A DNA stretch of 63,744 nucleotides, counting the filler, from Candidatus Lindowbacteria bacterium RIFCSPLOWO2_12_FULL_62_27 (GTDB lineage: Bacteria > Lindowbacteria > 2-12-FULL-62-27): NCBI GenBank assembly GCA_001784175.1. It is 3 parts of 3 records of this genome, joined end to end, with 100 filler letters (N's around TTAATTAATTAA, not from the genome) between each part and the next. Parts side by side here need not be neighbours in the genome. Positions count along the whole stretch, not along the records: positions 24,919 to 49,351 come from MFPR01000021.1; 2 more parts are not named here. One strand, written 5' to 3'. Every line of letters starts with the position of its first letter. Positions within the stretch are counted from its first letter, which is position 1. The notes beneath the pieces were generated by a model that worked only from the letters and a program-made list of their open reading frames with translations, ran no database searches and was not told the origin of the DNA. A program made the position numbers and the translations under genes. Shown piece by piece: positions 1 through 63,744 of the stretch.

Positions 1-2
1 CG

Positions 3-3000
3 TCCTACGGCATCTATCTGTCTTCGAGTTCGAACAACGCGCTGAGCGGGAATACGGCCGGTTCGAATTCGTACGGCATCTATCTGTCTTCAAGTCCGAG
101 CAACACGGTGAGCGGGAACACGGCCGGTTCGAATTCCACCGGCATCTATCTTGAATATAGTTCGAGCAACACGGTGAGCAGCAACACGGCCGTGTCGAAT
201 TCGTCCTATGGCATCCATCTGTCCTCGAGTTCGAGCAACGCGCTGAGCGGGAACACGGCCAGTTCGAATAACATCGGCATCTATCTGTACTACAGTTCGA
301 ACAACGCGCTGAGCGGGAATACGGCCGGTTCGAATTCGTACGGCATCTATCTGTATTCTAGTTCGAGCAACACGGTGATCGGCAACACGGCCGCATCCAA
401 TTCGTCCTACGGCATGTATCTGTATTTGAGTTCGAACAACACGCTGGTTCAAAACACGCTCGATTCGAACGTTCAGTATCAAATTTATCTGACCGGTTCG
501 TCCTCGGTCGACACGGCGCAGAAGAACAATCTGAGGACAAGTCCGACGAATCCCAACGGCGGGGTGTACAACAACACGGGCAGCGTATTTGATTTCACGC
601 GCAACTGGTGGGGAACGACGGACGGGGTGGCGATCGACCGGATGATCACCTCCCTGCCGCCGCAGACGGTGACGGTTCGGCCCTACCGGTTGGGTCCGGT
701 CGACACCGCTGCGGGGGCCGACACGACCGCGACGAGGGCGCCGGACACCGTGGCCGTGACGGCCAACGACACGTCGCGGATCGTGACGTGGGAGACTGGC
801 GGCGCGACGGGGCTGGAGGAGACCAACGGCGGCGCGACCGGAGACGGGGGATACCGGATATACCGGAGCGAAGTGAAGAACGCGTCGGTGTGGATGAGGA
901 TCGGGCAGGCGAACAGCGGGACGGACGGCTGGCAGGACACGGACATTACGCCGGGCCGGGTGTATTACTACCGGGTAACGACCCTGGACACATCGACGCC
1001 GTTTGAGAACGAGAGTTTTTATTCTGACTCGGAGCCGATAGACAGCCTGGTGGTGACGTCGCGGACGACGTGGTACGTGAACGACACGTCGACGGCGGGG
1101 GACTCCTTTACGTATGCAACGGGCAATGATGCAGCAGGCAACGGGTCGCCCCAGGCGCCGTTTCGGTCAATTGCGCTTGCGTTGAGACCCGCGCAAGCCG
1201 GCGACACGATTTACATCGACGCGGGCGTCTACGCGGAGATCGTCGTGGTCGGCACGGACTCGGTCACGCTTCAGGGCAAGGACTCGAACGCGACGGTGAT
1301 CGACCCGCCGGGGGCGAACTGGGTCAGCGGTCTCTACGGGATCTACGCGGCGAACCGGACGGGTCTGGGGATCAAGAATCTCGGCGTGACGGGGGCGAAC
1401 ATCGGGATACGATTGGAGAATGTGGACCGATCGACTGTTGCCGGAGACAGCGTGGCGTCCTGCGGCCATACCGGCATCTCTCTTGTGAACGGCTCCGACA
1501 CGAACACGGTGATCGGCAACACGGCGAATTCGAATTCGTCCTACGGCATCTATCTGTCTTCAAGTCCGAGCAACGCCGTGAACGGCAACACGGCCAGCTC
1601 GAATAGTACCGGCATCTATCTTGAATATAGTTCGAGCAACACGGTGATCAGCAACACGGCCGTGTCGAATTCGTCCTATGGCATCTATCTGTCTTCGAGT
1701 TCAAGCAACACGGTAAGCGGCAACACCGCCAGTTCGAATAACATCGGCATCTACCTGTATTCGAGTTCGAACAACGCGCTGAGCGGGAACACGGCCGGTT
1801 CGAATTCGTACGGCATCCATCTGTATTCGAGTTCGAGCAACACGATGAGCGGCAACACGACCGCGTCCAATTTGTCCTACGGCATGTATCTGTATTACAG
1901 TTCGAACAACACGCTGGTTCAAAACACGCTCGATTCGAACGTTCAGTATCAAATTTACATCGGCTATGGTTCATCGGTCGACACGGCGCAGAAGAACAAT
2001 GTGAGGACGAGTCCGACGAATCCCGACGGCGGGGTGTACAACAGCGCGGGCAGCGTATTCGATTTCACGCGCAACTGGTGGAACACGACGGACGAGGCGG
2101 CGATCGCGAGGATGGTCTATCGAGCCTCCAGCGCCGATTTCATCGTCTGGTCGCCTTACCGGCTCGGTCCGGTCGACACCTCGGTGGGCGCCGACACCAC
2201 CGCTCCCGCCGCCCCCACCGGCGTGACGATAGATTCCGGCGTGGCGGGCCAGATCACCGTCTCGTGGGTGAATCCGACTGTGAACGAAGAAACCAACGGC
2301 GGACCGGGCGGATTCAACGGCGTCAAAATCTATCGCGTGGCCGGCGCGCCCGACACGACGCACTGGGCGAATGCGCCGGTGTGGACGGCCGGGCCGACCG
2401 ACACGACGTGGACCGACACGGAAGTTTCAGCCGGGACCGTATATAATTACCGTCTGACCTCGCGCGACTCGGCCGCGCTCGTCAACGAGTCGTTTTTCCA
2501 TACGTCGGTGGCGGCGCCGAACACGAGCGGCCAATGGTACGTGAACGACCTGTCGGCCGCGGGCGACAGTTTCACGTCGTCGATCGGTTCCGACGCGGCC
2601 AACAACGGCACGGCGTCGAGACCCTACCGGACGATCCTGAGGGCCCTCACACAGGCCAAGGCCGGCGACACGATCTTCCTCGACGCCGGCCAGTATTCGG
2701 AAGCCGTCGTGATCGAGACGGACAATATCAGCCTCATCGGCAAGGACTCGACCGCCACCGTGATTGATCCGCCGGGCGAGGCGTCCACCTCCGGCCTCAA
2801 CGGCATCTTCGCCGACACGCAGACGGGGCTTTTGATCAAGAATCTCTGCGTGACCGACGCGTACGACGGTGTTCATTTTTACAATGTGGACGCCTCGACC
2901 ATTTCGGGCGTCCGGGCCATCGGGTGCGGGAATTCCGGCATTTATCTGCGGGCGAATTCCGACACGAACACGGTGAGCGCCAACACGGCCAGTGTGAATC

Positions 3001-6000
3001 CTCGCGGCATTTATCTGTATTCGAGTTCGAGCAACACGGTGAGCAGCAACACGGCCACTTCGAATACCGACGGCATCTATCTGTATTCGAGTTCGAACAA
3101 CACGGTCAGCGGCAACACCGCCAGTTCGAATGTCACCGGCATCTATCTGTCTCCGGCTTCAAGCAGCAACACGGTGATCGGCAACACCGCCAACTCGAAT
3201 TCGGCCATCGGCATCTATCACTATTCGAGTTCGAACAACACGGTGAGCGGCAACACGGCCAGTTCGAACGGGACGGCCGACATTTATCTGAATACGGGAT
3301 CGAATAATTATTCCTCGGAAATCGCCGCCTACAACTGGATTGACGCAACGGACGGCAGTATTTGGGCTCCTGATCAAGGCGGTACAGATGACGGTTCGCA
3401 GCTTGTAAATATTGGATTTAATTTCAGCTTTTTTGGAAATACCTACACCCAGCTCAAAATCTCATCCAACGGCTATGTCGTGTTCGGTTCCTCGAGTGCC
3501 ACCAGCCTTTCAAATGTGGCCATTCCAAATGTGGGTCAGCCGAATAATTTTATCGCCCCGTTCTGGGATGACTTAAACCCGGGCGCCGGCGGCAATATTT
3601 ACTACAAGACGATTGGAACCTCGCCGAATCGAACATTTGCCGTGCAATGGAACGGAGTTCCCTTCTATTCGGCCGGGGGGTCGCTTACTTTCGAATTGCT
3701 TTTATACGAACAAAGCGGAGAAATCATTTTTCAATATAATACGATGACTGGATCCTATGCAAATGGGAGCAGCGCGACCTGGGGCATCGAAAACTTGGAC
3801 GGCACGGATGGGTATGGCTCATTTCCCGTTGCGGTCATATCCAATCAACTGGCGCTGAGGATATTTTCTCTGACCGCGAGCAACCCGGGTTCCGACTGGT
3901 ACGTGAACGACGCGTCGACGGCGGGAGACTCGTTCACGACCGTGGCCGGCGCGGATACGGCCGCCGGGAACAGTCCGGCCGCGCCGTTCAGGACGATCGC
4001 CAAGGCGCTGCAAGCGGCCCAGGCGGGCGACGCGATTTGGGTCGACGCGGGGACGTACGCCGAAACCGTCGTGATCGACACGGACGACATCGCGCTCATC
4101 GGCAAGGACCCCAACGCCACGGTGATCGACCCCCCCGGCGATTCGAACGTCAGCGGTCTCTACGGCATCCACGCCGACACGCAGAAGGGCGTCAGAATTA
4201 TCAATTTTGGCATCACGGGCGCCTACGACGGGATCCATTTTGAAAATGTCGAACAATCGATCATCCATGGCAACAGTATAAGTTCCTGCGGCAACAACGG
4301 CATCCATCTGTCATCGAGTTCGAACAACACGATGGTACATAATGACGTGCGGCAGAATTCGAGTTATCAGATTTATATTTACGGCGCTTCGGCGGCGGAC
4401 ACAGCGCAGAAGAACAACATCATTGCGGCGCCGGCCAATCCCAACGGAGGCATCTACAACGGCTCGACTGACTCGACCGCCAAATTCGATTTCACGCGCA
4501 ACTGGTTCGGGACCGCCGACAGCGTGGCGATCCGAGGCCGGATCGTGCAGGCCTCAAACGGCGATTCGATCATCTGGCAGCCGTATCGGCTGGGCGAGGT
4601 CGATATGGCCGCCGGGGCGGACACGGCAGAACCGGCGTCGCCGTCGGGTCTTGCCGCCGACACGTCGACGGCCGGGCAGGTGACACTGACATGGGTGGAC
4701 AATTCGTCGGACGAGAGCGCATTTCGCATCTATCGGGACATCGTCCCCGACACATCCTCGAAAACGTTTCTTGCGGAGCTTCCCGCCAATACGATCTCCT
4801 ACGTGGACACCCCCGTTCCGGCGGGAGCGGCGTATTATTACAGCATCACCGTTCTGGATTCCCATGTGACGGGGACCACTTCGTTTGAGAACGAGGCGTT
4901 TTATTCCGCGTTCGCCGCGGATACCCGGTTGCCGGCCAACACGCTGCCTCTCTGGTACGTGAACGACACATCAACTGCAGAGGACAGCTTCACGCACGCC
5001 GCCGGTTCCGACATAACCGGAAACGGCGCCGCATCGAATCCCTACCGGACGATCTCGAAAGCCCTCGCACAGGCGGAACGCGGCGACACCATATATGTCG
5101 ACGCCGGTCTTTATACGGAAACCGTCGTCATCGACACCGATCACATCAGCCTCATCGGCAGGGATTCGAACGCCACGGTAATCGATCCGCCGGGGGACTC
5201 GAACGTGTACGGGCTATCCGGCATTTACGCGACGAATCGCCTGAATTTGCTCATCAAGAACCTCGGCGTTACGGGGGCGGCTGATGGGATTCATTTCAAC
5301 AACGTCGATCTTTCGACCATCACCGGCAACACGGCCGGTTCGAATTCGAACGGAATATATCTGTACTCAAGTTCGAACAATACGGTGAGCAACAACATCA
5401 CCGATTCGAATGCATGGAGCGGCACCTTGCTGGGAAGAAGCTCGATCAACACATTGAGCAACAACAGGTCAAATTTGAATTCCTACGGCATCGTCCTGGA
5501 TGCGAACTCGGACAGCAACACGCTGATCGGCAACGCGGCCGGTTCGAATTCGCAGTACGGCATCGTACTGGATGCGAGTTCAAACAACGTGATTGTACAA
5601 AATGACGTGCGGCTGAATACGCAATACCAGATTTATATTACTGCTTCATTTAGCGGCCCATCCTCGGCCGACACGGTGCAGAAAAACAACATCGTTCCGT
5701 CCGGGACGAATCCCGACAGCGGCCTGCACAACAACACGGGCAAGACATTTGATTTTTCGCGTAACTATTGGGGCACGACAGATGAGCAGAGAATCGCGAA
5801 AATGATATTTGACACGGGATCGATTGCGAACATCATGTTCACTCCCTACCGCCTTGGCGAAGTCGACATGGCGGCGGGCGCGGACACGACAGCGCCGGCG
5901 GCGCCGTCCGGCGTGGCGCTCGACACTTCCGCGCCCGGGAATATCACCGTGTCATGGGCGAATCCGGCGGTGAACGAGGAGGCCAACGGCGGCGCGGCCG

Positions 6001-8024
6001 GATTCGCCGGCGTTCGCGTGTATCGCCTGCGCAATGCGCCCGACACGACTCACTGGGCCAACGCCCTCGTCTGGACGGCCGGGGCGTCGGACACGATGTG
6101 GGTTGATACCGGCGTCAGTGACAGCGCGACGTACTATTACCGCCTGACGTCCCGCGATGCCGCGCCGTTTGTCAACGAGTCGTTCTTCAGCGACACGAAA
6201 TTCTCCGTGCCCCTGCCGCCGGCCGCGCCCGGGCCGGCGAGCATCCGTATCGTGGGCGGCCATCACGGTCTCGGTGGGAGCGGCGATGCGCTGGCGATCG
6301 AATTTTTGGTCCTTGACACAGGCTCCTCCGCGGTGTCCTCAGAAACCGTTACCTTTCAAATCACGTATCCGTCCGGCGGCGGGGGCGCGGCGTTGCAGTT
6401 GGGCGAAACCGGCGGGGTGACGGGCGCGGACGGCGGGATAACGGAAACGATCACGCTTCCTTCGACGGGCGACATCTTTCAAATCAGGGCGTGGCCGGCC
6501 GGCAATTCGGCGGCTTCGGCCGTCGCCACCGTCTATCTCGACGGCCGGGACATCGCCGACTCGACGTGGCGGATGATGGCGCCGAACAAGTCGCTCCTGA
6601 CGGCCGATCCGGCGGCGGTGGTCGGCGCGGATTTGGGAAGCGCGTCACAATACCGGCTCTACGAATGGCGCGAGGACAAAGGCGTGAATCCGTCGATCAC
6701 GTTTGCTTCGACCCAATACCATGCCGTGTCCGCGATCGAGCGCGGCCGGGGATTTTGGGCCAAGCATCTGACCGGCTCGACCCAACGCTGGGTCATCGAT
6801 GAGGGGTCGCAGGGCGTGGCGGGATTCGACACCGTCCGGGTGGCGTTGAACGCGACCGGCAGCGGCTGGAACCAGATCGGCTCCGGGCAGTATTTTTACG
6901 TCGACTGGCGCACGTCCGTGAAAGTCGACACCGGACTTCCGGGCGACACGTGGGCCGGTTCAAACCTTTCGAACCTGCTCAGCGTCGACTCGGCCCACGC
7001 CGCCGGGGTCCTCAGCAACGTCCTCTACTGGTTTGACGGGACGCAGTATCAGTGGGGTCCGAGCGCCGTGAGCGACAGCGCCGTGCAAATGAAGCCGATG
7101 ACGGGGTTCTGGGTGAAGGCGCTTGCGTCGTGCACGCTGTGGGTATTTCCGAATCCGGCGGAGGTTATGGAGACGGAGACGGTTGTTTTAAATCAGAGTG
7201 GAATGCTGTCGGCGTACTACAAGGAGCAAAACAAGGCCGGCGTCGAAAACGACTGGGCGATTCAGATGATGGCGAGCGGCGGAGGCGCGCGAGACGAACA
7301 GAATTATGTCGGGGTTCGGCCCACGGCGCAGGAGGCGGCGCTTGCGGTCGCCTATGAGCCACCGCCGGCGGCGGGGGGATATGTGTACCTGGCGATGAGG
7401 CAACTGAGAGGAACCCCCCACCCAGCCTCCCCCCCAAGGGGGGAGGAGAACCCATGGCTGGCGGCGGCATTTGCTGAACCGGGTGCGATGGGCCGGTCGT
7501 GGGAGGTGTCTGTTGCATCGGACGTTTCCGCGCCGGTCACGATCTCGTGGGACAACATCCCGAATTTACCGCACGTCTACGAGGCGTATCTGATCGGCGG
7601 CCCGCAAGGTCCCGTGAATCTGCGCCAATCCGCCTCACTGGTTTTAGAATCTAAAATCGAAAATCCAAAATCTCCAATTTCATTGACCCTCGCCATCGGC
7701 CTCCCCGAATACCTTGCGGCCTTTCTTTCCGCGTCGCTCTCGAAAGAGCATACCTTCGTCTATCCGAACCCGGGGCCGGACGGCTCGACGGGATCGATGA
7801 CGTTCAAGTACAACCTGCAGTCGCCGGCCGGCGTGACACTCAAAATCTACGATGTGGGCGGCCGGCTGGTCAGAGAGTTGGCGGGATCGGGCATGGGCGG
7901 ATCGAACACGATCCCATGGGACACCGCGAACAAACACGGTCAGAACGTCGGCTCTGGGGTGTATCTCTACATTCTACAGTCTGGTGGAAACAAACTCGTG
8001 GACAAACTGGCGGTGGTCCGGTGA
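3..8024 (+). CDS. Giant secreted/surface protein (5'-truncated): repeated parallel beta-helix (NosD/PbH1-like) + Fn3 modules, one nidogen(NIDO)-like domain, C-terminal FlgD-Ig/T9SS-like sorting domain
   Basis: Frame open from position 3. It has ~22-aa repeats (GIYLYSSSNNTVSGNTASSN) and four WYVND...GDTI..DAG.Y.E modules (~1071, 2534, 3897, 4953). Fn3-like ITVSW...YYYRLT segments occur, and it ends FVYPNP...LKIYDVGGRLVREL...WD...GVYLYIL...KLAVVR. Confidence 0.9.
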   Translation, partial: SYGIYLSSSSNNALSGNTAGSNSYGIYLSSSPSNTVSGNTAGSNSTGIYLEYSSSNTVSSNTAVSNSSYGIHLSSSSSNALSGNTASSNNIGIYLYYSSNNALSGNTAGSNSYGIYLYSSSSNTVIGNTAASNSSYGMYLYLSSNNTLVQNTLDSNVQYQIYLTGSSSVDTAQKNNLRTSPTNPNGGVYNNTGSVFDFTRNWWGTTDGVAIDRMITSLPPQTVTVRPYRLGPVDTAAGADTTATRAPDTVAVTANDTSRIVTWETGGATGLEETNGGATGDGGYRIYRSEVKNASVWMRIGQANSGTDGWQDTDITPGRVYYYRVTTLDTSTPFENESFYSDSEPIDSLVVTSRTTWYVNDTSTAGDSFTYATGNDAAGNGSPQAPFRSIALALRPAQAGDTIYIDAGVYAEIVVVGTDSVTLQGKDSNATVIDPPGANWVSGLYGIYAANRTGLGIKNLGVTGANIGIRLENVDRSTVAGDSVASCGHTGISLVNGSDTNTVIGNTANSNSSYGIYLSSSPSNAVNGNTASSNSTGIYLEYSSSNTVISNTAVSNSSYGIYLSSSSSNTVSGNTASSNNIGIYLYSSSNNALSGNTAGSNSYGIHLYSSSSNTMSGNTTASNLSYGMYLYYSSNNTLVQNTLDSNVQYQIYIGYGSSVDTAQKNNVRTSPTNPDGGVYNSAGSVFDFTRNWWNTTDEAAIARMVYRASSADFIVWSPYRLGPVDTSVGADTTAPAAPTGVTIDSGVAGQITVSWVNPTVNEETNGGPGGFNGVKIYRVAGAPDTTHWANAPVWTAGPTDTTWTDTEVSAGTVYNYRLTSRDSAALVNESFFHTSVAAPNTSGQWYVNDLSAAGDSFTSSIGSDAANNGTASRPYRTILRALTQAKAGDTIFLDAGQYSEAVVIETDNISLIGKDSTATVIDPPGEASTSGLNGIFADTQTGLLIKNLCVTDAYDGVHFYNVDASTISGVRAIGCGNSGIYLRANSDTNTVSANTASVNPRGIYLYSSSSNTVSSNTATSNTDGIYLYSSSNNTVSGNTASSNVTGIYLSPASSSNTVIGNTANSNSAIGIYHYSSSNNTVSGNTASSNGTADIYLNTGSNNYSSEIAAYNWIDATDGSIWAPDQGGTDDGSQLVNIGFNFSFFGNTYTQLKISSNGYVVFGSSSATSLSNVAIPNVGQPNNFIAPFWDDLNPGAGGNIYYKTIGTSPNRTFAVQWNGVPFYSAGGSLTFELLLYEQSGEIIFQYNTMTGSYANGSSATWGIENLDGTDGYGSFPVAVISNQLALRIFSLTASNPGSDWYVNDASTAGDSFTTVAGADTAAGNSPAAPFRTIAKALQAAQAGDAIWVDAGTYAETVVIDTDDIALIGKDPNATVIDPPGDSNVSGLYGIHADTQKGVRIINFGITGAYDGIHFENVEQSIIHGNSISSCGNNGIHLSSSSNNTMVHNDVRQNSSYQIYIYGASAADTAQKNNIIAAPANPNGGIYNGSTDSTAKFDFTRNWFGTADSVAIRGRIVQASNGDSIIWQPYRLGEVDMAAGADTAEPASPSGLAADTSTAGQVTLTWVDNSSDESAFRIYRDIVPDTSSKTFLAELPANTISYVDTPVPAGAAYYYSITVLDSHVTGTTSFENEAFYSAFAADTRLPANTLPLWYVNDTSTAEDSFTHAAGSDITGNGAASNPYRTISKALAQAERGDTIYVDAGLYTETVVIDTDHISLIGRDSNATVIDPPGDSNVYGLSGIYATNRLNLLIKNLGVTGAADGIHFNNVDLSTITGNTAGSNSNGIYLYSSSNNTVSNNITDSNAWSGTLLGRSSINTLSNNRSNLNSYGIVLDANSDSNTLIGNAAGSNSQYGIVLDASSNNVIVQNDVRLNTQYQIYITASFSGPSSADTVQKNNIVPSGTNPDSGLHNNTGKTFDFSRNYWGTTDEQRIAKMIFDTGSIANIMFTPYRLGEVDMAAGADTTAPAAPSGVALDTSAPGNITVSWANPAVNEEANGGAAGFAGVRVYRLRNAPDTTHWANALVWTAGASDTMWVDTGVSDSATYYYRLTSRDAAPFVNESFFSDTKFSVPLPPAAPGPASIRIVGGHHGLGGSGDALAIEFLVLDTGSSAVSSETVTFQITYPSGGGGAALQLGETGGVTGADGGITETITLPSTGDIFQIRAWPAGNSAASAVATVYLDGRDIADSTWRMMAPNKSLLTADPAAVVGADLGSASQYRLYEWREDKGVNPSITFASTQYHAVSAIERGRGFWAKHLTGSTQRWVIDEGSQGVAGFDTVRVALNATGSGWNQIGSGQYFYVDWRTSVKVDTGLPGDTWAGSNLSNLLSVDSAHAAGVLSNVLYWFDGTQYQWGPSAVSDSAVQMKPMTGFWVKALASCTLWVFPNPAEVMETETVVLNQSGMLSAYYKEQNKAGVENDWAIQMMASGGGARDEQNYVGVRPTAQEAALAVAYEPPPAAGGYVYLAMRQLRGTPHPASPPRGEENPWLAAAFAEPGAMGRSWEVSVASDVSAPVTISWDNIPNLPHVYEAYLIGGPQGPVNLRQSASLVLESKIENPKSPISLTLAIGLPEYLAAFLSASLSKEHTFVYPNPGPDGSTGSMTFKYNLQSPAGVTLKIYDVGGRLVRELAGSGMGGSNTIPWDTANKHGQNVGSGVYLYILQSGGNKLVDKLAVVR

Positions 8025-9484
8025 TCACGGGCGCGAAACATTGGTGCGTTGCCGCATTCTCATTGATCTTCATCCTGCCGGCCCGCGCCCAGATGTCCGA
8101 GGAGGAGGCGCGGGTTCAGATGGTGGAGTCAGTCGAGGAGAAGCGCCACACGGAGGAGATGGCCGCCCACGCCCTGCGGTCGCGGCGCGACAAACGGGGG
8201 TGGCTCCTCGATTACGGCTATACCGCCGCCGTCTCGTACACCGCCTCCGACGACAACGACCGCAATCCCGCCGCGCAGGACGATCCCGACCATGTGTGGG
8301 ACAACGAATACAATCTCTTCGGCGTCGTCGCCAGCGTCGACCGGAAGGCCAAATTCTACGCGCGGGTCAAGACGCTCTATACCGACAACGCCAAGATATC
8401 GCCGACCACGCGCGAGTCGGACGTTGAGCAGATGAAAATCGACATGATGTATTTCGAGCGTTCCTTTCCGGGCCGCCGCATAAAGCATACGCTGACGGTG
8501 GGACGGCAATTTTACAAATTCGGCCGGGGGATCGCGTACGGCCTCATCGCCGACGGGGTCCTCTGGCGTTCCAAGGGCAGGAAACTCCTGGTCGACGCGG
8601 TCTTCATGCGCCAAAAGCCCGGCGACAACAATATCGACAACCTCGCGCCGGGGTCGGGCCGGACGAAGCGCTTGTTTTTCGGGACCGAATGTTCGTTCAA
8701 ATTCGCCGGGTGGCTCAAACTGGATCTCTTCCATCTGTGGAATGCGGATCGCAACACCGTCTCTCCCTACTCCACCGGCGCCGCCGGCCAGACGCAGCGC
8801 AGCGAGTTCCATTCCCGGTATTACGGGGTCGGATTCGAAGGGACATTTTTCACGAAACTCAATTACTGGTCCGAATACATTCTCGTGCGCGGCAAGACCT
8901 ACAATGCCGCCACCGCCGCGCAGCCCGTGGCCGCCCAAGTCGGCGTCGACGCCGACGCGCTCGACGTGGGCCTCCGCTATCTCTTCGGCGGCGACCTCGT
9001 CCCCGCGCTGTTCGCCGAATATGCCTTCGGGAGCGGCGACGCCGACCGCGTCAGCAACGTCACCTCCTCGCGGGACGGATCGTCCTTTGGCAAGGACAGC
9101 GTGTTCCGGTCCTTCGGCGGCCTGACGATGGGCAACGCCCTGGCGCCAAGCCTTGCCAACATCCGCATCTTAAAAGCCGGAACCAGCTTCAAACCCCTCG
9201 GGCGGTGGGGCGCGTCCCGATGGAACGACATGACGCTGAATCTGACCGGCTACACCTATCGGTCGGACGCGGGCGGCCCGACCTCGGACGCGGCGATTTT
9301 CCCGACCGGGGATTCGAAATCGTCGGACGACATCGGCGACGAGTACGACGTTTCCCTGTCCTGGAAAATGTTCAACGACATGAATTATCAGTTCAAATTC
9401 GGATCCTTCCTCCCCGGCCCCGCCTACGGCTCTTTGCGGGGCCATGAAACATACATGAAACTGAAAGTGTCCCTGGATCTATGA
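8021..9484 (+). CDS. Outer-membrane beta-barrel, alginate-export (AlgE)-like
   Basis: GTG start overlaps the upstream stop (GTGA). It has a signal peptide ending ARA-Q, amphipathic strands, the motifs VGRQFYKFGRG, EYAFGSGDAD and IGDEYDVSLSW, and a terminal strand MKLKVSLDL. Confidence 0.7.
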   Translation: MITGAKHWCVAAFSLIFILPARAQMSEEEARVQMVESVEEKRHTEEMAAHALRSRRDKRGWLLDYGYTAAVSYTASDDNDRNPAAQDDPDHVWDNEYNLFGVVASVDRKAKFYARVKTLYTDNAKISPTTRESDVEQMKIDMMYFERSFPGRRIKHTLTVGRQFYKFGRGIAYGLIADGVLWRSKGRKLLVDAVFMRQKPGDNNIDNLAPGSGRTKRLFFGTECSFKFAGWLKLDLFHLWNADRNTVSPYSTGAAGQTQRSEFHSRYYGVGFEGTFFTKLNYWSEYILVRGKTYNAATAAQPVAAQVGVDADALDVGLRYLFGGDLVPALFAEYAFGSGDADRVSNVTSSRDGSSFGKDSVFRSFGGLTMGNALAPSLANIRILKAGTSFKPLGRWGASRWNDMTLNLTGYTYRSDAGGPTSDAAIFPTGDSKSSDDIGDEYDVSLSWKMFNDMNYQFKFGSFLPGPAYGSLRGHETYMKLKVSLDL

Positions 9485-9984
9485 ACCGTCGAGGTCGTTT
9501 CGTGTTCGTTCGTGTCTGTTTGTGTCTGTTCGTTTCCCATCTTTTATCTTTTCCGGTCCAGGCCGGCTCCGAAAACGACTACTTCCGCGCGCTCGTCAAG
9601 AAACCGATCGCGACGAAGGAAGACCTTGCCCGGGTCGTCGCGCGGTTCAAGGGATACCGGGGACCCGCCTCAGGCGATGTGGCGCCGGAACTCCAGTATC
9701 TTCTCGATCACGGCGTCCAGTTCCGCAAGAACGCGATGCGCGTCATCCGCGAGCCCGTGACCAAGGCCGACGCCGTGCTGCTCTTTCTGAACGCGATGGA
9801 CGCCGCCGCCGACCAGCGCGGGGTCATGGGCCGGCTGTTCCCGCGGAGTCTGCGGTTCGCCGCGCGGGACGGCAAAGCCCAGAGACTTCTGCCCGCCGAC
9901 AGCTACATACGCGAATACCTGAGCGGCGCCGAGCTTCTCGCGATGCTCGGCCGGGCGATCGAGCAGAGGGAGAAAAAGCGATGA
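9481..9984 (+). CDS. Exported protein with three degenerate SLH-like motifs
   Basis: ATGA overlap and signal peptide ending VQA. The motifs IATKEDLARVV, PVTKADAVLLF and YLSGAELLAML resemble the SLH ITRAE helix. Confidence 0.55.
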   Translation: MNRRGRFVFVRVCLCLFVSHLLSFPVQAGSENDYFRALVKKPIATKEDLARVVARFKGYRGPASGDVAPELQYLLDHGVQFRKNAMRVIREPVTKADAVLLFLNAMDAAADQRGVMGRLFPRSLRFAARDGKAQRLLPADSYIREYLSGAELLAMLGRAIEQREKKR

Positions 9985-11240
9985 AGACACAATCGTTCAT
10001 TGTTGCATTGCTGTATTGCTGCGTTCTCAACCTCCTGCCGGTTTTTGCCGCGGAGCAGAAATCGGCGATGACCGGCACGATCACCGAGGTGTCGGGCACA
10101 GTCGAGATTTTAAAGCGGGGGGAGTCGGCCTGGCGGAGCGTCGTTCCGAAAATGAAAGTCGGATCAGGCGATCAGATCAACGCCGGGGTCGACGGGCGCG
10201 CGGTCCTGACGTTCGAAAACAGCGTCACCGAAATAAAACCTGTCACGCTCTTCACCGTCGGCCGAGCCATCGAGGGCGACCAGGAGTATCAGACCGAAAT
10301 GTTTTTGCAGCTCGGCAAGGTCATATCGACGGTGGACAAAAACAGCGGCAAACGCAACAAATTCACGATCACCACGCCCACCGCCGTCGCCGGCGTCCGC
10401 GGCACCCAGCAGGAGGTGAGTTTCGGCGAAGGATTCGGCACGGAGACGAGATTTGAAAACGGGGAGGGGTTTATGGCCCCTGTTCAGATCGAAAAACTTC
10501 CGCCGGCCATCCAGATGGCGCTGGGTGTGGCGCCGGCCGTACTGGCTCAAGTTGCGCCAGGCGCTCCCGGTCGAGGACCGGAAGGGGCGCCTCCACCGGG
10601 CGCGGCCGGCCGCGGGCCTGAAGCCGCGCCGCCGCCCGGCGCCGCGCCTCCGCCGGCCGCCGCGCCCGGGCCGGAAGCGGCGCCTCCGGAGCCGGCCGGA
10701 GGCGCTGTCCCGGCCGGCGTCGGAGACGCCGGCACTTGGGGCGCCGGAGGCGCTGTCCCGGCCGAAGCCGTCTCCGCGGCGCTCGACCTTTGGCTTCAAT
10801 CCTCTTTTGACGTCGTGGTCGGGGCTGCTCCTGAACCGGAGCCGGTGGCCGCCGGCGCGCCGGAAGCGGCGGCGCCGGAGGCCGAGGCGGCGGCCGCAGC
10901 GCTTGACCTGTCCGTCATTGCCGGCGAAGTGATCACCGTGGGGGATGGTCTAGAAGCCTCGATCGGCGACCCGGTGAGCATCGAAGGCGTCGTCACGCCG
11001 GACGCGATCCTGCAGATCGAGTCGGTCACCGATGTCACGACCGCTTCCGCTTCCGAAGCCGAGCAGGAAGCCGCGCTGTCGACCACGGAAGTGATCGACG
11101 CGCCGCCGTCCGTCATCTCCGTTCAGGAATCGACTTCCGACCAGTCGACACAGACTCTTTTGAAGGAAGCCGTCACGGAAGGCGGGGGCGGGACGCCCGA
11201 GGAAGTCGACGCGTTTGGGTTGCCTCTGCCACCGCCCTGA
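9981..11240 (+). CDS. FecR-domain exported protein with Pro/Ala-rich and acidic C-terminal region
   Basis: ATG at 9981 overlaps the upstream stop. A signal peptide is followed by the FecR-like motif GTITEVSGTVEI...GDQINAG.DGRAVLTF...ITTPTAVAGVRGT. Confidence 0.8.
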   Translation: MKTQSFIVALLYCCVLNLLPVFAAEQKSAMTGTITEVSGTVEILKRGESAWRSVVPKMKVGSGDQINAGVDGRAVLTFENSVTEIKPVTLFTVGRAIEGDQEYQTEMFLQLGKVISTVDKNSGKRNKFTITTPTAVAGVRGTQQEVSFGEGFGTETRFENGEGFMAPVQIEKLPPAIQMALGVAPAVLAQVAPGAPGRGPEGAPPPGAAGRGPEAAPPPGAAPPPAAAPGPEAAPPEPAGGAVPAGVGDAGTWGAGGAVPAEAVSAALDLWLQSSFDVVVGAAPEPEPVAAGAPEAAAPEAEAAAAALDLSVIAGEVITVGDGLEASIGDPVSIEGVVTPDAILQIESVTDVTTASASEAEQEAALSTTEVIDAPPSVISVQESTSDQSTQTLLKEAVTEGGGGTPEEVDAFGLPLPPP

Positions 11241-11243
11241 CCG

Positions 11244-12521
11244 TCAGGGGCGCGGGGCGAGGTAGGAGAAGGATTCTCGGATGGCGGAGTTTTCGGCGTC
11301 GGCCGGGATGTGGATTTCCCTCGAAAACATGCGGATCGTGTTGCCCGAAGGGTAGTAGGCGCGGATGGGATGGGGGATGTCTCTCGCCCACGCCTGGATG
11401 CGCTGGAAGAGGAGGACCGGTTTTTCTTTGCTGAGGCTGACGGCGATCTCGCCGACCGAGAGGGCGCCGGCGTCTGGCTGGACGTTGTCTTTCTGGAAGA
11501 TGAGATAGCGGTAAGGGACGGCGCGTGACATGGCGAGGGGTTTGAGGAGCGCGACCTGGTTGTTTTCGAGCGAGAGGACGATGGCGGGGTCGCGGGCGCC
11601 TTCGAGGAAACCGTCGTAATTATCGATCGGCGGGAATTCGAAATTGCCGAAGGAGTCGGTGACGGTGACGGCGAGAAGCGCCGCTTCGATGGCAGGGTCG
11701 TAGGGATCGAAAAAGCCGACCTCCTTTTCATACATCCGGACTTCCATCCCCGCCAAGCCTTGTTCCTGATACTTGACGCGCCCGCGGGCGACCATGACCG
11801 GGCGGGCCTCCGGGAGGGGCACGCGCTTGGAGAGCGGGACGAGCCGGACCTCGATGGGCCTTTCGGGCGGCGGCGGGGGCGGTGGGGGCGGCGGGGGCGG
11901 CGCTTCTACTACTTCGACCGGAGGAGGAGGAGGCGGGGGCGGCGGGATTTCCTCGACGGGCACGAGCGCGAGCGATATCTGGCCGGGCCGGACGACGATC
12001 GAATCGGCGACCGCCCGCTCCATGCCCTCGGCCGTCAGGGCCATGCGGTAGAGGCCGTCGGGGAGCATGACTTCGACATACTGGTCTTTGAGTATTTTTT
12101 TCAGGAAGATTTCCTGCGGCTGCAGCGCGGGGTCCGTTCGGGAGAGAAATTCAAGGCGAAGATTTTCGATCTGAGATTTGCGAGTCAGGAAATAGAGGAG
12201 CAGGCCCGTCCGGACGATCGACACCGTCGGGACTTCGCCTTCGGGCCGGAGGGCGTAATCGGTGTCGTAGGCGGAGACGTCGAGGGGCATCACGGGCACG
12301 GTGACTTCCTCGACCACGCGTTTTTTCAGCTTCATTTTCACCAGGTCCTCCTTACGCATCGGCGCGAGAAGGTCGAAGACTTCGCGGCGGAACCGGTAGC
12401 TTTCCTTGCCGTAGACCGTGATGACGTCCATTTCGAGCTGTTCGGACCGTGCGGGAGAAGGAAGAGCCAACAGGAACCCAAGACAAACCGATAACACACA
12501 GAACACGAACATTCGGGTCAC
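11244..12521 (-). CDS. Exported protein: TonB-box-like N-terminus, prealbumin/carboxypeptidase-regulatory-like beta domains, poly-Pro linker
   Basis: GTG at 12521 overlaps the TPR gene stop (alternative ATG at 12512). The signal peptide ends ARS. It contains DVITVYG, poly-Pro tracts and GRVKY...GMEVRMYE...TVTDSFGNFEF. Confidence 0.7.
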   Translation of the reverse strand: MTRMFVFCVLSVCLGFLLALPSPARSEQLEMDVITVYGKESYRFRREVFDLLAPMRKEDLVKMKLKKRVVEEVTVPVMPLDVSAYDTDYALRPEGEVPTVSIVRTGLLLYFLTRKSQIENLRLEFLSRTDPALQPQEIFLKKILKDQYVEVMLPDGLYRMALTAEGMERAVADSIVVRPGQISLALVPVEEIPPPPPPPPPVEVVEAPPPPPPPPPPPPERPIEVRLVPLSKRVPLPEARPVMVARGRVKYQEQGLAGMEVRMYEKEVGFFDPYDPAIEAALLAVTVTDSFGNFEFPPIDNYDGFLEGARDPAIVLSLENNQVALLKPLAMSRAVPYRYLIFQKDNVQPDAGALSVGEIAVSLSKEKPVLLFQRIQAWARDIPHPIRAYYPSGNTIRMFSREIHIPADAENSAIRESFSYLAPRP

Positions 12522-15500
12522 TGGGGTTTGCCCAGGAATTTTTTGGCGTCGGGAACGAAGCGGCATTTGGGGAATTTGACGATGAGTTTTTCCAGCAGTT
12601 GTTTGGCCTTGTCGGGGTCGGACTTGGCGAGGGCCGTGGCGGCGACGTAGAGGGCCTCGGGGGCGATTTCGGGGTCGCGGGCGATGTAGCCGAGTTTTTC
12701 GCAGTACCGCGCGGCCATGGAGGAGCCGGTCTGGGCGAGGGCCTTGCAGTAGACGAGGCGGTCCAGCTCGCGGGGGCTTTCGGAGAGCCTTGTGCCGAGG
12801 GCGATGGCGCGGGACCAGAGGCCGACTTCCTCGATAAGGATCACGAAATTTTTCCACGCCTCCTCCTGAAAGTCACCCGGGCCCAGCTCAAGGAGAGACT
12901 CAAAATGTTCGGCGGCCTTCTTCTTCCGCCCCAGATGGTACTGGGCCATGCCAAGGTAATAATGCTTGCTCGCCACCATCGCCGAATCGGCGATGGGGGT
13001 GAAGAACAGCACGGCCGCCTCGTATTGTTTGAGGTGGAATGATGCGAGGCCCGAGCGATATCGCGCGTAATCGGCGAGGTTGTCGGCCTCCGGGAGGAAT
13101 GCCTTGTAATGGACGAGCGCATCGGCATAGCGGCCGATTTCGTAGAGGCTTTCGGCGGCCATGAACCGGAGCCGCGCGACGTTTTTGGAAATCCTGCCCA
13201 TGTTTTTGATCGCAAGATTGGCGGCCTCTTCGTAGCGTTGCGCGCCGTAGGCGTCCTCGACGAGGAGGAGGACGATTTCGGCCGCGTAGGAGGATTTGGG
13301 GAATTCAGCGAGGAGGGACCGGAAGGTTTCCTGCGCGCGCTGTTTCCGGCCGAGTTTGTGGAGGGACCAGCCAAGCCCGTAGAGGGCCTGCATGCGAGTT
13401 TCAGCGGGGAGCGAGGGAATGGCGATGAGTTTTTCATACCAGTCGGCGGCCGAATCATACTGCTGCTGCGAGAAGAGCCGGTTGGCCTGGGCCTCGAAGG
13501 CGGCGGATCGGTCGATGGCGCCCTCGATCTGCTGGATTTCGGAGACATCGGCGGCGGGCGCCATGCGGATGAGCCAGACCCGGGCCTTGTCGCGATAGGC
13601 GGCGGGCGAGCGGGGGTTGGTGGCGATGCTGCGGAGGATTTCGACGAGTTCCTGTCGGGGCGCGTTTTCGACTTTCATGAGCGCCGCGGCAAGCTCAAAC
13701 CGGATTTCGATGTTATCGGGGTCGCGCAACTGCGCTTTGCGGAGCCGCGAGGCCGCCTCGACGAAATTTCCCTGCTTGTAGGCGATGTTCCCGAGGAGCC
13801 CGTCGATGTTGATACCGACGGCCGATCCGGACTGAGAGGCGGCCGCCTGCTCGAAATAGGTCTTGGCCTCCTCGAGCTGACCGAGTTCGTAGTGGACCGC
13901 GCCAATTTCGAGGGAATAGAGATCGGGCCGGCGGAGTTTTTTGAAATAGGAAAGGGCCTTCTGCGCCTGCTTCAGATAGAGGCAGGCGCGGCCGACGATG
14001 GAGAGGATCTGGTCGTTGTCGGCGATCGGATCGAGAAGTTCGACGGCGCGGGCGTAATCGCCGCTGTTGAAATAGAGGATGCCCATGTTGCGCGTGATCT
14101 TGTCGCGGTCGGCCGACTCTTTACGCGCGCGCTCATAAAAGGCGATGGCGTCTTCGGTTCGGCCAAGGTTGATCGCGCACTGCGCCATGGCGTGGCTGAC
14201 GTCGGCCTCGGCCGCAGCGTCCTCCGGTTTTTTCGGGCCGGAAAGCCATGCCTGGAAATACTTGAGCGCGTCTTCGAACTGCTCCTGCGCGTAGGCGCTC
14301 CAGGCGAGGCCGGCGTGGGCCGCGCGTTTTTCAGCGGGTGCGGCGGAGGCCGAGAGGACCTGGGCATAGGCGCGGGACGCGTCGGGGTAGCTGCCGAGGG
14401 CGTAGAAGCTTTCGGCGAGCATGAGCCACTCACGGCGGTCTTTGGGCTGTCCGAGGAGCGCGACGACCGCCGAGTATTCTTTTTTTCGGTACGCGGAGAG
14501 GACGCGGTACTGGCGGAGCTGGTCGGGCGACCCGGCGTCTCCGAGTTTTTCGAGGTTGGCGATGAGCCGGTCGAGGTCGGCCTTGTTGTCGGCCGAATCG
14601 ATCTGGACGATGAGCGCGAGGGCGCGTTTTCGGAGTTCCTCGTTGGGCCGCATCTGGAGGATGGCCGAGAGACTTTTTTTGGCCTCGTCGGCGTTGCCGG
14701 TGCGGAGGAGCGCCTGCGCGAGGAAATAGAGGGCGTCCTCGGTGTAGGCGCCTTCTTTGTCGGCGATCGGTTTAAAGGATTCCACCGCCTGCGCGAAATT
14801 TCCGGCGCGGTAGTCGGCGAGCGCGAGTTTGAACCGCGCGACCTCGTTGCCGGGCTGGGTCTGGAGGAACTGGGAGAACGCGTCGCGCGCGCCGGCCCAT
14901 GCGCCGGTCTGAAAGCGGCACTCGCCGATCCAGAGGAGGAAGTTTTCGTCCTTCTGGTAGGTATAGAGTTCCTCGAAGACGGGCAGGGCGCGGTCGAATC
15001 GCTGTTCCTTCAAATAGAAATTCGCGAGGATGGATTTCAGGCTCCAGACGTAGGGACTGCCCGGGGATGCCTTCTGGTAGGCGTCGAGGAGTTCCTCGGC
15101 GCGGGTGAACTGCCGGAGCCGGAGCGCGGACTGGATCCAGGAAAGATAGACCTGGTCACGGGAGGCGGACGCGGGGAATTTCCGGGAGAAGCTCTCGGCG
15201 AGTTCGAGGACGCGTTCGAATCGTCCCACGGTATAGTGGACGCCCATGAGTTTGACGTAGGCGTCCTCGACGCGCGAGAAGGCGGGATGATCGGAGATGA
15301 TTTTCTGATAAATCTCGGAGGCCTGCGAGTATTCGCGCAGGTAGAAATGGCATTCGGCCATCCAGAAGAGGACATCGTCCTCCCATTCGGCGCCGGTGAG
15401 CGCCGGCTGGAGTCGTTTGAATTCGTCGAGGGCCTGGCGGTACTCGCCGTCGTTGAAGAGGGCGGCGGCGAACTGGAGGTCGTCGGCGACGGCGGCATGG

Positions 15501-15568
15501 GCGGGGCGGGCGAAGGAAGACAGGGCGGCGGTCAGACAGCAGATCAAGAGGAGAAATCTAGAAAACAT
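12518..15568 (-). CDS. Large periplasmic tetratricopeptide-repeat protein (1016 aa)
   Basis: Signal peptide ending AHA, then continuous TPR helices (e.g. DVLFWMAECHFYLREYSQASEIYQKII, ALYGLGWSLHKLG). Confidence 0.9.
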   Translation of the reverse strand: MFSRFLLLICCLTAALSSFARPAHAAVADDLQFAAALFNDGEYRQALDEFKRLQPALTGAEWEDDVLFWMAECHFYLREYSQASEIYQKIISDHPAFSRVEDAYVKLMGVHYTVGRFERVLELAESFSRKFPASASRDQVYLSWIQSALRLRQFTRAEELLDAYQKASPGSPYVWSLKSILANFYLKEQRFDRALPVFEELYTYQKDENFLLWIGECRFQTGAWAGARDAFSQFLQTQPGNEVARFKLALADYRAGNFAQAVESFKPIADKEGAYTEDALYFLAQALLRTGNADEAKKSLSAILQMRPNEELRKRALALIVQIDSADNKADLDRLIANLEKLGDAGSPDQLRQYRVLSAYRKKEYSAVVALLGQPKDRREWLMLAESFYALGSYPDASRAYAQVLSASAAPAEKRAAHAGLAWSAYAQEQFEDALKYFQAWLSGPKKPEDAAAEADVSHAMAQCAINLGRTEDAIAFYERARKESADRDKITRNMGILYFNSGDYARAVELLDPIADNDQILSIVGRACLYLKQAQKALSYFKKLRRPDLYSLEIGAVHYELGQLEEAKTYFEQAAASQSGSAVGINIDGLLGNIAYKQGNFVEAASRLRKAQLRDPDNIEIRFELAAALMKVENAPRQELVEILRSIATNPRSPAAYRDKARVWLIRMAPAADVSEIQQIEGAIDRSAAFEAQANRLFSQQQYDSAADWYEKLIAIPSLPAETRMQALYGLGWSLHKLGRKQRAQETFRSLLAEFPKSSYAAEIVLLLVEDAYGAQRYEEAANLAIKNMGRISKNVARLRFMAAESLYEIGRYADALVHYKAFLPEADNLADYARYRSGLASFHLKQYEAAVLFFTPIADSAMVASKHYYLGMAQYHLGRKKKAAEHFESLLELGPGDFQEEAWKNFVILIEEVGLWSRAIALGTRLSESPRELDRLVYCKALAQTGSSMAARYCEKLGYIARDPEIAPEALYVAATALAKSDPDKAKQLLEKLIVKFPKCRFVPDAKKFLGKPQ

Positions 15569-16466
15569 ATTCGATCCGGACGAGCCGGGCTTCCTTTTTG
15601 GCGGCGCTTTCGTAGATGCACTGGCGGATGGCGGCGAGGGCGCGGTTGTCGAGTTCGAGGTATCCAGAGGAGCGGTCGATTTCGGCCTGGGAGATGAATC
15701 CGTTTTCGGCGATGAGGACTTTAAGGATGACGTCGACGCGTGGTTCCTGGATGTCGAGGTTGGGCGGCGGCTCGGGTTTGACCAGTTTCAGGATCCTCCG
15801 CCGGGCCGTCTCACCGGCCGGTCGAGCGTCACCGGAGGATGCGGCGGGCGGGGCGACGGTGGGCCGGGCCGCGACGGCGGGCGTCCACTGGACCTGGTCG
15901 AGATCGATTTTATCGGGCGCGTCAAAGGGAATTTCGACATAATCGATATTGACCTCGACTTTGGCGAGCGCGGCCGCCGGGACGTACTCGCCGGGAGGCG
16001 TCTGGACCGCGGTCGTCTGGGCGGGCGCCGGGGGCTCGTAGGCCTGCTTGCGTTCAATGTCGATCAGCTCGACCTGTTCGGACCGGACGAATTTGGCGAC
16101 GTTTTTGTCGCGGAGCCGAACCTCATCGTCGCGGCCGGACCGCCGAAGGGCCGTCTGGGGCTGGATCTCGGGCATGTCGAGCTTGAACTTCTTCTCGATG
16201 ATCCGCCCGATTTTCCGGCGGGGCGCGGCGGCCGGGAGCGTGGGCGCCGTCGCCTGCGCGAGGCCGGGCCTGGGTTTGGGCGGCATGGCCGGCCGCGAAG
16301 GGAATGCGGGGACGGTGCGGATGTGGACATCGATGGCGGCGGGCCGGACGGCGCGCAGGTGCGTTTTGGCGACAGACCAGAAGACGAGGACGAGGGCCGT
16401 GTGAAGGACGAGCGAAAGGCCGACGTACCGGTTGAGGCGCGGTCCGCGGCCGCCGAGGTAAAACAT
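15558..16466 (-). CDS. tonB: TonB-family energy transducer
   Basis: N-terminal TM segment with SLVLH, Pro/Ala-rich linker, and C-terminal VILKVLIAENGFISQAEIDRSSGYLELDNRALAAIRQ. It follows exbD. Confidence 0.8.
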   Translation of the reverse strand: MFYLGGRGPRLNRYVGLSLVLHTALVLVFWSVAKTHLRAVRPAAIDVHIRTVPAFPSRPAMPPKPRPGLAQATAPTLPAAAPRRKIGRIIEKKFKLDMPEIQPQTALRRSGRDDEVRLRDKNVAKFVRSEQVELIDIERKQAYEPPAPAQTTAVQTPPGEYVPAAALAKVEVNIDYVEIPFDAPDKIDLDQVQWTPAVAARPTVAPPAASSGDARPAGETARRRILKLVKPEPPPNLDIQEPRVDVILKVLIAENGFISQAEIDRSSGYLELDNRALAAIRQCIYESAAKKEARLVRIEYVF

Positions 16467-16467
16467 C

Positions 16468-16896
16468 CTACCGCACCAGATCCTCTTCGTAGATGACGTC
16501 GAACGCGAAGTCGTAGAACCCGCTTTTGCGCGCGACGGAGATGACCTTCATGATGGCGCCGTAGGGAACGCGGCGGTCGGCCTGGACGGCGACCGTGCGA
16601 GTTTTGAAGGGCACGGCGCGGAGCTTGGCGTAGAGCTGGTTGAGCGAGAGTTCCTCGCGGTCGAGATAGATTTTCTGGTTGTGGTCGATCCCGACGACGA
16701 TTTCGCGGACGGGCGTCTCCTCGGACGTGGCCGAGGGCGGGAGCTGAATGCCGAACTGCGAGGCGGCCTGTCCGAAGCTGGCGGAGAGCATGAAAAAGAC
16801 GATAAGCATGAGGAAGACGTCGATCATCGGCGTGGTATTCAGCATGAAGTCCTCCTGCTCGTCAAAGAGCTGGATGCGTCGCCGGTGCGGTTTCAC
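16468..16896 (-). CDS. exbD: ExbD/TolR family protein
   Basis: LNTTPMIDVFLMLIVFFML with the conserved Asp, and VQADRRVPYGAIMKVISVARKSG. Confidence 0.9.
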   Translation of the reverse strand: MKPHRRRIQLFDEQEDFMLNTTPMIDVFLMLIVFFMLSASFGQAASQFGIQLPPSATSEETPVREIVVGIDHNQKIYLDREELSLNQLYAKLRAVPFKTRTVAVQADRRVPYGAIMKVISVARKSGFYDFAFDVIYEEDLVR

Positions 16897-17606
16897 CGTT
16901 CGACCCCGCCGCCGGCCGGCTGGATGTGAAAGAGGGCCTTGACGAACCGCGTGATGTACTCGTCGAATTCATTGGCGATGATGTTGGCCCGGGCGCGGAA
17001 AAAGTGAAAGGCGAGATAGAACAGGATGGCGATGAGGAGTCCCTCGGCCGTATTGAGGAGGGACTCGTAGACGCCGGCCGCGACGAACTCGGTCGAGGTC
17101 GTTCCCTGCATGTGGATGTTGCGGAACGCGTTGATCATGCCGGTGACCGTTCCGAGCAGTCCCACGAGGGTGGCGACGTAGGAGAGCACGCCAAGCACGG
17201 CGAGGTAGGAGGTCCGTTCGATCAACTCGTACCGGGCCGTGTCGCTCATTTCCTTTTCGACGACATCGACCCCGCTCGAGGCGACCTCCAGACCCGCGTA
17301 GGTGACGCGGGCGACGGGGATATGCTCGAATCGCTGGCAGAGTTCCCCGATGCCCTGCACGTCGCGCTGTTGGGCGAGCTGGAGGAACTGCTCGCCGAGG
17401 GATCGCGGCAGGATTTTGCCGCCGCGGAGCGCGACCGCTTTCATGAGGATGACCGCGACGCCGACGATGGAGCAGGCGAAGAGGAGCCACAAACAGACCC
17501 CGCTCTTGGTCAGGACCAGGGTCATCCAGTCTTCCGGCGGCGGAGCGCCCTTCCGAGCCGCCGCCGCTTCGATCAACCAAACCCAATGCAAAGGCACATC
17601 AATCAT
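16893..17606 (-). CDS. exbB: ExbB/TolQ/MotA proton-channel family protein
   Basis: ATLVGLLGTVTGMINAF and SLLNTAEGLLIAI motifs. RBS AGAGGAGG fits ATG 17606 better than TTG 17615. Confidence 0.9.
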   Translation of the reverse strand: MIDVPLHWVWLIEAAAARKGAPPPEDWMTLVLTKSGVCLWLLFACSIVGVAVILMKAVALRGGKILPRSLGEQFLQLAQQRDVQGIGELCQRFEHIPVARVTYAGLEVASSGVDVVEKEMSDTARYELIERTSYLAVLGVLSYVATLVGLLGTVTGMINAFRNIHMQGTTSTEFVAAGVYESLLNTAEGLLIAILFYLAFHFFRARANIIANEFDEYITRFVKALFHIQPAGGGVER

Positions 17607-17625
17607 GTTGTCCAACCCTCCTCTT

Positions 17626-18597
17626 TCAGTTCTTCCCGTACCGGAACGTGAGCGTCATCCGGTGCGTGTTGCCGAGATCGCCGTAGGGGACGTAGGCATA
17701 GTCGAAGTGCAGGGAGCTGACGTCAATGCCGAATCCCGCGGTGAGGCCGTCGTCGAGGTCGTTTTCGGTGCTGTAGCCGGCCCGGAGCGCCAGGAGTTTC
17801 ATGGGCCGGTATTCGAGGCCGACGTTGTACTCGAACGGCGCGTCCCTGCGTTTCAGCGCGTCGGCGCCGATCTGCAGGCGATACTCGAACAGATGCCAGG
17901 CGGCACCCATGCGGTACGTAAAGGGCATGGGATCGGCCTGTTTGACGAAGGTGATCCGGCTGCCGAGATTCTGGATCGCCGCGCCGAGGAACAGCCCCTC
18001 GACGCCGGTCTGCTGGATCATCCCGAAATCAAATCCGACGGCCTTGGCCTTCTCATCCGATAATTTCTCGCGCATGGCCTTGATTGTCAACCCGACGCCG
18101 AGTTTCTTCGTGCGCCGGTGCGCGAGGGTGAAAGCAAGGATCTGGTCGCCGCCGCGAATCGTGCCGATCGGAAACCCCGTGAGGTCCCGGCCTTCGATCT
18201 TGCCGTAGTCGAGCACCGATCCCGAAAAGGCGATGGCCGTGCGGTCGGACATCGGCAGGCCGTAGCCGACATGGCTGTACTTCATATCGACCAGCCAGTT
18301 GGTGTAGGTCATGGTCAGCTCCTTGTCGTGAATCTTGAGCAGCCCGGCCGGATTTCCGTAGACGGCGTTGACGCCGTCCGGAATCGCCGTCATGGTCCGG
18401 CCCATCGCGACGGCCCGCGTTCCGACATCGATCTTGAGAAACGCCAGGCCCGACGTGCCGGCCTTGCGGTGGATCCCGCCGGCCACGGCCGGCGTGGCGA
18501 TCGCGAGGAGCGCCACGAGGACCCAGTACCAGCGGAGCCAGCGATGTTCATCCGTTGGATCACGCATATTCATCCCCTCCTTTACTTTATCGGTCAT
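17626..18597 (-). CDS. PorV/PorQ (UPF0164) family outer-membrane barrel, paralog 1
   Basis: GLAFLKIDVGTRAVAMG...AVYGNPAGL at the N-terminus and FDYAYVPYGDLGNTHRMTLTFRY at the C-terminus. Confidence 0.9.
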   Translation of the reverse strand: MTDKVKEGMNMRDPTDEHRWLRWYWVLVALLAIATPAVAGGIHRKAGTSGLAFLKIDVGTRAVAMGRTMTAIPDGVNAVYGNPAGLLKIHDKELTMTYTNWLVDMKYSHVGYGLPMSDRTAIAFSGSVLDYGKIEGRDLTGFPIGTIRGGDQILAFTLAHRRTKKLGVGLTIKAMREKLSDEKAKAVGFDFGMIQQTGVEGLFLGAAIQNLGSRITFVKQADPMPFTYRMGAAWHLFEYRLQIGADALKRRDAPFEYNVGLEYRPMKLLALRAGYSTENDLDDGLTAGFGIDVSSLHFDYAYVPYGDLGNTHRMTLTFRYGKN

Positions 18598-18631
18598 TTT
18601 CGTTCACTCCTTTCATGTTCTGACAGTCCAT

Positions 18632-21600
18632 TTATTTGATCACCATCACTTTCCCGATCTTGCGCGCGCCGCCGCCTTCGATCATGTAAATGTACACGCC
18701 GCTGGCGACGCTGATGCCGTGCTTGTTGGTCGCGTCCCACACGGCGCGGCCGGTGCCGACGACCATGTCGATCTCGTCGACGATCTGGCCCGACACGTCA
18801 TAGATGCGGATCCGGGCGCCGTCCGGCAGGTTATCGAAGAAGACCTGCGTATGGCCGAGGCCGCTGTTGGGCTTGAAGGGATTGGGATAGGCGATAGCGT
18901 TATCGACCGTGGCGGCCGGCGCGCGCCCGAGGACGGCGAAGATGGTCAGGTGGTTCACGACGGCTTCGACGTAGTTCATCTTGTCGTTCACGGTGAAGGT
19001 CGGCTCGATCTTCCATCGGCTGGTGATGACGTCGACGAAGTACGGCGCGAGGCTCTTTTCCCGGATGGTGGTGCGGTCGATGATGCCGTCCGCGTCGGTA
19101 TCGCCATACTGCATGATAATGCTGACATTTTTATCGAATTTGGTCTTCGCGACGTCGTTCTTGTAGACCTGGATCGACACCTCGCTGTGCGCCTCGTTGT
19201 CGGTCAGGTAGATGGGGGTGACGCCCGGAATGAGATTGAGGACGCTGTTGGCCGAAGTGACGAGGGTCTGGTCCGCGACGCTCATTTCGCGGAAGATCGC
19301 GAGCGCGATCCGGTCGGAGTCGCCGACTTCGCTCGCGTCGAAGATCGCCGTCACGCGGTTCTGGGTGCGCGCCCCGTTGATCACGTCCTGCTTGCTGGTC
19401 GCCAGCGTGAACTTCTGGCCGGGGCGGATGCGGATGAAAGGCTCAAAGAGGAAGTTGCCGACCGTGACGCGCGCGATGAAGTCGGTCGATTCGGTGGCGG
19501 AGGGATAGACGAATCGGACCACGCCGTTGACGAAGGTTTCGGTGGCGCTGACGAAATTGGCGGCGGGGCTGCCGTCGACGATCTCGATGGCGGCGCGGAT
19601 GTCCCTGAGGAAGGTATTGACCGCGCCGGTTTCGCTGAGGAGGTAGAGCACGATATCGGTCGTATTGACCTGCGGCTCGATGCTGAGCTTGATGCCGAAG
19701 ACGAAGTTGCCGAGCTGGAAGATCTCGACCGTGTCGCTGACGAAGGTATCGAGGCCGGAGTCGGGGTCGACGTAGACGAAGTAGGCGGTGTCGGCGTTCC
19801 GGAAGAGAAGTTTGCCGTCGTCGAAGACCGCCGTATCGGTCCCGGTGTCGTACTTGTAGAGGAGCTGGACGCCGTCCGGCGCGCGGAAGATGCCGGCGTG
19901 GGCGGCGATTTCGGTCAGGACGACGATTTCGGAGTCGCCGGTGCCTTCGATGATCACGCGGACCGACACCGTTTCGATGGTGATCGCGGACTTGTTCTGG
20001 TTGGTGTCGGTCACCTCGATGTACATGCGGTCGTGGAAGGAGGCGTCGTAGTTGGTGACCGTGATGTTGTTGGTGTCGGTGAACCGCCCGCCGGACTTGA
20101 CCGACGGCTGGGAGATGCCGGCGGTGTCGAATCCGAATTCGAGGTTATAGGTGTCGCGATAGCCGGCCATGACGATGTCGAGGCCGCCGATCAGCGTGAG
20201 CTTGCTGTCGCCGGGCACGACGGACGCGCGAGGGCCGGTTTCGGTCGGGAGCGTGACGAGCGCGCGGAAGACGAAGGCGCTGCGGTCGAGTTCCCAGAGG
20301 GTCACGAACTCGGTGTCGAGGTAGTTCGTGTCGAAAGCCGACGAGGGCGAGTCGAGGTCGCGGAAGCTGTTGATGGCGATGGTGACCGAGTCGATGAAGT
20401 TCAGGTCGAGGTTGTAGTCGGAGTCGGTGACCTCGACGAAGACCGAATCGCCGATCGCGTAGGTGTCCGCGTCGATCCAGCCGCCCGGACCCTGGCGGAG
20501 GAGCCGCACGAAGGCCTTGGATGCGACGGGCAGGAGGATGGCGCTGTCGGTGGAACCCTCGAACACGAAATAGTTGTCGTCGTAGCGGACGAAGATCGTG
20601 TCATAGAGCGGTGCGTTGAGGATGCCGTCCTGTGCGGCCGGGCCGGTGTCAATCGCGAGTCCGGCCGTAGAATCGTTGTTGAAGGATCCGGAGAAGAAGG
20701 TCCCCCAAGGCGTGGCGGACGAGTCGAGCGTTTCAGACAGCACGACCCGTTCGCTGTCGCCGCCGGTGGCTGCGAAGACGTAGACGACCACCGTATCCTG
20801 GAAATTCGTGAAGCCGCGCTGGTCGGAGTCGTTGACCGTGATGAAGATCCGGCGGTTCGTGTTGTAGTTGGCGCGGTCGAGCCGGACGGCCGACTGGGTC
20901 GGCTGGAAGATGACCGCCCGGGTGTCGTAGGAGGTCGAGGTGTCGGCGATGCTCCAGTAGGCGACGAGGATGGAATCGCCGGGCCGGACGGTGAGGACGC
21001 GGTTGAAGGCCTGGATCGGATAGGCGGTTTCGGACGCGAGGAGCGTGTTGACCGAGCCGGGGTTATTGGTGAAGAGCTCGGGGTTATTGCTGAAGATGCC
21101 GGTGGTCTCGCCGGTTTCGGTCAGCCAGAGGATTTCGGTGTCGCCCACGGTGGGAGACATGACAGTGCACATGACGACCTCGCGTACGCTCTGGTTGATG
21201 TTGAGCGAGAAGTCGCGGACCGTGAGGGTGATCGTGTCGAGCGAGAAATAGAACGTGTCGTCAAAGGCGATCTTGCCGGCGGACTTGATGATGGCCGAGT
21301 CGAAGTCGCTGTCGGACGGATCGTCGTTGTCGACGTACATGAAGTAGACCGAGTCGCCCTCCTGCCATTTGAGCTGGCCGTCGTTGAGGCTCGCGCCGAT
21401 GATGGTGTCCGACCCGAGGATCTTGTCGGTGCGGAACACGCCGGAGGTATCGGTGGTTTCAGTGAGGACAAAGACCTCGGTTTCGCGCAGGGCGCCGTTG
21501 TTGGCCGGATCGCCGATCACGACGGTGATGGTGATCGTGTCGCGGGCGTAGGGGTTCTCATTTTCGTCCGTGTCGGTGATCTGGACCGTGAAGAACTCGA

Positions 21601-24600
21601 TGCGGACGTAGGTGTCGCGCCGGAGGAGGAACACGCTGTCGTAGAAGTCGGCGAGGGACGGGACGCCGCGGTAGATGAGGGCGGTGTCAAGCCCGCTGTC
21701 CGTCCCGGCCACGCTGTCGACGTACTGGACCGAGACCGTGTCGAAGTTGGCCGCGAGGAGGACGCGGGAGGAGTCCGAGGGATTCGTGATGGTGTCGGAG
21801 ATCCATATCTGCCCGCGCCAGATTTCGCTGTCGCTGCGAACCTCCGTCAACCAGACGTACTCGCTGTCGCCGGTCTGGGGCACCTGGATGAGGACGAGGA
21901 TGGCCTCGGTCTCCTGCGGGTCGACGTTCATGTCCTCGTCGACGACCTCGATGAGGAGGCTGTCATGGCCGGTCGTGCGGTCGTGTCCGGTGCCGAAGAC
22001 GTCGGTGTCCAGACCATCGGCGAGGAGCCGGAGCCTCGCGGGCTTGGCGGATTCGCCGACGTAGGCGGTGTCCTCGGCCTCGGCCCAGACGCCGACCTGA
22101 TCGAAGTACTCGACGAGGAGGGTATCGCCACGCCCGGCGAGGAGCTTGCCGTTGCCGAATCCCGTGGCGAACATGGTATCGGAGAGGAGGAGCCCGCTCA
22201 TGTCGATGCGGAAGACGCCGCTGGTTTCGGAGGTTTCGGTCAGGACGATCGTTTCCGTATCGATGAGGATCTTGTCGGTACGGTTGGCGTTCCAGCTCGT
22301 CACGTAGACCAGAACCGTGTCCCGGGTCTGCGGGTTGAGGTTCGCGTCGATGTCCGACACTTCGAGGCCCATCGTGTCCGGCAAGAGGAAGGTGTCGCCG
22401 TTGTCGAACGCGAAGAAGGCGACGGACTCGGCGGTCGTGATTTCGAGCGCGAGGGCCGTGTCGAAGGCGGTATCCGTGCCGAAGTTCGGGTCGGTGTAGG
22501 CCACGTGCAGGGTATCGGACCGGCCCCAACTGATGATGCCGTCGCCGGCCAGCGGGAGTTTGGTGTCGGTGAGGACCACGGTATCGCTGCGGAAGATGCC
22601 GGTCGTCTGGCCGGACTCGGTGAGGAGGAGGACCTCGGTGTCGATGATGATGTTGTAGGCGTTGTCCGAAACAAAGACCGTGACCGTGGTCGTTTCGACG
22701 CTCTGCGGGTTGCGGTTCTCGTCCGTGTCATGGACAGCGACGTAGAGGTAGTCCCGGGTGAAGTAGGTATCGACCTCGTCGCCAAACGCCTGATCCTCGT
22801 ACAGGACCACGCGGGCCGGCGTGCGGATTTCGATCGCCAGCGCCGTATCGAATCCGACGTCCGTCCCGTCGGTCGCGTCGACATAGAGGACGTGGGTCGT
22901 GTCGTTGAGGCCCCACGAGAGGATGCCGTCCCCGGGCACAGGGGAGACGGTATCGGTGAGGACGATGGCGCCGCTCAGGAAGATGCCGCCGGTTTCGGAC
23001 GACTCCGTCAGGATGATGGTTTCGGAATCGACGATTTCGCTGTTCGTGTCGTTGCCGACGCGGACGACGACGAAGATCGTGTCCTTGACGTGCGGGTTGC
23101 GGTTTTCGTCCGTGTCCTGCACCAGGATGTACATGACGTCCTTGGTCAGATAAGTGTCCACGTCGTCGGTGTAGGCCGAGTCCTCGTACAACTGGATCGC
23201 CATCCGCGTCCCTGTCTCGAGGGCGAGGGCCGTGTCGACCGCGACTTCGCTCAGGCCCGTGATGTCGGTGTACGTCACGTGCAGGGTGTCGGTGCGACCC
23301 CAGCTCATGCGCGTATTTTCGACCACCGGGAATTCCGTGTCGGTCAGGGCGAGCGCGTCGCTCAGGAAGACGCCCGACGTCTCGCCGCTTTCGGTCAGGA
23401 CCAGCGTCTGCGTGTCGATCACAAGTCCCTCGAGGCTGATGCCGGCGCTGAGGGTCCCTTCCGTCGTGCCGTTGCCGACGAAGACGGTGACCTGGACCGT
23501 ATCCTTCATCTGCGGGTTGCGGTTCTCGTCCGTGTCGTGGACCGCGATGTAGGTCACATCTCTTGTGTAGAAGGTGTCGACCTCGTCCCCGTAGGCCGTG
23601 TCCTCGTAGAAGACGGCGCGGGCGACGGTCGGGATTTCAATCGCGAGGGCGGTATCGGCGCTCGAGTCCGTGGACGTGTGGACGTCCACATATTTGACAT
23701 GGATCGTGTCCTGCCGGCCCCAGCTCACCCGGCCGTCCTCGACCGCCGGATAGAGCGTGTCGGTCAGGACCACCGTATCGCTGCGGAACACCGCACTCGT
23801 CTCCGCGCTCTCCGTCAGCACCAGCGTCTGCGTGTCGATCACCAGTCCCTGCGCGTGCGACCCTTCGGCGTAGCCGTTGCCCACGAAGATCGTGACCGTG
23901 ATCGTGTCTTTGAGCTGCGGGTTCCGGTTCTCGTCCGTGTCGCTCACCTGCACGTACATCACGTCCCGCGTGAGGTAGGTATCGACCTGATCGGCGAATG
24001 CGACGTCCTCGAAGAATTCGGCGACGCTCTGGATCGGCGAGTCCACCACCAAGGCCGTGTCCCAGCTCGAATCGCTGATCCCCACATTCGCGTCCACGTA
24101 CACCACGTGCAGCGTGTCGAACAATCCCGCCGCCAACCGCCCGTTCTCCACCCCGATCGGATACTCCGTGTCCGCCAGCGTCACGTTCCCGCTCCGGAAC
24201 ACCGCGCTCGTCTCCCCCGCCTCCGTCAAAATGATCGTCTCCGTGTCCAGAATCAGGCCCTGCGCGCTCGCCCCTTCCGCGATCCCGTTCGCCACGTACA
24301 CCGTCACCGTCACCGTGTCGCGCTGCTGCGGGTTGCGGTTCTCGTCCTGGTCCCGCACCTCGATCCACACCAGCTCCTGCCTCGGCCAGTACGTGTCCAC
24401 CGCGTCCGTAAATCCGCTGTCCTCGTAAAACTGCACCACGCTCGCCGTCGCGCTGTCCACCACCAATGCCGTGTCAATCCGAACGTCGCTTACGTCGTTC
24501 GTGTCCGCGTACACCACGTGCATCGTGTCAAACAGCCCCACCGCCAGCACGCCGTTCTGCGCCGCCAGCGGATACTCCGTGTCCACCACCGCGATCGCGC

Positions 24601-24817
24601 CGCTTCGGAATACCCCGCCCGTCTCACCCGCCTCCGTCAGAATCAACGTCTCCGTGTAGAGTATGAGGCCCAGGCTGCTCGCCCCTTCCGCGATCCCGTT
24701 CCCCGCGTACACCGTCACCNNNNNNNNNNNNNNNNNNNNNNNNNNNNNNNNNNNNNNNNNNNNNNNNNNNNNNNNNNNNNNNNNNTCCTGCCTCGGCCAG
24801 TACGTGTCCACCGCGTC
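18632..24817 (-). CDS. Giant acidic repeat surface protein (5'-truncated, gapped), at least 13 ~120-aa modules, C-terminal FlgD-Ig/T9SS-like sorting domain
   Basis: Repeated module V.D.DEN.NPQ..DT..V.V...DTE...LTE..ET.GVFRS. It ends AIAYPNPFKP...IRIYDVSGQIV...WDATNKHG..VASGVYIYMIE...KIGKVMVIK. Confidence 0.88.
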   Translation of the reverse strand, partial: DAVDTYWPRQXXXXXXXXXXXXXXXXXXXXXXXVTVYAGNGIAEGASSLGLILYTETLILTEAGETGGVFRSGAIAVVDTEYPLAAQNGVLAVGLFDTMHVVYADTNDVSDVRIDTALVVDSATASVVQFYEDSGFTDAVDTYWPRQELVWIEVRDQDENRNPQQRDTVTVTVYVANGIAEGASAQGLILDTETIILTEAGETSAVFRSGNVTLADTEYPIGVENGRLAAGLFDTLHVVYVDANVGISDSSWDTALVVDSPIQSVAEFFEDVAFADQVDTYLTRDVMYVQVSDTDENRNPQLKDTITVTIFVGNGYAEGSHAQGLVIDTQTLVLTESAETSAVFRSDTVVLTDTLYPAVEDGRVSWGRQDTIHVKYVDVHTSTDSSADTALAIEIPTVARAVFYEDTAYGDEVDTFYTRDVTYIAVHDTDENRNPQMKDTVQVTVFVGNGTTEGTLSAGISLEGLVIDTQTLVLTESGETSGVFLSDALALTDTEFPVVENTRMSWGRTDTLHVTYTDITGLSEVAVDTALALETGTRMAIQLYEDSAYTDDVDTYLTKDVMYILVQDTDENRNPHVKDTIFVVVRVGNDTNSEIVDSETIILTESSETGGIFLSGAIVLTDTVSPVPGDGILSWGLNDTTHVLYVDATDGTDVGFDTALAIEIRTPARVVLYEDQAFGDEVDTYFTRDYLYVAVHDTDENRNPQSVETTTVTVFVSDNAYNIIIDTEVLLLTESGQTTGIFRSDTVVLTDTKLPLAGDGIISWGRSDTLHVAYTDPNFGTDTAFDTALALEITTAESVAFFAFDNGDTFLLPDTMGLEVSDIDANLNPQTRDTVLVYVTSWNANRTDKILIDTETIVLTETSETSGVFRIDMSGLLLSDTMFATGFGNGKLLAGRGDTLLVEYFDQVGVWAEAEDTAYVGESAKPARLRLLADGLDTDVFGTGHDRTTGHDSLLIEVVDEDMNVDPQETEAILVLIQVPQTGDSEYVWLTEVRSDSEIWRGQIWISDTITNPSDSSRVLLAANFDTVSVQYVDSVAGTDSGLDTALIYRGVPSLADFYDSVFLLRRDTYVRIEFFTVQITDTDENENPYARDTITITVVIGDPANNGALRETEVFVLTETTDTSGVFRTDKILGSDTIIGASLNDGQLKWQEGDSVYFMYVDNDDPSDSDFDSAIIKSAGKIAFDDTFYFSLDTITLTVRDFSLNINQSVREVVMCTVMSPTVGDTEILWLTETGETTGIFSNNPELFTNNPGSVNTLLASETAYPIQAFNRVLTVRPGDSILVAYWSIADTSTSYDTRAVIFQPTQSAVRLDRANYNTNRRIFITVNDSDQRGFTNFQDTVVVYVFAATGGDSERVVLSETLDSSATPWGTFFSGSFNNDSTAGLAIDTGPAAQDGILNAPLYDTIFVRYDDNYFVFEGSTDSAILLPVASKAFVRLLRQGPGGWIDADTYAIGDSVFVEVTDSDYNLDLNFIDSVTIAINSFRDLDSPSSAFDTNYLDTEFVTLWELDRSAFVFRALVTLPTETGPRASVVPGDSKLTLIGGLDIVMAGYRDTYNLEFGFDTAGISQPSVKSGGRFTDTNNITVTNYDASFHDRMYIEVTDTNQNKSAITIETVSVRVIIEGTGDSEIVVLTEIAAHAGIFRAPDGVQLLYKYDTGTDTAVFDDGKLLFRNADTAYFVYVDPDSGLDTFVSDTVEIFQLGNFVFGIKLSIEPQVNTTDIVLYLLSETGAVNTFLRDIRAAIEIVDGSPAANFVSATETFVNGVVRFVYPSATESTDFIARVTVGNFLFEPFIRIRPGQKFTLATSKQDVINGARTQNRVTAIFDASEVGDSDRIALAIFREMSVADQTLVTSANSVLNLIPGVTPIYLTDNEAHSEVSIQVYKNDVAKTKFDKNVSIIMQYGDTDADGIIDRTTIREKSLAPYFVDVITSRWKIEPTFTVNDKMNYVEAVVNHLTIFAVLGRAPAATVDNAIAYPNPFKPNSGLGHTQVFFDNLPDGARIRIYDVSGQIVDEIDMVVGTGRAVWDATNKHGISVASGVYIYMIEGGGARKIGKVMVIK

Positions 24818-24862
24818 CNNNNNNNNNNNNNNNNNNNNNNNNNNNNNNNNNNNNNNNNNNNN

Positions 24863-24874
24863 TTAATTAATTAA
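24863..24874. other. Artificial contig linker (TTAATTAATTAA flanked by Ns)
   Basis: Six-frame stop linker inside an N run, identical to 49396-49407. Confidence 0.95.
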
Positions 24875-24918
24875 NNNNNNNNNNNNNNNNNNNNNNNNNN
24901 NNNNNNNNNNNNNNNNNN

Positions 24919-25010
24919 TTCCGATGCCGTTGGCAGTCTCATCTCACCTTGCACCAGATGATTATGACTCACAACCTCGAAAATTCACCCACAGGAAAAC
25001 CGGAAGAGGC
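24919..25010. mobile_element. Probable IS end (ISL3-like terminus) interrupting brnT at the contig edge
   Basis: ACCCACAGGAAAACCGGAAGAGGC abuts AT-rich ATAAAAAT. BrnT similarity stops here and the contig ends about 90 nt further on. Confidence 0.45.
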
Positions 25011-25194
25011 ATAAAAATTTACCCCCGTTTGTCATACCCAATACGATTCTCCGATCCTCATATTCTTTATGCGGGATGACGATATTTGGATTTTCAAAAA
25101 CCTGTTCGATCTCCGTGTCAGAAATCCCGTGTAGTTTAAGGTTCTTACCAGAGTTATTTTTGTCCCACTCGAATTCATTGTAGGGAGCACGCAT
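24985..25194 (-). pseudogene. brnT: BrnT-family toxin, C-terminally truncated
   Basis: EFEWDKNNSGKNLKLHGISDTEIEQVF...EDRRIVLGMTNGGKFL. It lacks the usual C-terminal IRIISAR segment. Confidence 0.7.
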
Positions 25195-25203
25195 TCATGT
25201 CCA

Positions 25204-25234
25204 ATTGTATAGCATATGCTTTACGTTGTAAAGC
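25204..25234 (-). promoter_or_regulatory. Sigma70-like promoter of brnT with palindromic operator
   Basis: Minus strand TTTACA (25227-25232), 17-nt spacer, TACAAT (25204-25209). The inverted repeat GCTTTAC-N3-GTAAAGC (25218-25234) overlaps the -35 box. Confidence 0.6.
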
Positions 25235-25344
25235 TTTGGCCTCAATTTCCCTCTGTGGGGGGTGGCGTTCAACATCCGCGTTTGCGAATCCGGCGCCACG
25301 AAATCGATCCGGCCAAGTTCAGGCGCAACGGGTGGCCGGCAAAC

Positions 25345-25413
25345 GGGGCCGGGTATTGACTTAATTGACTTTTGCTCAAATCAAATAAGTCACGATAGTC
25401 AATACCCGGCCCC
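25345..25413. repeat. REP-like long inverted repeat just downstream of the carbohydrate operon
   Basis: GGGGCCGGGTATTGACT (25345-25361) and AGTCAATACCCGGCCCC (25397-25413) form perfect 17-bp arms, with an inner TGACTT/AAGTCA pair. Confidence 0.75.
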
Positions 25414-25426
25414 CGGGGTGTCCACG

Positions 25427-25831
25427 TCACGGCACAATCAGGAGAGAATTCGTTTCGGTGCCCTCGACGTCGGTCCGGGGGTTGCCCTCGTCTTTTTTCC
25501 AATCGACGCCGTCGATCACGAATTTGTACTGATACCGTTGGCCGTGTTGAAGATAAACTTGGCTGCCGCCGCTGAATTCCCGAAAGGGGATAATCACACT
25601 CCATTTGCCATCGCCTAATTTTTTCATGAATATCCTTTTTTCGTCCGGCGAAGTTTTCCAATCGTTGAACGTGCCGGCCACTTGAACACTAAAGGCCACC
25701 GGATTGAAATACTGCAACAGCATGCCCGTCTCGACGGCCTGCGGCGGAGGCGGCCGGTCGCCGAGGAGGGCGCATCCCGCCATGACCAACAGAATCGACA
25801 TGCCCCTCATTGCGGTTCTCGCGCTCATCAT
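25427..25831 (-). CDS. Lipoprotein with one CBM48/AMPK-beta-like glycogen-binding domain
   Basis: Lipobox-like VMAGC, then VQVAGTFNDW...MKKLGDGKWSV...RYQYKFVIDG. Confidence 0.85.
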   Translation of the reverse strand: MMSARTAMRGMSILLVMAGCALLGDRPPPPQAVETGMLLQYFNPVAFSVQVAGTFNDWKTSPDEKRIFMKKLGDGKWSVIIPFREFSGGSQVYLQHGQRYQYKFVIDGVDWKKDEGNPRTDVEGTETNSLLIVP

Positions 25832-26775
25832 TCCACTTTTCCCTCTTTCCCCTCCATCTGCAAGGTCAGCGAAAGAAAAAGGCTTGAGCTGAAGTGCCCG
25901 ATCCGGAGCGCCGCAAAATCCACGCGCCCCGCCTCAAAAAGGTCGACGCCGAATCCAACCCGCAATTTCTCGTCTCCGTCCGGCGTATACGCATAGCCTC
26001 CGCGCACGTGAAACCGGCTCAAGAGGGTCGCCTCCAAACCGAACGTGGCCGTCATCCCGTCCTGAACGTTTCCGTGTTTCAGGGAGAAATTGAATGTCAC
26101 AAGACGCCGATAGCCGATGGACGGTTGAAACGCCATCGCCGCTTCCAATTCCGTCGGCAGCTTTTCCTTCTGAACGAACCCCATGTCCGGCCCGACATTT
26201 TTGAGCACGACGCCAAACCGCCACAGATTCCCGTGCCCGGTCTGCAGTCGGCACTGATATCCGAAATCCCCCGCGTAGCCGTTCGCCGACCGATGGTACA
26301 GTGTCCGGTTCAAGTATTTCACGTTGAAGCCCAAGTGATGACGGCCCGTCAGCCGCAGTCCAATTCCGGTCGTCAGAACGCCGTCGCCGACCACGAAGGT
26401 GCTCAACGGCCGGCCCACGTTGTCGCGCTCGGTTTCTTCCGCATGAAGATACGCTCCGCTGAACCCCCACGCGAGCGGACCCGCGGGAAACGCAAAGCCG
26501 AAGAATTCGTTTTGCATGCCGCTCAACCACTCGGTGTGCGTGGCCGTCATCTGCGTCCGGCCGACCGTCGCCAGTCCCGCGGGGTTGTAGTAGAGCCCGT
26601 GCACGTCGTCCACCAGCGCGCCAAATCCTCCGCCCATCGCCACCGCCCGCGCGCTTGGCTCGATCCGCAGAAAATCGGCGCCGCTGGACCGTTCGCCGGC
26701 GGTGGCGGAAGCCGCAGCAAGTAACGTGCAAGCGGCCGCGAGTACGATGAATTGCGACCTGTTACTAATATCCAT
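25828..26775 (-). CDS. PorV/PorQ (UPF0164) family barrel, paralog 2
   Basis: GADFLRIEPSARAVAMGG...GLYYNPAGL, with a signal peptide. Confidence 0.88.
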   Translation of the reverse strand: MDISNRSQFIVLAAACTLLAAASATAGERSSGADFLRIEPSARAVAMGGGFGALVDDVHGLYYNPAGLATVGRTQMTATHTEWLSGMQNEFFGFAFPAGPLAWGFSGAYLHAEETERDNVGRPLSTFVVGDGVLTTGIGLRLTGRHHLGFNVKYLNRTLYHRSANGYAGDFGYQCRLQTGHGNLWRFGVVLKNVGPDMGFVQKEKLPTELEAAMAFQPSIGYRRLVTFNFSLKHGNVQDGMTATFGLEATLLSRFHVRGGYAYTPDGDEKLRVGFGVDLFEAGRVDFAALRIGHFSSSLFLSLTLQMEGKEGKVE

Positions 26776-28898
26776 CAGAACCTGAGCTCCGCCTGGAGCG
26801 CGATAATGGATTCTACGTCAAGTCTTGCCGCAGCTTCACCCATATTGGCCAATGTGCCAAGCCCAAATCCAACGTCGGCGCCGACGTTGGCAATCGCCTC
26901 CGCCCCCCGTTTATAGAAATCATGCACCCGCCACGCCGCGCCGATTCTCTTGTCCTCATCGATGTAAGGATCCAGTCCATACCACAGGCGAATATGGAAG
27001 AGTTTTGACCATTCGTATTTGATGCCCGCAAATGGTTTGATCATCTCATCAGAAAATCCTGTTTTCAGGGGAGTAGATTCAGCGTCATAACTCACATAGA
27101 AGTACCGCATCCCCAAATCAAGATTCCAGCGGCTGCCCAATTTCCAGTTCAACCGCGACGATCCGATTCTTGTTTCAAATGATTCATCCAGGGTCCCGAA
27201 TCGCTTGAAACTGGTCAGGTCCATCCAGTCCAATTTGTTATGCCAGGTGACCGCACGGGTCAACCGCCACTCCACGTAAATACGCTCCGCAAGCGTCCTT
27301 TTCGCCCAAGCGACATCTGAAAACTGGTAGTGAGGCGCGCCCAACCGCTCACGGTAGAAGATATTTCCTTGTTTGAGATCCGACCGTTTGACATACCGGC
27401 TCTCAAGCTCGAATCCCCATTTTCGGTCCGGCCGGCGATTCAGCAACAGCCGGTGCGTGACCTCCATCCAGTCCGGGGATACCCGAACCAACTGACTGTC
27501 CGATGACACCGGCGCCGTTGTGAAGCTAAACGTCGTGGCCCGATAATTATGCAATTTTAAATTCAATTCGCTGGCCCAGGTTCGGCCCTCCACCACCGCT
27601 CCTGTCATCAGTGAAAGCCCGTCTGATTGATCTCCGAACACTCTCTCCTGACCCGCGGCGCCGGCGCCCGAAGTAACGGGCTGGCCATACGCGAAGACGA
27701 AGACCCGGCGCTGAAACCCGGTTGAATAGACCAAAGCGGCAGCGTCGTTCTGAGTCACGAGGACTTCCGTCATTAATTTCAAGCGGCCAAAGGTAAACGT
27801 GAAATCCATGGCGGTGCGGATACTTCTGTTCTGGCCGCCCGGTTTCACCTGGCGAAGCACGTCCATGTGATAGTATGAGCTGGACCCTGCGGGATATTCG
27901 ATGGATCCGGGCCCCAGGTCGGTGACCGTTTTCACTTCATTTGAAAAGGTCCCACTCGCCTTGATCCCGTTCTCTATCTGCCACTGAACGTAGCTGATCC
28001 CCCATGAAAGCCGTTTGCCGCCGCGTTTCAGCCGAAACCCCCACACATCTTCGTCGATCGGGCTCTGATCCAGACGGACCTTGTTGGAAAAAAAAGCATA
28101 TCCTTGCCAGGGGTCCCGCTTGAGATCGAAACTGAATCCCGTGGCATACCGGCCATACCGATGATAGAAGGGCCGCGCTTCACCCGTCAGGTAAATGTTG
28201 TCGTCAAAAATATAGTTGTGTTCATCCAGCAGTCGAAGGGGATCGTCAAAGTCGATCAGCCAGTGTGTCTCGAAGGGGCGGACCACCAGCGACCGGGTGT
28301 TGTCGCCGAGAGACAATTCCATGTAGGCTTCGTCCAGATTGAACCGGTCCGCGGACGCCGTATTTACATTGAGCTGCATCCAGACTTTCAGGAAATCCAT
28401 AAAACTCGGCCGGATGTCAAAGTTCAAATCGAGGTCGTTTCTGGGCGACTCCGAGCGGATCCTCCCACCCGGCCCGTCCACGTCGTCCGTGAGCAGATTA
28501 AAGAAGAGAAAATAGCCGTCCATGTCGATTTTCGAAACATTGGGAAATCGCAGGTACGGCTGCCGCGGATAAATGTACAGCTTCCCGTCTCGCCGGACCA
28601 GCGTCACCTTGAGATCGTCTCCGGTCATAAAGCTGCCGTCGATCACGTACTTGTACTTATAGGTCCCCACCGGCAGCGGCAACACGATTTCAAACTTTCC
28701 GTCTTTTTTTTCCATGGGCAGAGACTTATCGTTCCATCCATTGAACTCGCCGGCCAAATGGACCTTCTCGGCGAGCGCGTCCTCGAATTGAAACAGAACG
28801 CCATATTCTGTCATCTCGGGCGGAAGGGGCGACGCCCATCCCGTTACAGGCGCCAAAGCGCCGATCAAGCACAAGCAGACCCCAAGGAAAAGGTTCAT
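26775..28898 (-). CDS. Outer-membrane beta-barrel with N-terminal CBM48-like domain
   Basis: Signal peptide, then VLFQFED..AEKVHLAGEFNGW...GTYKYKYVIDG, then amphipathic strands ending IIALQAELRF. Confidence 0.8.
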   Translation of the reverse strand: MNLFLGVCLCLIGALAPVTGWASPLPPEMTEYGVLFQFEDALAEKVHLAGEFNGWNDKSLPMEKKDGKFEIVLPLPVGTYKYKYVIDGSFMTGDDLKVTLVRRDGKLYIYPRQPYLRFPNVSKIDMDGYFLFFNLLTDDVDGPGGRIRSESPRNDLDLNFDIRPSFMDFLKVWMQLNVNTASADRFNLDEAYMELSLGDNTRSLVVRPFETHWLIDFDDPLRLLDEHNYIFDDNIYLTGEARPFYHRYGRYATGFSFDLKRDPWQGYAFFSNKVRLDQSPIDEDVWGFRLKRGGKRLSWGISYVQWQIENGIKASGTFSNEVKTVTDLGPGSIEYPAGSSSYYHMDVLRQVKPGGQNRSIRTAMDFTFTFGRLKLMTEVLVTQNDAAALVYSTGFQRRVFVFAYGQPVTSGAGAAGQERVFGDQSDGLSLMTGAVVEGRTWASELNLKLHNYRATTFSFTTAPVSSDSQLVRVSPDWMEVTHRLLLNRRPDRKWGFELESRYVKRSDLKQGNIFYRERLGAPHYQFSDVAWAKRTLAERIYVEWRLTRAVTWHNKLDWMDLTSFKRFGTLDESFETRIGSSRLNWKLGSRWNLDLGMRYFYVSYDAESTPLKTGFSDEMIKPFAGIKYEWSKLFHIRLWYGLDPYIDEDKRIGAAWRVHDFYKRGAEAIANVGADVGFGLGTLANMGEAAARLDVESIIALQAELRF

Positions 28899-30373
28899 CT
28901 GAACTCCATTTCGAGCTTCAAAACGGCGATGCGGTCCGTATTGACGGAGTTGTCGGCAAAAGATCCGTCCCGGGTCAGATCATCGTTTCCGTGATCCTGG
29001 TTTCCATAAGCAAGAATCAGATTGTTGATCCCCCCGAAGGCGAACCAGAGCTGGCCATAGAGGCTGGTTCGGCTGAGGTCCGGCTGATATTCGAAGGCGT
29101 GAAGGACGCGTAGAATAAACTTGAGAGCAAATCTGTTCTTCTTTTTTTCCCGGTCCTCGTCCGTGATGAAATTGAAGGTGTTTTGAATGCCGAACAAATT
29201 CTTTCTGTACCGGTTGCTCATGTCCGTCACTCGGATATGTGCCTTGAATTCGTTGTTTTTCGCGAGCGATTCCAATTGCATGAACATCCCGGGTTTTCGA
29301 AGATCGTTATTCCACGGATCGTTCGACACTTCGTAATAAAACTTGGCCTTGTACCCCTTCTTGAATTCCGAGTAAACCTCGCCCTTCCGATAGGTGGTCC
29401 GCCGTTCTGGCCGGTTCAGAATGTTGAGCCGGGTTTCCCGCTTGATGTCCTGTTCATACGTGACGTTGACAAATTTTGCGGGAACTTCGTACGCAATTTC
29501 GTTTTTGACGCCGATCTCCCTATTTTGCGGGTTGTGGCCGAGATAATTTTCATATCCGCTCGCCCAGTTCCTGAATTTCGAACTCACCCTTAGACCGCCC
29601 CATCGCTCCGTCTTCGCATAGAGATTTTTCAGCTCAGTTTCAAACAGCGTCTCCGGTCCCGTGGTCGCATTGGTCGTGGAGGAAGCGGACCCGGCGGTGA
29701 CCCATTCGGCGTCGCCGAAACGCAGGGTCACATCCACGGCATGCACCCGATTGTATCCGTTGGACCAGCCTTTGAAGTTGGAGGTCGTTCCCAGCATCAG
29801 GCGATGCTTGTTCTCTTTCTTAAAAAAATTCCGGCCGGTCCGGAACGCATAAACGTCCGAATTCTCGAAAAGAAAGCGGGCCTGATAAAGATGCATCCAT
29901 GCGTCCCAGCCGGAAATATCCAGCCGAGTGCCGCGCAAGTCGGATTTCTGCTGCGTAATACCCAGCAGAGGCTCGCCCAGACTGAACCGCCCCTGGTTTT
30001 CAAACAGCAGCCATTCCGCCTTCTTCCCGCCGGCTTCTTTTCTAAAACTGACGTGGCCTTCCGCATACCGCAGAAGATCGTCGCCGGTATTTTTCGAGTT
30101 CAGACGCATCTTGGCGAAGATGGACACTCCGGGCGACGGGTCGGAAAAAAGCTTGCCCTCAAAATAACTCTGGGCGCCCCAGTTCGGCACGCCTTCGGCC
30201 TGTATGTTGGGCGAAAAAGCGCCCGCCTCCTGGTTGATGTCGGTTTGAAATTTATAGAAGGTCTCCATTTTGACAATCCGGGCGGAAGCCTCAAGAGGAA
30301 GTAAACAAATGACCACGTCTAAAAGCAGGAACACGATTCCAGTTCGCCGCGCCCCCCCTTGCCGCCCTGTCAC
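28895..30373 (-). CDS. Putative outer-membrane beta-barrel protein
   Basis: Signal peptide ending ASA-R, alternating polar/hydrophobic strands, and C-terminus IAVLKLEMEFR. It is coupled to the downstream barrel. Confidence 0.7.
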   Translation of the reverse strand: MTGRQGGARRTGIVFLLLDVVICLLPLEASARIVKMETFYKFQTDINQEAGAFSPNIQAEGVPNWGAQSYFEGKLFSDPSPGVSIFAKMRLNSKNTGDDLLRYAEGHVSFRKEAGGKKAEWLLFENQGRFSLGEPLLGITQQKSDLRGTRLDISGWDAWMHLYQARFLFENSDVYAFRTGRNFFKKENKHRLMLGTTSNFKGWSNGYNRVHAVDVTLRFGDAEWVTAGSASSTTNATTGPETLFETELKNLYAKTERWGGLRVSSKFRNWASGYENYLGHNPQNREIGVKNEIAYEVPAKFVNVTYEQDIKRETRLNILNRPERRTTYRKGEVYSEFKKGYKAKFYYEVSNDPWNNDLRKPGMFMQLESLAKNNEFKAHIRVTDMSNRYRKNLFGIQNTFNFITDEDREKKKNRFALKFILRVLHAFEYQPDLSRTSLYGQLWFAFGGINNLILAYGNQDHGNDDLTRDGSFADNSVNTDRIAVLKLEMEFR

Positions 30374-30412
30374 CCTGTCCCCCCTCTGCCGCCCTTGTCC
30401 CCTTGCGCGCCC

Positions 30413-31735
30413 TTACGAGGGTCGAAGGACGTTCAACTGCGCCAGGATTTTCCTTTCGACCAGCTTGCCCGCGTCCCGGAGGGCGGCCGGGACCGGTTTG
30501 GCGCCTTTCAGGGCCAGCTCCATTTCGGCGTTGACGATGGTTTCGAGCATGAAATAGTTGGGGATGTTGGGCCGCGGCCTGGCCGTCTGCATCTGTTCCA
30601 TGAAGGTGCGAAGGTACGGGTGCGCCTCCGGGGACACCCTCCGGATCGCTTCGAGGCGCACCGGGATCTGGTTCAGCGTCTTCGACCAGCGGATCTGATG
30701 GTCGTTGGATGAGACGTAATTCAAAAAGGCGAGCGCCAGTTTGGGATGTTTGGTCTTGCGGAAAATCACCATGTTTGTGCCGCCGACATTGGTCGATGTG
30801 CCCGCGGGGCCGGCCGGGATGAGGGCCACGCCATAATCGACGCCCGACTGCCGGAAGGTTTCGAGGCGCCAGGGGCCGCTGAGAATCATGGCATACTTGC
30901 CGTTCATGAATCCCTGGTCCGCGCCGATGGCGCCCGGTTTCCAAGCGCCCGCTTCGAGCTGGTGTTTCTCGTACAAATCCACTTTCAGTTGCAGCGCCGC
31001 GACGCCCGAGTCCTCCGCCAGCCGGTATTTCCAGACGCCCCGCACCAGTTCGATAATCGGCGCCGCGTAGGTGTTGTAAAAGGGCATGGTCCACCACAGG
31101 GAATTGTCCATCCCGAATCCGTACTCCTGCTGAGCCGTGTCGGTCAGCGCACGGCCATATCGAATGAAATCGTCCCATGTTTTCGGCGGCTCCAGCGGGT
31201 TCAATCCCGCCGCGGCCAGCTTCTGCGCCTTTTTCCTGAACACTTCGCGGTTCCAGTAGAGCGCGACGCACGTGGTCTGGTCCGGGATTCCGTACAGGTG
31301 CGTCACGTTGCCGATGGTGAGGAGATTCGATCCGATCGCGGCTTGCACAAATTTGTTCTTGAACGTTTCCAAGTCCGGCCCTTCGAAGCCGTCCGCTTTG
31401 TCGAGCGCCAGGAGCGCCTTGCCGTAGGCGAGGGTCGGCATGTCGCCGATGTCGACGCGGGCGATGTCGGGCGTCGTGTGGGTGAGGGCGGCGGTTTTGA
31501 GTTTGGACAAAAACCCGTCGAAGGGCACGCGCTGGATGTTCAGGCGGACTTTGACGCCGAACTCTTTTTCCGCAATCGGCACGAAATCCTCCGTGAGTTT
31601 GACGAACACGTTGTGCTCTTCCGTGTTGTAGGTTTCCCAGACCGTCAGGGTCACAGCGTCGTCGGAGACGGATGGGGAACGGCCACAGCCTGTCAAACAC
31701 AGACAGACGAGGAGCGACGAAACAAATATTTTCAT
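30413..31735 (-). CDS. Carbohydrate ABC transporter substrate-binding lipoprotein (MalE/SBP_bac_8-like)
   Basis: Lipobox LTGC, plus VTLTVWE, LYGIPDQTTCVALYWNREVF, PPKTWDDF and FMNGKYAMILSGPW. Confidence 0.92.
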   Translation of the reverse strand: MKIFVSSLLVCLCLTGCGRSPSVSDDAVTLTVWETYNTEEHNVFVKLTEDFVPIAEKEFGVKVRLNIQRVPFDGFLSKLKTAALTHTTPDIARVDIGDMPTLAYGKALLALDKADGFEGPDLETFKNKFVQAAIGSNLLTIGNVTHLYGIPDQTTCVALYWNREVFRKKAQKLAAAGLNPLEPPKTWDDFIRYGRALTDTAQQEYGFGMDNSLWWTMPFYNTYAAPIIELVRGVWKYRLAEDSGVAALQLKVDLYEKHQLEAGAWKPGAIGADQGFMNGKYAMILSGPWRLETFRQSGVDYGVALIPAGPAGTSTNVGGTNMVIFRKTKHPKLALAFLNYVSSNDHQIRWSKTLNQIPVRLEAIRRVSPEAHPYLRTFMEQMQTARPRPNIPNYFMLETIVNAEMELALKGAKPVPAALRDAGKLVERKILAQLNVLRPS

Positions 31736-33108
31736 CCTTTCACCGCCCCCTGGGTCATCCCTTCAATGAAATATCTCTGCGCGAACACGAAGAGGACGGC
31801 GACAGGGACGATCGAGAAACACGCGCCGGCCATCTGCAGTTCCCACTGTGTCAGGTACTGGCCCTTGAAGAGCGCCAGGCCGACCGGCAGGGTCCGGAGG
31901 GCGCTGTCGGGCGTGTTGACGACGAGCTGCCAGAGGAAATTGGACCACTGGCCGAGGAAGGTCAGCAAAAAGAGGGTGACCATGATCGGCATCGACAGCG
32001 GGATGACGATTTTGGTCAGCTCGTGATACTCGTTCGCGCCGTCCATCCGGGCGGCCTCGAAGAGCGAGTGCGGGATGGTTTCGATGTACTGCCGCATGAG
32101 GAATATCCCGAAGACGTTGGCGAGGTGCGGCACGATCATGCCGAGATAGGTGTTGATGCCGAAGATCCGCATTTCCTGAAGCGTCGTGCCGAACAGCGGC
32201 ATCTTGCCGATGATGTTGACCAGCGCGAACTGCGGGACGAAAAAGATCATCCCCGGCACCATCATGACGGACAACAGGAGATAAAAAAGCTTGTCCTTCC
32301 ATAAGAAATCCTTCACCGCGAACACGTAACCCGCCAGCGTGCAGAGGATGACCGTCAAGAGGCCGCTCACGGTCCCCACCACCATGCTGTTGATGAAAAA
32401 CCGGCCGAACGGGAAATCGGGCGACCCGGCGATCGCCGCGAAATTGCCCAAAGTATAGATCGACTTCAGGCCCGCCCAGAACGAGTTTCTTACGGAAAAC
32501 CGGTACGTGACGTTCCCGCCGCCAGCCGCCAGCATCTCCGCGGACCAGCGGCTCTCAGCGTCTTTGACCAGCGGAATTTCCTTGTCATCGACCAGCGCCG
32601 TCACCGCGATCGCGGCGGGGTCCTGGTAGACGAACCGGACGCGCCCGCCCTCGTATTCGGTCCGGTCCGCCGACGGCGGGATGTCCAGCGCCTGGTTGGG
32701 CCCATCCATCCACTGGCCGTCCACCACGAATTTGTATTCGTGTTTGCCCACCGGCAGGCGCAGCGTCTTCTGAAACACGCCGCCGCCGGTGGTCGTCAGC
32801 GCCTCCGCGCCCGCGTTCCAGCCGTTGAACGTGCCCGCGACGGTAACGCGTTCGGCGCCAGGCGCGGTGTGAAAAAACGTGTGGGCCTGAAACGCGCCCG
32901 CGATTTCGCCCGGCGCCAGCGCCGCCGGTCCCGTCGTTCGCCGCAGTTCCGGCAGAAACTCGTTCTTGAGCGCCGTCCCCTGTTCCTTGAAGGCCGTGAG
33001 CAGCATCCAGAACAGCGGCATCAGCACGACCAGCGACCCCACGGTCAGCGCGACGTAGAGAAGGAGATTCCTCAGAATCAAGAACACCCAATCCGACCAC
33101 GAGCGCAT
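31732..33108 (-). CDS. Carbohydrate ABC permease (MalG-like) with periplasmic CBM48-like insertion
   Basis: EAA motif IPHSLFEAARMDGA. The insertion TAPGAERVTVAGTFNGW...GKHEYKFVVDG lies after the first TM segment. Confidence 0.9.
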   Translation of the reverse strand: MRSWSDWVFLILRNLLLYVALTVGSLVVLMPLFWMLLTAFKEQGTALKNEFLPELRRTTGPAALAPGEIAGAFQAHTFFHTAPGAERVTVAGTFNGWNAGAEALTTTGGGVFQKTLRLPVGKHEYKFVVDGQWMDGPNQALDIPPSADRTEYEGGRVRFVYQDPAAIAVTALVDDKEIPLVKDAESRWSAEMLAAGGGNVTYRFSVRNSFWAGLKSIYTLGNFAAIAGSPDFPFGRFFINSMVVGTVSGLLTVILCTLAGYVFAVKDFLWKDKLFYLLLSVMMVPGMIFFVPQFALVNIIGKMPLFGTTLQEMRIFGINTYLGMIVPHLANVFGIFLMRQYIETIPHSLFEAARMDGANEYHELTKIVIPLSMPIMVTLFLLTFLGQWSNFLWQLVVNTPDSALRTLPVGLALFKGQYLTQWELQMAGACFSIVPVAVLFVFAQRYFIEGMTQGAVKG

Positions 33109-33109
33109 C

Positions 33110-34036
33110 TTATTTGATCCTCTTCGGCTGGAATATTTTCACGTTGATGATCGACACGGTGATCGCGACCACCAAAAGCACGTAGGACACGGCGGCCGCA
33201 TAGCCATACTGGCCGTCCTCGAACTGCAGGTAGAGGTAAAAACCGGAAATGCGGCTCGCGCCCACCGTGTTGCCCATGACCGAAACGTTCGGCCCGCCGC
33301 GGCTGGTCATCGCATATATTTCGGTGAACGCGTTCAGCGCGCCGAGGATGCCGGTGACGATGAGAAAGAGCGTGATGGGTTTCACGAGCGGCCACGTGAT
33401 GTGCCGGAGTTTGTCCCACCAGCCGGCGCCGTCGAATTCGGCGGCCTCATAGATGGATGTGGGAATGTTCTGGATCGCGGTCAGATACAGAATCATCCCA
33501 AAGCCGGATCCCTTCAGCACCATCGCGAACGCCACGGCCGGCAGGGCGGTCCACGGTTCCGACATGAGCGCCGACTCAGCCAGCACGTCGATCTTCAGCG
33601 CGCGGCCCAGGACCGACAGGAGGCCGTACGTCGGCGCGTAGATCAACGTCCAGATGACGCCGACCACCAGCATGTCGAGGACGTTCGGCAGGAAAAACGC
33701 GCTGCGGAAAAATCCCCGGCCCGGCAGTCGGTTGTTCAGGAGGAGGGCCAGAAGAAGCGACAGCGCGATGAAGGCGGGGATCGTCAGAAAGGCGTAATAA
33801 AACGTGAGGAGGAGCGACCACCAGAATTCGGGGTCGCCGAGGAGCGCCGCATAATTTCCGAATCCGACGAATTTCATGTCCGCAAACACGTTGTAAAAAT
33901 CGGAATAGATCGTGTTCTTCTGGAAACTCAGGAGCAGAGAATAGAGGATGGGGTAAAGGAGAAAAATGCCGAAGACAACCAGAAACGGGGAGAGAAACAC
34001 ATACGAAACGATCGTGTCGCGCGTCTTGCGGTCCAT
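33110..34036 (-). CDS. Carbohydrate ABC permease (MalF/UgpA-like)
   Basis: FVGFGNYAALL and EAA motif IPTSIYEAAEFDGA. ATG at 34036. Confidence 0.92.
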   Translation of the reverse strand: MDRKTRDTIVSYVFLSPFLVVFGIFLLYPILYSLLLSFQKNTIYSDFYNVFADMKFVGFGNYAALLGDPEFWWSLLLTFYYAFLTIPAFIALSLLLALLLNNRLPGRGFFRSAFFLPNVLDMLVVGVIWTLIYAPTYGLLSVLGRALKIDVLAESALMSEPWTALPAVAFAMVLKGSGFGMILYLTAIQNIPTSIYEAAEFDGAGWWDKLRHITWPLVKPITLFLIVTGILGALNAFTEIYAMTSRGGPNVSVMGNTVGASRISGFYLYLQFEDGQYGYAAAVSYVLLVVAITVSIINVKIFQPKRIK

Positions 34037-34038
34037 GC

Positions 34039-35496
34039 CTAGCTCCGACCCGCCGGAACGGCCGCGGCCGGATGGGCCTCTGGATTTCCCTGTGGCCGGA
34101 AGACCCGCACGCAGTTTCGGCCCGCGTGTTTCGCGCAATAGAGCGCCTCGTCCGCGCTCTTGATCAGCCGGTCGGCCGTCAGGGACGGGTCGTCGCTCTG
34201 GACGGTCTGCGACAGGTCGTTGACGCCGATGCTGATGGTCACGGCCAGCGCTGTGGTCTCCAGCTTCACCGGCGTTTTGCCGACCGCGCCCCGAATCCGC
34301 TCGGCCACGCGCGCGGCGTCGGACGCGGCGGTTTCCGGGAGAATCGCCGATATCTCCTCGCCGCCGTATCTCGCCACGAGGTCCCCGTCGCGTAATACTG
34401 ATTTGATCCGGCCGGCGACATCCCGCAGCACGGTGTCACCCGCGAGGTGCCCGTACGTGTCGTTCACCTGTTTGAAATGGTCGAGGTCCATCATCAGAAG
34501 CGTCAGGGGCCGGCCACTCCGCATGGACCGGTGCACTTCGTCCTTCAGGCGGTCCTTGAAATACCAGAGGACATAGAGTCCGGTCAGGCGGTCCGTGATG
34601 GCCATCTGATTGACCTGCTCGTAGAGCACACTGTTCTGGACCGCAAGCCCGAGGAGGTCCGCCGTGACGGCGAGGAGTTTCACGTCCGGCGGCGACAGCG
34701 GGATCGTGACGAGCCAGCCTTCGATCTCGAGGCACAATCCGCCCAGCAACCTGTTCTGATACCGGACGGGGAGCGCGATCCAGGCGCCCTCGCGAATGAC
34801 ACCCGAAGGTTCCGCCCCCTCCGGCGCGGCGCGCGGCCGGAGAACTTTCTCCTTGACGGCGCGGCCGCGCGAGGCGTCCTCCATCGACGCCGCCGCCCGC
34901 GGATTGCGCAGGTCGATGTCCTCGCCCGATGCGAGGCAGAGCCACATGGCGTTCAGTTGCAAGTCGCGCCGCCGCGCAAGCTCCTTCAGGCTCTGGCCCG
35001 CGGCGGCCAGGATGTCGACGCGGGCCATGCCCACGGTCTGCCGGGTCGCGAGGTCATACACCGTCTGAAACAGCGTGATCTCCTCCTGAACGCGATCGAA
35101 TTGATTCTTCATTTCTTCCAGCGAGATCATGGACTCGGTGTTCTGCCGTTCCAGACGCCGCCGGACGAGTTCGTGCCGGTAGCCATCCATCCACTGCCGG
35201 CGGATCACGGCACACCCGAATTCCAGGAGGCCAAACCAGACCAGCGCGATCCATATCTGGTGAATGAACATCCCACCCCGAACCGCCGGAAGAACGACCA
35301 GCGCCGCCGACATCAGCCGCGCCGGCATCCCGAAGGGCCGGGGGGCGCCGCGCACAAAGGCAAAGAGAGCGATCATCGCCGCCAGAACGCCCAAATGGTA
35401 TTTGTCGACGCCAAATCTCGCCGGCCACGCCATCCCCGCCGCCCCGACAACCGCCGATGCGACGACGATGACCAGCGCCGCGCGGCGCTCAGTCAT
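34039..35496 (-). CDS. Membrane-anchored GAF-GGDEF diguanylate cyclase
   Basis: N-terminal TM segments, AITDRLTGLY, MMDLDHFKQVNDTYGHLAGD, and RDGD (RxxD I-site) before YGGEEI. Confidence 0.92.
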   Translation of the reverse strand: MTERRAALVIVVASAVVGAAGMAWPARFGVDKYHLGVLAAMIALFAFVRGAPRPFGMPARLMSAALVVLPAVRGGMFIHQIWIALVWFGLLEFGCAVIRRQWMDGYRHELVRRRLERQNTESMISLEEMKNQFDRVQEEITLFQTVYDLATRQTVGMARVDILAAAGQSLKELARRRDLQLNAMWLCLASGEDIDLRNPRAAASMEDASRGRAVKEKVLRPRAAPEGAEPSGVIREGAWIALPVRYQNRLLGGLCLEIEGWLVTIPLSPPDVKLLAVTADLLGLAVQNSVLYEQVNQMAITDRLTGLYVLWYFKDRLKDEVHRSMRSGRPLTLLMMDLDHFKQVNDTYGHLAGDTVLRDVAGRIKSVLRDGDLVARYGGEEISAILPETAASDAARVAERIRGAVGKTPVKLETTALAVTISIGVNDLSQTVQSDDPSLTADRLIKSADEALYCAKHAGRNCVRVFRPQGNPEAHPAAAVPAGRS

Positions 35497-36991
35497 GGTC
35501 CACCACCTGGTCCCGGCCGGTATTTTTCGCGCGGTACAGGCGCCGGTCGCTGATCTGGAACAGTTGTTCCGGATCGCCGGTGTCGGCCGGAAACGACGCG
35601 ACGCCGACGCTGACGGTCACCCGAAACGTGGGCGCCGGGCCGCCCTTCGGCGCGCCCTCGGCGGGCTCGCCCTGAAACGCGATGGCCTTGATTTTGCCGG
35701 CGATATCCTCCGCCCGAGCCTTCGCCTGGGGACGCGTGGCGTCCGGGAGCGCCACCAGAAATTCCTCGCCGCCCCATCGGCAGGGCAGCGGCCCGCCCCA
35801 GTCGACTTCGCGGATCACGCGGCCGACCGCCTGCAGCACGCGATCCCCCACCGAGTGACCATAGGTGTCGTTGACGCGCTTGAATAAATCGATGTCGACC
35901 AGGATCACGGACAGGTTGTTCGATTTCCGAAGAGCCCGCTTGCATTCCTCCGAAAAACGCTTCTCGTAATAATACCGCTTGTACAACCCGGTCTGGCCGT
36001 CGGTCAGCGCCAGTTCCTCCGTCCGCTCATACAGCCGGACGTTGCTGGCCGACATCGAAAAGACGGAGGCAATGTGGCTCAGGATCACCATGTCGTCATG
36101 ATCGAACCGTTCCGGTTGCTCCGACACCACGCGAAGATTCCCGTATATGTTGCCCTCTTCAATCAGAGGACACACGAGCGCCGACCGGCCGGAAAAACGG
36201 CTCTCGGCGCTCTGAAACCGCGAGTCCTTGTCGCGGTCCACCACCAGGATGTTTTGCCGCGACTGCCCCGCCACCAGGTCCAGACCGTCCGGGCACGGAA
36301 CCAGGAGGTCGTACGTCCGGCGCTGGTACCGGCGGCCCTGGGAAGCCGGCTGAGATGCGGGCCGGACGACGGCCGCAGACCGCGCGTCCGCACGGGGCGG
36401 CGCGGCGCTGAGCCACAGGCTGGCGCGGTCTTCCGGAAAGAGCGCCTCGACCGTCGCGAGGACCGCCTCGGCCAACTGGTCGAACTTCAGCGTCGACGAA
36501 CACTCGTGGACGACGCCGACGAGCGAGGTCCATGTTTGGAGTCGCTTCTCATGTTTTTCGGTTTTCTGCACAAATTCCTCCTCGCCCTCGTGCGACATCC
36601 TCACCGCCGTCTCCAGATCGCCGGCGACGCTCCGCCGGTGATCCCGCCCGGTATGGATGTCCTGGATCCACGTCGAATAGAACGCCATAAAACCGGCGAC
36701 GACGATGCCGCCCACCGCCAGCGTCAGGCCCCGGGCCATCGGGATGCCGATCACGGCCACGAGCGTGGCCGTGATGAGAAACCCGACCGCGAGCGGCCCG
36801 CCGCGGATGCCGAACTGGTGGATGAAAAACACGCCGGTGAGGGCGAAGAGGGACAGCGCGGCGATTTCCGAGCCGGCCGCGAAGATCGGCGCCACGATGA
36901 GGCTCGTGGCCGAGACCGCCAGAAGCCCGAGGGTGGGGACGAGCCGGTCGATGCGGAAATTTTCGTCGAGCCGGACGAGGGCGTTGGTCAT
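35489..36991 (-). CDS. Membrane-anchored GAF-GGDEF diguanylate cyclase
   Basis: N-terminal TM segments, GAF-like RSALVCPLI, ALTDGQTGLY, DIDLFKRVNDTYGH and WGGEEF. ATG 36991 overlaps the ATPase stop. Confidence 0.92.
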   Translation of the reverse strand: MTNALVRLDENFRIDRLVPTLGLLAVSATSLIVAPIFAAGSEIAALSLFALTGVFFIHQFGIRGGPLAVGFLITATLVAVIGIPMARGLTLAVGGIVVAGFMAFYSTWIQDIHTGRDHRRSVAGDLETAVRMSHEGEEEFVQKTEKHEKRLQTWTSLVGVVHECSSTLKFDQLAEAVLATVEALFPEDRASLWLSAAPPRADARSAAVVRPASQPASQGRRYQRRTYDLLVPCPDGLDLVAGQSRQNILVVDRDKDSRFQSAESRFSGRSALVCPLIEEGNIYGNLRVVSEQPERFDHDDMVILSHIASVFSMSASNVRLYERTEELALTDGQTGLYKRYYYEKRFSEECKRALRKSNNLSVILVDIDLFKRVNDTYGHSVGDRVLQAVGRVIREVDWGGPLPCRWGGEEFLVALPDATRPQAKARAEDIAGKIKAIAFQGEPAEGAPKGGPAPTFRVTVSVGVASFPADTGDPEQLFQISDRRLYRAKNTGRDQVVDHD

Positions 36992-38109
36992 GGAACGGCG
37001 GCGTCGATGCGTTTCTCCGATTCGGGATCGAAAAATTTCACCTTCCGGAAATCCAGCACAATGTTCATCTCCTGCTGGGGCTCGATCTTCGTCTCCGGTC
37101 CCATGCTCGCCGTCAGCGTGTGCTTGCCGTTCCGCAAATACACGTATATCTCCGACCCCAGTGGCTCGACGACGTCCACGACGCACCGGATCGCGTCGCT
37201 CAGCGTCCGCTGCGGCGTGTAGAGCGTGTCGTAGATGTCCTCCGGCCGGACGCCCATGACGATGTCGCGGCCGACGGCGCGGCGTTTTTGCAGAATGCCC
37301 GAAATTTCCGCCGGCAGCGGCAGATCGAACGATCCGCCGTGAAGCCGCACCTGGCCGTTTTCCTGGAGGACCGACAGCCTCATGAAATTCATGGGCGGCA
37401 TGCCGATGAATCCGGCCACAAACTGGTTCGCCGGCTCCTCGTACAGATGAATGGGCGTGTCGACCTGCTGAACGACGCCGTCCCGCAGGACGGTGATTCG
37501 GCCGCCCAGGGTCATCGCCTCCGTCTGGTCGTGCGTCACGTAGATCATGGTCGACTGGAGCCGGTTGTGGAGCCGCGCCAGCTCCACGCGCATCTGCACG
37601 CGCAGCTTCGCGTCCAGGTTCGACAGCGGCTCGTCGAACAGAAAGACCTTCGGGCGCTGGACGATCGCGCGGCCCACCGCCACGCGCTGGCGCTGCCCGC
37701 CGGAAAGCTGCTTGGGATAGCGTTCGAGGAGGTGCTTGATCTCAAGGACCTCGGCGGCCTCCGCCACGCGCTTTTCGATTTCGTCTTTGGGATATTTCTT
37801 CAGCCGCAGTCCGAACGAAAGGTTGTCCTCGACGCTCATGTGCGGGTACAGGGCGTAGTCCTGAAACACCATGGCGACGTTGCGGTCCTTCGGCGGCAGA
37901 TGGTTCACCACCTTGCCGTCGATCCGGACTTCGCCGGCCGTCACTTCCTCGAGGCCCGCGACCATTCTCAGGAGGGTGGATTTCCCGCACCCGGAGGGAC
38001 CCACCAACACCATGAATTCCCGGTCCTTGATCTTCAACGATACTTCCTTGACCGCCTTCACTCCGGCCGCGTACTGCTTGACGACGTTTGTCAGCTCGAC
38101 CTCTGCCAT
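36988..38109 (-). CDS. Sugar ABC transporter ATPase (MalK/MsmX/UgpC family)
   Basis: GPSGCGKST, LSGGQRQR, LFDEPLSNLDAKLR, YVTHDQ and a C-terminal TOBE-like region. Confidence 0.95.
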   Translation of the reverse strand: MAEVELTNVVKQYAAGVKAVKEVSLKIKDREFMVLVGPSGCGKSTLLRMVAGLEEVTAGEVRIDGKVVNHLPPKDRNVAMVFQDYALYPHMSVEDNLSFGLRLKKYPKDEIEKRVAEAAEVLEIKHLLERYPKQLSGGQRQRVAVGRAIVQRPKVFLFDEPLSNLDAKLRVQMRVELARLHNRLQSTMIYVTHDQTEAMTLGGRITVLRDGVVQQVDTPIHLYEEPANQFVAGFIGMPPMNFMRLSVLQENGQVRLHGGSFDLPLPAEISGILQKRRAVGRDIVMGVRPEDIYDTLYTPQRTLSDAIRCVVDVVEPLGSEIYVYLRNGKHTLTASMGPETKIEPQQEMNIVLDFRKVKFFDPESEKRIDAAVP

Positions 38110-40704
38110 TTATTTCACCTCAACACTCCATTTGTTTCCCGGTTTGTCCCGGTTCAGCGAATTCCAGTCTCCGTCTTCCACGTACTTGTATTCATATCGG
38201 CCGACCGGCAAATCTACCATCGTTTCCCACCAGCCGCCGCCTTTTCTTCGAAGCTCGATGCCGTTCGGGTCCCAGTTGTTGAAATCGCCGGCCAATGTCA
38301 CCCGGCGCGCCTTCGGGGCCTCGATCCGGAACGTCCACGGCACCTTGATGTCCCTCAACCTCAGAATTTCCACCTTGATCATCGAATCCGGACCGAACCC
38401 GGCGTCCAGCCGGTCCGGGTTCTCCGGGTCCAGCTTTCCAACACCGTCCACGTAATATTTGTATGTATATGTTCCCGGCCTCAGCTTCAAGGTCGACACC
38501 CACAAACCGTCCGGCCGCTTCATCATGGGCCAGGCGTCGGGAACCCAGTTGTTGAACGACCCGGCCAGGTACACCTGTTCCGCCCACATGTCCTGATACG
38601 CAAACATCACCTGGCCGTTCGGCAGCATGTGAACGCCCGGCGTCAGGCCGTCCTTGTTCGCGAGTTCGGCGGGCGTCGGGCCCGTGACGCGGGCCAACGA
38701 GTTGCTGTTGCCGCCGACCTCTTTTTTCAATGGATTCTCCGGGTCCAACCGCCAGTCCCCGTCGACGACAATCTTGTAGGCGTATTCGCCGGGATCGAGC
38801 CGCATGGTCCGCGTCCAGACGCCGTCCGATCCCTTATCCATCAAGCCGTCCTCCCATTTCCAATTGTTAAACTCGCCGCCCACCCCGACCTTCTTCGCGT
38901 CCGGCGCCTTGTATTTGAACGTCACCTCCGGAACCTGGGCCGCAGCCCGCACCTGTTTCGTTTCGGGTCTGTGGGGCGCGGCCGTGGTGGGCGCGGGCGC
39001 TCCGGCAGGGGCGGCGACCACACCCGCGCCTCCTTCCGGCGCCGCCACCGTGACCGTGCGGTTGTCCTTGTTGGCTTTGTCCCAGTCGCCGTCCACCACG
39101 AATTTGTATTCATATTGCCCGGGCTTGAGATCGACGGCGACTTCCCATTTCCCGTCGTCGGCGCCGCTCTTCTTCATCTCCAGCGCGGCCGGATTCCACT
39201 GATTGAATTCCCCGGCCAGCGTGACCTTCTTCGCCTTCATGTCGGTGTGAGAAAACACGGTCGGGACCGTTTCCGGCCGAGGCGTGACACTCACGGGAGT
39301 GGGCGCAGGCGCGGGCGCGGGTGGCAGTAACTCAGCGACAACGACAGCCATCCCAACGCGAATGAGAGAGTTTTGCGTCCCGTCCACAGCCTTCTTCAGC
39401 GGGTTTTCCGGATCTTCCACCCAGTCGCCTTCCACGACGAATTTGTACGCATACTCGCCCGGCGAAAGCCGCAGCCTGATCGTCCAGACGCCGTCCGGAC
39501 CCTTTTTCATCCGCGCGGCCTTCCAATCCCACCGGTTGAATTCACCGCCGACCCCCACCAGAATCGCGTTCGGATCCCTGTACCGAAATTGCACGTCCAC
39601 CAGCCCCGCGCTGTCGGCGACGGCCGCCGAAAAACTCGGGCCGGCCGGGGAATCCAAAGACGCGGCCCGGCGAACAAGATCCCTGATTTCTTTGGGCGCA
39701 ACTTCCGGAAGCCGCACGTCAGGCCGGGGCGGCGACACGGACGTCAGCCGTCCCTGCCCACCGTCCGACAGGGATGTCGGACGCTCCGGCAGGGGCGGCG
39801 ACACGGACGGCGCTTTTTGTTTTGGCGCAACCGGCAGCGGAACCGGCGCGGGCGCCGGGACTTTCTGCGAGAGCGCGACCGGTTTCACCGACGCGATCAT
39901 CTTCGGAGGCTCCTTGCGCCTCGCCAGACCTTTCGCAGGGCCGATGACGGGACCGAGGTCAGCCGCAGCCGGAATCCCCGGCGACGCGCGAGGAGAAGGT
40001 TGGACAGCAGGCGAAGACGTTCGGCGCGCAATCCCCTTCGCCGCCCCCAACGCCGGACTGCCTGCCGTCAACCCCTTCCCCCCTTGTGGGGGAAGGCTGG
40101 GATGGGGGGACTCTTTCGCAATCACCGGCGCAACCGCCGGCTGTTCCACCTTGGCCGCCGCAATCACCGGCGCGACGCGGGGAACTTCGACCTTCGAAAC
40201 CGGCGGCATCACAACTTTCACCGGCAGAATTTCCGCCTTCGTAACGGGCGCCACCGGCGGCGACACGGATGTCAGCCGTCCCTGCCCACCGTCCGACAGG
40301 GATGTCGGACGCTCCGGCAGGGACGCCGGCACGGCCGACACGGGCAATTCCGGCAGAAGCGTCATTCCGGCCGCAGCCGGGGTCTGGTCCGCCTTGACAT
40401 TGACCGTCCGGTTGTCCTTGTTGGCCTTGTCCTCGTTGCCGTCCACCACGAACTTGTATTCATACCGCCCGGGGTTCAGGTCCTTCTGAAGGACCCACTC
40501 GCCCGCCAGGTTCTTCTGCATTTCATCCGCCGTTTTGTCCCAGTTGTTGAATTCCCCCGCCACCGTCACCTTCTTGGCGCCCGCATCCGCATGCTTGAAC
40601 GTCACAAGGACAGCCTCCGCACCCTGGCCCCCAAGGAAGAGCATCCCCCCTATTATATATACATACAAATATATATATATGTGCCTCCAAAATCTCAGTT
40701 TCAT
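38110..40704 (-). CDS. Exported protein with six CBM48-like glycogen-binding domains and a Pro/Ala-rich linker
   Basis: Six copies of F...A..V..(A/G)G(E/S/D)FN.W...M/L...G.W...L.(P/V)G.Y.YK..V(D/E)G. No catalytic domain is recognisable. Confidence 0.88.
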   Translation of the reverse strand: MKLRFWRHIYIYLYVYIIGGMLFLGGQGAEAVLVTFKHADAGAKKVTVAGEFNNWDKTADEMQKNLAGEWVLQKDLNPGRYEYKFVVDGNEDKANKDNRTVNVKADQTPAAAGMTLLPELPVSAVPASLPERPTSLSDGGQGRLTSVSPPVAPVTKAEILPVKVVMPPVSKVEVPRVAPVIAAAKVEQPAVAPVIAKESPHPSLPPQGGKGLTAGSPALGAAKGIARRTSSPAVQPSPRASPGIPAAADLGPVIGPAKGLARRKEPPKMIASVKPVALSQKVPAPAPVPLPVAPKQKAPSVSPPLPERPTSLSDGGQGRLTSVSPPRPDVRLPEVAPKEIRDLVRRAASLDSPAGPSFSAAVADSAGLVDVQFRYRDPNAILVGVGGEFNRWDWKAARMKKGPDGVWTIRLRLSPGEYAYKFVVEGDWVEDPENPLKKAVDGTQNSLIRVGMAVVVAELLPPAPAPAPTPVSVTPRPETVPTVFSHTDMKAKKVTLAGEFNQWNPAALEMKKSGADDGKWEVAVDLKPGQYEYKFVVDGDWDKANKDNRTVTVAAPEGGAGVVAAPAGAPAPTTAAPHRPETKQVRAAAQVPEVTFKYKAPDAKKVGVGGEFNNWKWEDGLMDKGSDGVWTRTMRLDPGEYAYKIVVDGDWRLDPENPLKKEVGGNSNSLARVTGPTPAELANKDGLTPGVHMLPNGQVMFAYQDMWAEQVYLAGSFNNWVPDAWPMMKRPDGLWVSTLKLRPGTYTYKYYVDGVGKLDPENPDRLDAGFGPDSMIKVEILRLRDIKVPWTFRIEAPKARRVTLAGDFNNWDPNGIELRRKGGGWWETMVDLPVGRYEYKYVEDGDWNSLNRDKPGNKWSVEVK

Positions 40705-40715
40705 CGTCTCCGCTC

Positions 40716-41675
40716 CTAAAACTTGAACAGCAGCGAGAATTGGTGCGCGCTGCCGAAGGTGTCGTAGGGCTTGAACGCGTAATCGACAACCAGCCTCACG
40801 ATCCGGATGCCCATGCCGACCGAGTAGCCCTTCTCGTCCGACGTGTTGTCCGGCCGCGCCGTATACCCGGCCCGGAACGCGAGGAAATGCACGACCCAGC
40901 CCTCGACCCCCAGGTTGAAGTATGGCTGATTGTCGGTCGGAAATACCAGATCGGTCGCGACATTCAGCCGGCCAAGGAACGGGCGGAAATTGACGCCGAA
41001 CGTAAAGCGCTCCGGCAGACGCTCCCGGACGAAATCGAACGGCGAGGCGCGGCCGATGTTCGCAGCCGTAAACGCGATGTCAATCGGGAAGTCCGGTGAC
41101 TTCCACTTGAGGCCGAAATCAACCGCCAACCCCGTCGCGCTCTCCACATCGATCTTTTCCTTGAAGAACTTGAGCGTGAATCCATATCGCATCGGCATGC
41201 CCCAGAGGCCAAAGCGGTTCGCGTACCCCAGCCCGAAGAGATAGTCGCTGGCGGTGAACGTCCCGACCTTCTGGAAAAACGGCGCGCCCTTCACGGCGAT
41301 GGTCTTGTCGATGTCGCCCATCGTCAGGGCGGTGACGTACGTCCCGAGCGTGCCGAACCGGCGCGGCAACGGATGCGCGTAGGCGAACCCGCTGTAATTG
41401 ATGTCCTCGATGAATTTCAGGTGCGACACCAGAATCTCCGCGCGTTTGAGTTCCTGCAGCCCGGCCGGGTTCCAGTACAATGCGCTCACGTCGTCCGCCC
41501 GCGCCGTAAACGCGCCGCCCATGCCGACGGCGCGCGACCCCAGCCCGAGTTTCAGGAACTGGAACGCCCGCGTGCCGGCTTTGGAGCTGGTCGCGTCTGC
41601 AGACTGCGCGGCCGCGAGCACGGCGACCACCGCCGCCACCAGCGACACGCGCATCGTCAGACGCCGGGCCTTCAT
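40716..41675 (-). CDS. PorV/PorQ (UPF0164) family barrel, paralog 3
   Basis: AFQFLKLGLGSRAVGMGG...ALYWNPAGL and C-terminus VDYAFKPYDTFGSAHQFSLLFKF. ATG 41675 overlaps the upstream stop. Confidence 0.9.
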   Translation of the reverse strand: MKARRLTMRVSLVAAVVAVLAAAQSADATSSKAGTRAFQFLKLGLGSRAVGMGGAFTARADDVSALYWNPAGLQELKRAEILVSHLKFIEDINYSGFAYAHPLPRRFGTLGTYVTALTMGDIDKTIAVKGAPFFQKVGTFTASDYLFGLGYANRFGLWGMPMRYGFTLKFFKEKIDVESATGLAVDFGLKWKSPDFPIDIAFTAANIGRASPFDFVRERLPERFTFGVNFRPFLGRLNVATDLVFPTDNQPYFNLGVEGWVVHFLAFRAGYTARPDNTSDEKGYSVGMGIRIVRLVVDYAFKPYDTFGSAHQFSLLFKF

Positions 41676-44380
41676 CGCACCACCGCCACTTTGCCGGTCT
41701 TGTTCGACGTCGCGCTCTTGGCGTGGAAGAGGTAGACGCCGCTGGCCGCCGGCCGGCCGTGGTCGTTGGTCAGGTCCCAGATCATCCGCGTGGCGACACC
41801 GGTCGTGCCGTACTCGCTCGCATCGTTCGGATCGAGCGTGCGGACGAGTTCGCCGGTGATGGTGTAGATTTTGATGAACTCGATATCTGTTGGAATGTTC
41901 AGGAACGTGATGCCCGGCCGGCCGTCGCCGTACGGATCGCCGCGCTGAGCGAAATCGCGGTTCGGATAGCACGGGTTCGGGAACGCCACCATGTCGTTCA
42001 GGTTGTTCGGCGAGCCGGCCAGGGCCATGACCTGGAAGATGGAGAACTTGAACCGCGGCGCGCCGACGATGTTGGCGGCCGGGCTGGTCTTGGAGCCCGG
42101 CACCAGATCCCAGCGCATGGTCGTTTCGTTCAGAACGTACAGCGCGTATCCGACGACCGGCAGGCCGGCGCGAGCGGCGTATTCCTGATGTAAAGACGTG
42201 AACGGGATGGTGACCCGGACCGGCGTGTCGGCGAAGACGACCGCCTCGCCGGTCGTCTTCGACTTGACGTCGATGATGTAAATCAGCGAGTCCGTGTCGC
42301 CAGTCGAGTTTTCGGAGAGCGTCCACTCCAGCGGGTTCGTGAGCTGCGCGGCTTCGGCGGCCTTCAGCATCGCGCACACCTGCGCCATCGCCGTGTCGGT
42401 CGACTCCGCATCGATTGCCTCGACCAAGCTGGTGACCCGCACGAACGAGTTGGCCGGGATCGTTCCCGCCGGGAACATGATCATGACGCTCGTGTCCTGC
42501 CCCTCGGCCTTCCGGCGCGCCGTCGCGCCGCCGGCGGCCGGTATTCCTTCCTGGGCCGAGGAATAGTCGCTCTCGAGGAGGGTGTGGGTGTCGTAGGCCG
42601 TGATCTTGTAGTAGTACGTGACGCCGTTCGTCAGGCCGTCGTCAAGATACTCCGGATAGGCAGACGCCGGGACGGTGTCGATCAGCGGGAAGAGGCCGCT
42701 CAGGGAAGTGTCGCGATAGATGTTGTAGCTGTTGACAATGAAATCGGCGGACGGCCGCCAGGACAGGAGCACCTTCGTGTCCATGCTGATGGCGGTGATC
42801 GACACCGGCGTCCTCGGCGGCGCGAATCCCGCCGCCTCCCACACGTCCACCACCCGCATCATGTCCTGTCCCATGTTCGCGGAGATCGTCACCAGCCGGT
42901 TGCCGGTGACTTCGAGCGTGCGGTCCGAGCCGCTTTCGTAGTCGCCGTTCTTGACGCCATCGTTCGTCTTGTCGATGATGAACTTGTATTTGTGCGTGCC
43001 GTTCGGCATATTCCGGGTCAGCCGCCAGGTCTTCCGGTTGTCCACCGTCAGCTTGTAAAAGTCGTCAGCCTTGCTGCCCAGCCAGTCGTTGTTCGTCCAA
43101 GGGTCGAACTCGCCCGTGATCCAGACACCCACGGCCTGCGTGTCCGGGCCGTACACGAACTCGTTCGGAATGTCCGACAGCGCAACGCCGAGATCGGACC
43201 CGCCCGGAATCCAATCGCCGGCGGAGGCGCCGGTGTGGATCGCGAAGTACTTGTACGTCTGCCATCCCTTGATCGACTTGACCAGCCGAAAGACGCTGTC
43301 GGACTCGAGTTTCATCTTCCAGTTGTCGTCGATCCCGAAACTGTTGAACGACCCGCGGACGTAGACCGACGAGACGTTCGTCGCGTTCAGGCCCCACGTC
43401 GAGGGGTCGAACCGGAACAGCATCGGGTGCTCGTCGGTCTGGCCCTCCCACTCCTGCTTCGATGTGCCGGGATTCTTGACGTACTTGTACTGCAGTTTCT
43501 GCCCGCCCTGCATCACTTGCGTTCCGGACCAGATACCGGTCTGGATTTCGGTCAGCGGCGCCTCGTACGGTTTCCAAGTCAGCGGCGACTGGTTGCCGCC
43601 CAATCCCATCCCGAAGACCGGCCGGCCGTTCAGAGCGATGTCCTGACGCATATCCACCACGAACTGCACCAGCACCTTGCCCTGCGGCGTGTCGGTCACG
43701 ACCGCCGACGTGCTGGTGTACGGGCCCGGCGGCGCCGGCGTGTCCGTGGCGGGCTCGCCCGGCGTATCGTAGGCGTCGACCGCGGTGATGATGAAATGGT
43801 AAACGGTCCCGACATTCAGTCCCCGAATCGTGAAGGACGTCGTGGTCCCCTGGATAAGCTGCGTGTCAGCTTGCGTCCAGGGTGGACCTGCGGCGCCGGC
43901 GCGGTAATAGACGTGATAGCCCCCGCCGTAAACCACGTCCCAAGTACTCGGAACCGGCATCGCCCAGGTCAGTTTGACCTCTCCGTCCCCCACAATGGAC
44001 GTCGCGACAGATACCGGCGCCTGCGGCGTGTCCGCCCAGTTGCCCGGAACGTAGATGGTGTCGACGCCCGATGGCACCGTGAACTCGCGGTAGCCCGAAG
44101 ACGTCGCGAAGTTCGGTTCGATCTGGGTGTCGGTGGCGCTGAGGACTACACCGTACTTGTACTGGATCGTCGAGCCCGGAAAGAGCTTGACCTCGTACCG
44201 GTACAGGCCATTCGAATCAGGCCCGCTCATCGCCTTTGTCTCCCAGCCACTATTGAACTGCCCGATCAGGGCCTTCTTCAGATCCGCCCACTTCGTGTCG
44301 GCGCCCGCATGGGCGTCGCCCGGGGACAGGCAGAGGAACAGCCCGACCAGGACTGCGGAGACGATCGGCCTCAGTCTCAT
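41672..44380 (-). CDS. Secreted multi-CBM (CBM20/CBM48-like) + Fn3 protein with FlgD-Ig/T9SS-like CTD
   Basis: Signal peptide ending AHA, CBM motifs (VQFVVDM, QYKYVK, VYVRGSFN, HKYKFIID) and Fn3 (VLLSW...YNIYR...TYYYKITAYD). It ends AFPNP...IKIYTITGELVRTL...WDLTNDHGRPAASGVYLF...GKVAVVR. Confidence 0.88.
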   Translation of the reverse strand: MRLRPIVSAVLVGLFLCLSPGDAHAGADTKWADLKKALIGQFNSGWETKAMSGPDSNGLYRYEVKLFPGSTIQYKYGVVLSATDTQIEPNFATSSGYREFTVPSGVDTIYVPGNWADTPQAPVSVATSIVGDGEVKLTWAMPVPSTWDVVYGGGYHVYYRAGAAGPPWTQADTQLIQGTTTSFTIRGLNVGTVYHFIITAVDAYDTPGEPATDTPAPPGPYTSTSAVVTDTPQGKVLVQFVVDMRQDIALNGRPVFGMGLGGNQSPLTWKPYEAPLTEIQTGIWSGTQVMQGGQKLQYKYVKNPGTSKQEWEGQTDEHPMLFRFDPSTWGLNATNVSSVYVRGSFNSFGIDDNWKMKLESDSVFRLVKSIKGWQTYKYFAIHTGASAGDWIPGGSDLGVALSDIPNEFVYGPDTQAVGVWITGEFDPWTNNDWLGSKADDFYKLTVDNRKTWRLTRNMPNGTHKYKFIIDKTNDGVKNGDYESGSDRTLEVTGNRLVTISANMGQDMMRVVDVWEAAGFAPPRTPVSITAISMDTKVLLSWRPSADFIVNSYNIYRDTSLSGLFPLIDTVPASAYPEYLDDGLTNGVTYYYKITAYDTHTLLESDYSSAQEGIPAAGGATARRKAEGQDTSVMIMFPAGTIPANSFVRVTSLVEAIDAESTDTAMAQVCAMLKAAEAAQLTNPLEWTLSENSTGDTDSLIYIIDVKSKTTGEAVVFADTPVRVTIPFTSLHQEYAARAGLPVVGYALYVLNETTMRWDLVPGSKTSPAANIVGAPRFKFSIFQVMALAGSPNNLNDMVAFPNPCYPNRDFAQRGDPYGDGRPGITFLNIPTDIEFIKIYTITGELVRTLDPNDASEYGTTGVATRMIWDLTNDHGRPAASGVYLFHAKSATSNKTGKVAVVR

Positions 44381-44419
44381 GCCGAACCGTCCGTCCTGTC
44401 GATCAAGTCCGCGCCTCCT

Positions 44420-45610
44420 CTACGAAGCGGACTTGCGCTGGGCGATGACCGCCCGCGTCTTGATCGGCTTGCCCTGCGGCACGCCGTCCACATAGGGCGT
44501 CAGGTAGATCGTTCCCTCCATGGCGCCGTCCGAAAACACGACTTGCGGGTCGAAATACTCGACGAGAAAAATCACCGTCACCGCCACACCCCGCGTCCAC
44601 CGGGCCGCGCCGCCGCTGAAATTCTGGTCCGCCGTGTCGTTCTGGAATCCGTAGGCGTCCACCCACAGCACCGTGTACACGAAAGAGTCGCCGTTCGGCG
44701 TCGCTGGGATCGACGTGTCCGTGAATGTCACCGGAACGTGGTAGTACCCGCCTCCGTAGGCTGCCCGGTTCGGCGAGTACAGCGTGTCGCCCATCACCTG
44801 GTTCACGACCGTGTCCTCGAACCGCAGGTGCGACGGCATCGTCGTATCCGAACTCCATCCCGACGGCAGCCGGGCCCGCAGAATCCGGAATCCGTACGGC
44901 GTGTACGTCCCCGTATCGAACTCCTTCGCGCCCTCCACCGTAGGGACGATCTCGTCCCCGGTCGTGATCTTCAGTTGCCAACTGATCTTCACGGCCGTGT
45001 CCGCTGTCTGAACGGCCGACACGCCGTAGTTGTTGTTGCCGCCGAGATCCGTCGTGTCGTTATTTCCGCTGGAACTGACATCCGTCGTTCCCAGATACTG
45101 CGCCAAGTCCGGGTTCTGAACCGTCAGCCATGAATCCCCGGACACCGGCGTTCCCTGCTTGCCCATCACGTCCTGGTCGCCAAACCGGTTGTAGAACACG
45201 TACCCCTCCGACGCGCTTGCCGGCACCGTGATCGTCCGCTGGGTGCTCTGGTCCTGCGCCCGGGGTCCGCCGATCGTCGTACTCTTCCACCCCGACGCCG
45301 AGTCGAAAATCGGAATCCGGTACTCGAACCAGTACGAGTAATTGGCGCCGGCCACCACCACCGCCGTGCATACCCACGATCCGTCCCCCACAGCCCGCAT
45401 TGGAATCGCGCACGACCGCACCAATCCTAAATGCCCCTGGACCGTCTCCGCGTCCACCGGACACGGATACGTGCCGGTCTCGAAGACGATCGCCTTCGAA
45501 AAATCCCCATAGCCTCCCCTCTGATACCCGGCCACCGTCATCGCCTCGGCGCTCACCGCCAGAAGCCCGACGATCGCCATCACCAGAAACACTGCTCCTG
45601 TTCCTCTCAT
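44420..45610 (-). CDS. Secreted protein of unknown family, tandem paralog 1 (CBM-like + Fn3-like elements)
   Basis: RBS GAGGTGA, signal peptide ending AEA, and strong similarity to the three upstream paralogs. Confidence 0.85.
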   Translation of the reverse strand: MRGTGAVFLVMAIVGLLAVSAEAMTVAGYQRGGYGDFSKAIVFETGTYPCPVDAETVQGHLGLVRSCAIPMRAVGDGSWVCTAVVVAGANYSYWFEYRIPIFDSASGWKSTTIGGPRAQDQSTQRTITVPASASEGYVFYNRFGDQDVMGKQGTPVSGDSWLTVQNPDLAQYLGTTDVSSSGNNDTTDLGGNNNYGVSAVQTADTAVKISWQLKITTGDEIVPTVEGAKEFDTGTYTPYGFRILRARLPSGWSSDTTMPSHLRFEDTVVNQVMGDTLYSPNRAAYGGGYYHVPVTFTDTSIPATPNGDSFVYTVLWVDAYGFQNDTADQNFSGGAARWTRGVAVTVIFLVEYFDPQVVFSDGAMEGTIYLTPYVDGVPQGKPIKTRAVIAQRKSAS

Positions 45611-45713
45611 ATCGATCTCACCTCTATGGACCGCGCGACGCTCGCGCAGCCCCAAACTCCGGACGACGACACGCGTCGTCCGCACTCCGATCTATCCTTC
45701 ACCCTCCGCCTCG

Positions 45714-45934
45714 CCCCCCTCTCCCCCGCAGGGGGAGAGGGTTGGGGTGAGGGGGTTATCGGCCCTTCGCTCTCCCCGACGTTCCTCCCTAACTCCCCGG
45801 AGGGGACCTCCAACGCTTCCCCTCCGGAGAGGGAGGGAAGGGAGGAACGCCGGGAAGAGCACGGGCCAAAGCCGTACACTTCCTGCTCACGTATGAGTCC
45901 TTCAGTCCTCGGTCCTCAGACCTCGGACCTCGTT
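45714..45934 (-). repeat. Composite intergenic repeat, copy 1 (C/G palindrome + 92-nt hairpin + conserved ~60-nt block)
   Basis: Near-identical sequence at 48786-49022 and a partial copy at 47321-47436. Confidence 0.85.
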
Positions 45935-45986
45935 CCCTTACTCCTTACTCAGCACTCATCACCTCACAATCCGTAGGCCTCAGCCC

Positions 45987-47219
45987 TTACGACGACTTCC
46001 GCACCGCCAGATACACCGGCGTCCAGAACGAATACGCAGGCTGCGGGATCCCTTCCACCCACGGCGTCACGCGCACTCGCCCCTCCGTCGCGCCGTTCGG
46101 AAACACCACGTTCGCGTCGAAATGCTCCACCAAAAACAGAACCTCGATCCGGCCGCCGCGCACCCACTCCGCCGCGCCGCCCACGAAGTTCTGGTCCACT
46201 GTGTCGTTCTGGAATCCGTAGGCGTCCACCCACAGCACCGTGTAGATGAACGAGTCGCCGTTCGGCGTCGCCGGGATCGACGTGTCCGTGAACGTCGTCG
46301 CCGCGCTGTAGTAGGACCCGCCCGGCCGGTACGGCGAATAGAACGTGTCGCCCATCACCTGGTTCACGACGGTGTCCTCGAACTTCAGGAGCGTGGGCAT
46401 CGTCGTGTCCGAACTCCAGCCCGACGGCAACCGCGCGCGCAGAATCCGGAATCCGTACGGGTTGTACGCCGACTGCGTGTCGAACTCCTTCGCGCCCTCC
46501 ACCGACGGCACGAGTTCGTCCCCGGTCGTGAGCTTCAGTTGCCAACTGATCTTGACCGCGGTGTCCGACGTCTGAGTGGCCGACACGCCGTAGTTGTTGT
46601 TGCCGCCCAAATCGGTCGTGTCGCCGTTTCCGCTCGAACTTACGTCCGTCGTTCCCAGATACTGCGCCAAATCCGGGTTCTCCTTCGTCAGCCAGGAATC
46701 CCCGGATACCGGCGTGCCCTGCTTGCCCGTCACGTCCGGGTCGCCAAACCGGTTGTAGAACACATAGCCGTTCGACGCGCTCGCCGGCACCGTGATCGTC
46801 CGCTGCTGGCTCTGGTCCTGCGCGCGGTTCTGGTCGTTGCCCGCGTTCTTCCACGCGTACGTCTTCTGCGTGTCCGTATACACCGTCGTCGAATCGAAAA
46901 CCGGAATCCGGTACTCGAACCAGTACGCGTAGGTCGCGCCGGCCACGAGGATCGCCGTACACGTCCACGACCCATCCCCCACCGGGCGCATGGGAAGCGC
47001 GCACGACCGGGCCGCGTTGCTGCCCGCAACGGTCTCGGCATTCGACGGACACGGATACGTGCCCGTTTCGAACACAATCGCCTTCGAAAAATCCGCAAAG
47101 CCTCCCTTCTGATACCCGGCCACCGTCATCGCCTCGGCGCGGTCTCCAACCACCGCCAGAAGCCCGACGATCGCCACGGCAAACACCGCCGTCGCTAACA
47201 TCCAACTCGCTGCTTTCAT
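45987..47219 (-). CDS. Secreted protein, tandem paralog 2
   Basis: MKAASWMLATAVFAVAIVGL signal peptide, and highly similar to paralog 3. Confidence 0.88.
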   Translation of the reverse strand: MKAASWMLATAVFAVAIVGLLAVVGDRAEAMTVAGYQKGGFADFSKAIVFETGTYPCPSNAETVAGSNAARSCALPMRPVGDGSWTCTAILVAGATYAYWFEYRIPVFDSTTVYTDTQKTYAWKNAGNDQNRAQDQSQQRTITVPASASNGYVFYNRFGDPDVTGKQGTPVSGDSWLTKENPDLAQYLGTTDVSSSGNGDTTDLGGNNNYGVSATQTSDTAVKISWQLKLTTGDELVPSVEGAKEFDTQSAYNPYGFRILRARLPSGWSSDTTMPTLLKFEDTVVNQVMGDTFYSPYRPGGSYYSAATTFTDTSIPATPNGDSFIYTVLWVDAYGFQNDTVDQNFVGGAAEWVRGGRIEVLFLVEHFDANVVFPNGATEGRVRVTPWVEGIPQPAYSFWTPVYLAVRKSS

Positions 47220-47320
47220 CTGCCTTTCACCTCACTCTGTTTTCACGGACCGCCTTTCGCTGTCCGCCCGTCGCTTCAACTCAACTCAACTCAACACATC
47301 TATGCTCACCCTCCACCGCT

Positions 47321-47436
47321 CCCCCCTCTCCCCGCAGGGGGAGAGGGTTGGGGTGAGGGGGTTCTCGCGCTCCTGTACACTTCCTGCCTCACATATGAGT
47401 CCGTCAGTCCGCGGTCCTTCAGACCCGGACCTCGTT
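47321..47436 (-). repeat. Composite intergenic repeat, copy 2 (lacks the long hairpin)
   Basis: The palindrome at 47321-47361 and the block GTACAC...GGACCTCGTT at 47375-47436 are shared with copies 1 and 3. Confidence 0.8.
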
Positions 47437-47463
47437 CACCTCGCCATCCTCATGCCTCAGGCC

Positions 47464-48702
47464 TTACGACGACTTCCGCACCGCCAGATAGACCGGCGTC
47501 CAGAACGAATACGCAGGCTGCGGAATGCCCCCAACCCACGGCGTCACGCGCACACGGCCTTCCGTCGCGCCGTCCGGAAACACCACGCTTGCGTCGAAAT
47601 GCTCCACCAGAAACAACACATCGATCCGGCCGCCCCGCACCCACTCGGCCGACCCGCCCGTGAAATTCTGGTCCCCTGTGTCGTTCTGGAATCCGTAGGC
47701 GTCCACCCACAGCACCGTGTAGATGAACGAGTCGCCGTTCGGCGTCGCCGGGATCGACGTGTCCGTGAACGTCGTCGCTGCGCTGTAGTAGGACCCGCCC
47801 GGCCGGGACGGCGAATAGAGCGTGTCGCCCATCACCTTGTTCACCACCGTGTCCTCAAACGTCAGGTGGGCCGGCATCGTCGTGTCCGAACTCCAGCCCG
47901 CAGGCAGCCGCGCCCGCAGGATGCGGAACCCGTACGGGTTGTACGCCGACTGCGTGTCGAACTCCTTCGCGCCCTCCACCGACGGCACGATGTCGTCGCT
48001 GCCCGTGATCTTCAGTTGCCAGCTGATTTTCACTTCTGAATCCGAAACCTGGGTCGCCGACACGCCGTAGTTGTTGTTGCCGCCCAAATCGGTCGTGTCG
48101 TTGTTTCCGCTCGAACTCACATCCGCCGTCCCGAGGTACTGCGCCAAGTCCGGGTTCGCGATCGACAACATCGTGTCCACCCAGTCCGTGTCCGACGATC
48201 CCTGCTTGCCCGTCACGTCCGGGTCGCCGAACCGGTTGTAGAACACATAGCCGTTCGACGCGCTGGCCGGCACCGTGATCGTCCGCTGCGTGTTCTGATC
48301 CTGCGAACGGGTTGAACCGGCACCTACGGTCATGTTCCTCCACACGTACGTCTTCTGCGTGTCCGTATAGACCGTCGTCGAGTCGAACAGCGGAATCCGA
48401 TACTCGAACCAGTACGCATAGGTGGCGCCGGCAACCACGGTCGCCGTGCACACCCACGAGCCGTCTCCCACGGGGCGCATCGGAACTGCGCACGTCCGTA
48501 CGTTGTTGTTGCTCCCCTGGATCGTCTCCGCGTTCACCGGACACGGATACGTCGTCGTGTCAAACACAATCGCCTTCGAAAAATCGGCAAACCCTCCCTT
48601 CTGATACCCGGCCACCGTCATGGCGTCGGCGCTTATCACCCAAAGCCCGACGATCGCCACGGCAAACACCGCCGTCGCCAACATCCAACTCGCTGCTTTC
48701 AT
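47464..48702 (-). CDS. Secreted protein, tandem paralog 3
   Basis: Same signal peptide and C-terminus (PQPAYSFWTPVYLAVRKSS) as paralog 2. Confidence 0.88.
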   Translation of the reverse strand: MKAASWMLATAVFAVAIVGLWVISADAMTVAGYQKGGFADFSKAIVFDTTTYPCPVNAETIQGSNNNVRTCAVPMRPVGDGSWVCTATVVAGATYAYWFEYRIPLFDSTTVYTDTQKTYVWRNMTVGAGSTRSQDQNTQRTITVPASASNGYVFYNRFGDPDVTGKQGSSDTDWVDTMLSIANPDLAQYLGTADVSSSGNNDTTDLGGNNNYGVSATQVSDSEVKISWQLKITGSDDIVPSVEGAKEFDTQSAYNPYGFRILRARLPAGWSSDTTMPAHLTFEDTVVNKVMGDTLYSPSRPGGSYYSAATTFTDTSIPATPNGDSFIYTVLWVDAYGFQNDTGDQNFTGGSAEWVRGGRIDVLFLVEHFDASVVFPDGATEGRVRVTPWVGGIPQPAYSFWTPVYLAVRKSS

Positions 48703-48785
48703 CTGCCTTTCACCTCACTCTATTGTCGCGGACCGCTTCCAGATGTCCGCGCTTCGCTTCAACTCATCTATACTCACCCTCTCCT

Positions 48786-49022
48786 CCCCCCTCTCCCCCG
48801 CAGGGGAGAGGGTTGGGGTGAGGGGGTTCTCCCGCGCTCTCCCCGACGTTCCTCCCTAACTCCCCGGAGGGGACCTCCAACCCTTCCCCTCCGGANNNNN
48901 NNNNNNCCCCTCCGGAGAGGGAGGGAAGGGAGGAACGCCGGGAAGAGCACAGGCCAAAGCCGTACACTCCCTGCTCACGTATGAGTCCGTCAGTCCGCGG
49001 TCCTCAGACCTCGGACCTCGTT
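48786..49022 (-). repeat. Composite intergenic repeat, copy 3
   Basis: Matches copy 1 across a short N gap. Confidence 0.8.
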
Positions 49023-49088
49023 TCCTTACTCCCTACTCACCACGCCTCACTCAGTACTCATCACCTCTCCATCCTCATGCCTCAGGCC

Positions 49089-49351
49089 TTACGACGTCTT
49101 CCTCACCGCCATGTACACCGGCGTCCAGAACGAATACGCAGGCTGCGGCACGCCCGACACCCACGGCGTCACCCGCACTCGCCCCTCCGACGCGCCATCC
49201 GGAAACACCACGCCCGGCTCGAAATGCTCCACCAAAAACAACACGTCCGTCCGGTTCCCCCGCACCCATTCCGCCGACCCGCCGCTGAAGTTCTGCGCCG
49301 CCGAGTCGTTCGTGTTCCCGTACGCGTCCACCCACAACACCGTGTACACGT
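49089..49351 (-). CDS. Secreted protein, tandem paralog 4 (only the C-terminus is present)
   Basis: YTVLWVDAYG...VLFLVEHF...PQPAYSFWTPVYMAVRKTS, cut by the contig end. Confidence 0.85.
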
Positions 49352-49395
49352 NNNNNNNNNNNNNNNNNNNNNNNNNNNNNNNNNNNNNNNNNNNN

Positions 49396-49407
49396 TTAAT
49401 TAATTAA
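49396..49407. other. Artificial contig linker
   Basis: TTAATTAATTAA within an N run. Confidence 0.95.
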
Positions 49408-49452
49408 NNNNNNNNNNNNNNNNNNNNNNNNNNNNNNNNNNNNNNNNNNNNT

Positions 49453-50454
49453 TCCGGTGAATTGTGGAACACCGCTCGGAAAAATATGAACGTCTCGACC
49501 GCGTTCGGCCAGAACATCACAAAGGCGAGCGACAATTCGGTGAAGAGCGCAATCAACAACCAGAACTACCAGCTCTCGACATCGAGCGGCCGCCACACCT
49601 TCTCGACGTTCTACCGCTACCAGATCACGCAGGAAAAGACGGCGGCGACGGGCGACAGGCGAAACGCAAGCAACGGACTCACGTACGGCCTGAAAGAGAT
49701 TCCGTGGAAAGTGTTCCTGTATCCGCAGAAGCCGTTCTCGACCGACCTCACGCTGAACGCGACGCGCACGCGCGACAAATCCATCGACGCCGCGGGCCGG
49801 TCTCATCAGCGGCAGTATGGAGTCGGCGCGCAGACGAAAGTGAACGACGACGAGCGGCTCAATATCGACTACACCCTCGGCCTCACGGACAACGACAACG
49901 TCAACAGCGACATCCGGACGATGAACTGGAAGTGCGCGTACGTTGTGCAGAAGTTCATTCAGGAGGACGGCAGTTTTACGGTGTCCTATTCGTCCAACAA
50001 GACCGAGGAAGAGGTCACAACCCAGAACTACCGCGAAGCGGTCTGGCGCGCGGACGCGGCGCTGAAATGGGGCGGCCCGGCGCCGGAGGCGGTGGCGGCG
50101 AGGGACGCGGCGGAAGGCGCGGTGAAAGATATCCTGGCCGTGTACGCGGAGGAGGACATCCTGAAATTCATGCAGTTGGTCAGCCCGAGCTTCAAAGGCG
50201 ACCGCATCGCCTTCGAGAACCATGCGCGCACGACGTTCGACCGCGTGGACGCGATCAAGTACGAGGGCGTGTGGGCGTCGAGTTTTGTTCCGGGCGACAA
50301 CGTGATTGAGATCACCTTCCGATGGCAACGCCGCTGGCGCGTGTACGCGACGGGCGCCGAGGAGACGGCGACGGGCGTCGCGCTGTTCCGGCTTGAGAAG
50401 TCGGGCGACAAGTGGCTGATTCAGGAGATACGAGAGACCTCGCCGTTGTTCTAA
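49453..50454 (+). CDS. C-terminal half of an outer-membrane beta-barrel with a terminal NTF2/SnoaL-like domain (continues 62450-63744)
   Basis: Open from the contig start (SGELWNTARKN...), with beta strands then AVKDILAVYAEEDILKFMQLVSPSF...KWLIQEI...PLF. Confidence 0.8.
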   Translation, partial: SGELWNTARKNMNVSTAFGQNITKASDNSVKSAINNQNYQLSTSSGRHTFSTFYRYQITQEKTAATGDRRNASNGLTYGLKEIPWKVFLYPQKPFSTDLTLNATRTRDKSIDAAGRSHQRQYGVGAQTKVNDDERLNIDYTLGLTDNDNVNSDIRTMNWKCAYVVQKFIQEDGSFTVSYSSNKTEEEVTTQNYREAVWRADAALKWGGPAPEAVAARDAAEGAVKDILAVYAEEDILKFMQLVSPSFKGDRIAFENHARTTFDRVDAIKYEGVWASSFVPGDNVIEITFRWQRRWRVYATGAEETATGVALFRLEKSGDKWLIQEIRETSPLF

Positions 50455-51656
50455 CCGCGTTGAGTCCCGAGAAATGTTCGAATATCGACGGCCCTGACCT
50501 GACGGGTCAGGGCGATGGATTCCTCAACAGGCGCAACGATAAAAGCCGGCATGCGTCGTGGCTCCTTCGACAAGGCGATGAACTGTTCCAACGCCGCGGC
50601 CATTACCGGGCGGGGGTGTGAAGACAGTTTACATTCGACAGCGGTCAATCTGCCGTCCCGCTCGATCAGAATGTCCACTTCGTGGCCGCCGGAGGAACGC
50701 CAGAAATACAGATTCGGCCGGTATCCCTGATGCAGGTGCGTCTTCAGAATTTCCTGCACGACAAAATTCTCGTATGCGGCCCCGGCCATGGGGCCTTGAA
50801 GCAGATGTTCGGCCGTCCGGATTCCGGCCAGATGAAGCGCGAGACCCACATCGACAAAATAGAGTTTGGGACTCCGAATGATCCGCTTGCCGAAGTTTCG
50901 GTGATACGGCGGCAGCAAAAATACGATGTGGCTTGCCTCCAGAACGGATGTCCACGACCGGATGGTCGGCCCGGAAACTCCAAGTTCCTGCGAGAAATGG
51001 CTCATGTTGAATATTTGTCCGATCCGCGCGGCCGCCAGGACCATGAACCGCCGGAAGTCGCGAAGATTTCCGATATTGTGGAGTCCCCGAACGTCCCGTT
51101 CAAGATAGGTCGCGATATACCCCTCAAACCAGGCTTCGGCATCCAGACCGCGCATCACAGCCGGTCGAGGGTAGGCGCCCTTCAGACAGCGCGACAAAAA
51201 AAATGTCCGGGCCGAAGCTGGGCGTTCTTTGGTCGGCCACTCGGTTGCGTCAAAGGGCATGAGATTCAAAATGGAGACGCGGCCGGCAAGCGTTTCAGCG
51301 AGGCCGCGCATCATCTGAAACTGTTGAGAGCCGGACAGCACATATTGGCCGGGCCGTTGCCGGGCCTGGTCCACGCGGTGTTTGATGACAGGCAGAAGCG
51401 CCGGCAGATTTTGGATCTCGTCGATCACCGCCGGTGTCCCCAAATTCTCCAAAAATAATTCCGGATCCGCCTCCGCGCGGGAAAGCACGGAGGGCAGTTC
51501 CAGCGACACAGTCCGGGCCTTCCTCCCGGGCACCCGCTCAAGCATGGTCGATTTCCCTGACTGCCGGGGTCCCGTGACCGCCACCACCGGAAACTGCGCC
51601 ATCCGGCGTCTCAACGTCTCCTCCTCCGCCCTGCGCACATACCGGAATTTCGCCAT
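50451..51656 (-). CDS. AAA_14/DUF4143 family ATP-binding protein
   Basis: VTGPRQSGKST, IDEIQ, YVLSGSQ, ETLAGR, TYLERDV, SPKLYFVDVGL, FWRSSGGHEVD and AVECK. Confidence 0.92.
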   Translation of the reverse strand: MAKFRYVRRAEEETLRRRMAQFPVVAVTGPRQSGKSTMLERVPGRKARTVSLELPSVLSRAEADPELFLENLGTPAVIDEIQNLPALLPVIKHRVDQARQRPGQYVLSGSQQFQMMRGLAETLAGRVSILNLMPFDATEWPTKERPASARTFFLSRCLKGAYPRPAVMRGLDAEAWFEGYIATYLERDVRGLHNIGNLRDFRRFMVLAAARIGQIFNMSHFSQELGVSGPTIRSWTSVLEASHIVFLLPPYHRNFGKRIIRSPKLYFVDVGLALHLAGIRTAEHLLQGPMAGAAYENFVVQEILKTHLHQGYRPNLYFWRSSGGHEVDILIERDGRLTAVECKLSSHPRPVMAAALEQFIALSKEPRRMPAFIVAPVEESIALTRQVRAVDIRTFLGTQRG

Positions 51657-51766
51657 GACCAACCGATACCACATTCCCCGAGATTATGCAAGATTAAATC
51701 AACACTTTAAATTTACATATTTGGTATAGGTCAGTCTTCAATCGGAGAGATTCCGGCGTCAAGCGA

Positions 51767-51896
51767 GAACGTGTGAAAAAATGTCGCCATGTGTCATTTC
51801 GAGCGCAGCGAGAAATCTTAACTCGCTGAGATTCAAGAAAGATTTCTCGGCGCTACGCGCCTCGAAATGACAGCCGATGGATTTTTTCACACGTTC
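51767..51896. mobile_element. MITE-like element: 16-bp terminal inverted repeats enclosing a REP-like palindrome
   Basis: GAACGTGTGAAAAAAT / ATTTTTTCACACGTTC, with inner TGTCATTTCGAGCGCAGCGAGAAATCT ... AGATTTCTCG...CTCGAAATGACA. Confidence 0.7.
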
Positions 51897-51926
51897 CGAC
51901 CGATTACCCGCGCATCAAATTTGTCC

Positions 51927-51956
51927 TTGACCCCCCCCCCCCCCAGGATTTAGACT
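51927..51956 (+). promoter_or_regulatory. Sigma70-like promoter with a C14 tract in the spacer
   Basis: TTGACC (51927-51932), 18 nt, TAGACT (51951-51956). C14 lies at 51931-51944, about 90 nt upstream of ATG 52048. Confidence 0.6.
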
Positions 51957-52047
51957 CCCCTGTGATTTTCCGATTTACTGATCCTGACGTATTGCCTCCA
52001 TGGGATGTGTCGTGGTCAATACTGCTGATTGACGAAAGGGGGGTCTC

Positions 52048-55000
52048 ATGGAAATGGGCGAGGCGACGAACGGCGGCGGTTTATCCTCAGCCTGCGGGTT
52101 TCGTATACCCACACATCTCTCGCGCTCCCTCTGTGCGCCCGTCTCCCTGTTTCTGATTTTCACGTTCGCTGTTGCCTGTTGCCTGTTCCCTGTTGCCTCT
52201 CCGTCCGCCCACGCCGCCGAAATTCTGAAGGGTACGCTCGCCGATGTTCGGGGCGACGTCAAAATCCGGCGCGTGGGATCGACGCTCGAAAGCCCGGCGG
52301 CCTCCGGCGCGCGCGTCGAACCCGGCGACGCCGTCATCACCGGGGCCTCCGGTCGCGCGGCCATCCGGTTTGAGCAGGGCGACATCGAAATCGACAACGC
52401 CACGCGCCTTACGATTCTTCGGAGCATGTCGAGCCGAAGCGAGGCATTCAGTGAAATCGCGCTCTCGGACGGGTCTGTCACGGCTGTTGTTAATATGGAG
52501 AGGGAGAAAGAGCTTTGGTTTGACATCTTCACGCCCACCCAGCGTTCGCGCGGCCAATCCCACAAAAAAAATGTGACCCGTCTGACGGTCTCGCACCGCG
52601 CGGGCGGAACGACCGTCACGGACAGCGAAGTCGGCCGGTGGGAATATCAGCCTCTCATCCTGACGGACCAGCCGGCGGCGGTTCAGGCTGCGCTGACGAA
52701 CAACGCCCAAGCGTCGGCCCTGCTCAAAGATTATCTCACGACCGCCTTGAGCGACTCATCGATCCGCGCCTACGAAGTCCAGTCGAACGCGGGCGCGCCG
52801 GATATCAGCAATGTCGGGGCGCCGAAAAACACTGCGCCGCCCACGATCAGCGGCAAAATCAAAATTGGCCAGACGATTACGTACGACCCGGGCGCGTGGT
52901 CGGGCAAACCGTCGCCGACGTTCACGTACCAGTGGCTTATCGACGGAAAAGAAATCACCGGCGCGACAGCGCCTACCTACACCATTTTGGAGTCGGACGG
53001 CAATCACAAAATATCGTGCCGCGTCATTGCGACAAATTCGAATGGCTCGACCTCCGCGACGACGGCCGAGGTGGTCGTCGAGGTCGAAAAACCGTCCTCG
53101 ACCGCCGCGCCGTCGATCAGAGGAAGGGCCAGGATAGGCAAATCGGTCAAATGCGATGCGGGCGCGTGGGCCGGCGATCCGACGATCCTCTACCAGTACC
53201 AGTGGGTTCTGGACGGCAAGAACATTTTGGAGGCGACCGATCCGTTTTACATCATCGACGTGGAAGACGGCTTTCATAACCTGTCCTGCCTGGTCACCGC
53301 GTCGAACGGCGGCGGCCGGACCGCCGCGTCGTCCAAGGAGGTCCGGGTCGAAATCATCAAGCCATCGAACACCGCCCCGCCGGCCGTTGTCGGCAGTACG
53401 AAATTTGGCGGTAAACTTGGCTGTATTCCGGGCAAATGGTTCGGCGATCCGAAATTGGATTGGAAAGTGCGGTGGCTTCGGGACGGCAAGGAAATTGCCG
53501 GCGCGTCTGGCATGGCGTACACCGTGGCGGAATCGGACGGCGGCCGCAAACTTACCTGCGAATTAATTTTCTCGAACAAAGCCGGCAGCGCGTCAGCCGC
53601 CGCGCCGGAAGTCGAAATCCCCATCGACCCGCCCCTGCCGATCGTCCCGCCGCAGATCGACGGCGCCGGGCGCATCGGCGCGAAACTGACGTGCAAGCCG
53701 GGGCAGTGGGACGGTTTTCCGACGATTCAATACGCCTATCAGTGGCTCCGCAACGGCGTCGAAATTCCGGGCGCGACCGGCGAAGTCTACGCCGTCACGG
53801 AGGCCGACGGCCTTCACAAGATCTCCTGCCGCGTCACGGCCACGAACAAGGCCGGACCGGTTTCGAGTGCCACAGATGAGATCGATATCGAGGTGATCCC
53901 GCCGAAAAACACGAAGCCGCCGGTCATCGCCGGCGTTTCGAAAATCGGCGAGAACCTGACATGCGCGCCGGGCGAATGGACCGGCGATCCGACGATCACT
54001 TACGCGTATCAGTGGTTCCGGGGCGAACAGGAAATTATCGGCGCCACAGATGGCGCCGCCCCCGCCGTCAGCGCAACCATGGATGGCGGAGCCGGAAGCG
54101 GGGGCGGCGCGACAGGGCCGGCCTACAAGGTCGTTCTTGCGGACGCGCTCCATCCGCTAGTCTGCCGCGTGACGGCCGCGAACAAGGGCGGGCAGGCTTC
54201 GATGTCGGCCATGATTCAGAGCGACGTCCACCCGCCTGAAAACAAGCGGCCGCCGGCCGTCACCGGCGCTCCGAAAATCGGCGGGAACCTGACGTGCGCT
54301 CCGGGCGAATGGACCGGCGATCCCGTGATCGCATACGCGTATCAGTGGCTCCGTGGCGACCAGGAAATTTCCGGCGCGACGATGCCGGCCTACACGCTCG
54401 TCGATGAGGACGCGTTCCAGTCGCTGACCTGCCGCGTGACGGCCCGCAGCCCATTCGGGAAAATGTCGTTGACCGCCGCGCCCGTCCTTGTCGATGTCGC
54501 CAAACTTTCGAACGTCCACCGCCCGGCCGTTTCCGGCGACGCGAGCGCCGGCGCGACTCTGACCTGCTCGACCGGCAAATGGTCCGGCGATCCGATCATC
54601 AGGTACGCCCACCAGTGGCTGATGGAAGACCAGGAAATCCCGGGCGCGACCGCCGCCTCGCTCTTGCTCGGACCGGAACACTCGATCCGGAAAATCGTCT
54701 GTCGCGTCACTGCGTCGAACGCTGCCGGCCCGGTCGCGGCGGTCAGCGATCCAGTCTTGGTGAAACCCCGGTATGAAGTCAGCGGGATCGCGACCTACAA
54801 AACCCTGTTCGTCGTCGGCGACGAATCCATAGTCGACGGCGAAATTTCCGTCAACAATCCCGCCAAACTCGCCCTTCCCTTCACCGTCGATTTGACGGTG
54901 ACGGATCCCGCCGGAAATGAGATCGCGAAGGTTTCGGGCATTCCCGGCGCGGCTTCGAATCGCGCGGCGCTGGTCGTCCCGTACGGATTCAAGCTGCCGG

Positions 55001-58000
55001 CGGCGTCGAAGGCCGGCCAGTATCGGGCGCGGGCGGTTGTGAAAATCAAATGGGCCGGCAGCGTCGAGGTCATGCCGATTTCCCGCGACTTCAATCTGTT
55101 GAACCTCTCTCCCGCCTCGCCGTCGGCGGGCCGGTGGATCATCGCAGATGTCCGATCCGACGACCGCATCGCCTATCCCGGCAGGCCGACGAGCGGCAAA
55201 ATTCTGGTGGACGCGTATCCCACCCAGCTGGAAAACGCCGTCATCGTCATGACCATCTCCGGCCAGTCCGGCCGGGTGATATTTGCGCTGAACAAATCCG
55301 TGACGATCCCCGCGAGCCAATCGCCCACGCCGTTCCAATATCAATTTGACCCGCCGGCGGATGCCGAGATTGGCGTCTACACCGCGACGGCGCTCTTGAA
55401 GGACGCGCAGGGCGCGGTGATCTGCCTCTACAACTCCGGCAATCCGGTGGATATTTTCGAAATCAAACAGACAAGCTCGACGGCGGCGAAACCGCAGGTG
55501 CAACTCAAGCCCCTCATCAGCGGGACGCCCAAACTCGGCGGGAAATTGACCGCCAGTAAGGGCACGTGGACGGGCGCCGCGCCCATCGAATACAAATACC
55601 AGTGGACGAAGAATGGCGTGGACGTAGCCGGCGTGACAGACGCGGACTACGTCGTCGTAGCCGAAGACGCCCTGCAGAAAATCCGATGCCGCGTGACCGC
55701 GTCCAACGCCGGCGGGACCGTCCACGCCGTGAGCGACGAGAGGACCGTGACGGTCGAAAAGCCGTCGAACCGGACGCCGCCGGCGGTTTCCGCCGAATCG
55801 CCCACCAGCATGAAACTGACGTGCAAGATGGGCGACTGGACCGGCGATCCGACCATCGCGTTCGCGTACCAGTGGACGCGCGACGGCGTGGACATTGCCG
55901 GCGCGACTGCCGCGTCCTACGCCGCGCCGGGGTCGATGTCGGCGCACCAGTACGGTTGCCGCGTCACCGCGTCCAACCTCGGCGGCGCCGTCGCGGCCAA
56001 CAGCAACGCCGTCAATTTCGACGCGGCGAAACTCAAAGTCGCGGCCATCTTTGCCTATCGGAACGTCTTCGTCACCAAATCCACCGATGAGGTCAACGGC
56101 GAGATTACCGTCCAAAACCGCGGAACCCGCGACGTCGATTGCGCGGCCGGCCTGACGGTCACGGATCCGAATGGCGCGCAGGTGGCCAAACTGACCGGCC
56201 TGACCGGCTCGATCCCCGCCATGGACGCGGCGGGCGTGACATTCAAATTCAACCTCAATGCGCCCATCGTGATCGACGACGGCCGATCCAAGGCCGCCGC
56301 CAACGTCTTCGTCGGCCCCGCATCCGCGCCGGAACTCGCCGCAACGTCCGGACAATACATACTGTACCGGATCATCAATCCGCCGCCGCATTTCGCCGCC
56401 GGATCGCTCTTGATCGGCGATGTCTCCACGACCCTCAAGGCGATTTATCCGGGGTCGAAAGTCACGGGCAATATTTTCGCCGACGCGTATACACGCAATG
56501 AGGTGCCCGTCATTTTTGATGTGTCGGTTTTCAGCCCGTCCGGGAAAACAGTCTACACGGGTCAACTGTCCGGGCGAATTCCGTTTTTCGCCGGCATGAC
56601 TCCGTTCCCATTCGAGTTTTACTTGAAAGACGACGCTGAAATCGGGCTGTATTCCGTCAAGGCAAGCGTGAAAGTCGACGGGCCCAACAATTACTTCTTG
56701 GCCAACAAATCCTTCGCCTACAATTACGCCGACAAAGCCGACCTCTTCACCGCCCTCGAGTTTGACGCGTCCGTCAAGAAACCCGCGAACACCGGCTCTC
56801 CCGCCATCACCGGCGCGGCGCGGGTCGGCAAGACCCTGACGTGCGCCGTCGGCCAGTGGTCGGGCGATCAGCCGATGTTGTTCCATTACCAGTGGCTTCG
56901 GGACGGCGTCGTCATTCCCAATGCTCGAACCGCCGACTACGCCGTCATCGCCGCCGACGTGAACCACGACCTCTCCTGCCGGGTCTCGGCCTTGAACGCC
57001 GGCGGGAAAGCCACGGTGACGAGCGGAACGGTCAAGGTCAACCCGTCGCGGCCCGTGAACGAGGCGATGCCGGAGTTGTCCGGCGCGACAGCGGCCCGGA
57101 TCGGGTCGACGCTGTCCTGCAGTCAGGGCGACTGGACCGGCGATCCGGCGATCACGGTCGCGTACCAGTGGACGCGCGACGGCAGGGATATTCCTGGCGC
57201 GGCCGCGGCGTCGTATATTCCCGGGTGGGACGACGCCGGCAAGTCCCTCACGTGCCGGGTCACCGCGGCCAACAATGTTGGACCGACTTCCGTGTCGCCG
57301 CCGGCGATCCCCTTGAAAGTCTATAAGCCCTCGACCGCCGCGCCGCCGCAAATCACCGGCAAGGCGGCGATCAACTCCAAATTGATGTGCTCATCCGGCA
57401 TGTGGTCCGGCGATCCGGCGATCACGATCACCTATCAGTGGCTGCGCGGCGGCGTGAACATCTCCGGCGCGGCGCAGGCGTCGTACGTCGTCACGGAGGA
57501 GGACGGCCTGGAGGCCCTCACGTGCCGGGTCACCGCGACCAACAAGGCCGGCTCGACTTCGGCGACGCCGGCGGCGCTCACCGTGAACGTCGAGAAACCG
57601 TCGAACACTTCGCCCCCTCAACTTGCCGGCACGCCGGCGATCGGATCGAAACTGACGTGCAGTCCGAGAACGTGGGCCGGAGATCCGACGATCAAGTTCA
57701 CCTATCGATGGCTCGTCGACGGCAAGGCCGTATCCGGCGTCGTGTCGCCTGAATTTACTCCGACCGCAACCCATCTCGGCGGCAGTGACAACTCTCTCGT
57801 CACATGCGAGGTGACCGCGCAAAACCTCGGCGGCAGCGCGGTGGTGGAGGCGGAGCCGGTCGAAATCCTGTCGGGGTCGGCGTCGGGCGCGGACGCCACG
57901 GCCGGCGACCTGAAGGTCTACACGGCCGGCAGTGTCGTTTCCGGAAAATTCAATGTCCTGAACTCCAAGTCCGTCCAGCGCAACTTCACGGCGGCCCTGA

Positions 58001-58158
58001 CCGCCTCCGACCCGTCGGGAAAAATAGTCTTCACCAAAAATGATTTCGCAGGCCCCGCCGCCGCGAACGCCTCCGTCGCCGTCCCCTACACATTCACCCT
58101 GCCGAAGACCGCCTCCGGCGGCGTGTACAAATTTAAGGTGTCGGTGACGTGGCAATGA
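52048..58158 (+). CDS. Large exported adhesin-like protein: FecR-like N-domain + 13 Cys/Trp Ig-like repeats + other Ig-like domains
   Basis: RBS AAGGGGGG and a signal peptide ending AHA. FecR-like GTLADVRGDVKI...GDAVITG.SGRAAIRF, then the repeat P.NT.PP.I.G...G..LTC..G.W.GDP.I.Y.YQW..DG..I.GAT...Y...D....CRVTA.N..G. Confidence 0.9.
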   Translation: MEMGEATNGGGLSSACGFRIPTHLSRSLCAPVSLFLIFTFAVACCLFPVASPSAHAAEILKGTLADVRGDVKIRRVGSTLESPAASGARVEPGDAVITGASGRAAIRFEQGDIEIDNATRLTILRSMSSRSEAFSEIALSDGSVTAVVNMEREKELWFDIFTPTQRSRGQSHKKNVTRLTVSHRAGGTTVTDSEVGRWEYQPLILTDQPAAVQAALTNNAQASALLKDYLTTALSDSSIRAYEVQSNAGAPDISNVGAPKNTAPPTISGKIKIGQTITYDPGAWSGKPSPTFTYQWLIDGKEITGATAPTYTILESDGNHKISCRVIATNSNGSTSATTAEVVVEVEKPSSTAAPSIRGRARIGKSVKCDAGAWAGDPTILYQYQWVLDGKNILEATDPFYIIDVEDGFHNLSCLVTASNGGGRTAASSKEVRVEIIKPSNTAPPAVVGSTKFGGKLGCIPGKWFGDPKLDWKVRWLRDGKEIAGASGMAYTVAESDGGRKLTCELIFSNKAGSASAAAPEVEIPIDPPLPIVPPQIDGAGRIGAKLTCKPGQWDGFPTIQYAYQWLRNGVEIPGATGEVYAVTEADGLHKISCRVTATNKAGPVSSATDEIDIEVIPPKNTKPPVIAGVSKIGENLTCAPGEWTGDPTITYAYQWFRGEQEIIGATDGAAPAVSATMDGGAGSGGGATGPAYKVVLADALHPLVCRVTAANKGGQASMSAMIQSDVHPPENKRPPAVTGAPKIGGNLTCAPGEWTGDPVIAYAYQWLRGDQEISGATMPAYTLVDEDAFQSLTCRVTARSPFGKMSLTAAPVLVDVAKLSNVHRPAVSGDASAGATLTCSTGKWSGDPIIRYAHQWLMEDQEIPGATAASLLLGPEHSIRKIVCRVTASNAAGPVAAVSDPVLVKPRYEVSGIATYKTLFVVGDESIVDGEISVNNPAKLALPFTVDLTVTDPAGNEIAKVSGIPGAASNRAALVVPYGFKLPAASKAGQYRARAVVKIKWAGSVEVMPISRDFNLLNLSPASPSAGRWIIADVRSDDRIAYPGRPTSGKILVDAYPTQLENAVIVMTISGQSGRVIFALNKSVTIPASQSPTPFQYQFDPPADAEIGVYTATALLKDAQGAVICLYNSGNPVDIFEIKQTSSTAAKPQVQLKPLISGTPKLGGKLTASKGTWTGAAPIEYKYQWTKNGVDVAGVTDADYVVVAEDALQKIRCRVTASNAGGTVHAVSDERTVTVEKPSNRTPPAVSAESPTSMKLTCKMGDWTGDPTIAFAYQWTRDGVDIAGATAASYAAPGSMSAHQYGCRVTASNLGGAVAANSNAVNFDAAKLKVAAIFAYRNVFVTKSTDEVNGEITVQNRGTRDVDCAAGLTVTDPNGAQVAKLTGLTGSIPAMDAAGVTFKFNLNAPIVIDDGRSKAAANVFVGPASAPELAATSGQYILYRIINPPPHFAAGSLLIGDVSTTLKAIYPGSKVTGNIFADAYTRNEVPVIFDVSVFSPSGKTVYTGQLSGRIPFFAGMTPFPFEFYLKDDAEIGLYSVKASVKVDGPNNYFLANKSFAYNYADKADLFTALEFDASVKKPANTGSPAITGAARVGKTLTCAVGQWSGDQPMLFHYQWLRDGVVIPNARTADYAVIAADVNHDLSCRVSALNAGGKATVTSGTVKVNPSRPVNEAMPELSGATAARIGSTLSCSQGDWTGDPAITVAYQWTRDGRDIPGAAAASYIPGWDDAGKSLTCRVTAANNVGPTSVSPPAIPLKVYKPSTAAPPQITGKAAINSKLMCSSGMWSGDPAITITYQWLRGGVNISGAAQASYVVTEEDGLEALTCRVTATNKAGSTSATPAALTVNVEKPSNTSPPQLAGTPAIGSKLTCSPRTWAGDPTIKFTYRWLVDGKAVSGVVSPEFTPTATHLGGSDNSLVTCEVTAQNLGGSAVVEAEPVEILSGSASGADATAGDLKVYTAGSVVSGKFNVLNSKSVQRNFTAALTASDPSGKIVFTKNDFAGPAAANASVAVPYTFTLPKTASGGVYKFKVSVTWQ

Positions 58159-61100
58159 CGATCGGCAAAAATATGTTCCGGATCCTTTTGTCATCGGTCA
58201 TTGTTCATTGTTCATTGGTCATTTCAAGTTCCGCCGCCGATCCGACCATCCGCAATCAGGCGGAATTCTCGGCGTTCAACCTCGTGCCGCCGAAACTCCA
58301 GATTCTCTCGGCGATTTCCGACAAGGCCGAATACGATCCCAACAAGAAGGTGACGCTCGAAATCAAAATCAAAAATCCGGAGGCCGCGGACTTTGACATC
58401 GCCGTCGATGTTACGGTCACTGATCCGGCGGGGAAAGACGCCTTCAAGAAAACAGGGACGGCCGTGACGATCAAGGCAAACGGCGAGGTAACGGTCACGC
58501 AGGACTTCACGCTCTCCAAAACCGCCGCGGCGGGCGGCTACGCGCTTAAGGCGGTCGTCACATTCAACAAAAACGCCGTCGCGACAAAAGATGCCGCCAA
58601 TGTCTTCAAAGTCAAACAGCCGGCCCCGCTCACCATCTCGCCCACATCCGTGATCGTCGGCCGCGGCAAACAGCAGACGTTCACCGCCGCCGGAGCTCAG
58701 GGAAAGGCCGTCTTCTCCATGGAAAAAATCATGCCGCCCAACGTCTATGATTTCACCGAATATGGCAGTTTTACCGGAAAAGTCTTCACCGCCGGCCAGT
58801 TCGGCGGCAAGAAGGTGAAGATTATCGTCAAAGACGAACTCGACCGGACGGCCGAGGCGATCGCCGAGGTGAGCAGTGAAGTGGAGATCACGGCGCCGGG
58901 CGGAACCGAAGTCGAGCCGGGCGGAAGACTACCGCTGGGATACGCCGGCGGATCGGACGGCGAACAGGTGACGTTCTGGATCAAATCCAATAAATCCGGC
59001 GGCAAAATCGATGCCCAGAAGTACTCCTGGTACTTTGTCCCCGGCTCGGTGACCGCCGGCGTCGTCGATCGAGTCTGCGTGAAGGTGAACGGGACCTCCA
59101 AAGAGTCCTGTCTCGACGTGAAGGTCACCCCCGCCTCCATCGAGCCCAAACTGCTGAACGTCGGTCCCGGACAGAATTTCTATTTCAAGGTCGTCGGCGG
59201 AGTCTCGGGCGTTACGCGGACATTCAAGATGAATAAGGGCGCGGATCAATGCGGAACCATCAACTCGTCCGGCAATTTCACGGCGGGCGCGCTCGAGATT
59301 TCCGCGGATCAGGCCAAATCCGGAGTGGTCGAGCTTAATAACAAGTACATCAATGCGGTCGTGGCGCAGAGGGGCAATGTGGACTTCTGGAAACGAATGG
59401 CGACAAATTCTATCCTCTACGCCGATGTCGCCATCAAGTCGAATCCGCTCCCGCTGACCATCAGTCCCACGTCGGCGGACGCCACGGAGTTTGAGGAGGT
59501 CACGTTCACGTTCTCCGGCGGGAAAGGGACGAAGCGGACATTCTCGGTCGTTGAAGGGCAATCGTATCCGGCGATCAAGGTGTACAAGTTCGGCGGGAAG
59601 TATATGGCCGGGCACGTGCTCAGTCCCAAACCCGATCGTGTCCGCGTCGAGGATGATCAGGGCGGCAAGGCCGACGCCGTCATTACCGTGAAGGCGCCGG
59701 AGGAGGAGGACGAGGGATTCGATTTTGTAGGCAAGGCATGGGACCTCGGCGGGATTGTAGGCGACATCCTGGGAGTGGGCGAGTTGGTTCAACTCGCCAA
59801 CTTTGGCTACGACCTCGCCATGGGCATACAGGAGGGCAATGAGCGAGAAAATTATGTCAAACAAAAATACAGCGAATTCGGCGGCTCCATCTCTCAGGGG
59901 CCCTACAAAAAGGGCGCCATCGTCACCGCCACCAACTTGAACGACCCTTCCCAGACCGTCACCAGCGAGGTCATCGATGATAACGGGCGGTATTACATCA
60001 AATGCCCGTGGGACGGCCCGACGAAGATCGAGGCATCGGGGCCGTTCATGGACGAATTCACGGGCCGCCAAACAAAGATGCAGGGCGAAATGTCCGCCGT
60101 CGCCAACGGCGTGGACTCGAAATTGGTCGCCTGCGACGTCAACATCCCCACGACCATCGCCGCCGAGATCGTCGACCGCAAACTGGAAAAAATGAAAGAC
60201 AGCCGCAAAATGTTCGCCGCCGGCCAGATCGACCTCACCAACGAAAAAGTCGGCCAAACGATCTGCGGCAAACCCGGCGTAGACATCAGCGAGGTTGAAT
60301 TCGGCAATCCGGCCGACCCGAATTCCTCCAAAGTCACAAAATTCCACGTCGCCGTCGCCGCCCTCGCCGGCCCAAACCAGGTCGTCGACGCCGCGAAACA
60401 ATTCGCCGGCGAAATCTCAACCAACAATCCCGTCGGTTCATCCGGCGGCGTGGTCAGCGCGGCCGACCTCAAGAAAACGCTGGACAAAATCGAATCGGGC
60501 GAGCCCTTCAACGCGAAAACCTCCGCCGGCGTCATCTCTGTCCGGCCGGAAGATGTCTTCCGGCGGCTTGCGCGCGAGACCGCGCCGGCGCCTGCGCCGC
60601 CGGAACCCGCCGTCGCCGGAGTCGACGAGGCCAAAAAAATTCTGACGGCTATGGCCGACGCGCTGAATCAAAAAAATGCGCCCGGCCTCCTCGCCCCGGT
60701 CGCTCCCGATGCCGTCGTGACGATTCAGGGCAGGCGGTCCGACGCGGCGGGACTGCGGCAACTGCTCGCGGCGGCGCTTCCGCTCCTGGACAATGTCCGG
60801 TGGACTCCGGAAATCCAGTCGGCGGCGGTCGACCCGAAGACCGGCAACATCCGCGTGCGCGTGACGTCGTCGTACTCGGCCGATCTCATGGAGCCTGTCG
60901 GCGTCACGCGCGCGGCGGTGGCGGCGCCTGCCGAGGTCAAGGCATATCAGATGCGGCTCTTGGAATCGTTGCGGGCCACATCCGACGAAATCTATGAATT
61001 CAAATCAACTGCGGGCGGCCTCCAACTGGTCGAGATGGTCTCCGGTCTGCCCTTCAGCGCCGACCTGGCCGGCAAAATCGCCCGCCTCATGGCTGCGTGG

Positions 61101-62456
61101 CGGGTGAAGGTCGCGGTGTTCGGGCTGTTCGATCATCTGGAACAGAACAATCTCGACAAATTCGCGGACCTCGTCGGCGCCGATTTCGTCAACAACGACG
61201 ATAACGGATTCAAACACAACCGAACCGATTTTCTGGAGTCGGTGAAGGCCGACCTCGATCACTTGACTTCGATCGATCACACCGTCCGCGTAGATGACAT
61301 TCAGTTCAACGCAGACCTGACCTCCGCGCGGGTCCCCGTCTCATGGGACCGCCGGGCGCGAATCGCGAACAAGAATACGGAGTGGACGATCAAGGACCAG
61401 AAGACGACACTGACGTTGCGCCGCGGCCCGGAATTCGGGCTTGTCCAAGTCGAAGGCAAGCCGCTCTTCGGCAATTCCAGCCGGATTACGCGCAAGACGC
61501 TGATCGGCGCGGGCGAACTCGACGGAACGGCGATCACGCTGGCCATCGCGATTAGCGACGCGCGCGAGACGGCCACTGCGACGTCGTCCGACTTTCCGGG
61601 AGTTTCCTTGAGCAACATTGTCGGGTCCGCCGTCGGAACGTCACAAACATTTACGTATACCGGCGCCGTGCAGACCTTCACGGCGCCCGCGAACCTTAGT
61701 TTCACCATCAAGGCGTGGGGCGCCGGCGGAGGCGGGGGCGGATGGGACGTCGGTACTGGAGGCGATGGCGGCGGTGGCGCCTATGCCACAACAACGCTCG
61801 TTTTGGCCAAGGGAAGTGTTATTCAGATATATGTGGGCGGCGGCGGCGACTCGGGAGCCACTTCTGTCGCCAATACGGGCGCCGGCTCGGGCGGATTTGG
61901 GTATGGTTCGGGCGGTCGGGGCGGAAAAGCCGGAGGGACGCCCAATTCGGGATCGGGCGGCGGCGGCGGCGGATCGACGGCGGTTACGAATCAGAGTGGA
62001 ACCACATTCCACCTGGTTGCGGCCGGCGGTGGCGGCGGCGGTGGCGCCGGATTTACCAACCCGAATCGTGATGGTGGAGCGGGCGGCGTAGGCGGGCAGA
62101 ATGGAACGACGGCCAGCGGCGCCGGGGGAGCAACGGGCGCCTCCGGATCAAAAGATGGAACTGATGGCGGCGACAGGGGAGCAGCCGCTGACGGCGGCGG
62201 TGGCGGCGGCGGTGGTGGCGGATATACCGCCGGCGGCACGGGAGGCAATGCAGGCTCCGGTGACAATGGCGGCGGAGGCGGCGCCGGGGGAAACAGCACC
62301 GGCACCGTCACGGCCGGCAGCGGCAAGACGCCCGGCAATTCGACAGACGCGGATCTGACCGCCGGCCTCGCGGCAGGCGGCAGCGGTTCCACCGGAAATA
62401 CAGTCGCAACCAGAGCAACCCCCGGCGGCGCCGGGATGGTGAAAATATCATGGTAG
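58155..62456 (+). CDS. Large exported protein: Ig-like domains, two NTF2-like domains, C-terminal glycine-rich domain
   Basis: ATGA overlap and signal peptide. It contains LTISPTS repeats and ends FTYTGAVQTFTAP...KAWGAGGGGG...LVAAGGGGGG...GMVKISW. Confidence 0.88.
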   Translation: MTIGKNMFRILLSSVIVHCSLVISSSAADPTIRNQAEFSAFNLVPPKLQILSAISDKAEYDPNKKVTLEIKIKNPEAADFDIAVDVTVTDPAGKDAFKKTGTAVTIKANGEVTVTQDFTLSKTAAAGGYALKAVVTFNKNAVATKDAANVFKVKQPAPLTISPTSVIVGRGKQQTFTAAGAQGKAVFSMEKIMPPNVYDFTEYGSFTGKVFTAGQFGGKKVKIIVKDELDRTAEAIAEVSSEVEITAPGGTEVEPGGRLPLGYAGGSDGEQVTFWIKSNKSGGKIDAQKYSWYFVPGSVTAGVVDRVCVKVNGTSKESCLDVKVTPASIEPKLLNVGPGQNFYFKVVGGVSGVTRTFKMNKGADQCGTINSSGNFTAGALEISADQAKSGVVELNNKYINAVVAQRGNVDFWKRMATNSILYADVAIKSNPLPLTISPTSADATEFEEVTFTFSGGKGTKRTFSVVEGQSYPAIKVYKFGGKYMAGHVLSPKPDRVRVEDDQGGKADAVITVKAPEEEDEGFDFVGKAWDLGGIVGDILGVGELVQLANFGYDLAMGIQEGNERENYVKQKYSEFGGSISQGPYKKGAIVTATNLNDPSQTVTSEVIDDNGRYYIKCPWDGPTKIEASGPFMDEFTGRQTKMQGEMSAVANGVDSKLVACDVNIPTTIAAEIVDRKLEKMKDSRKMFAAGQIDLTNEKVGQTICGKPGVDISEVEFGNPADPNSSKVTKFHVAVAALAGPNQVVDAAKQFAGEISTNNPVGSSGGVVSAADLKKTLDKIESGEPFNAKTSAGVISVRPEDVFRRLARETAPAPAPPEPAVAGVDEAKKILTAMADALNQKNAPGLLAPVAPDAVVTIQGRRSDAAGLRQLLAAALPLLDNVRWTPEIQSAAVDPKTGNIRVRVTSSYSADLMEPVGVTRAAVAAPAEVKAYQMRLLESLRATSDEIYEFKSTAGGLQLVEMVSGLPFSADLAGKIARLMAAWRVKVAVFGLFDHLEQNNLDKFADLVGADFVNNDDNGFKHNRTDFLESVKADLDHLTSIDHTVRVDDIQFNADLTSARVPVSWDRRARIANKNTEWTIKDQKTTLTLRRGPEFGLVQVEGKPLFGNSSRITRKTLIGAGELDGTAITLAIAISDARETATATSSDFPGVSLSNIVGSAVGTSQTFTYTGAVQTFTAPANLSFTIKAWGAGGGGGGWDVGTGGDGGGGAYATTTLVLAKGSVIQIYVGGGGDSGATSVANTGAGSGGFGYGSGGRGGKAGGTPNSGSGGGGGGSTAVTNQSGTTFHLVAAGGGGGGGAGFTNPNRDGGAGGVGGQNGTTASGAGGATGASGSKDGTDGGDRGAAADGGGGGGGGGGYTAGGTGGNAGSGDNGGGGGAGGNSTGTVTAGSGKTPGNSTDADLTAGLAAGGSGSTGNTVATRATPGGAGMVKISW

Positions 62457-63744
62457 TCACCCACCCCTTCCTGCCTTCCTGCCTTCCTTATAAAAAATAT
62501 CTCTTTTTCTTTTTACTCTTCTCCATTTCCTGCTCCTTCTCCCCCAACCGGGCCGATGCCCTGTCGATCATGTACCCCGGCGAAGGCCTGAAGACCGTCG
62601 TGTCCGCGGCCGGCGAGGAAGTGAAGAAAGTATTGGACGCGGACAACGACGTGTCGCGCGCGGCAAAGGGCGCGCTGAACCTGATCGACCCGAACACATG
62701 GGCGACGCATTTCGACCAGTTCGACATGGACCTCACGCTCTCGGCCTATCACAACACCATCGACGGCAACCGCACGCGCTCGTTCCTGAAACCGGGGACG
62801 CAGACGCAGGAGCAGGCGAACATCGGCGGCAAAAAACGCTACGCGAATTTCGGCGGCGGGGAGTTCGAGTTCAAATCGTCGCTCCGCTCGACGGACGATC
62901 GGCAGGTCGACGCGGTGAAACGAACGCGCCTGCAGGGACTGTACGGCACGTTCTCGCGTCCTGACGACTACTCCCTGCGACTCGGCAACGTGAGCGGATC
63001 GTTCACGTCGTATTCGTTGTCATCGAGCGCGAATGTGGGGGCGCACCTGACGAAAGAATTGGGCGGGAAAAATATGTTTCAGGAAATGCAACTCTATTTC
63101 GGCCGGCCGACGCGGCACATCGAAGGCAGTTCGTTCACGCGGTACGTCGGAGGGATGCGCCTAGCGGACCTCGAAGTGGAGGGATGGGACAAGCTGGACA
63201 AATTCGGGCTGTCCTACGTCAAGACGAAAGACATCGTGGACAGCATCAAGGACACGAGCGCGCGCCCGGCGAACGCGGTGGAGAACCAAGTGGTGTCGGC
63301 GGACGCGAGTTTCAAATTCGGCGACGACGCCCAGGTAGCGGCCGAGTGGGCGTATTCAAAAACCGACCCGAACACGCAGTCGAATCCCGCGGACCGCCTC
63401 AAGGGGTCGGCCTACAAGGTGAACGGGTCGTATCGGGCCAAGGCGCGTTTGGGATTCGACGCGACGAGCGTGACGTCGTCATTCGAGGAAGTCGACCCGG
63501 ACTTTCGCTCGACCAGCGGCGGCGGATCGCCGGACGCGCGTCGGGCAACGCTGGGCCTGAACAGCGGGATGAAACTCCACGGCAACCTGCCGGACCTCAC
63601 GATGTCGTACAGCGGCAATTCGAGCCGGAACAACCTCGAAAACCAGATCGCGCGCCGGACGACCTCGACGGTGCACAATTTCAATTTCAGTTTCAAGCCG
63701 TACCAGAAAACGAAGGACGTTTCCGGTGAATTGTGGAACACCGC
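62450..63744 (+). CDS. N-terminal part of an outer-membrane beta-barrel (not in the ORF track; runs off the window end)
   Basis: Manually translated with no stop: MVVTHPFLPSCLPYKKYLFFFLLFSISCSFSPNRADA-LSIMY...YSLRLGNVSGSFTSYSL...AAEWAYS...FEEVDPDFRS...VSGELWNT. Confidence 0.85.
   Translation, partial: MVVTHPFLPSCLPYKKYLFFFLLFSISCSFSPNRADALSIMYPGEGLKTVVSAAGEEVKKVLDADNDVSRAAKGALNLIDPNTWATHFDQFDMDLTLSAYHNTIDGNRTRSFLKPGTQTQEQANIGGKKRYANFGGGEFEFKSSLRSTDDRQVDAVKRTRLQGLYGTFSRPDDYSLRLGNVSGSFTSYSLSSSANVGAHLTKELGGKNMFQEMQLYFGRPTRHIEGSSFTRYVGGMRLADLEVEGWDKLDKFGLSYVKTKDIVDSIKDTSARPANAVENQVVSADASFKFGDDAQVAAEWAYSKTDPNTQSNPADRLKGSAYKVNGSYRAKARLGFDATSVTSSFEEVDPDFRSTSGGGSPDARRATLGLNSGMKLHGNLPDLTMSYSGNSSRNNLENQIARRTTSTVHNFNFSFKPYQKTKDVSGELWNT

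Follow-up and report, generated by a model that had tools for sequence, protein, structure and literature searches.

By what route might starch or glycogen cross the outer membrane of a diderm bacterium in which neither SusC/SusD nor LamB is recognized? This question is raised by a gene cluster of Candidatus Lindowbacteria bacterium RIFCSPLOWO2_12_FULL_62_27, located at positions 25427–49351 of the window (the whole stretch of 63,744 nucleotides analyzed, filler included). The reading we favor, and consider more probable than any other, is that the locus is a starch/glycogen utilization system in which the outer-membrane step is performed by a barrel B2, a CBM48-capped barrel B1 and a CBM48 lipoprotein in place of SusC/SusD or LamB. 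We infer the functions of the locus parts by association.

Gene order, binding modules and importer

The locus occupies most of one contig, C21 (24919–49351 of the concatenated window), and all of its genes lie on the minus strand: 16 complete genes plus a 17th of which just the 3' end is present, at 49351, in agreement with the at least 17 co-oriented genes counted in an earlier, sequence-only reading. The tight packing which that reading described for the 13 genes from 44380 to 25427 was also observed, with 10 of the 12 junctions overlapping or separated by no more than 2 nt and the remaining two by 11 and 39 nt.

Pfam searches placed CBM48/CBM20-like modules on the five products for which they had been claimed. 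These are a 902-aa CTD-bearing secreted protein (41672–44380; CBM_20, AMPK1_CBM, fn3 and FlgD_ig), an 864-aa exported protein with six AMPK1_CBM stretches and no CTD (38110–40704), a MalG-like permease (31732–33108; E 7e-13), barrel B1 (26775–28898; E 2e-12) and a 134-aa lipoprotein with a single CBM48 (25427–25831; E 1e-6), the last having a conserved RL/PPP segment after its lipobox Cys. The lipoprotein, B1, MalG and the six-CBM protein together have nine CBM48 modules; all nine retain W100 and K126 of AMPK and six retain W133, and both binding Trp are present in four of the six modules of the six-CBM protein. Judged by family match and key residues these modules are CBM48, and they are predicted to bind glycogen or starch. 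A periplasmic location, not a surface one, is predicted for those on B1, MalG and the six-CBM protein.

The CUT1 ABC importer set is complete by Pfam and NCBIfam, comprising a MalE-like solute-binding lipoprotein (30413–31735; SBP_bac_1, E 3e-34), a MalF-like permease (33110–34036), the MalG-like permease and a MalK/UgpC-type ATPase (36988–38109), all scoring below the E. coli equivalog cut-offs. In MalG, TM1 lies at residues 15–33 and the next TM at 247; the loop between them contains the AMPK1_CBM at 81–139 and a second, degenerate module. MalG-CBM48 fusions also occur in Planctomycetota, Acidobacteriota and Dependentiae records; among 12 genomes with this locus's MalG subfamily, just four have a graft that spans the CBM region. 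Given this variation and the predicted periplasmic placements, CBMs in every envelope layer did not hold up as the defining design.

Between the MalK and MalF genes are two membrane-GAF-GGDEF proteins, assigned by Pfam and motif, at 35489–36991 (GGEEF, no RxxD I-site) and 34039–35496 (GGEEI, RxxD I-site). Both pass TIGR00254, as expected of the diguanylate cyclases reported earlier. The proposed c-di-GMP control was not borne out: only four of the 29 genomes with the barrels have the cyclase pair close to them, and Rfam, riboswitches included, gave no match in the window or in positions 1–39000 of contig C31. We propose that the cyclase pair serves as an optional module for regulation.

A recurring barrel pair

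B2 (28895–30373; 492 aa), a member of an unnamed outer-membrane beta-barrel family, and B1 (707 aa), an N-terminal CBM48 followed by a predicted ~22-stranded barrel, are paralogues (HHalign 97%, E 5e-11). Neither matched a Pfam, NCBIfam or PDB barrel family, and their profiles found nothing below E 0.02 among PDB sequences. Look-alikes of B2 were found in the Atlas at TM 0.84, all unnamed. The fold search with B1 gave generic barrels only, among the matches listed (Z ≤14.3, rmsd ≥5, identity ≤12%); these include the maltoporin 1mpr, a generic fold neighbor only (Z 12.7, 8% identity). The structure model of B1 has low confidence (pLDDT 56.6) and leaves its last strand unformed, and both the strand number and the predicted periplasmic position of the B1 CBM48 are based on turn pattern and general barrel topology.

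Profile searches found B2 in 29 of 401 genomes, representing 20 families, and B1 was directly downstream on the same strand in all 29. The profiles were trained on nine of these genomes, so that the other 20 are independent of profile building. Neighborhood counts are our reading of the flanking DNA retrieved. B1 has its N-terminal CBM48 in 28 of the 29 genomes, and a small CBM48 protein or lipoprotein homologous to that at 25427–25831, a likely partner of B1, is directly behind it in 23. Mal-type ABC genes are near the pair in 20 genomes and absent from the retrieved DNA of nine, while GH13, GH57 or debranching enzymes are near it in 15 and absent from that of 14; contig ends often intervene in both counts. 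A search with the barrel region alone returned 30 clusters, with AMPK1_CBM on 26 of the 27 scanned, and named homologues from Endomicrobiia, Krumholzibacteriia, Eisenbacteria, Spirochaetota and Hydrogenedentota. A word-index search for B1 had found only five or six close relatives and a pattern scan of the genome contigs only two loci; both understated the range, which proved wider once profiles were used. The barrel of the second glycan locus of this genome, on contig C44, has no profile similarity to B1 or B2 and is therefore not called a homologue.

These data support a system for alpha-glucan that differs from both the Sus and the LamB type, is conserved, and combines novel barrels with an ABC importer, much as the sequence-only reading had envisaged. 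What is conserved across genomes is the B2-B1 pair; the MalG graft and the cyclase pair vary by lineage. The pair is found in many poorly known lineages of bacteria and likely forms an undescribed route of starch/glycogen uptake; the openly accessible main texts searched listed no description of the pair or of the chain discussed below. The sequence-only reading had left B2, which has no CBM, off its novel parts, and the paralogues at 44420–48702 unexplained.

No SusC/SusD or LamB was found in the genome, which is 94% complete, as had been noted for the locus: SusD (PF07980) and LamB (PF02264) each gave zero matches, as did the TonB-dependent receptor profile PF00593, which matched three of 14 controls. 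The absence of GH13 and GH57 stood for contig C21 but not for the genome, where 14 GH13 and six GH57 matches exceeded cut-off. The earlier suggestion to look for such genes beyond the contig break at 49351 turned up several on C31. This contig opens within the paralogue array described below, on the 5' part of one such gene, and probably continues C21. The public contigs searched do not bridge the join; a contig over C31 1–95 has 2.4–3.4 times the depth of its neighbor, a weak hint of collapsed copies. A hydrolase-free system was rejected, as GH13, GH66 and GH57 enzymes are present.

Secreted cargo and a predicted strand-linked chain

Two further barrels, at 40716–41675 (319 aa, 159 bits) and 25828–26775 (315 aa, 129 bits), pass the PorV/PorQ family test (NF033709, cut-off 90 bits), as the PorV assignment made earlier implied, and are below the PorV and PorQ equivalog cut-offs. 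The start of the first overlaps the stop of the CTD gene, whose product is its likely partner. The PorV barrels likely hold secreted cargo. They had been placed in the sugar path; we rejected them as sugar pores because 14 of the 17 PorV-like genes in the genome are directly behind a CTD gene. Homologues of the CTD protein with a CTD followed by PorV occur in G135, G337, G186, L060 and L037. A 1,825-aa SprA-like protein is a weak match over part of the model (E 1e-19, 69 of 200 bits).

Upstream of the CTD gene are three paralogues, here called subunits A (44420–45610; 396 aa, the last before the anchor), B (45987–47219; 410 aa) and C (47464–48702; 412 aa), of which B and C are 83% identical. 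A fourth runs off the contig, leaving its 3' end (49088–49351), which is 77% identical to residues 325–410 of B. The subunits match no Pfam or NCBIfam family and have no lipobox Cys at the signal-peptide end. Alignments with the fused repeats of a 9,098-aa protein on contig C6 gave the architecture of C: a signal peptide, a CBM20-like domain without its first strand, an fn3-like domain, and a C-terminal orphan strand and cap. The 902-aa protein consists of an N-terminal CBM20-like domain without strand A, fn3, a complete CBM20-like domain bearing two nested CBM48-like inserts, fn3 and a T9SS-like CTD.

The C6 protein contains four fused copies of the subunit unit and has a strand (ITVIF) directly before each N-domain, whereas the free subunits have the same strand at the C-terminus. 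A donor-strand chain is supported because the fused protein in the same genome shows this permuted strand position; the predicted fold of one fused repeat was too poor to confirm the strand (pLDDT 43.5). On C31 is a 4,187-aa GH13 with its catalytic triad kept and no CTD, and a subtilase gene lies within the paralogue array. Similar CTD-less GH13 giants with such a strand at their end were found beside the cassette in G135, G083, G244, G337 and G186, and every one of them retains the D-E-D triad. In G135, G337 and G186 a single contig encodes the giant together with subunits, CTD protein and PorV. Searches for a CTD anchor of the G083, G244 and G390 giants gave no clear candidate, and a single stalk-subunit query had no match in G002, G003, G059 and G186. 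From these sequence features, subunits A to C resemble the stalk of a strand-linked chain that bears the 4,187-aa GH13, with the CTD protein as its apparent base.

In the mechanism we propose, the giant GH13 would be chained head to tail by C-terminal donor strands, via the subunits, to the 902-aa protein, which would be exported by a T9SS-like route and held by the first PorV barrel. The amylase thus displayed would cut alpha-glucan outside the cell. Maltodextrins would then cross the outer membrane through B1/B2, with facilitated diffusion the most likely mode, and the CBM48s of B1, the lipoprotein and the six-CBM protein would act as a periplasmic sink. Family knowledge suggests that signal-peptide GH13, GH66 and pullulanase enzymes without a CTD would trim them in the periplasm, and that MalE-MalF-MalG(CBM48)-MalK would import them. 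As TonB-like genes exist in the genome, passive entry through B1/B2 stays a proposal.

Alternative readings and known systems

Several other explanations were weighed. The barrels could be scaffold or secretion-accessory proteins that display or gate CTD cargo, with maltodextrins entering via an unrelated porin. In 20 of the 29 genomes a PorV-like gene is at most three genes away from the pair, mostly behind CTD cargo, and a weak, sub-threshold T9SS plug match of the six-CBM protein (53.9 of 100 bits) suggests that CBM48-like domains could be periplasmic plugs. Yet the sugar-binding residues of the B1 CBM are conserved across phyla, and the pair is single-copy in a genome with 36 CTD genes and 17 PorV-like genes, and so is tied to the alpha-glucan locus and not to general secretion; we think this reading unlikely. 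Quite improbable, in our view, is that B1 is an energized TonB-dependent-like transporter, a functional SusC analogue with active uptake whose CBM48 replaces the plug. Its ~22 predicted strands, the presence of TBDTs among its top structural neighbors and two TonB_C matches over cut-off in the genome would fit, but neither barrel matched TonB_dep_Rec or Plug, the structural matches are generic, and no TonB gene was recognized in the cassette neighborhoods examined.

The original idea of a surface-to-cytoplasm relay of CBMs through all four barrels, under c-di-GMP control, draws on the five CBM-bearing products, on the translational coupling of the cyclases within the operon and on a second MalK-cyclase-cyclase block at C44. 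With the MalG graft and cyclases varying by lineage, most CBMs predicted periplasmic and PorV genes so regularly behind CTD genes, it seems very unlikely. Least probable of all is that, in the manner of AlgE or Wzi, the barrels export an alpha-glucan synthesized or remodeled in the periplasm, with c-di-GMP controlling the process: AlgE and Wzi are among the generic fold neighbors, the cyclase pair is in the operon and GlgB adjoins the locus on C31, but an ABC system with a solute-binding protein is an importer and the scanned neighbors are hydrolases, the sole glycosyltransferase-family match over cut-off being a trehalose-phosphate synthase near G302.

The proposed utilization system around B2 and B1 bears on polysaccharide uptake in those diderm candidate phyla that have neither SusC/SusD nor LamB, offering a concrete, conserved gene set. 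If correct, it would add an outer-membrane transporter family and make starch and glycogen use predictable for uncultured lineages. If the chain is real, it would be a new way to build surface enzyme complexes, in which CTD-less giants piggy-back through a T9SS-like route. More tentatively, and less likely than not, the whole may be a third general glycan-uptake design in diderms: a heterodimeric twin-barrel channel, with maltodextrin trapped by periplasmic CBM48s. A giant amylase would feed this channel from a strand-complemented stalk with one gene for each link, and a single base with a CTD would take the entire chain out through a minimal T9SS.

The Sus/PUL systems of Bacteroidota combine in one locus an amylase at the surface, proteins that bind glycan, a barrel in the outer membrane and hydrolases in the periplasm. 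A predicted surface amylase, binding proteins, barrel and hydrolases are co-located here too; however, there is no SusC-type TonB receptor or SusD, the barrel pair is of another family, a CBM48 is fused to the barrel and import is by an ABC transporter. The amylase is predicted to be on a CTD-anchored chain, whereas the Sus amylase is a lipoprotein. The enterobacterial LamB-MalEFGK system combines a CUT1-family ABC importer, passive entry and a periplasmic amylase, and the locus resembles it in its MalE/F/G/K-like parts, likely passive entry and periplasmic amylase. We rejected a standard Mal system, as LamB is absent, the Mal proteins are below equivalog cut-offs, MalG contains a CBM48, and there are extra barrels, PorV and CTD cargo.

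Thermotogales MalG1 and MalG2 have a large hydrophilic insert of about 500 aa between TM1 and TM2, with no known homologue when described (PMC2246101); the position is alike, whereas the insert here is ~200 aa with a recognizable CBM48. As in type IX secretion, PorV/PorQ-family barrels follow CTD-bearing cargo and a SprA-like protein is encoded, although this organism is outside the FCB phyla listed in PMC11285876, the SprA match is weak and there are many PorV paralogues with one cargo each. Type V pili of Porphyromonas gingivalis (PMC13655056) consist of a tip, a stalk and an anchor, polymerized head to tail as each C-terminal strand is donated to a neighbor. The predicted chain would share these features, and a protease (subtilase) gene is in its array. 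In contrast to FimA/Mfa1-family lipoprotein pilins, its CBM20-like/fn3 subunits have Sec signal peptides and a separate gene per link, with an enzyme as the predicted tip and a T9SS-like CTD protein as the base; the likeness proposed is one of design.

Gene content of the locus and the conserved barrel pair

The window is made up of several contigs, one of which, C21 (window 24919-49351), carries 16 complete genes and the 3' end of a 17th, all on the minus strand. From 44380 to 25427 their packing is operon-like, with 10 of 12 gene junctions overlapping or no more than 2 nt apart, which bears out the co-oriented, tightly packed run described in a sequence-only reading of this DNA. In order of transcription, the genes encode paralogues C, B and A (44420-48702), a 902-aa CTD protein (41672-44380), the PorV/PorQ-family protein PorV1 (40716-41675), a six-CBM48 protein (38110-40704, 864 aa), MalK, two membrane-GAF-GGDEF proteins (34039-36991), MalF, CBM48-MalG, MalE, the outer-membrane barrel B2 (28895-30373, 492 aa), the CBM48-barrel B1 (26775-28898, 707 aa), a second PorV/PorQ-family protein, PorV2 (25828-26775), and a CBM48 lipoprotein.

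The conserved core of the locus consists of two paralogous barrels, B1 and B2 (HHalign 97%, E 5e-11); sequence and profile searches matched neither to a Pfam or NCBIfam barrel family or to a PDB sequence. A model of B1 has ~22 strands and generic structural neighbours only (best Z 14.3, rmsd 5.0, 348 aligned); its closest named relative, in a Candidatus Lindowbacteria locus (L040), is 51% identical. Barrel-only profiles run over 401 genomes detected B2 in 29 genomes and B1 in 31, and in every one of the 29 with B2, B1 follows it directly in the same orientation. These 29 genomes (nine used for profile training, 20 not) represent 20 families, and kin among them are not independent. N-terminal CBM48 modules, one to four copies, are present on B1 in 28 of the 29. 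The DNA fetched around the pair spanned ~20 kb (a longer stretch in six genomes) and was frequently truncated by contig ends, with neighbours scanned in part. In this DNA, a small CBM48 protein was found immediately 3' of B1 in 23 of 29 genomes and at another place nearby in 3 others. A PorV-like gene no more than three genes away was seen in 20 genomes, as were Mal-type ABC genes, and 15 had a GH13, GH57 or debranching enzyme. A profile built from three barrel sequences, searched exhaustively, returned 30 clusters; with the query and two fragments excluded, AMPK1_CBM was matched in 26 of 27, 25 of them over the cut-off. Source names included Endomicrobiia, Krumholzibacteriia, Eisenbacteria, Spirochaetota and Hydrogenedentota, and the Atlas contributed further unnamed look-alike clusters, headed by Fidelibacterota and Cloacimonadota. 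The gene content and conservation of the system are established by these observations.

Glycogen-binding-type modules and variable components

The CBM48/CBM20-like modules noted earlier are real, having Pfam matches in five gene products of C21. The B1 module matched the AMPK beta glycogen-binding domain (E 3.5e-7), in which W100, K126 and W133 bind glycogen (PMC4032982). W100 and K126 are conserved in all nine modules found across the lipoprotein, B1, MalG and the six-CBM protein, and W133 in six of them; B1 has F in place of W133, and two of the six-CBM protein's modules have lost it. Those of the 902-aa CTD protein are more degenerate. In MalG the module follows TM1 and precedes the next helix, the six-CBM protein carries a signal peptide but lacks a CTD, and in the weak B1 model (pLDDT 56.6) the CBM comes before strand 1, on the side of the short turns. 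By general barrel topology, the modules of all three proteins are predicted to be periplasmic.

The six-CBM gene also contains, inside its Pro/Ala-rich linker, two in-frame copies of a ~80-nt repeated element (window 39722-39812 and 40246-40335), with further copies on several other contigs. Relatives have CBM48 fused to a thioredoxin-like domain (L029:7864-8922), a metallo-beta-lactamase-fold domain (L030:8541-9866) and a metallophosphoesterase (L035:10991-13006), and in G059 a CBM48 forms the C-terminal part of a PorV-like barrel that lies downstream of an anchor-like CTD protein (L037:3131-4879).

Other components vary. The CBM region of the MalG fusion is covered in 4 of 12 genomes having the same MalG subfamily. 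The fusion is present too in Planctomycetota, Acidobacteriota and Dependentiae records, and the fetched DNA of five such loci (L048, L050, L052, L067, L111) had no barrel match. The cyclase pair is optional, occurring near the barrels in 4 of 29 genomes, and nothing links it to uptake, so the c-di-GMP control proposed earlier is not upheld. In this and homologous cyclase pairs the RxxD inhibitory site is present in exactly one member (8 of 8 pairs, three closely related), which hints that the two may act as a heterodimer. The PorV proteins had been placed in the sugar path; because 14 of the 17 PorV genes in the genome directly follow a CTD gene, we read them instead as cargo holders. At window 12518-24811 (minus strand), a CTD giant and PorV are followed by TolQ/ExbB-like, TonB-like and 1,016-aa genes, possibly an energising module beside T9SS-like genes.

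Hydrolases and a predicted amylase chain

The supposed lack of hydrolases was not borne out: 14 GH13 and 6 GH57 matches in the genome exceed the cut-off, and several of these lie on contig C31. C21 ends in the 3' end of a paralogue gene and C31 opens with the 5' end of one; no public contig bridges this join, and equivalents of genes from both lie on a single contig in each of three other genomes (G135, G337, G186). Beyond this cut gene, C31 encodes another paralogue, a CTD subtilase, two CBM20/fn3 proteins, a 4,187-aa GH13, a three-CBM48 protein, a GH66, two signal-peptide CBM48-GH13 proteins and GlgB. Contig C3 has one GH13 and one pullulanase.

The paralogues are predicted stalk subunits. 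After the signal peptide, each has a CBM20-like domain without the first strand that is present in complete internal copies, and each ends in a hydrophobic strand after an fn3-like domain. A 9,098-aa CTD protein (C6:153747-181043, L149) contains four fused subunit copies, 57-63% identical, in which the hydrophobic strand directly precedes the next N-domain; the predicted fold of one fused repeat was uninformative on this strand. The giant GH13 has the same kind of C-terminal strand without a CTD, and its catalytic D, E and D are retained, as in five homologues adjoining the cassette in other families. The 902-aa protein has an incomplete N-terminal domain and a C-terminal CTD and is followed by PorV1, a layout shared by its homologues in G135, G337, G186 and L060. 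From these sequence features, we predict that the subunits, the giant GH13 and the 902-aa protein, as its base, form a strand-linked chain. Against such a chain, no clear anchor was found in G083, G244 or G390.

In several lineages, a subtilase (S8) gene, whose product could process donor-strand caps, lies within the subunit array or immediately follows the barrel cassette (L019:1811-3334; L139, L140, L142, L167, L169). Elsewhere in the genome, C6:121221-146063 (L021, L022) encodes an 8,280-aa CTD protein that combines GH13 with two GH57 domains and has a LacI gene before and PorV after it, and C2:43824-110633 is an open frame of ~22,269 aa with a CTD-like tail at its end. A second glycan locus (C44:27754-56531; L144, L145) has a layout like that on C21: CTD cargo with CBM11-like domains, a PorV-like gene, a 1,182-aa barrel with N-terminal CBM11-like domains, a giant CTD protein, PorV, a MalE-F fusion, MalG, GH35, MalK and two cyclases. 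The 1,182-aa barrel has no profile similarity to B1 or B2.

A proposed route for alpha-glucan and its relation to known systems

We infer, for each functional step, a route that is probably correct as a whole: the chained amylase, together with other CTD enzymes, would cut alpha-glucan outside the cell, the products would cross the outer membrane through B1/B2, be trapped by periplasmic CBM48s and trimmed by CTD-less GH13/GH66 enzymes, and then be imported by the ABC system. That B1/B2 are scaffold barrels is unlikely. A TonB-driven B1 transporter is more doubtful still; the genome has two TonB-like genes, but no TonB-dependent receptor was found in it (94% complete). Nor was SusD or LamB found in it, and the sequence-only reading had recognised neither at the locus. 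That reading's CBM relay through every envelope layer is very improbable: modules do occur in five gene products, but those of B1, MalG and the six-CBM protein are predicted to be periplasmic and the MalG graft is a minority feature of its subfamily. Least likely is that the barrels serve export.

The genome has one gene with a weak SprA-like match; in the available text of PMC11285876, T9SS is confined to FCB phyla. Strand exchange mediated by a protease is described for Type V pili (PMC13655056), the subunits of which, as presented in the available part of that paper, are unrelated to those of the C21 chain. The MalG of Thermotogales has a large insert (PMC2246101, available text) at the same position as the CBM48 insert. 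The cassette is not described in the accessible portion of PMC11495043, and no published description of cassette or chain was found in a search with subscription papers and supplements outside its scope.

The C21 system would work in a like manner to Sus loci and the LamB-Mal system, yet it differs from the former in that a SusC-type receptor and SusD were not found, and from the latter in that LamB was not found. The C21 locus is a real, conserved polysaccharide utilisation locus variant with a new barrel family, and one that is apparently undescribed. What makes the window an unusually complete example is that a single operon brings together the barrel pair, the ABC importer and the predicted amylase chain's base.

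Follow-up and report, generated by a model that had tools for sequence, protein, structure and literature searches.

The window analysed here (63,744 nucleotides, from Candidatus Lindowbacteria bacterium RIFCSPLOWO2_12_FULL_62_27) is made up of three contigs joined by N spacers, and everything described below lies within one of them, contig C29 (window positions about 49451-63744). Three genes follow one another on the plus strand. Gene 1 (P0001; 52048..58158) encodes a 2036-aa protein with a signal peptide, an N-terminal region weakly similar to FecR/LipL45, many Ig_2-type repeats, and two tandem pairs of complete MG2-like domains followed by a truncated terminal one. Gene 2 (P0002; 58155..62456; 1433 aa from the ATG at 58155) encodes an extension, an MG2-like domain, Big-like domains, a conserved central domain, a SnoaL-like domain, and a glycine-rich C-terminal domain; a sequence search of the PDB with this protein gave no match. 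Gene 3 (P0003; 62450..63742) overlaps gene 2 by 7 nt, is cut by the contig end, and possibly encodes an outer-membrane β-barrel. Because gene 3 showed no conservation at the corresponding locus of a genome from another phylum (G083), it was excluded from the core. The hosts are bacteria of groundwater and soil that have received little study.

Gene 2 begins within the end of gene 1, its start codon and the gene 1 stop codon sharing an ATGA (58155..58158, plus strand; -1 frame offset), and the same overlap of the two genes is present at the G083 locus. The genes are in different frames, and since stops close the frame of gene 2 upstream, there is no continuous ORF across gene 1 and gene 2. Logan contigs from other sequencing runs (X3/X4, 1552 nt, over 57400-58578; X6, 2766 nt, over 57752-58900) span the junction without a single difference or gap and show the same stop. 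Neither these contigs nor the homologs revealed the single continuous ORF that would have spoken against a split. X3 and X4 are apparently a single data set filed twice.

The terminal domain of gene 1 (D5; 57895..58155, plus strand; P0001 residues 1950-2036) is MG2/CARDB-like and ends directly after strand F. The C-terminus of the 2036-aa ORF (52048-58158) reads ...GGVYKFKVSVTWQ followed by the stop, while an internal copy of the same domain runs on as ...GQYRARAVVKIKWAGSVEVMPISRDFNLLNLSPASPSAGRW... The original prediction had pointed to exactly this difference, and the sequences that it quoted were confirmed. In a MAFFT alignment of 15 domain copies (2 terminal-domain orthologs and 13 others), both terminal-domain orthologs end at the identical column; strand G and the tail preceding it are absent from D5, and all of the other copies examined (13/13) have 17-28 further residues, with a last strand of the [VIL]F.[VI] type. 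The Pfam MG2 profile is covered from position 7 to 80 of 96 in D5 versus 5 to 87 of 96 in the first domain of gene 2. On a custom 122-position HMM, D5 spans positions 10-94, and the terminal domains of our genome (G000), of a close relative (G002), and of G083 all stop at position 94/122. Modelled alone with AF2, D5 has six strands and no G strand (pLDDT 86.2), while seven strands were modelled in a complete sister domain; it is thus not predicted to be complete on its own, although the models do not show a requirement for a partner, since D5 is modelled confidently alone.

The Pfam scores of these domains fall on both sides of the gathering cut-offs. Full-length P0001 matched Pfam MG2 (PF01835) with 33.9 bits against a cut-off of 32.8, and the terminal domain alone scored 18.6 bits against the same cut-off. 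The first domain of gene 2 scored 24.9 with NPCBM_assoc (PF10633; cut-off 24.4) and 27.2 with MG2 (cut-off 32.8). A Foldseek search of the PDB with the terminal-domain model gave no hit at E <= 0.001, and only generic Ig-like sandwiches were found. An identity with DUF11/CLIPPER was considered and rejected, as the terminal domain, the first domain of gene 2, and the two tandem pairs gave no PF01345 match at E <= 10.

Gene 2 begins with a 27-aa signal peptide (58155..58235, plus strand), read from the sequence, with predicted cleavage between SSA and A, and its boundary is also the start of conservation in 4 homologs. Downstream of the signal peptide, the ORF reads ADPTIRNQAEFSAFNLVPPKLQILSAISDKAEYDP; the intact signal peptide and the N-terminus described in the original prediction are both present as written. 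The mature N-terminus carries a 19-aa extension (58236..58292, plus strand), consisting of a loop part (58236-58262) and a predicted G strand (58263-58286), and is followed by the first complete domain of gene 2 (58293..58619, plus strand), which is MG2/NPCBM_assoc-like and has seven strands. With 19 aa, the extension is in the size range (17-28 aa) of the tails missing from the terminal domain. Nine of its positions are invariant in 4 homologs, and its most strongly conserved residues (P, I, R, N) sit in the loop part, not in the predicted strand. When the N-terminal 131 residues of the partner were modelled alone, its own domain formed seven strands and the extension (19-20 residues) was coil (pLDDT 48/66). 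The paralogous gene-B proteins L024 and L022 begin directly at strand A without an extension, and the paralogous operon is used here for this one fact. Its gene A on contig C39 was also tried as a control for a complete last domain and rejected: the likeness to the terminal domain (E 0.016 and 0.054) covers only ~20 residues, and we therefore do not claim its last domain as a complete homolog.

Four homologs are known in total, and the split, together with the signal peptide, is kept in 3/3 loci in which both genes are visible (G000, G002, and G083). Because G002 is closely related (dS 0.13-0.18, omega 0.6-0.7), the true evolutionary depth rests on G083 and on the fourth homolog, P0010, which has a signal peptide and then the extension and whose gene context lies outside the view. 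At the G002 locus, the junction itself is the insertion site of an ORF6N gene; the signal peptide differs and the mature N-terminus is the same. In G083, the upstream open frame of 5443 aa ends in VSVTWK followed by the stop, with the ATGA overlap. The terminal domain shares 53/87 residues (61%) with that of G083 versus 126/307 (41%) for the preceding Ig repeats (Fisher p=0.0014), and the extension shares 12/20 (60%) versus 102/353 for residues 48-400 (p=0.0054); the domain after the extension is 26% identical. Both genes are intact across phyla at 30-60% identity. dN/dS of the extension against G002 is uninformative, because it covers 19 codons only, with 2 synonymous and 2 non-synonymous changes. 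A fused form was not found: none scored among proteins of 2513-5000 aa, which is weak evidence, and among proteins of similar length the searches hit nothing but look-alikes with Ig repeats or the protein of the window itself. Pattern scans of genome and metagenome collections recovered nothing beyond this contig and that of G002, the patterns having been too narrow. The C-terminal end of gene 2 is variable: here it is a glycine-rich domain of the ALK/LTK type, in G083 a tail resembling thrombospondin type 3.

When the terminal domain was modelled together with the N-terminus of the partner, as the original prediction had suggested, the two docked with ipSAE values of 0.69/0.70/0.69 versus 0.01 for the best of 3 controls, values that express model confidence and are not measurements. 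Open β-sheet edges tend to be completed by structure predictors. The ipSAE mark is reached by 116/157 solved complexes and by 2/215 mismatched pairs, counts that hold only roughly because our own alignments were used. The runs share at least 85% of contacts, and the pLDDT of the partner is 90. The modelled interface lies between donor residues 2-19 and acceptor residues 77-90 and 12-21. The extension is predicted to occupy the canonical G position, antiparallel to strand F (58120..58152, plus strand; chain-1 residues 82-92; pairs 84-14, 86-11, and 88-10), the predicted pairing edge, and beside the strand A region (57910..57939, plus strand; chain-1 residues 12-21), where residues 13-15 contact donor residues 14-15 in the model.

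The original prediction had also held that the N-terminus of the partner resembles the missing final strand in sequence, and this part did not stand up. A profile of five complete domains scored 60.1 bits against the terminal domain plus extension, a value reached by 175/300 shuffles and by 318/700 random 19-mers and therefore at chance level; this test has low power, because conservation is poor in the F-G region of the profile. In local alignments of the extension with the 13 sister tails, the observed summed score was reached by 1043/2000 shuffles and the observed best score by 470/2000. The apparent likeness of the extension to the G strands of the sister domains is thus statistically unsupported in two tests.

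Taking these results together, we consider it likely that a naturally split β-sandwich couples two separately Sec-exported giant proteins 1:1 in the topology of donor-strand complementation, a reading based solely on prediction and conservation. The main competitor is that no docking takes place at all, the terminal domain being a stable six-strand variant and the P-[TS]-I-R-N motif being a sorting or export signal after cleavage, or else serving as ligand or latch to some other protein or molecule. The chance-level likeness of the extension to G strands, the confident model of the terminal domain alone, and the position of the most invariant residues in the loop part would all fit this, but against it stand the score of 0.69 versus 0.01 in the controls and the canonical G-strand geometry of the model, as well as the co-occurrence of the extension with a truncated upstream domain in all three visible loci, the lack of the extension in the paralogous gene-B proteins, and a length of 19 aa that suits the missing tails. 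We judge it unlikely. That a different donor, either another protein or a second copy of gene 1, fills the groove of the terminal domain while the extension of gene 2 binds elsewhere seems quite improbable to us, because no credible second donor-like motif and no second acceptor-like end turned up in the genome, and because the adjacency of the genes and their ATGA overlap are conserved in two phyla.

An assembly error, a frameshift, or recent pseudogenization of one long gene could also leave two overlapping genes in different frames, and the high omega against G002 (0.6-0.7) might be read in the same way. We nevertheless give such artefact or decay very little credence, since the stop position is identical in three independently assembled genomes, contigs from other runs show the junction without any change, upstream stops close the frame of gene 2, a read-through product would contain an internal signal peptide, and both genes have stayed intact between phyla.

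The donor-strand coupler that we favor may work as follows. The last MG2/CARDB-like domain of gene 1 would be made without the F-G loop and the G strand, and gene 2 would be translationally coupled to gene 1 through the ATGA overlap. Signal peptidase would then free the N-terminus of gene 2, making its first 19 residues available as donor, and these would fill in the absent F-G loop and G strand, running antiparallel to strand F and next to strand A, to give a canonical seven-strand sandwich. The first domain of gene 2 would thereby be set where a tandem sister domain would sit, and the product would be one elongated two-protein assembly with the variable C-terminal module of gene 2 at one end. 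In our genome, a single credible protein carries the donor motif and a single end is of the acceptor type; P[TS]IRN matches elsewhere number 8, all in ORFs unlike real genes. The PapD-like chaperone (PF00345) and the outer-membrane usher (PF00577) both gave 0 matches in this genome, which is 94% complete, and the chaperone was detected in control genomes. One donor and one acceptor, with no chaperone or usher found, argue for a 1:1 coupler and not a pilus polymer, and the two proteins probably plug together without pilus machinery. Of the head-to-tail fiber that had been proposed, the head-to-tail pair is thus supported and the polymer is not. We further infer where assembly takes place, that cleavage is needed, that no helper protein takes part, and a biological role in adhesion or surface display. 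No route across the outer membrane was found for the two proteins, which counts against the coupler.

The known cases of donor-strand complementation are filaments assembled from small subunits of pilin type, in most cases by dedicated machines. In chaperone-usher pili, the acceptor is an Ig-like domain without its C-terminal G strand, and the strand comes from an extension at the N-terminus of the Sec-exported subunit that follows. In type V pili (FimA/Mfa) of Bacteroidota, the donor strand is at the C-terminus, and proteolysis of a lipoprotein precursor exposes the groove by taking away an N-terminal strand. Strands are also donated free of a chaperone in filaments such as TasA, Ena, and archaeal threads.

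The present junction resembles the FimH-FimG tip junction of type 1 pili in having an acceptor without a G strand, an N-terminal donor, and a heterotypic junction, and the modelled donor is antiparallel to strand F in a canonical fold as in chaperone-usher pili. It differs from those pili in that the partners are multidomain proteins of 2036 aa and 1433 aa and not single-domain pilins, in that the fold family is MG2/CARDB-like and not pilin, and in that there is a single junction and no polymer, the domain of gene 2 itself being complete, so that subunits with both groove and extension are not present. Chaperone-usher donor-strand exchange is the subject of PMC6615685, PMC12122975, and PMC1868955. 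With archaeal cannulae (PMC12518558) and haloarchaeal Tat-fimbriae (PMC11821415), which are chaperone-free donor-strand filaments, it shares strand complementation between secreted subunits without a chaperone-usher machine; those are homopolymers of small subunits, whereas here one heterotypic joint connects two giant proteins. As in type V pili, strand exchange would take place between secreted subunits after a proteolytic step that frees an end, but the donor here is N-terminal, the acceptor lacks its C-terminal strand, and only signal-peptide cleavage is implied.

The engineered, isopeptide-locked split-domain Tag/Catcher pairs derived from CnaB domains (PMC5487036; PMC5333627) likewise receive the last β-sandwich strand in trans as a short peptide; unlike these man-made pairs, the split here is natural. 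An isopeptide lock was considered for our pair and rejected: donor Asn15, the one Asn close to an A-strand Lys in the model, adjoins acceptor Lys13, yet it is replaced by Ser in G002 and G083 and by Ala in P0010. A full-text literature search found, in the entries and abstracts that it covered, no description of an MG2/CARDB-like domain divided over two genes.

We put forward only tentatively, as a rather doubtful extension of the coupler, that it is an old chaperone-free and usher-free one-shot donor-strand device in at least two candidate phyla, by which interchangeable tips are plugged onto giant repeat stalks after separate Sec export, and in which the invariant P-[TS]-I-R-N latch preceding the strand may lock the joint irreversibly in kinetic terms, or even covalently. 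If the coupler is real, the pair of about 90 aa and 19 aa would be a natural, genetically encoded and possible non-covalent Tag/Catcher, and a terminal domain that stops after strand F, with an ATGA, a signal peptide, and an orphan strand behind it, would be a signature for annotation. It would also show the donor-strand trick used as the single conserved joint of two giant multidomain proteins, in a different fold family and with no chaperone or usher, and a loop-split domain with a signal peptide at the nick would then be an evolutionarily stable way of assembling proteins whose size or modularity prevents single-chain export.

The window is made up of contigs C18, C21 and C29 with N spacers between them; the split-domain locus lies entirely within C29 (~49451-63744), and any feature across the joins (24819-24917 and ~49351-49450; 253 N in total) would be an artefact. 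Gene 1 (52048-58158, + strand) encodes a protein of 2036 aa that opens with a signal peptide and contains numerous repeats of Ig_2 type (NCBIfam ZirU_fam, 146.7 bits; Pfam Ig_2, E=2e-29), together with five MG2/NPCBM_assoc/CARDB-like beta-sandwich domains, four of which form two tandem pairs (residues 910-1022/1026-1142 and 1327-1444/1450-1571). The fifth and last, D5 (residues 1950-2036), ends the protein at ...GGVYKFKVSVTWQ*. Gene 2 (+ strand) begins at ATG 58155, within an ATGA shared with the gene 1 stop (frame offset -1), and its product comprises a 27-residue signal peptide, the mature N-terminus ADPTIRNQAEFSAFNLVPP, whose first 19 residues we call the extension, and then a complete domain of the D5 kind. 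Since BamA and LpxC are both present, the source organism is a diderm. Gene 1 is preceded by an AAA_14/DUF4143 ATPase gene (50451-51674, - strand), and a similar one is found on contig C41 of the same genome (108341-109555), near a paralogous giant protein. Residues 41-166 of gene 1 (window 52170-52550), at the N-terminus of the mature protein, are weakly similar to the Leptospira surface proteins Lsa33 (NCBIfam E=2e-5) and LipL45 (E=7e-4), both scoring far under the cut-offs; a clear paralog of this stretch is a free-standing ORF on C41 (114153-115145), ahead of another giant protein.

The original prediction held that the last domain of the 2036-aa protein stops short of its final strand, and three comparisons agree on the truncation. 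The Pfam MG2 match in D5 runs over profile positions 7-80 of 96, that in the gene 2 domain over 5-87 of 96, and our own HMM, built from five complete copies, aligned to D5 at positions 10-94 of 122 only. In a MAFFT alignment of 15 copies from the source genome, three same-family relatives and paralogs, both D5 orthologs end at one column, and all 13 remaining copies run 17-28 residues further and close with a strand of the [VIL]F.[VI] type. AlphaFold2 gave D5 alone, modelled on this alignment, six strands (pLDDT 86.2). For the first 131 mature residues of gene 2 alone (pLDDT 88.5) it gave a domain of seven strands, preceded by 20 residues of coil (mean pLDDT 48 over residues 1-10, 66 over 11-20). 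The domain is thus cut in the F-G loop: the reading frame stops there, a new start codon and a signal peptide intervene, and the loop and the predicted strand G follow as the first mature residues of the gene 2 product.

That the extension resembles the missing strand, as originally proposed, was borne out for position and length (19 residues against the missing 17-28) but not for sequence. MAFFT sets AEFSAFNLVP against the closing strands of the two "first-of-pair" domains, RDFNLLNLSP and GQYILYRIIN. With the extension joined on, the profile score of D5 rose to 60.1 bits, a value matched by 175/300 shuffles and 318/700 random 19-mers, and in local alignment with the 13 sister tails 1043/2000 shuffles matched the summed score and 470/2000 the best score; neither test reached significance.

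The partner N-terminus was predicted to dock onto D5, as had been expected. Complex models of D5, supplied with the 15-copy alignment, and gene 2 mature residues 1-131, supplied with a separate one, gave ipSAE values, which express model confidence as opposed to measurement, of 0.69, 0.70, and 0.69 in three runs vs. 0.00, 0.00, and 0.01 in three controls; in the calibration, 116 of 157 solved complexes attained the score mark, as did 2 of 215 mismatched pairs, and these counts are rough because our own alignments were used. The runs showed at least 85% contact agreement and a partner pLDDT of 90. In the modelled interface, donor residues 2-19 meet acceptor residues 77-90 (strand F) and 12-21 (strand A); the best-defined contact pairs (84-14, 85-13, 86-11, 88-10, and 82-16) are antiparallel, and pairs 13-15 with 14-15 put the donor alongside strand A. 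The place of the donor in the model is the canonical strand G position of an Ig-like sandwich, and the modelled topology is that of donor-strand exchange in pili. The extension thus probably docks into D5 as its missing strand.

This is a rare family: word-index searches of proteins and two collection scans returned this contig and one relative only, G002, a close one (dS 0.13-0.18) of the same family and a different genus. Two distant homologs, P0009 and P0010 (31-32% identity), came from an exhaustive HMMER search across 1.84 billion representatives; in both, a signal peptide precedes the same motif (APTIRNGAEFPVFSVEKPK and AEPSIRNQAAYTTFAVAEPK). Nine positions of the extension (A, P, I, R, N, A, F, P, and K) are invariant in the four-sequence alignment. 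The 90% cluster of P0009 has a member labelled Candidatus Hydrogenedentota, and the P0009 locus was located in G083 (among 401 genomes sampled), a genome of a different phylum from the source genome (5 vs. 4 genomes in the comparison set). There the upstream open frame (5443 aa) ends at ...GKYKAKVSVTWK* with an ATGA overlap with gene 2, and its last MG2-like domain ends at HMM position 94, its earlier copies reaching 120-121. Gene 1 of G002, like that of the source genome, ends in ...VSVAWQ*. Homologs therefore keep the split and the signal peptide in 3/3 loci with both genes visible, and the arrangement is conserved across two phyla; no fused form was found among proteins of 2513-5000 aa, which is weak evidence. 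A single continuous ORF is excluded, since stops close the gene 2 frame 5' of its start and contigs from other sequencing runs span the junction with 0 differences.

At the G002 junction, an ORF6N-domain gene (E=2e-33; L002:321-1026, contig C193) interrupts the locus immediately 3' of the TGA within the ATGA, and past it the sequence picks up at the same CGATCG as in the source genome; gene 2 there has its start ATG at the insert end, a new signal peptide and the same mature N-terminus. Gene 2 mature codons 401-500 (window 59436-59735) differ from G002 at 4 synonymous and 35 non-synonymous sites (omega ~3; overall omega 0.7 at dS 0.18), a patch which may reflect diversifying selection or a small recombination.

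Between the source genome and G083, D5 is 61% identical (53/87) vs. 41% (126/307) for the Ig repeats preceding it (Fisher test, p=0.0014). The extension is 60% identical (12/20) vs. 102/353 for gene 2 residues 48-400 (p=0.0054), with 26% (28/108) in the adjoining complete domain and 30% (74/245) in the following 245 residues; the signal peptides are unconserved (6/27). By these figures, identity on each side of the junction is highest in that side's half of the proposed joint.

A motif scan over the six-frame ORFs of the genome (80 aa or longer) gave, among credible proteins, a single extension-like N-terminus and a single C-terminus of the form ...V[ST]V[TA]W[QK]*; the remaining 8 P[TS]IRN matches fall in arginine-rich frames or ORFs unlike real genes. 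In the paralogous operon on contig C39, the gene-B protein begins right at strand A without an extension, as does its counterpart in a further genome (G003), and gene A yields no inference because it shares just ~20 residues with D5. In two paralogous giant proteins with Ig repeats, a ubiquitin-family domain (PF00240, E=2.3e-24 and 8.8e-29; L024:552-770 on C39 and L025:1633-2400 on C41) comes directly after a putative signal peptide ending in AHA or ALA, with a predicted mature start of MQIFVKT...; if this signal-peptide reading is right, a ubiquitin-fold domain would be secreted on a bacterial surface protein.

FimH and FimG meet at a pilus tip junction joined by donor-strand exchange, and the D5/extension pair is predicted to work likewise. 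Membership in the chaperone-usher family itself was rejected: PapD_N and Usher profiles had no match in the 94% complete genome, although they were detected in control genomes, the fold family differs from that of D5, and a single extension-like start and a single acceptor-type end leave nothing to polymerise. Type V pili carry their donor strand at the C-terminus, whereas here it is N-terminal, and this assignment was likewise rejected, as was a DUF11/CLIPPER identity (no DUF11 match). Of the original idea that two exported proteins lock into one fibre, the head-to-tail joint is supported by conservation and modelling, with the fibre read as a 1:1 pair and not as a polymer. In the literature covered by full-text search, no split-domain arrangement of this kind was described, and the joint would represent a known, donor-strand-type interaction in a new arrangement.

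The last 285 residues of gene 2 (61596-62453) are glycine-rich and had no Pfam match; language-model features liken them to glycine-rich domains of the ALK/LTK type (PF12810; score 0.95, 29/30 matches). Proteins with this domain are common in phages and Bacteroidota, and a paralog on C39 has the same ending (...KISW*). The C-terminal module of P0009 differs, being an aspartate-rich tail. Gene 3 (62450-63742, + strand; 7-nt overlap with gene 2) recurs as a near-identical paralog behind the C39 operon (L024:9870-11918), is not conserved at the G083 locus and matched neither Pfam nor NCBIfam; its product may be a beta-barrel, as a cluster named "outer membrane beta-barrel protein family" is among its neighbours by language model (score 0.92-0.93, low recognition).

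We propose that both proteins would reach the periplasm via Sec, in equal amounts favoured by coupled translation, and that signal-peptide cleavage would free the donor. The extension, predicted to be disordered beforehand, would then take the canonical place of strand G to complete the sandwich, and the pair would form one elongated assembly with the variable C-terminal module of gene 2 at its far end.
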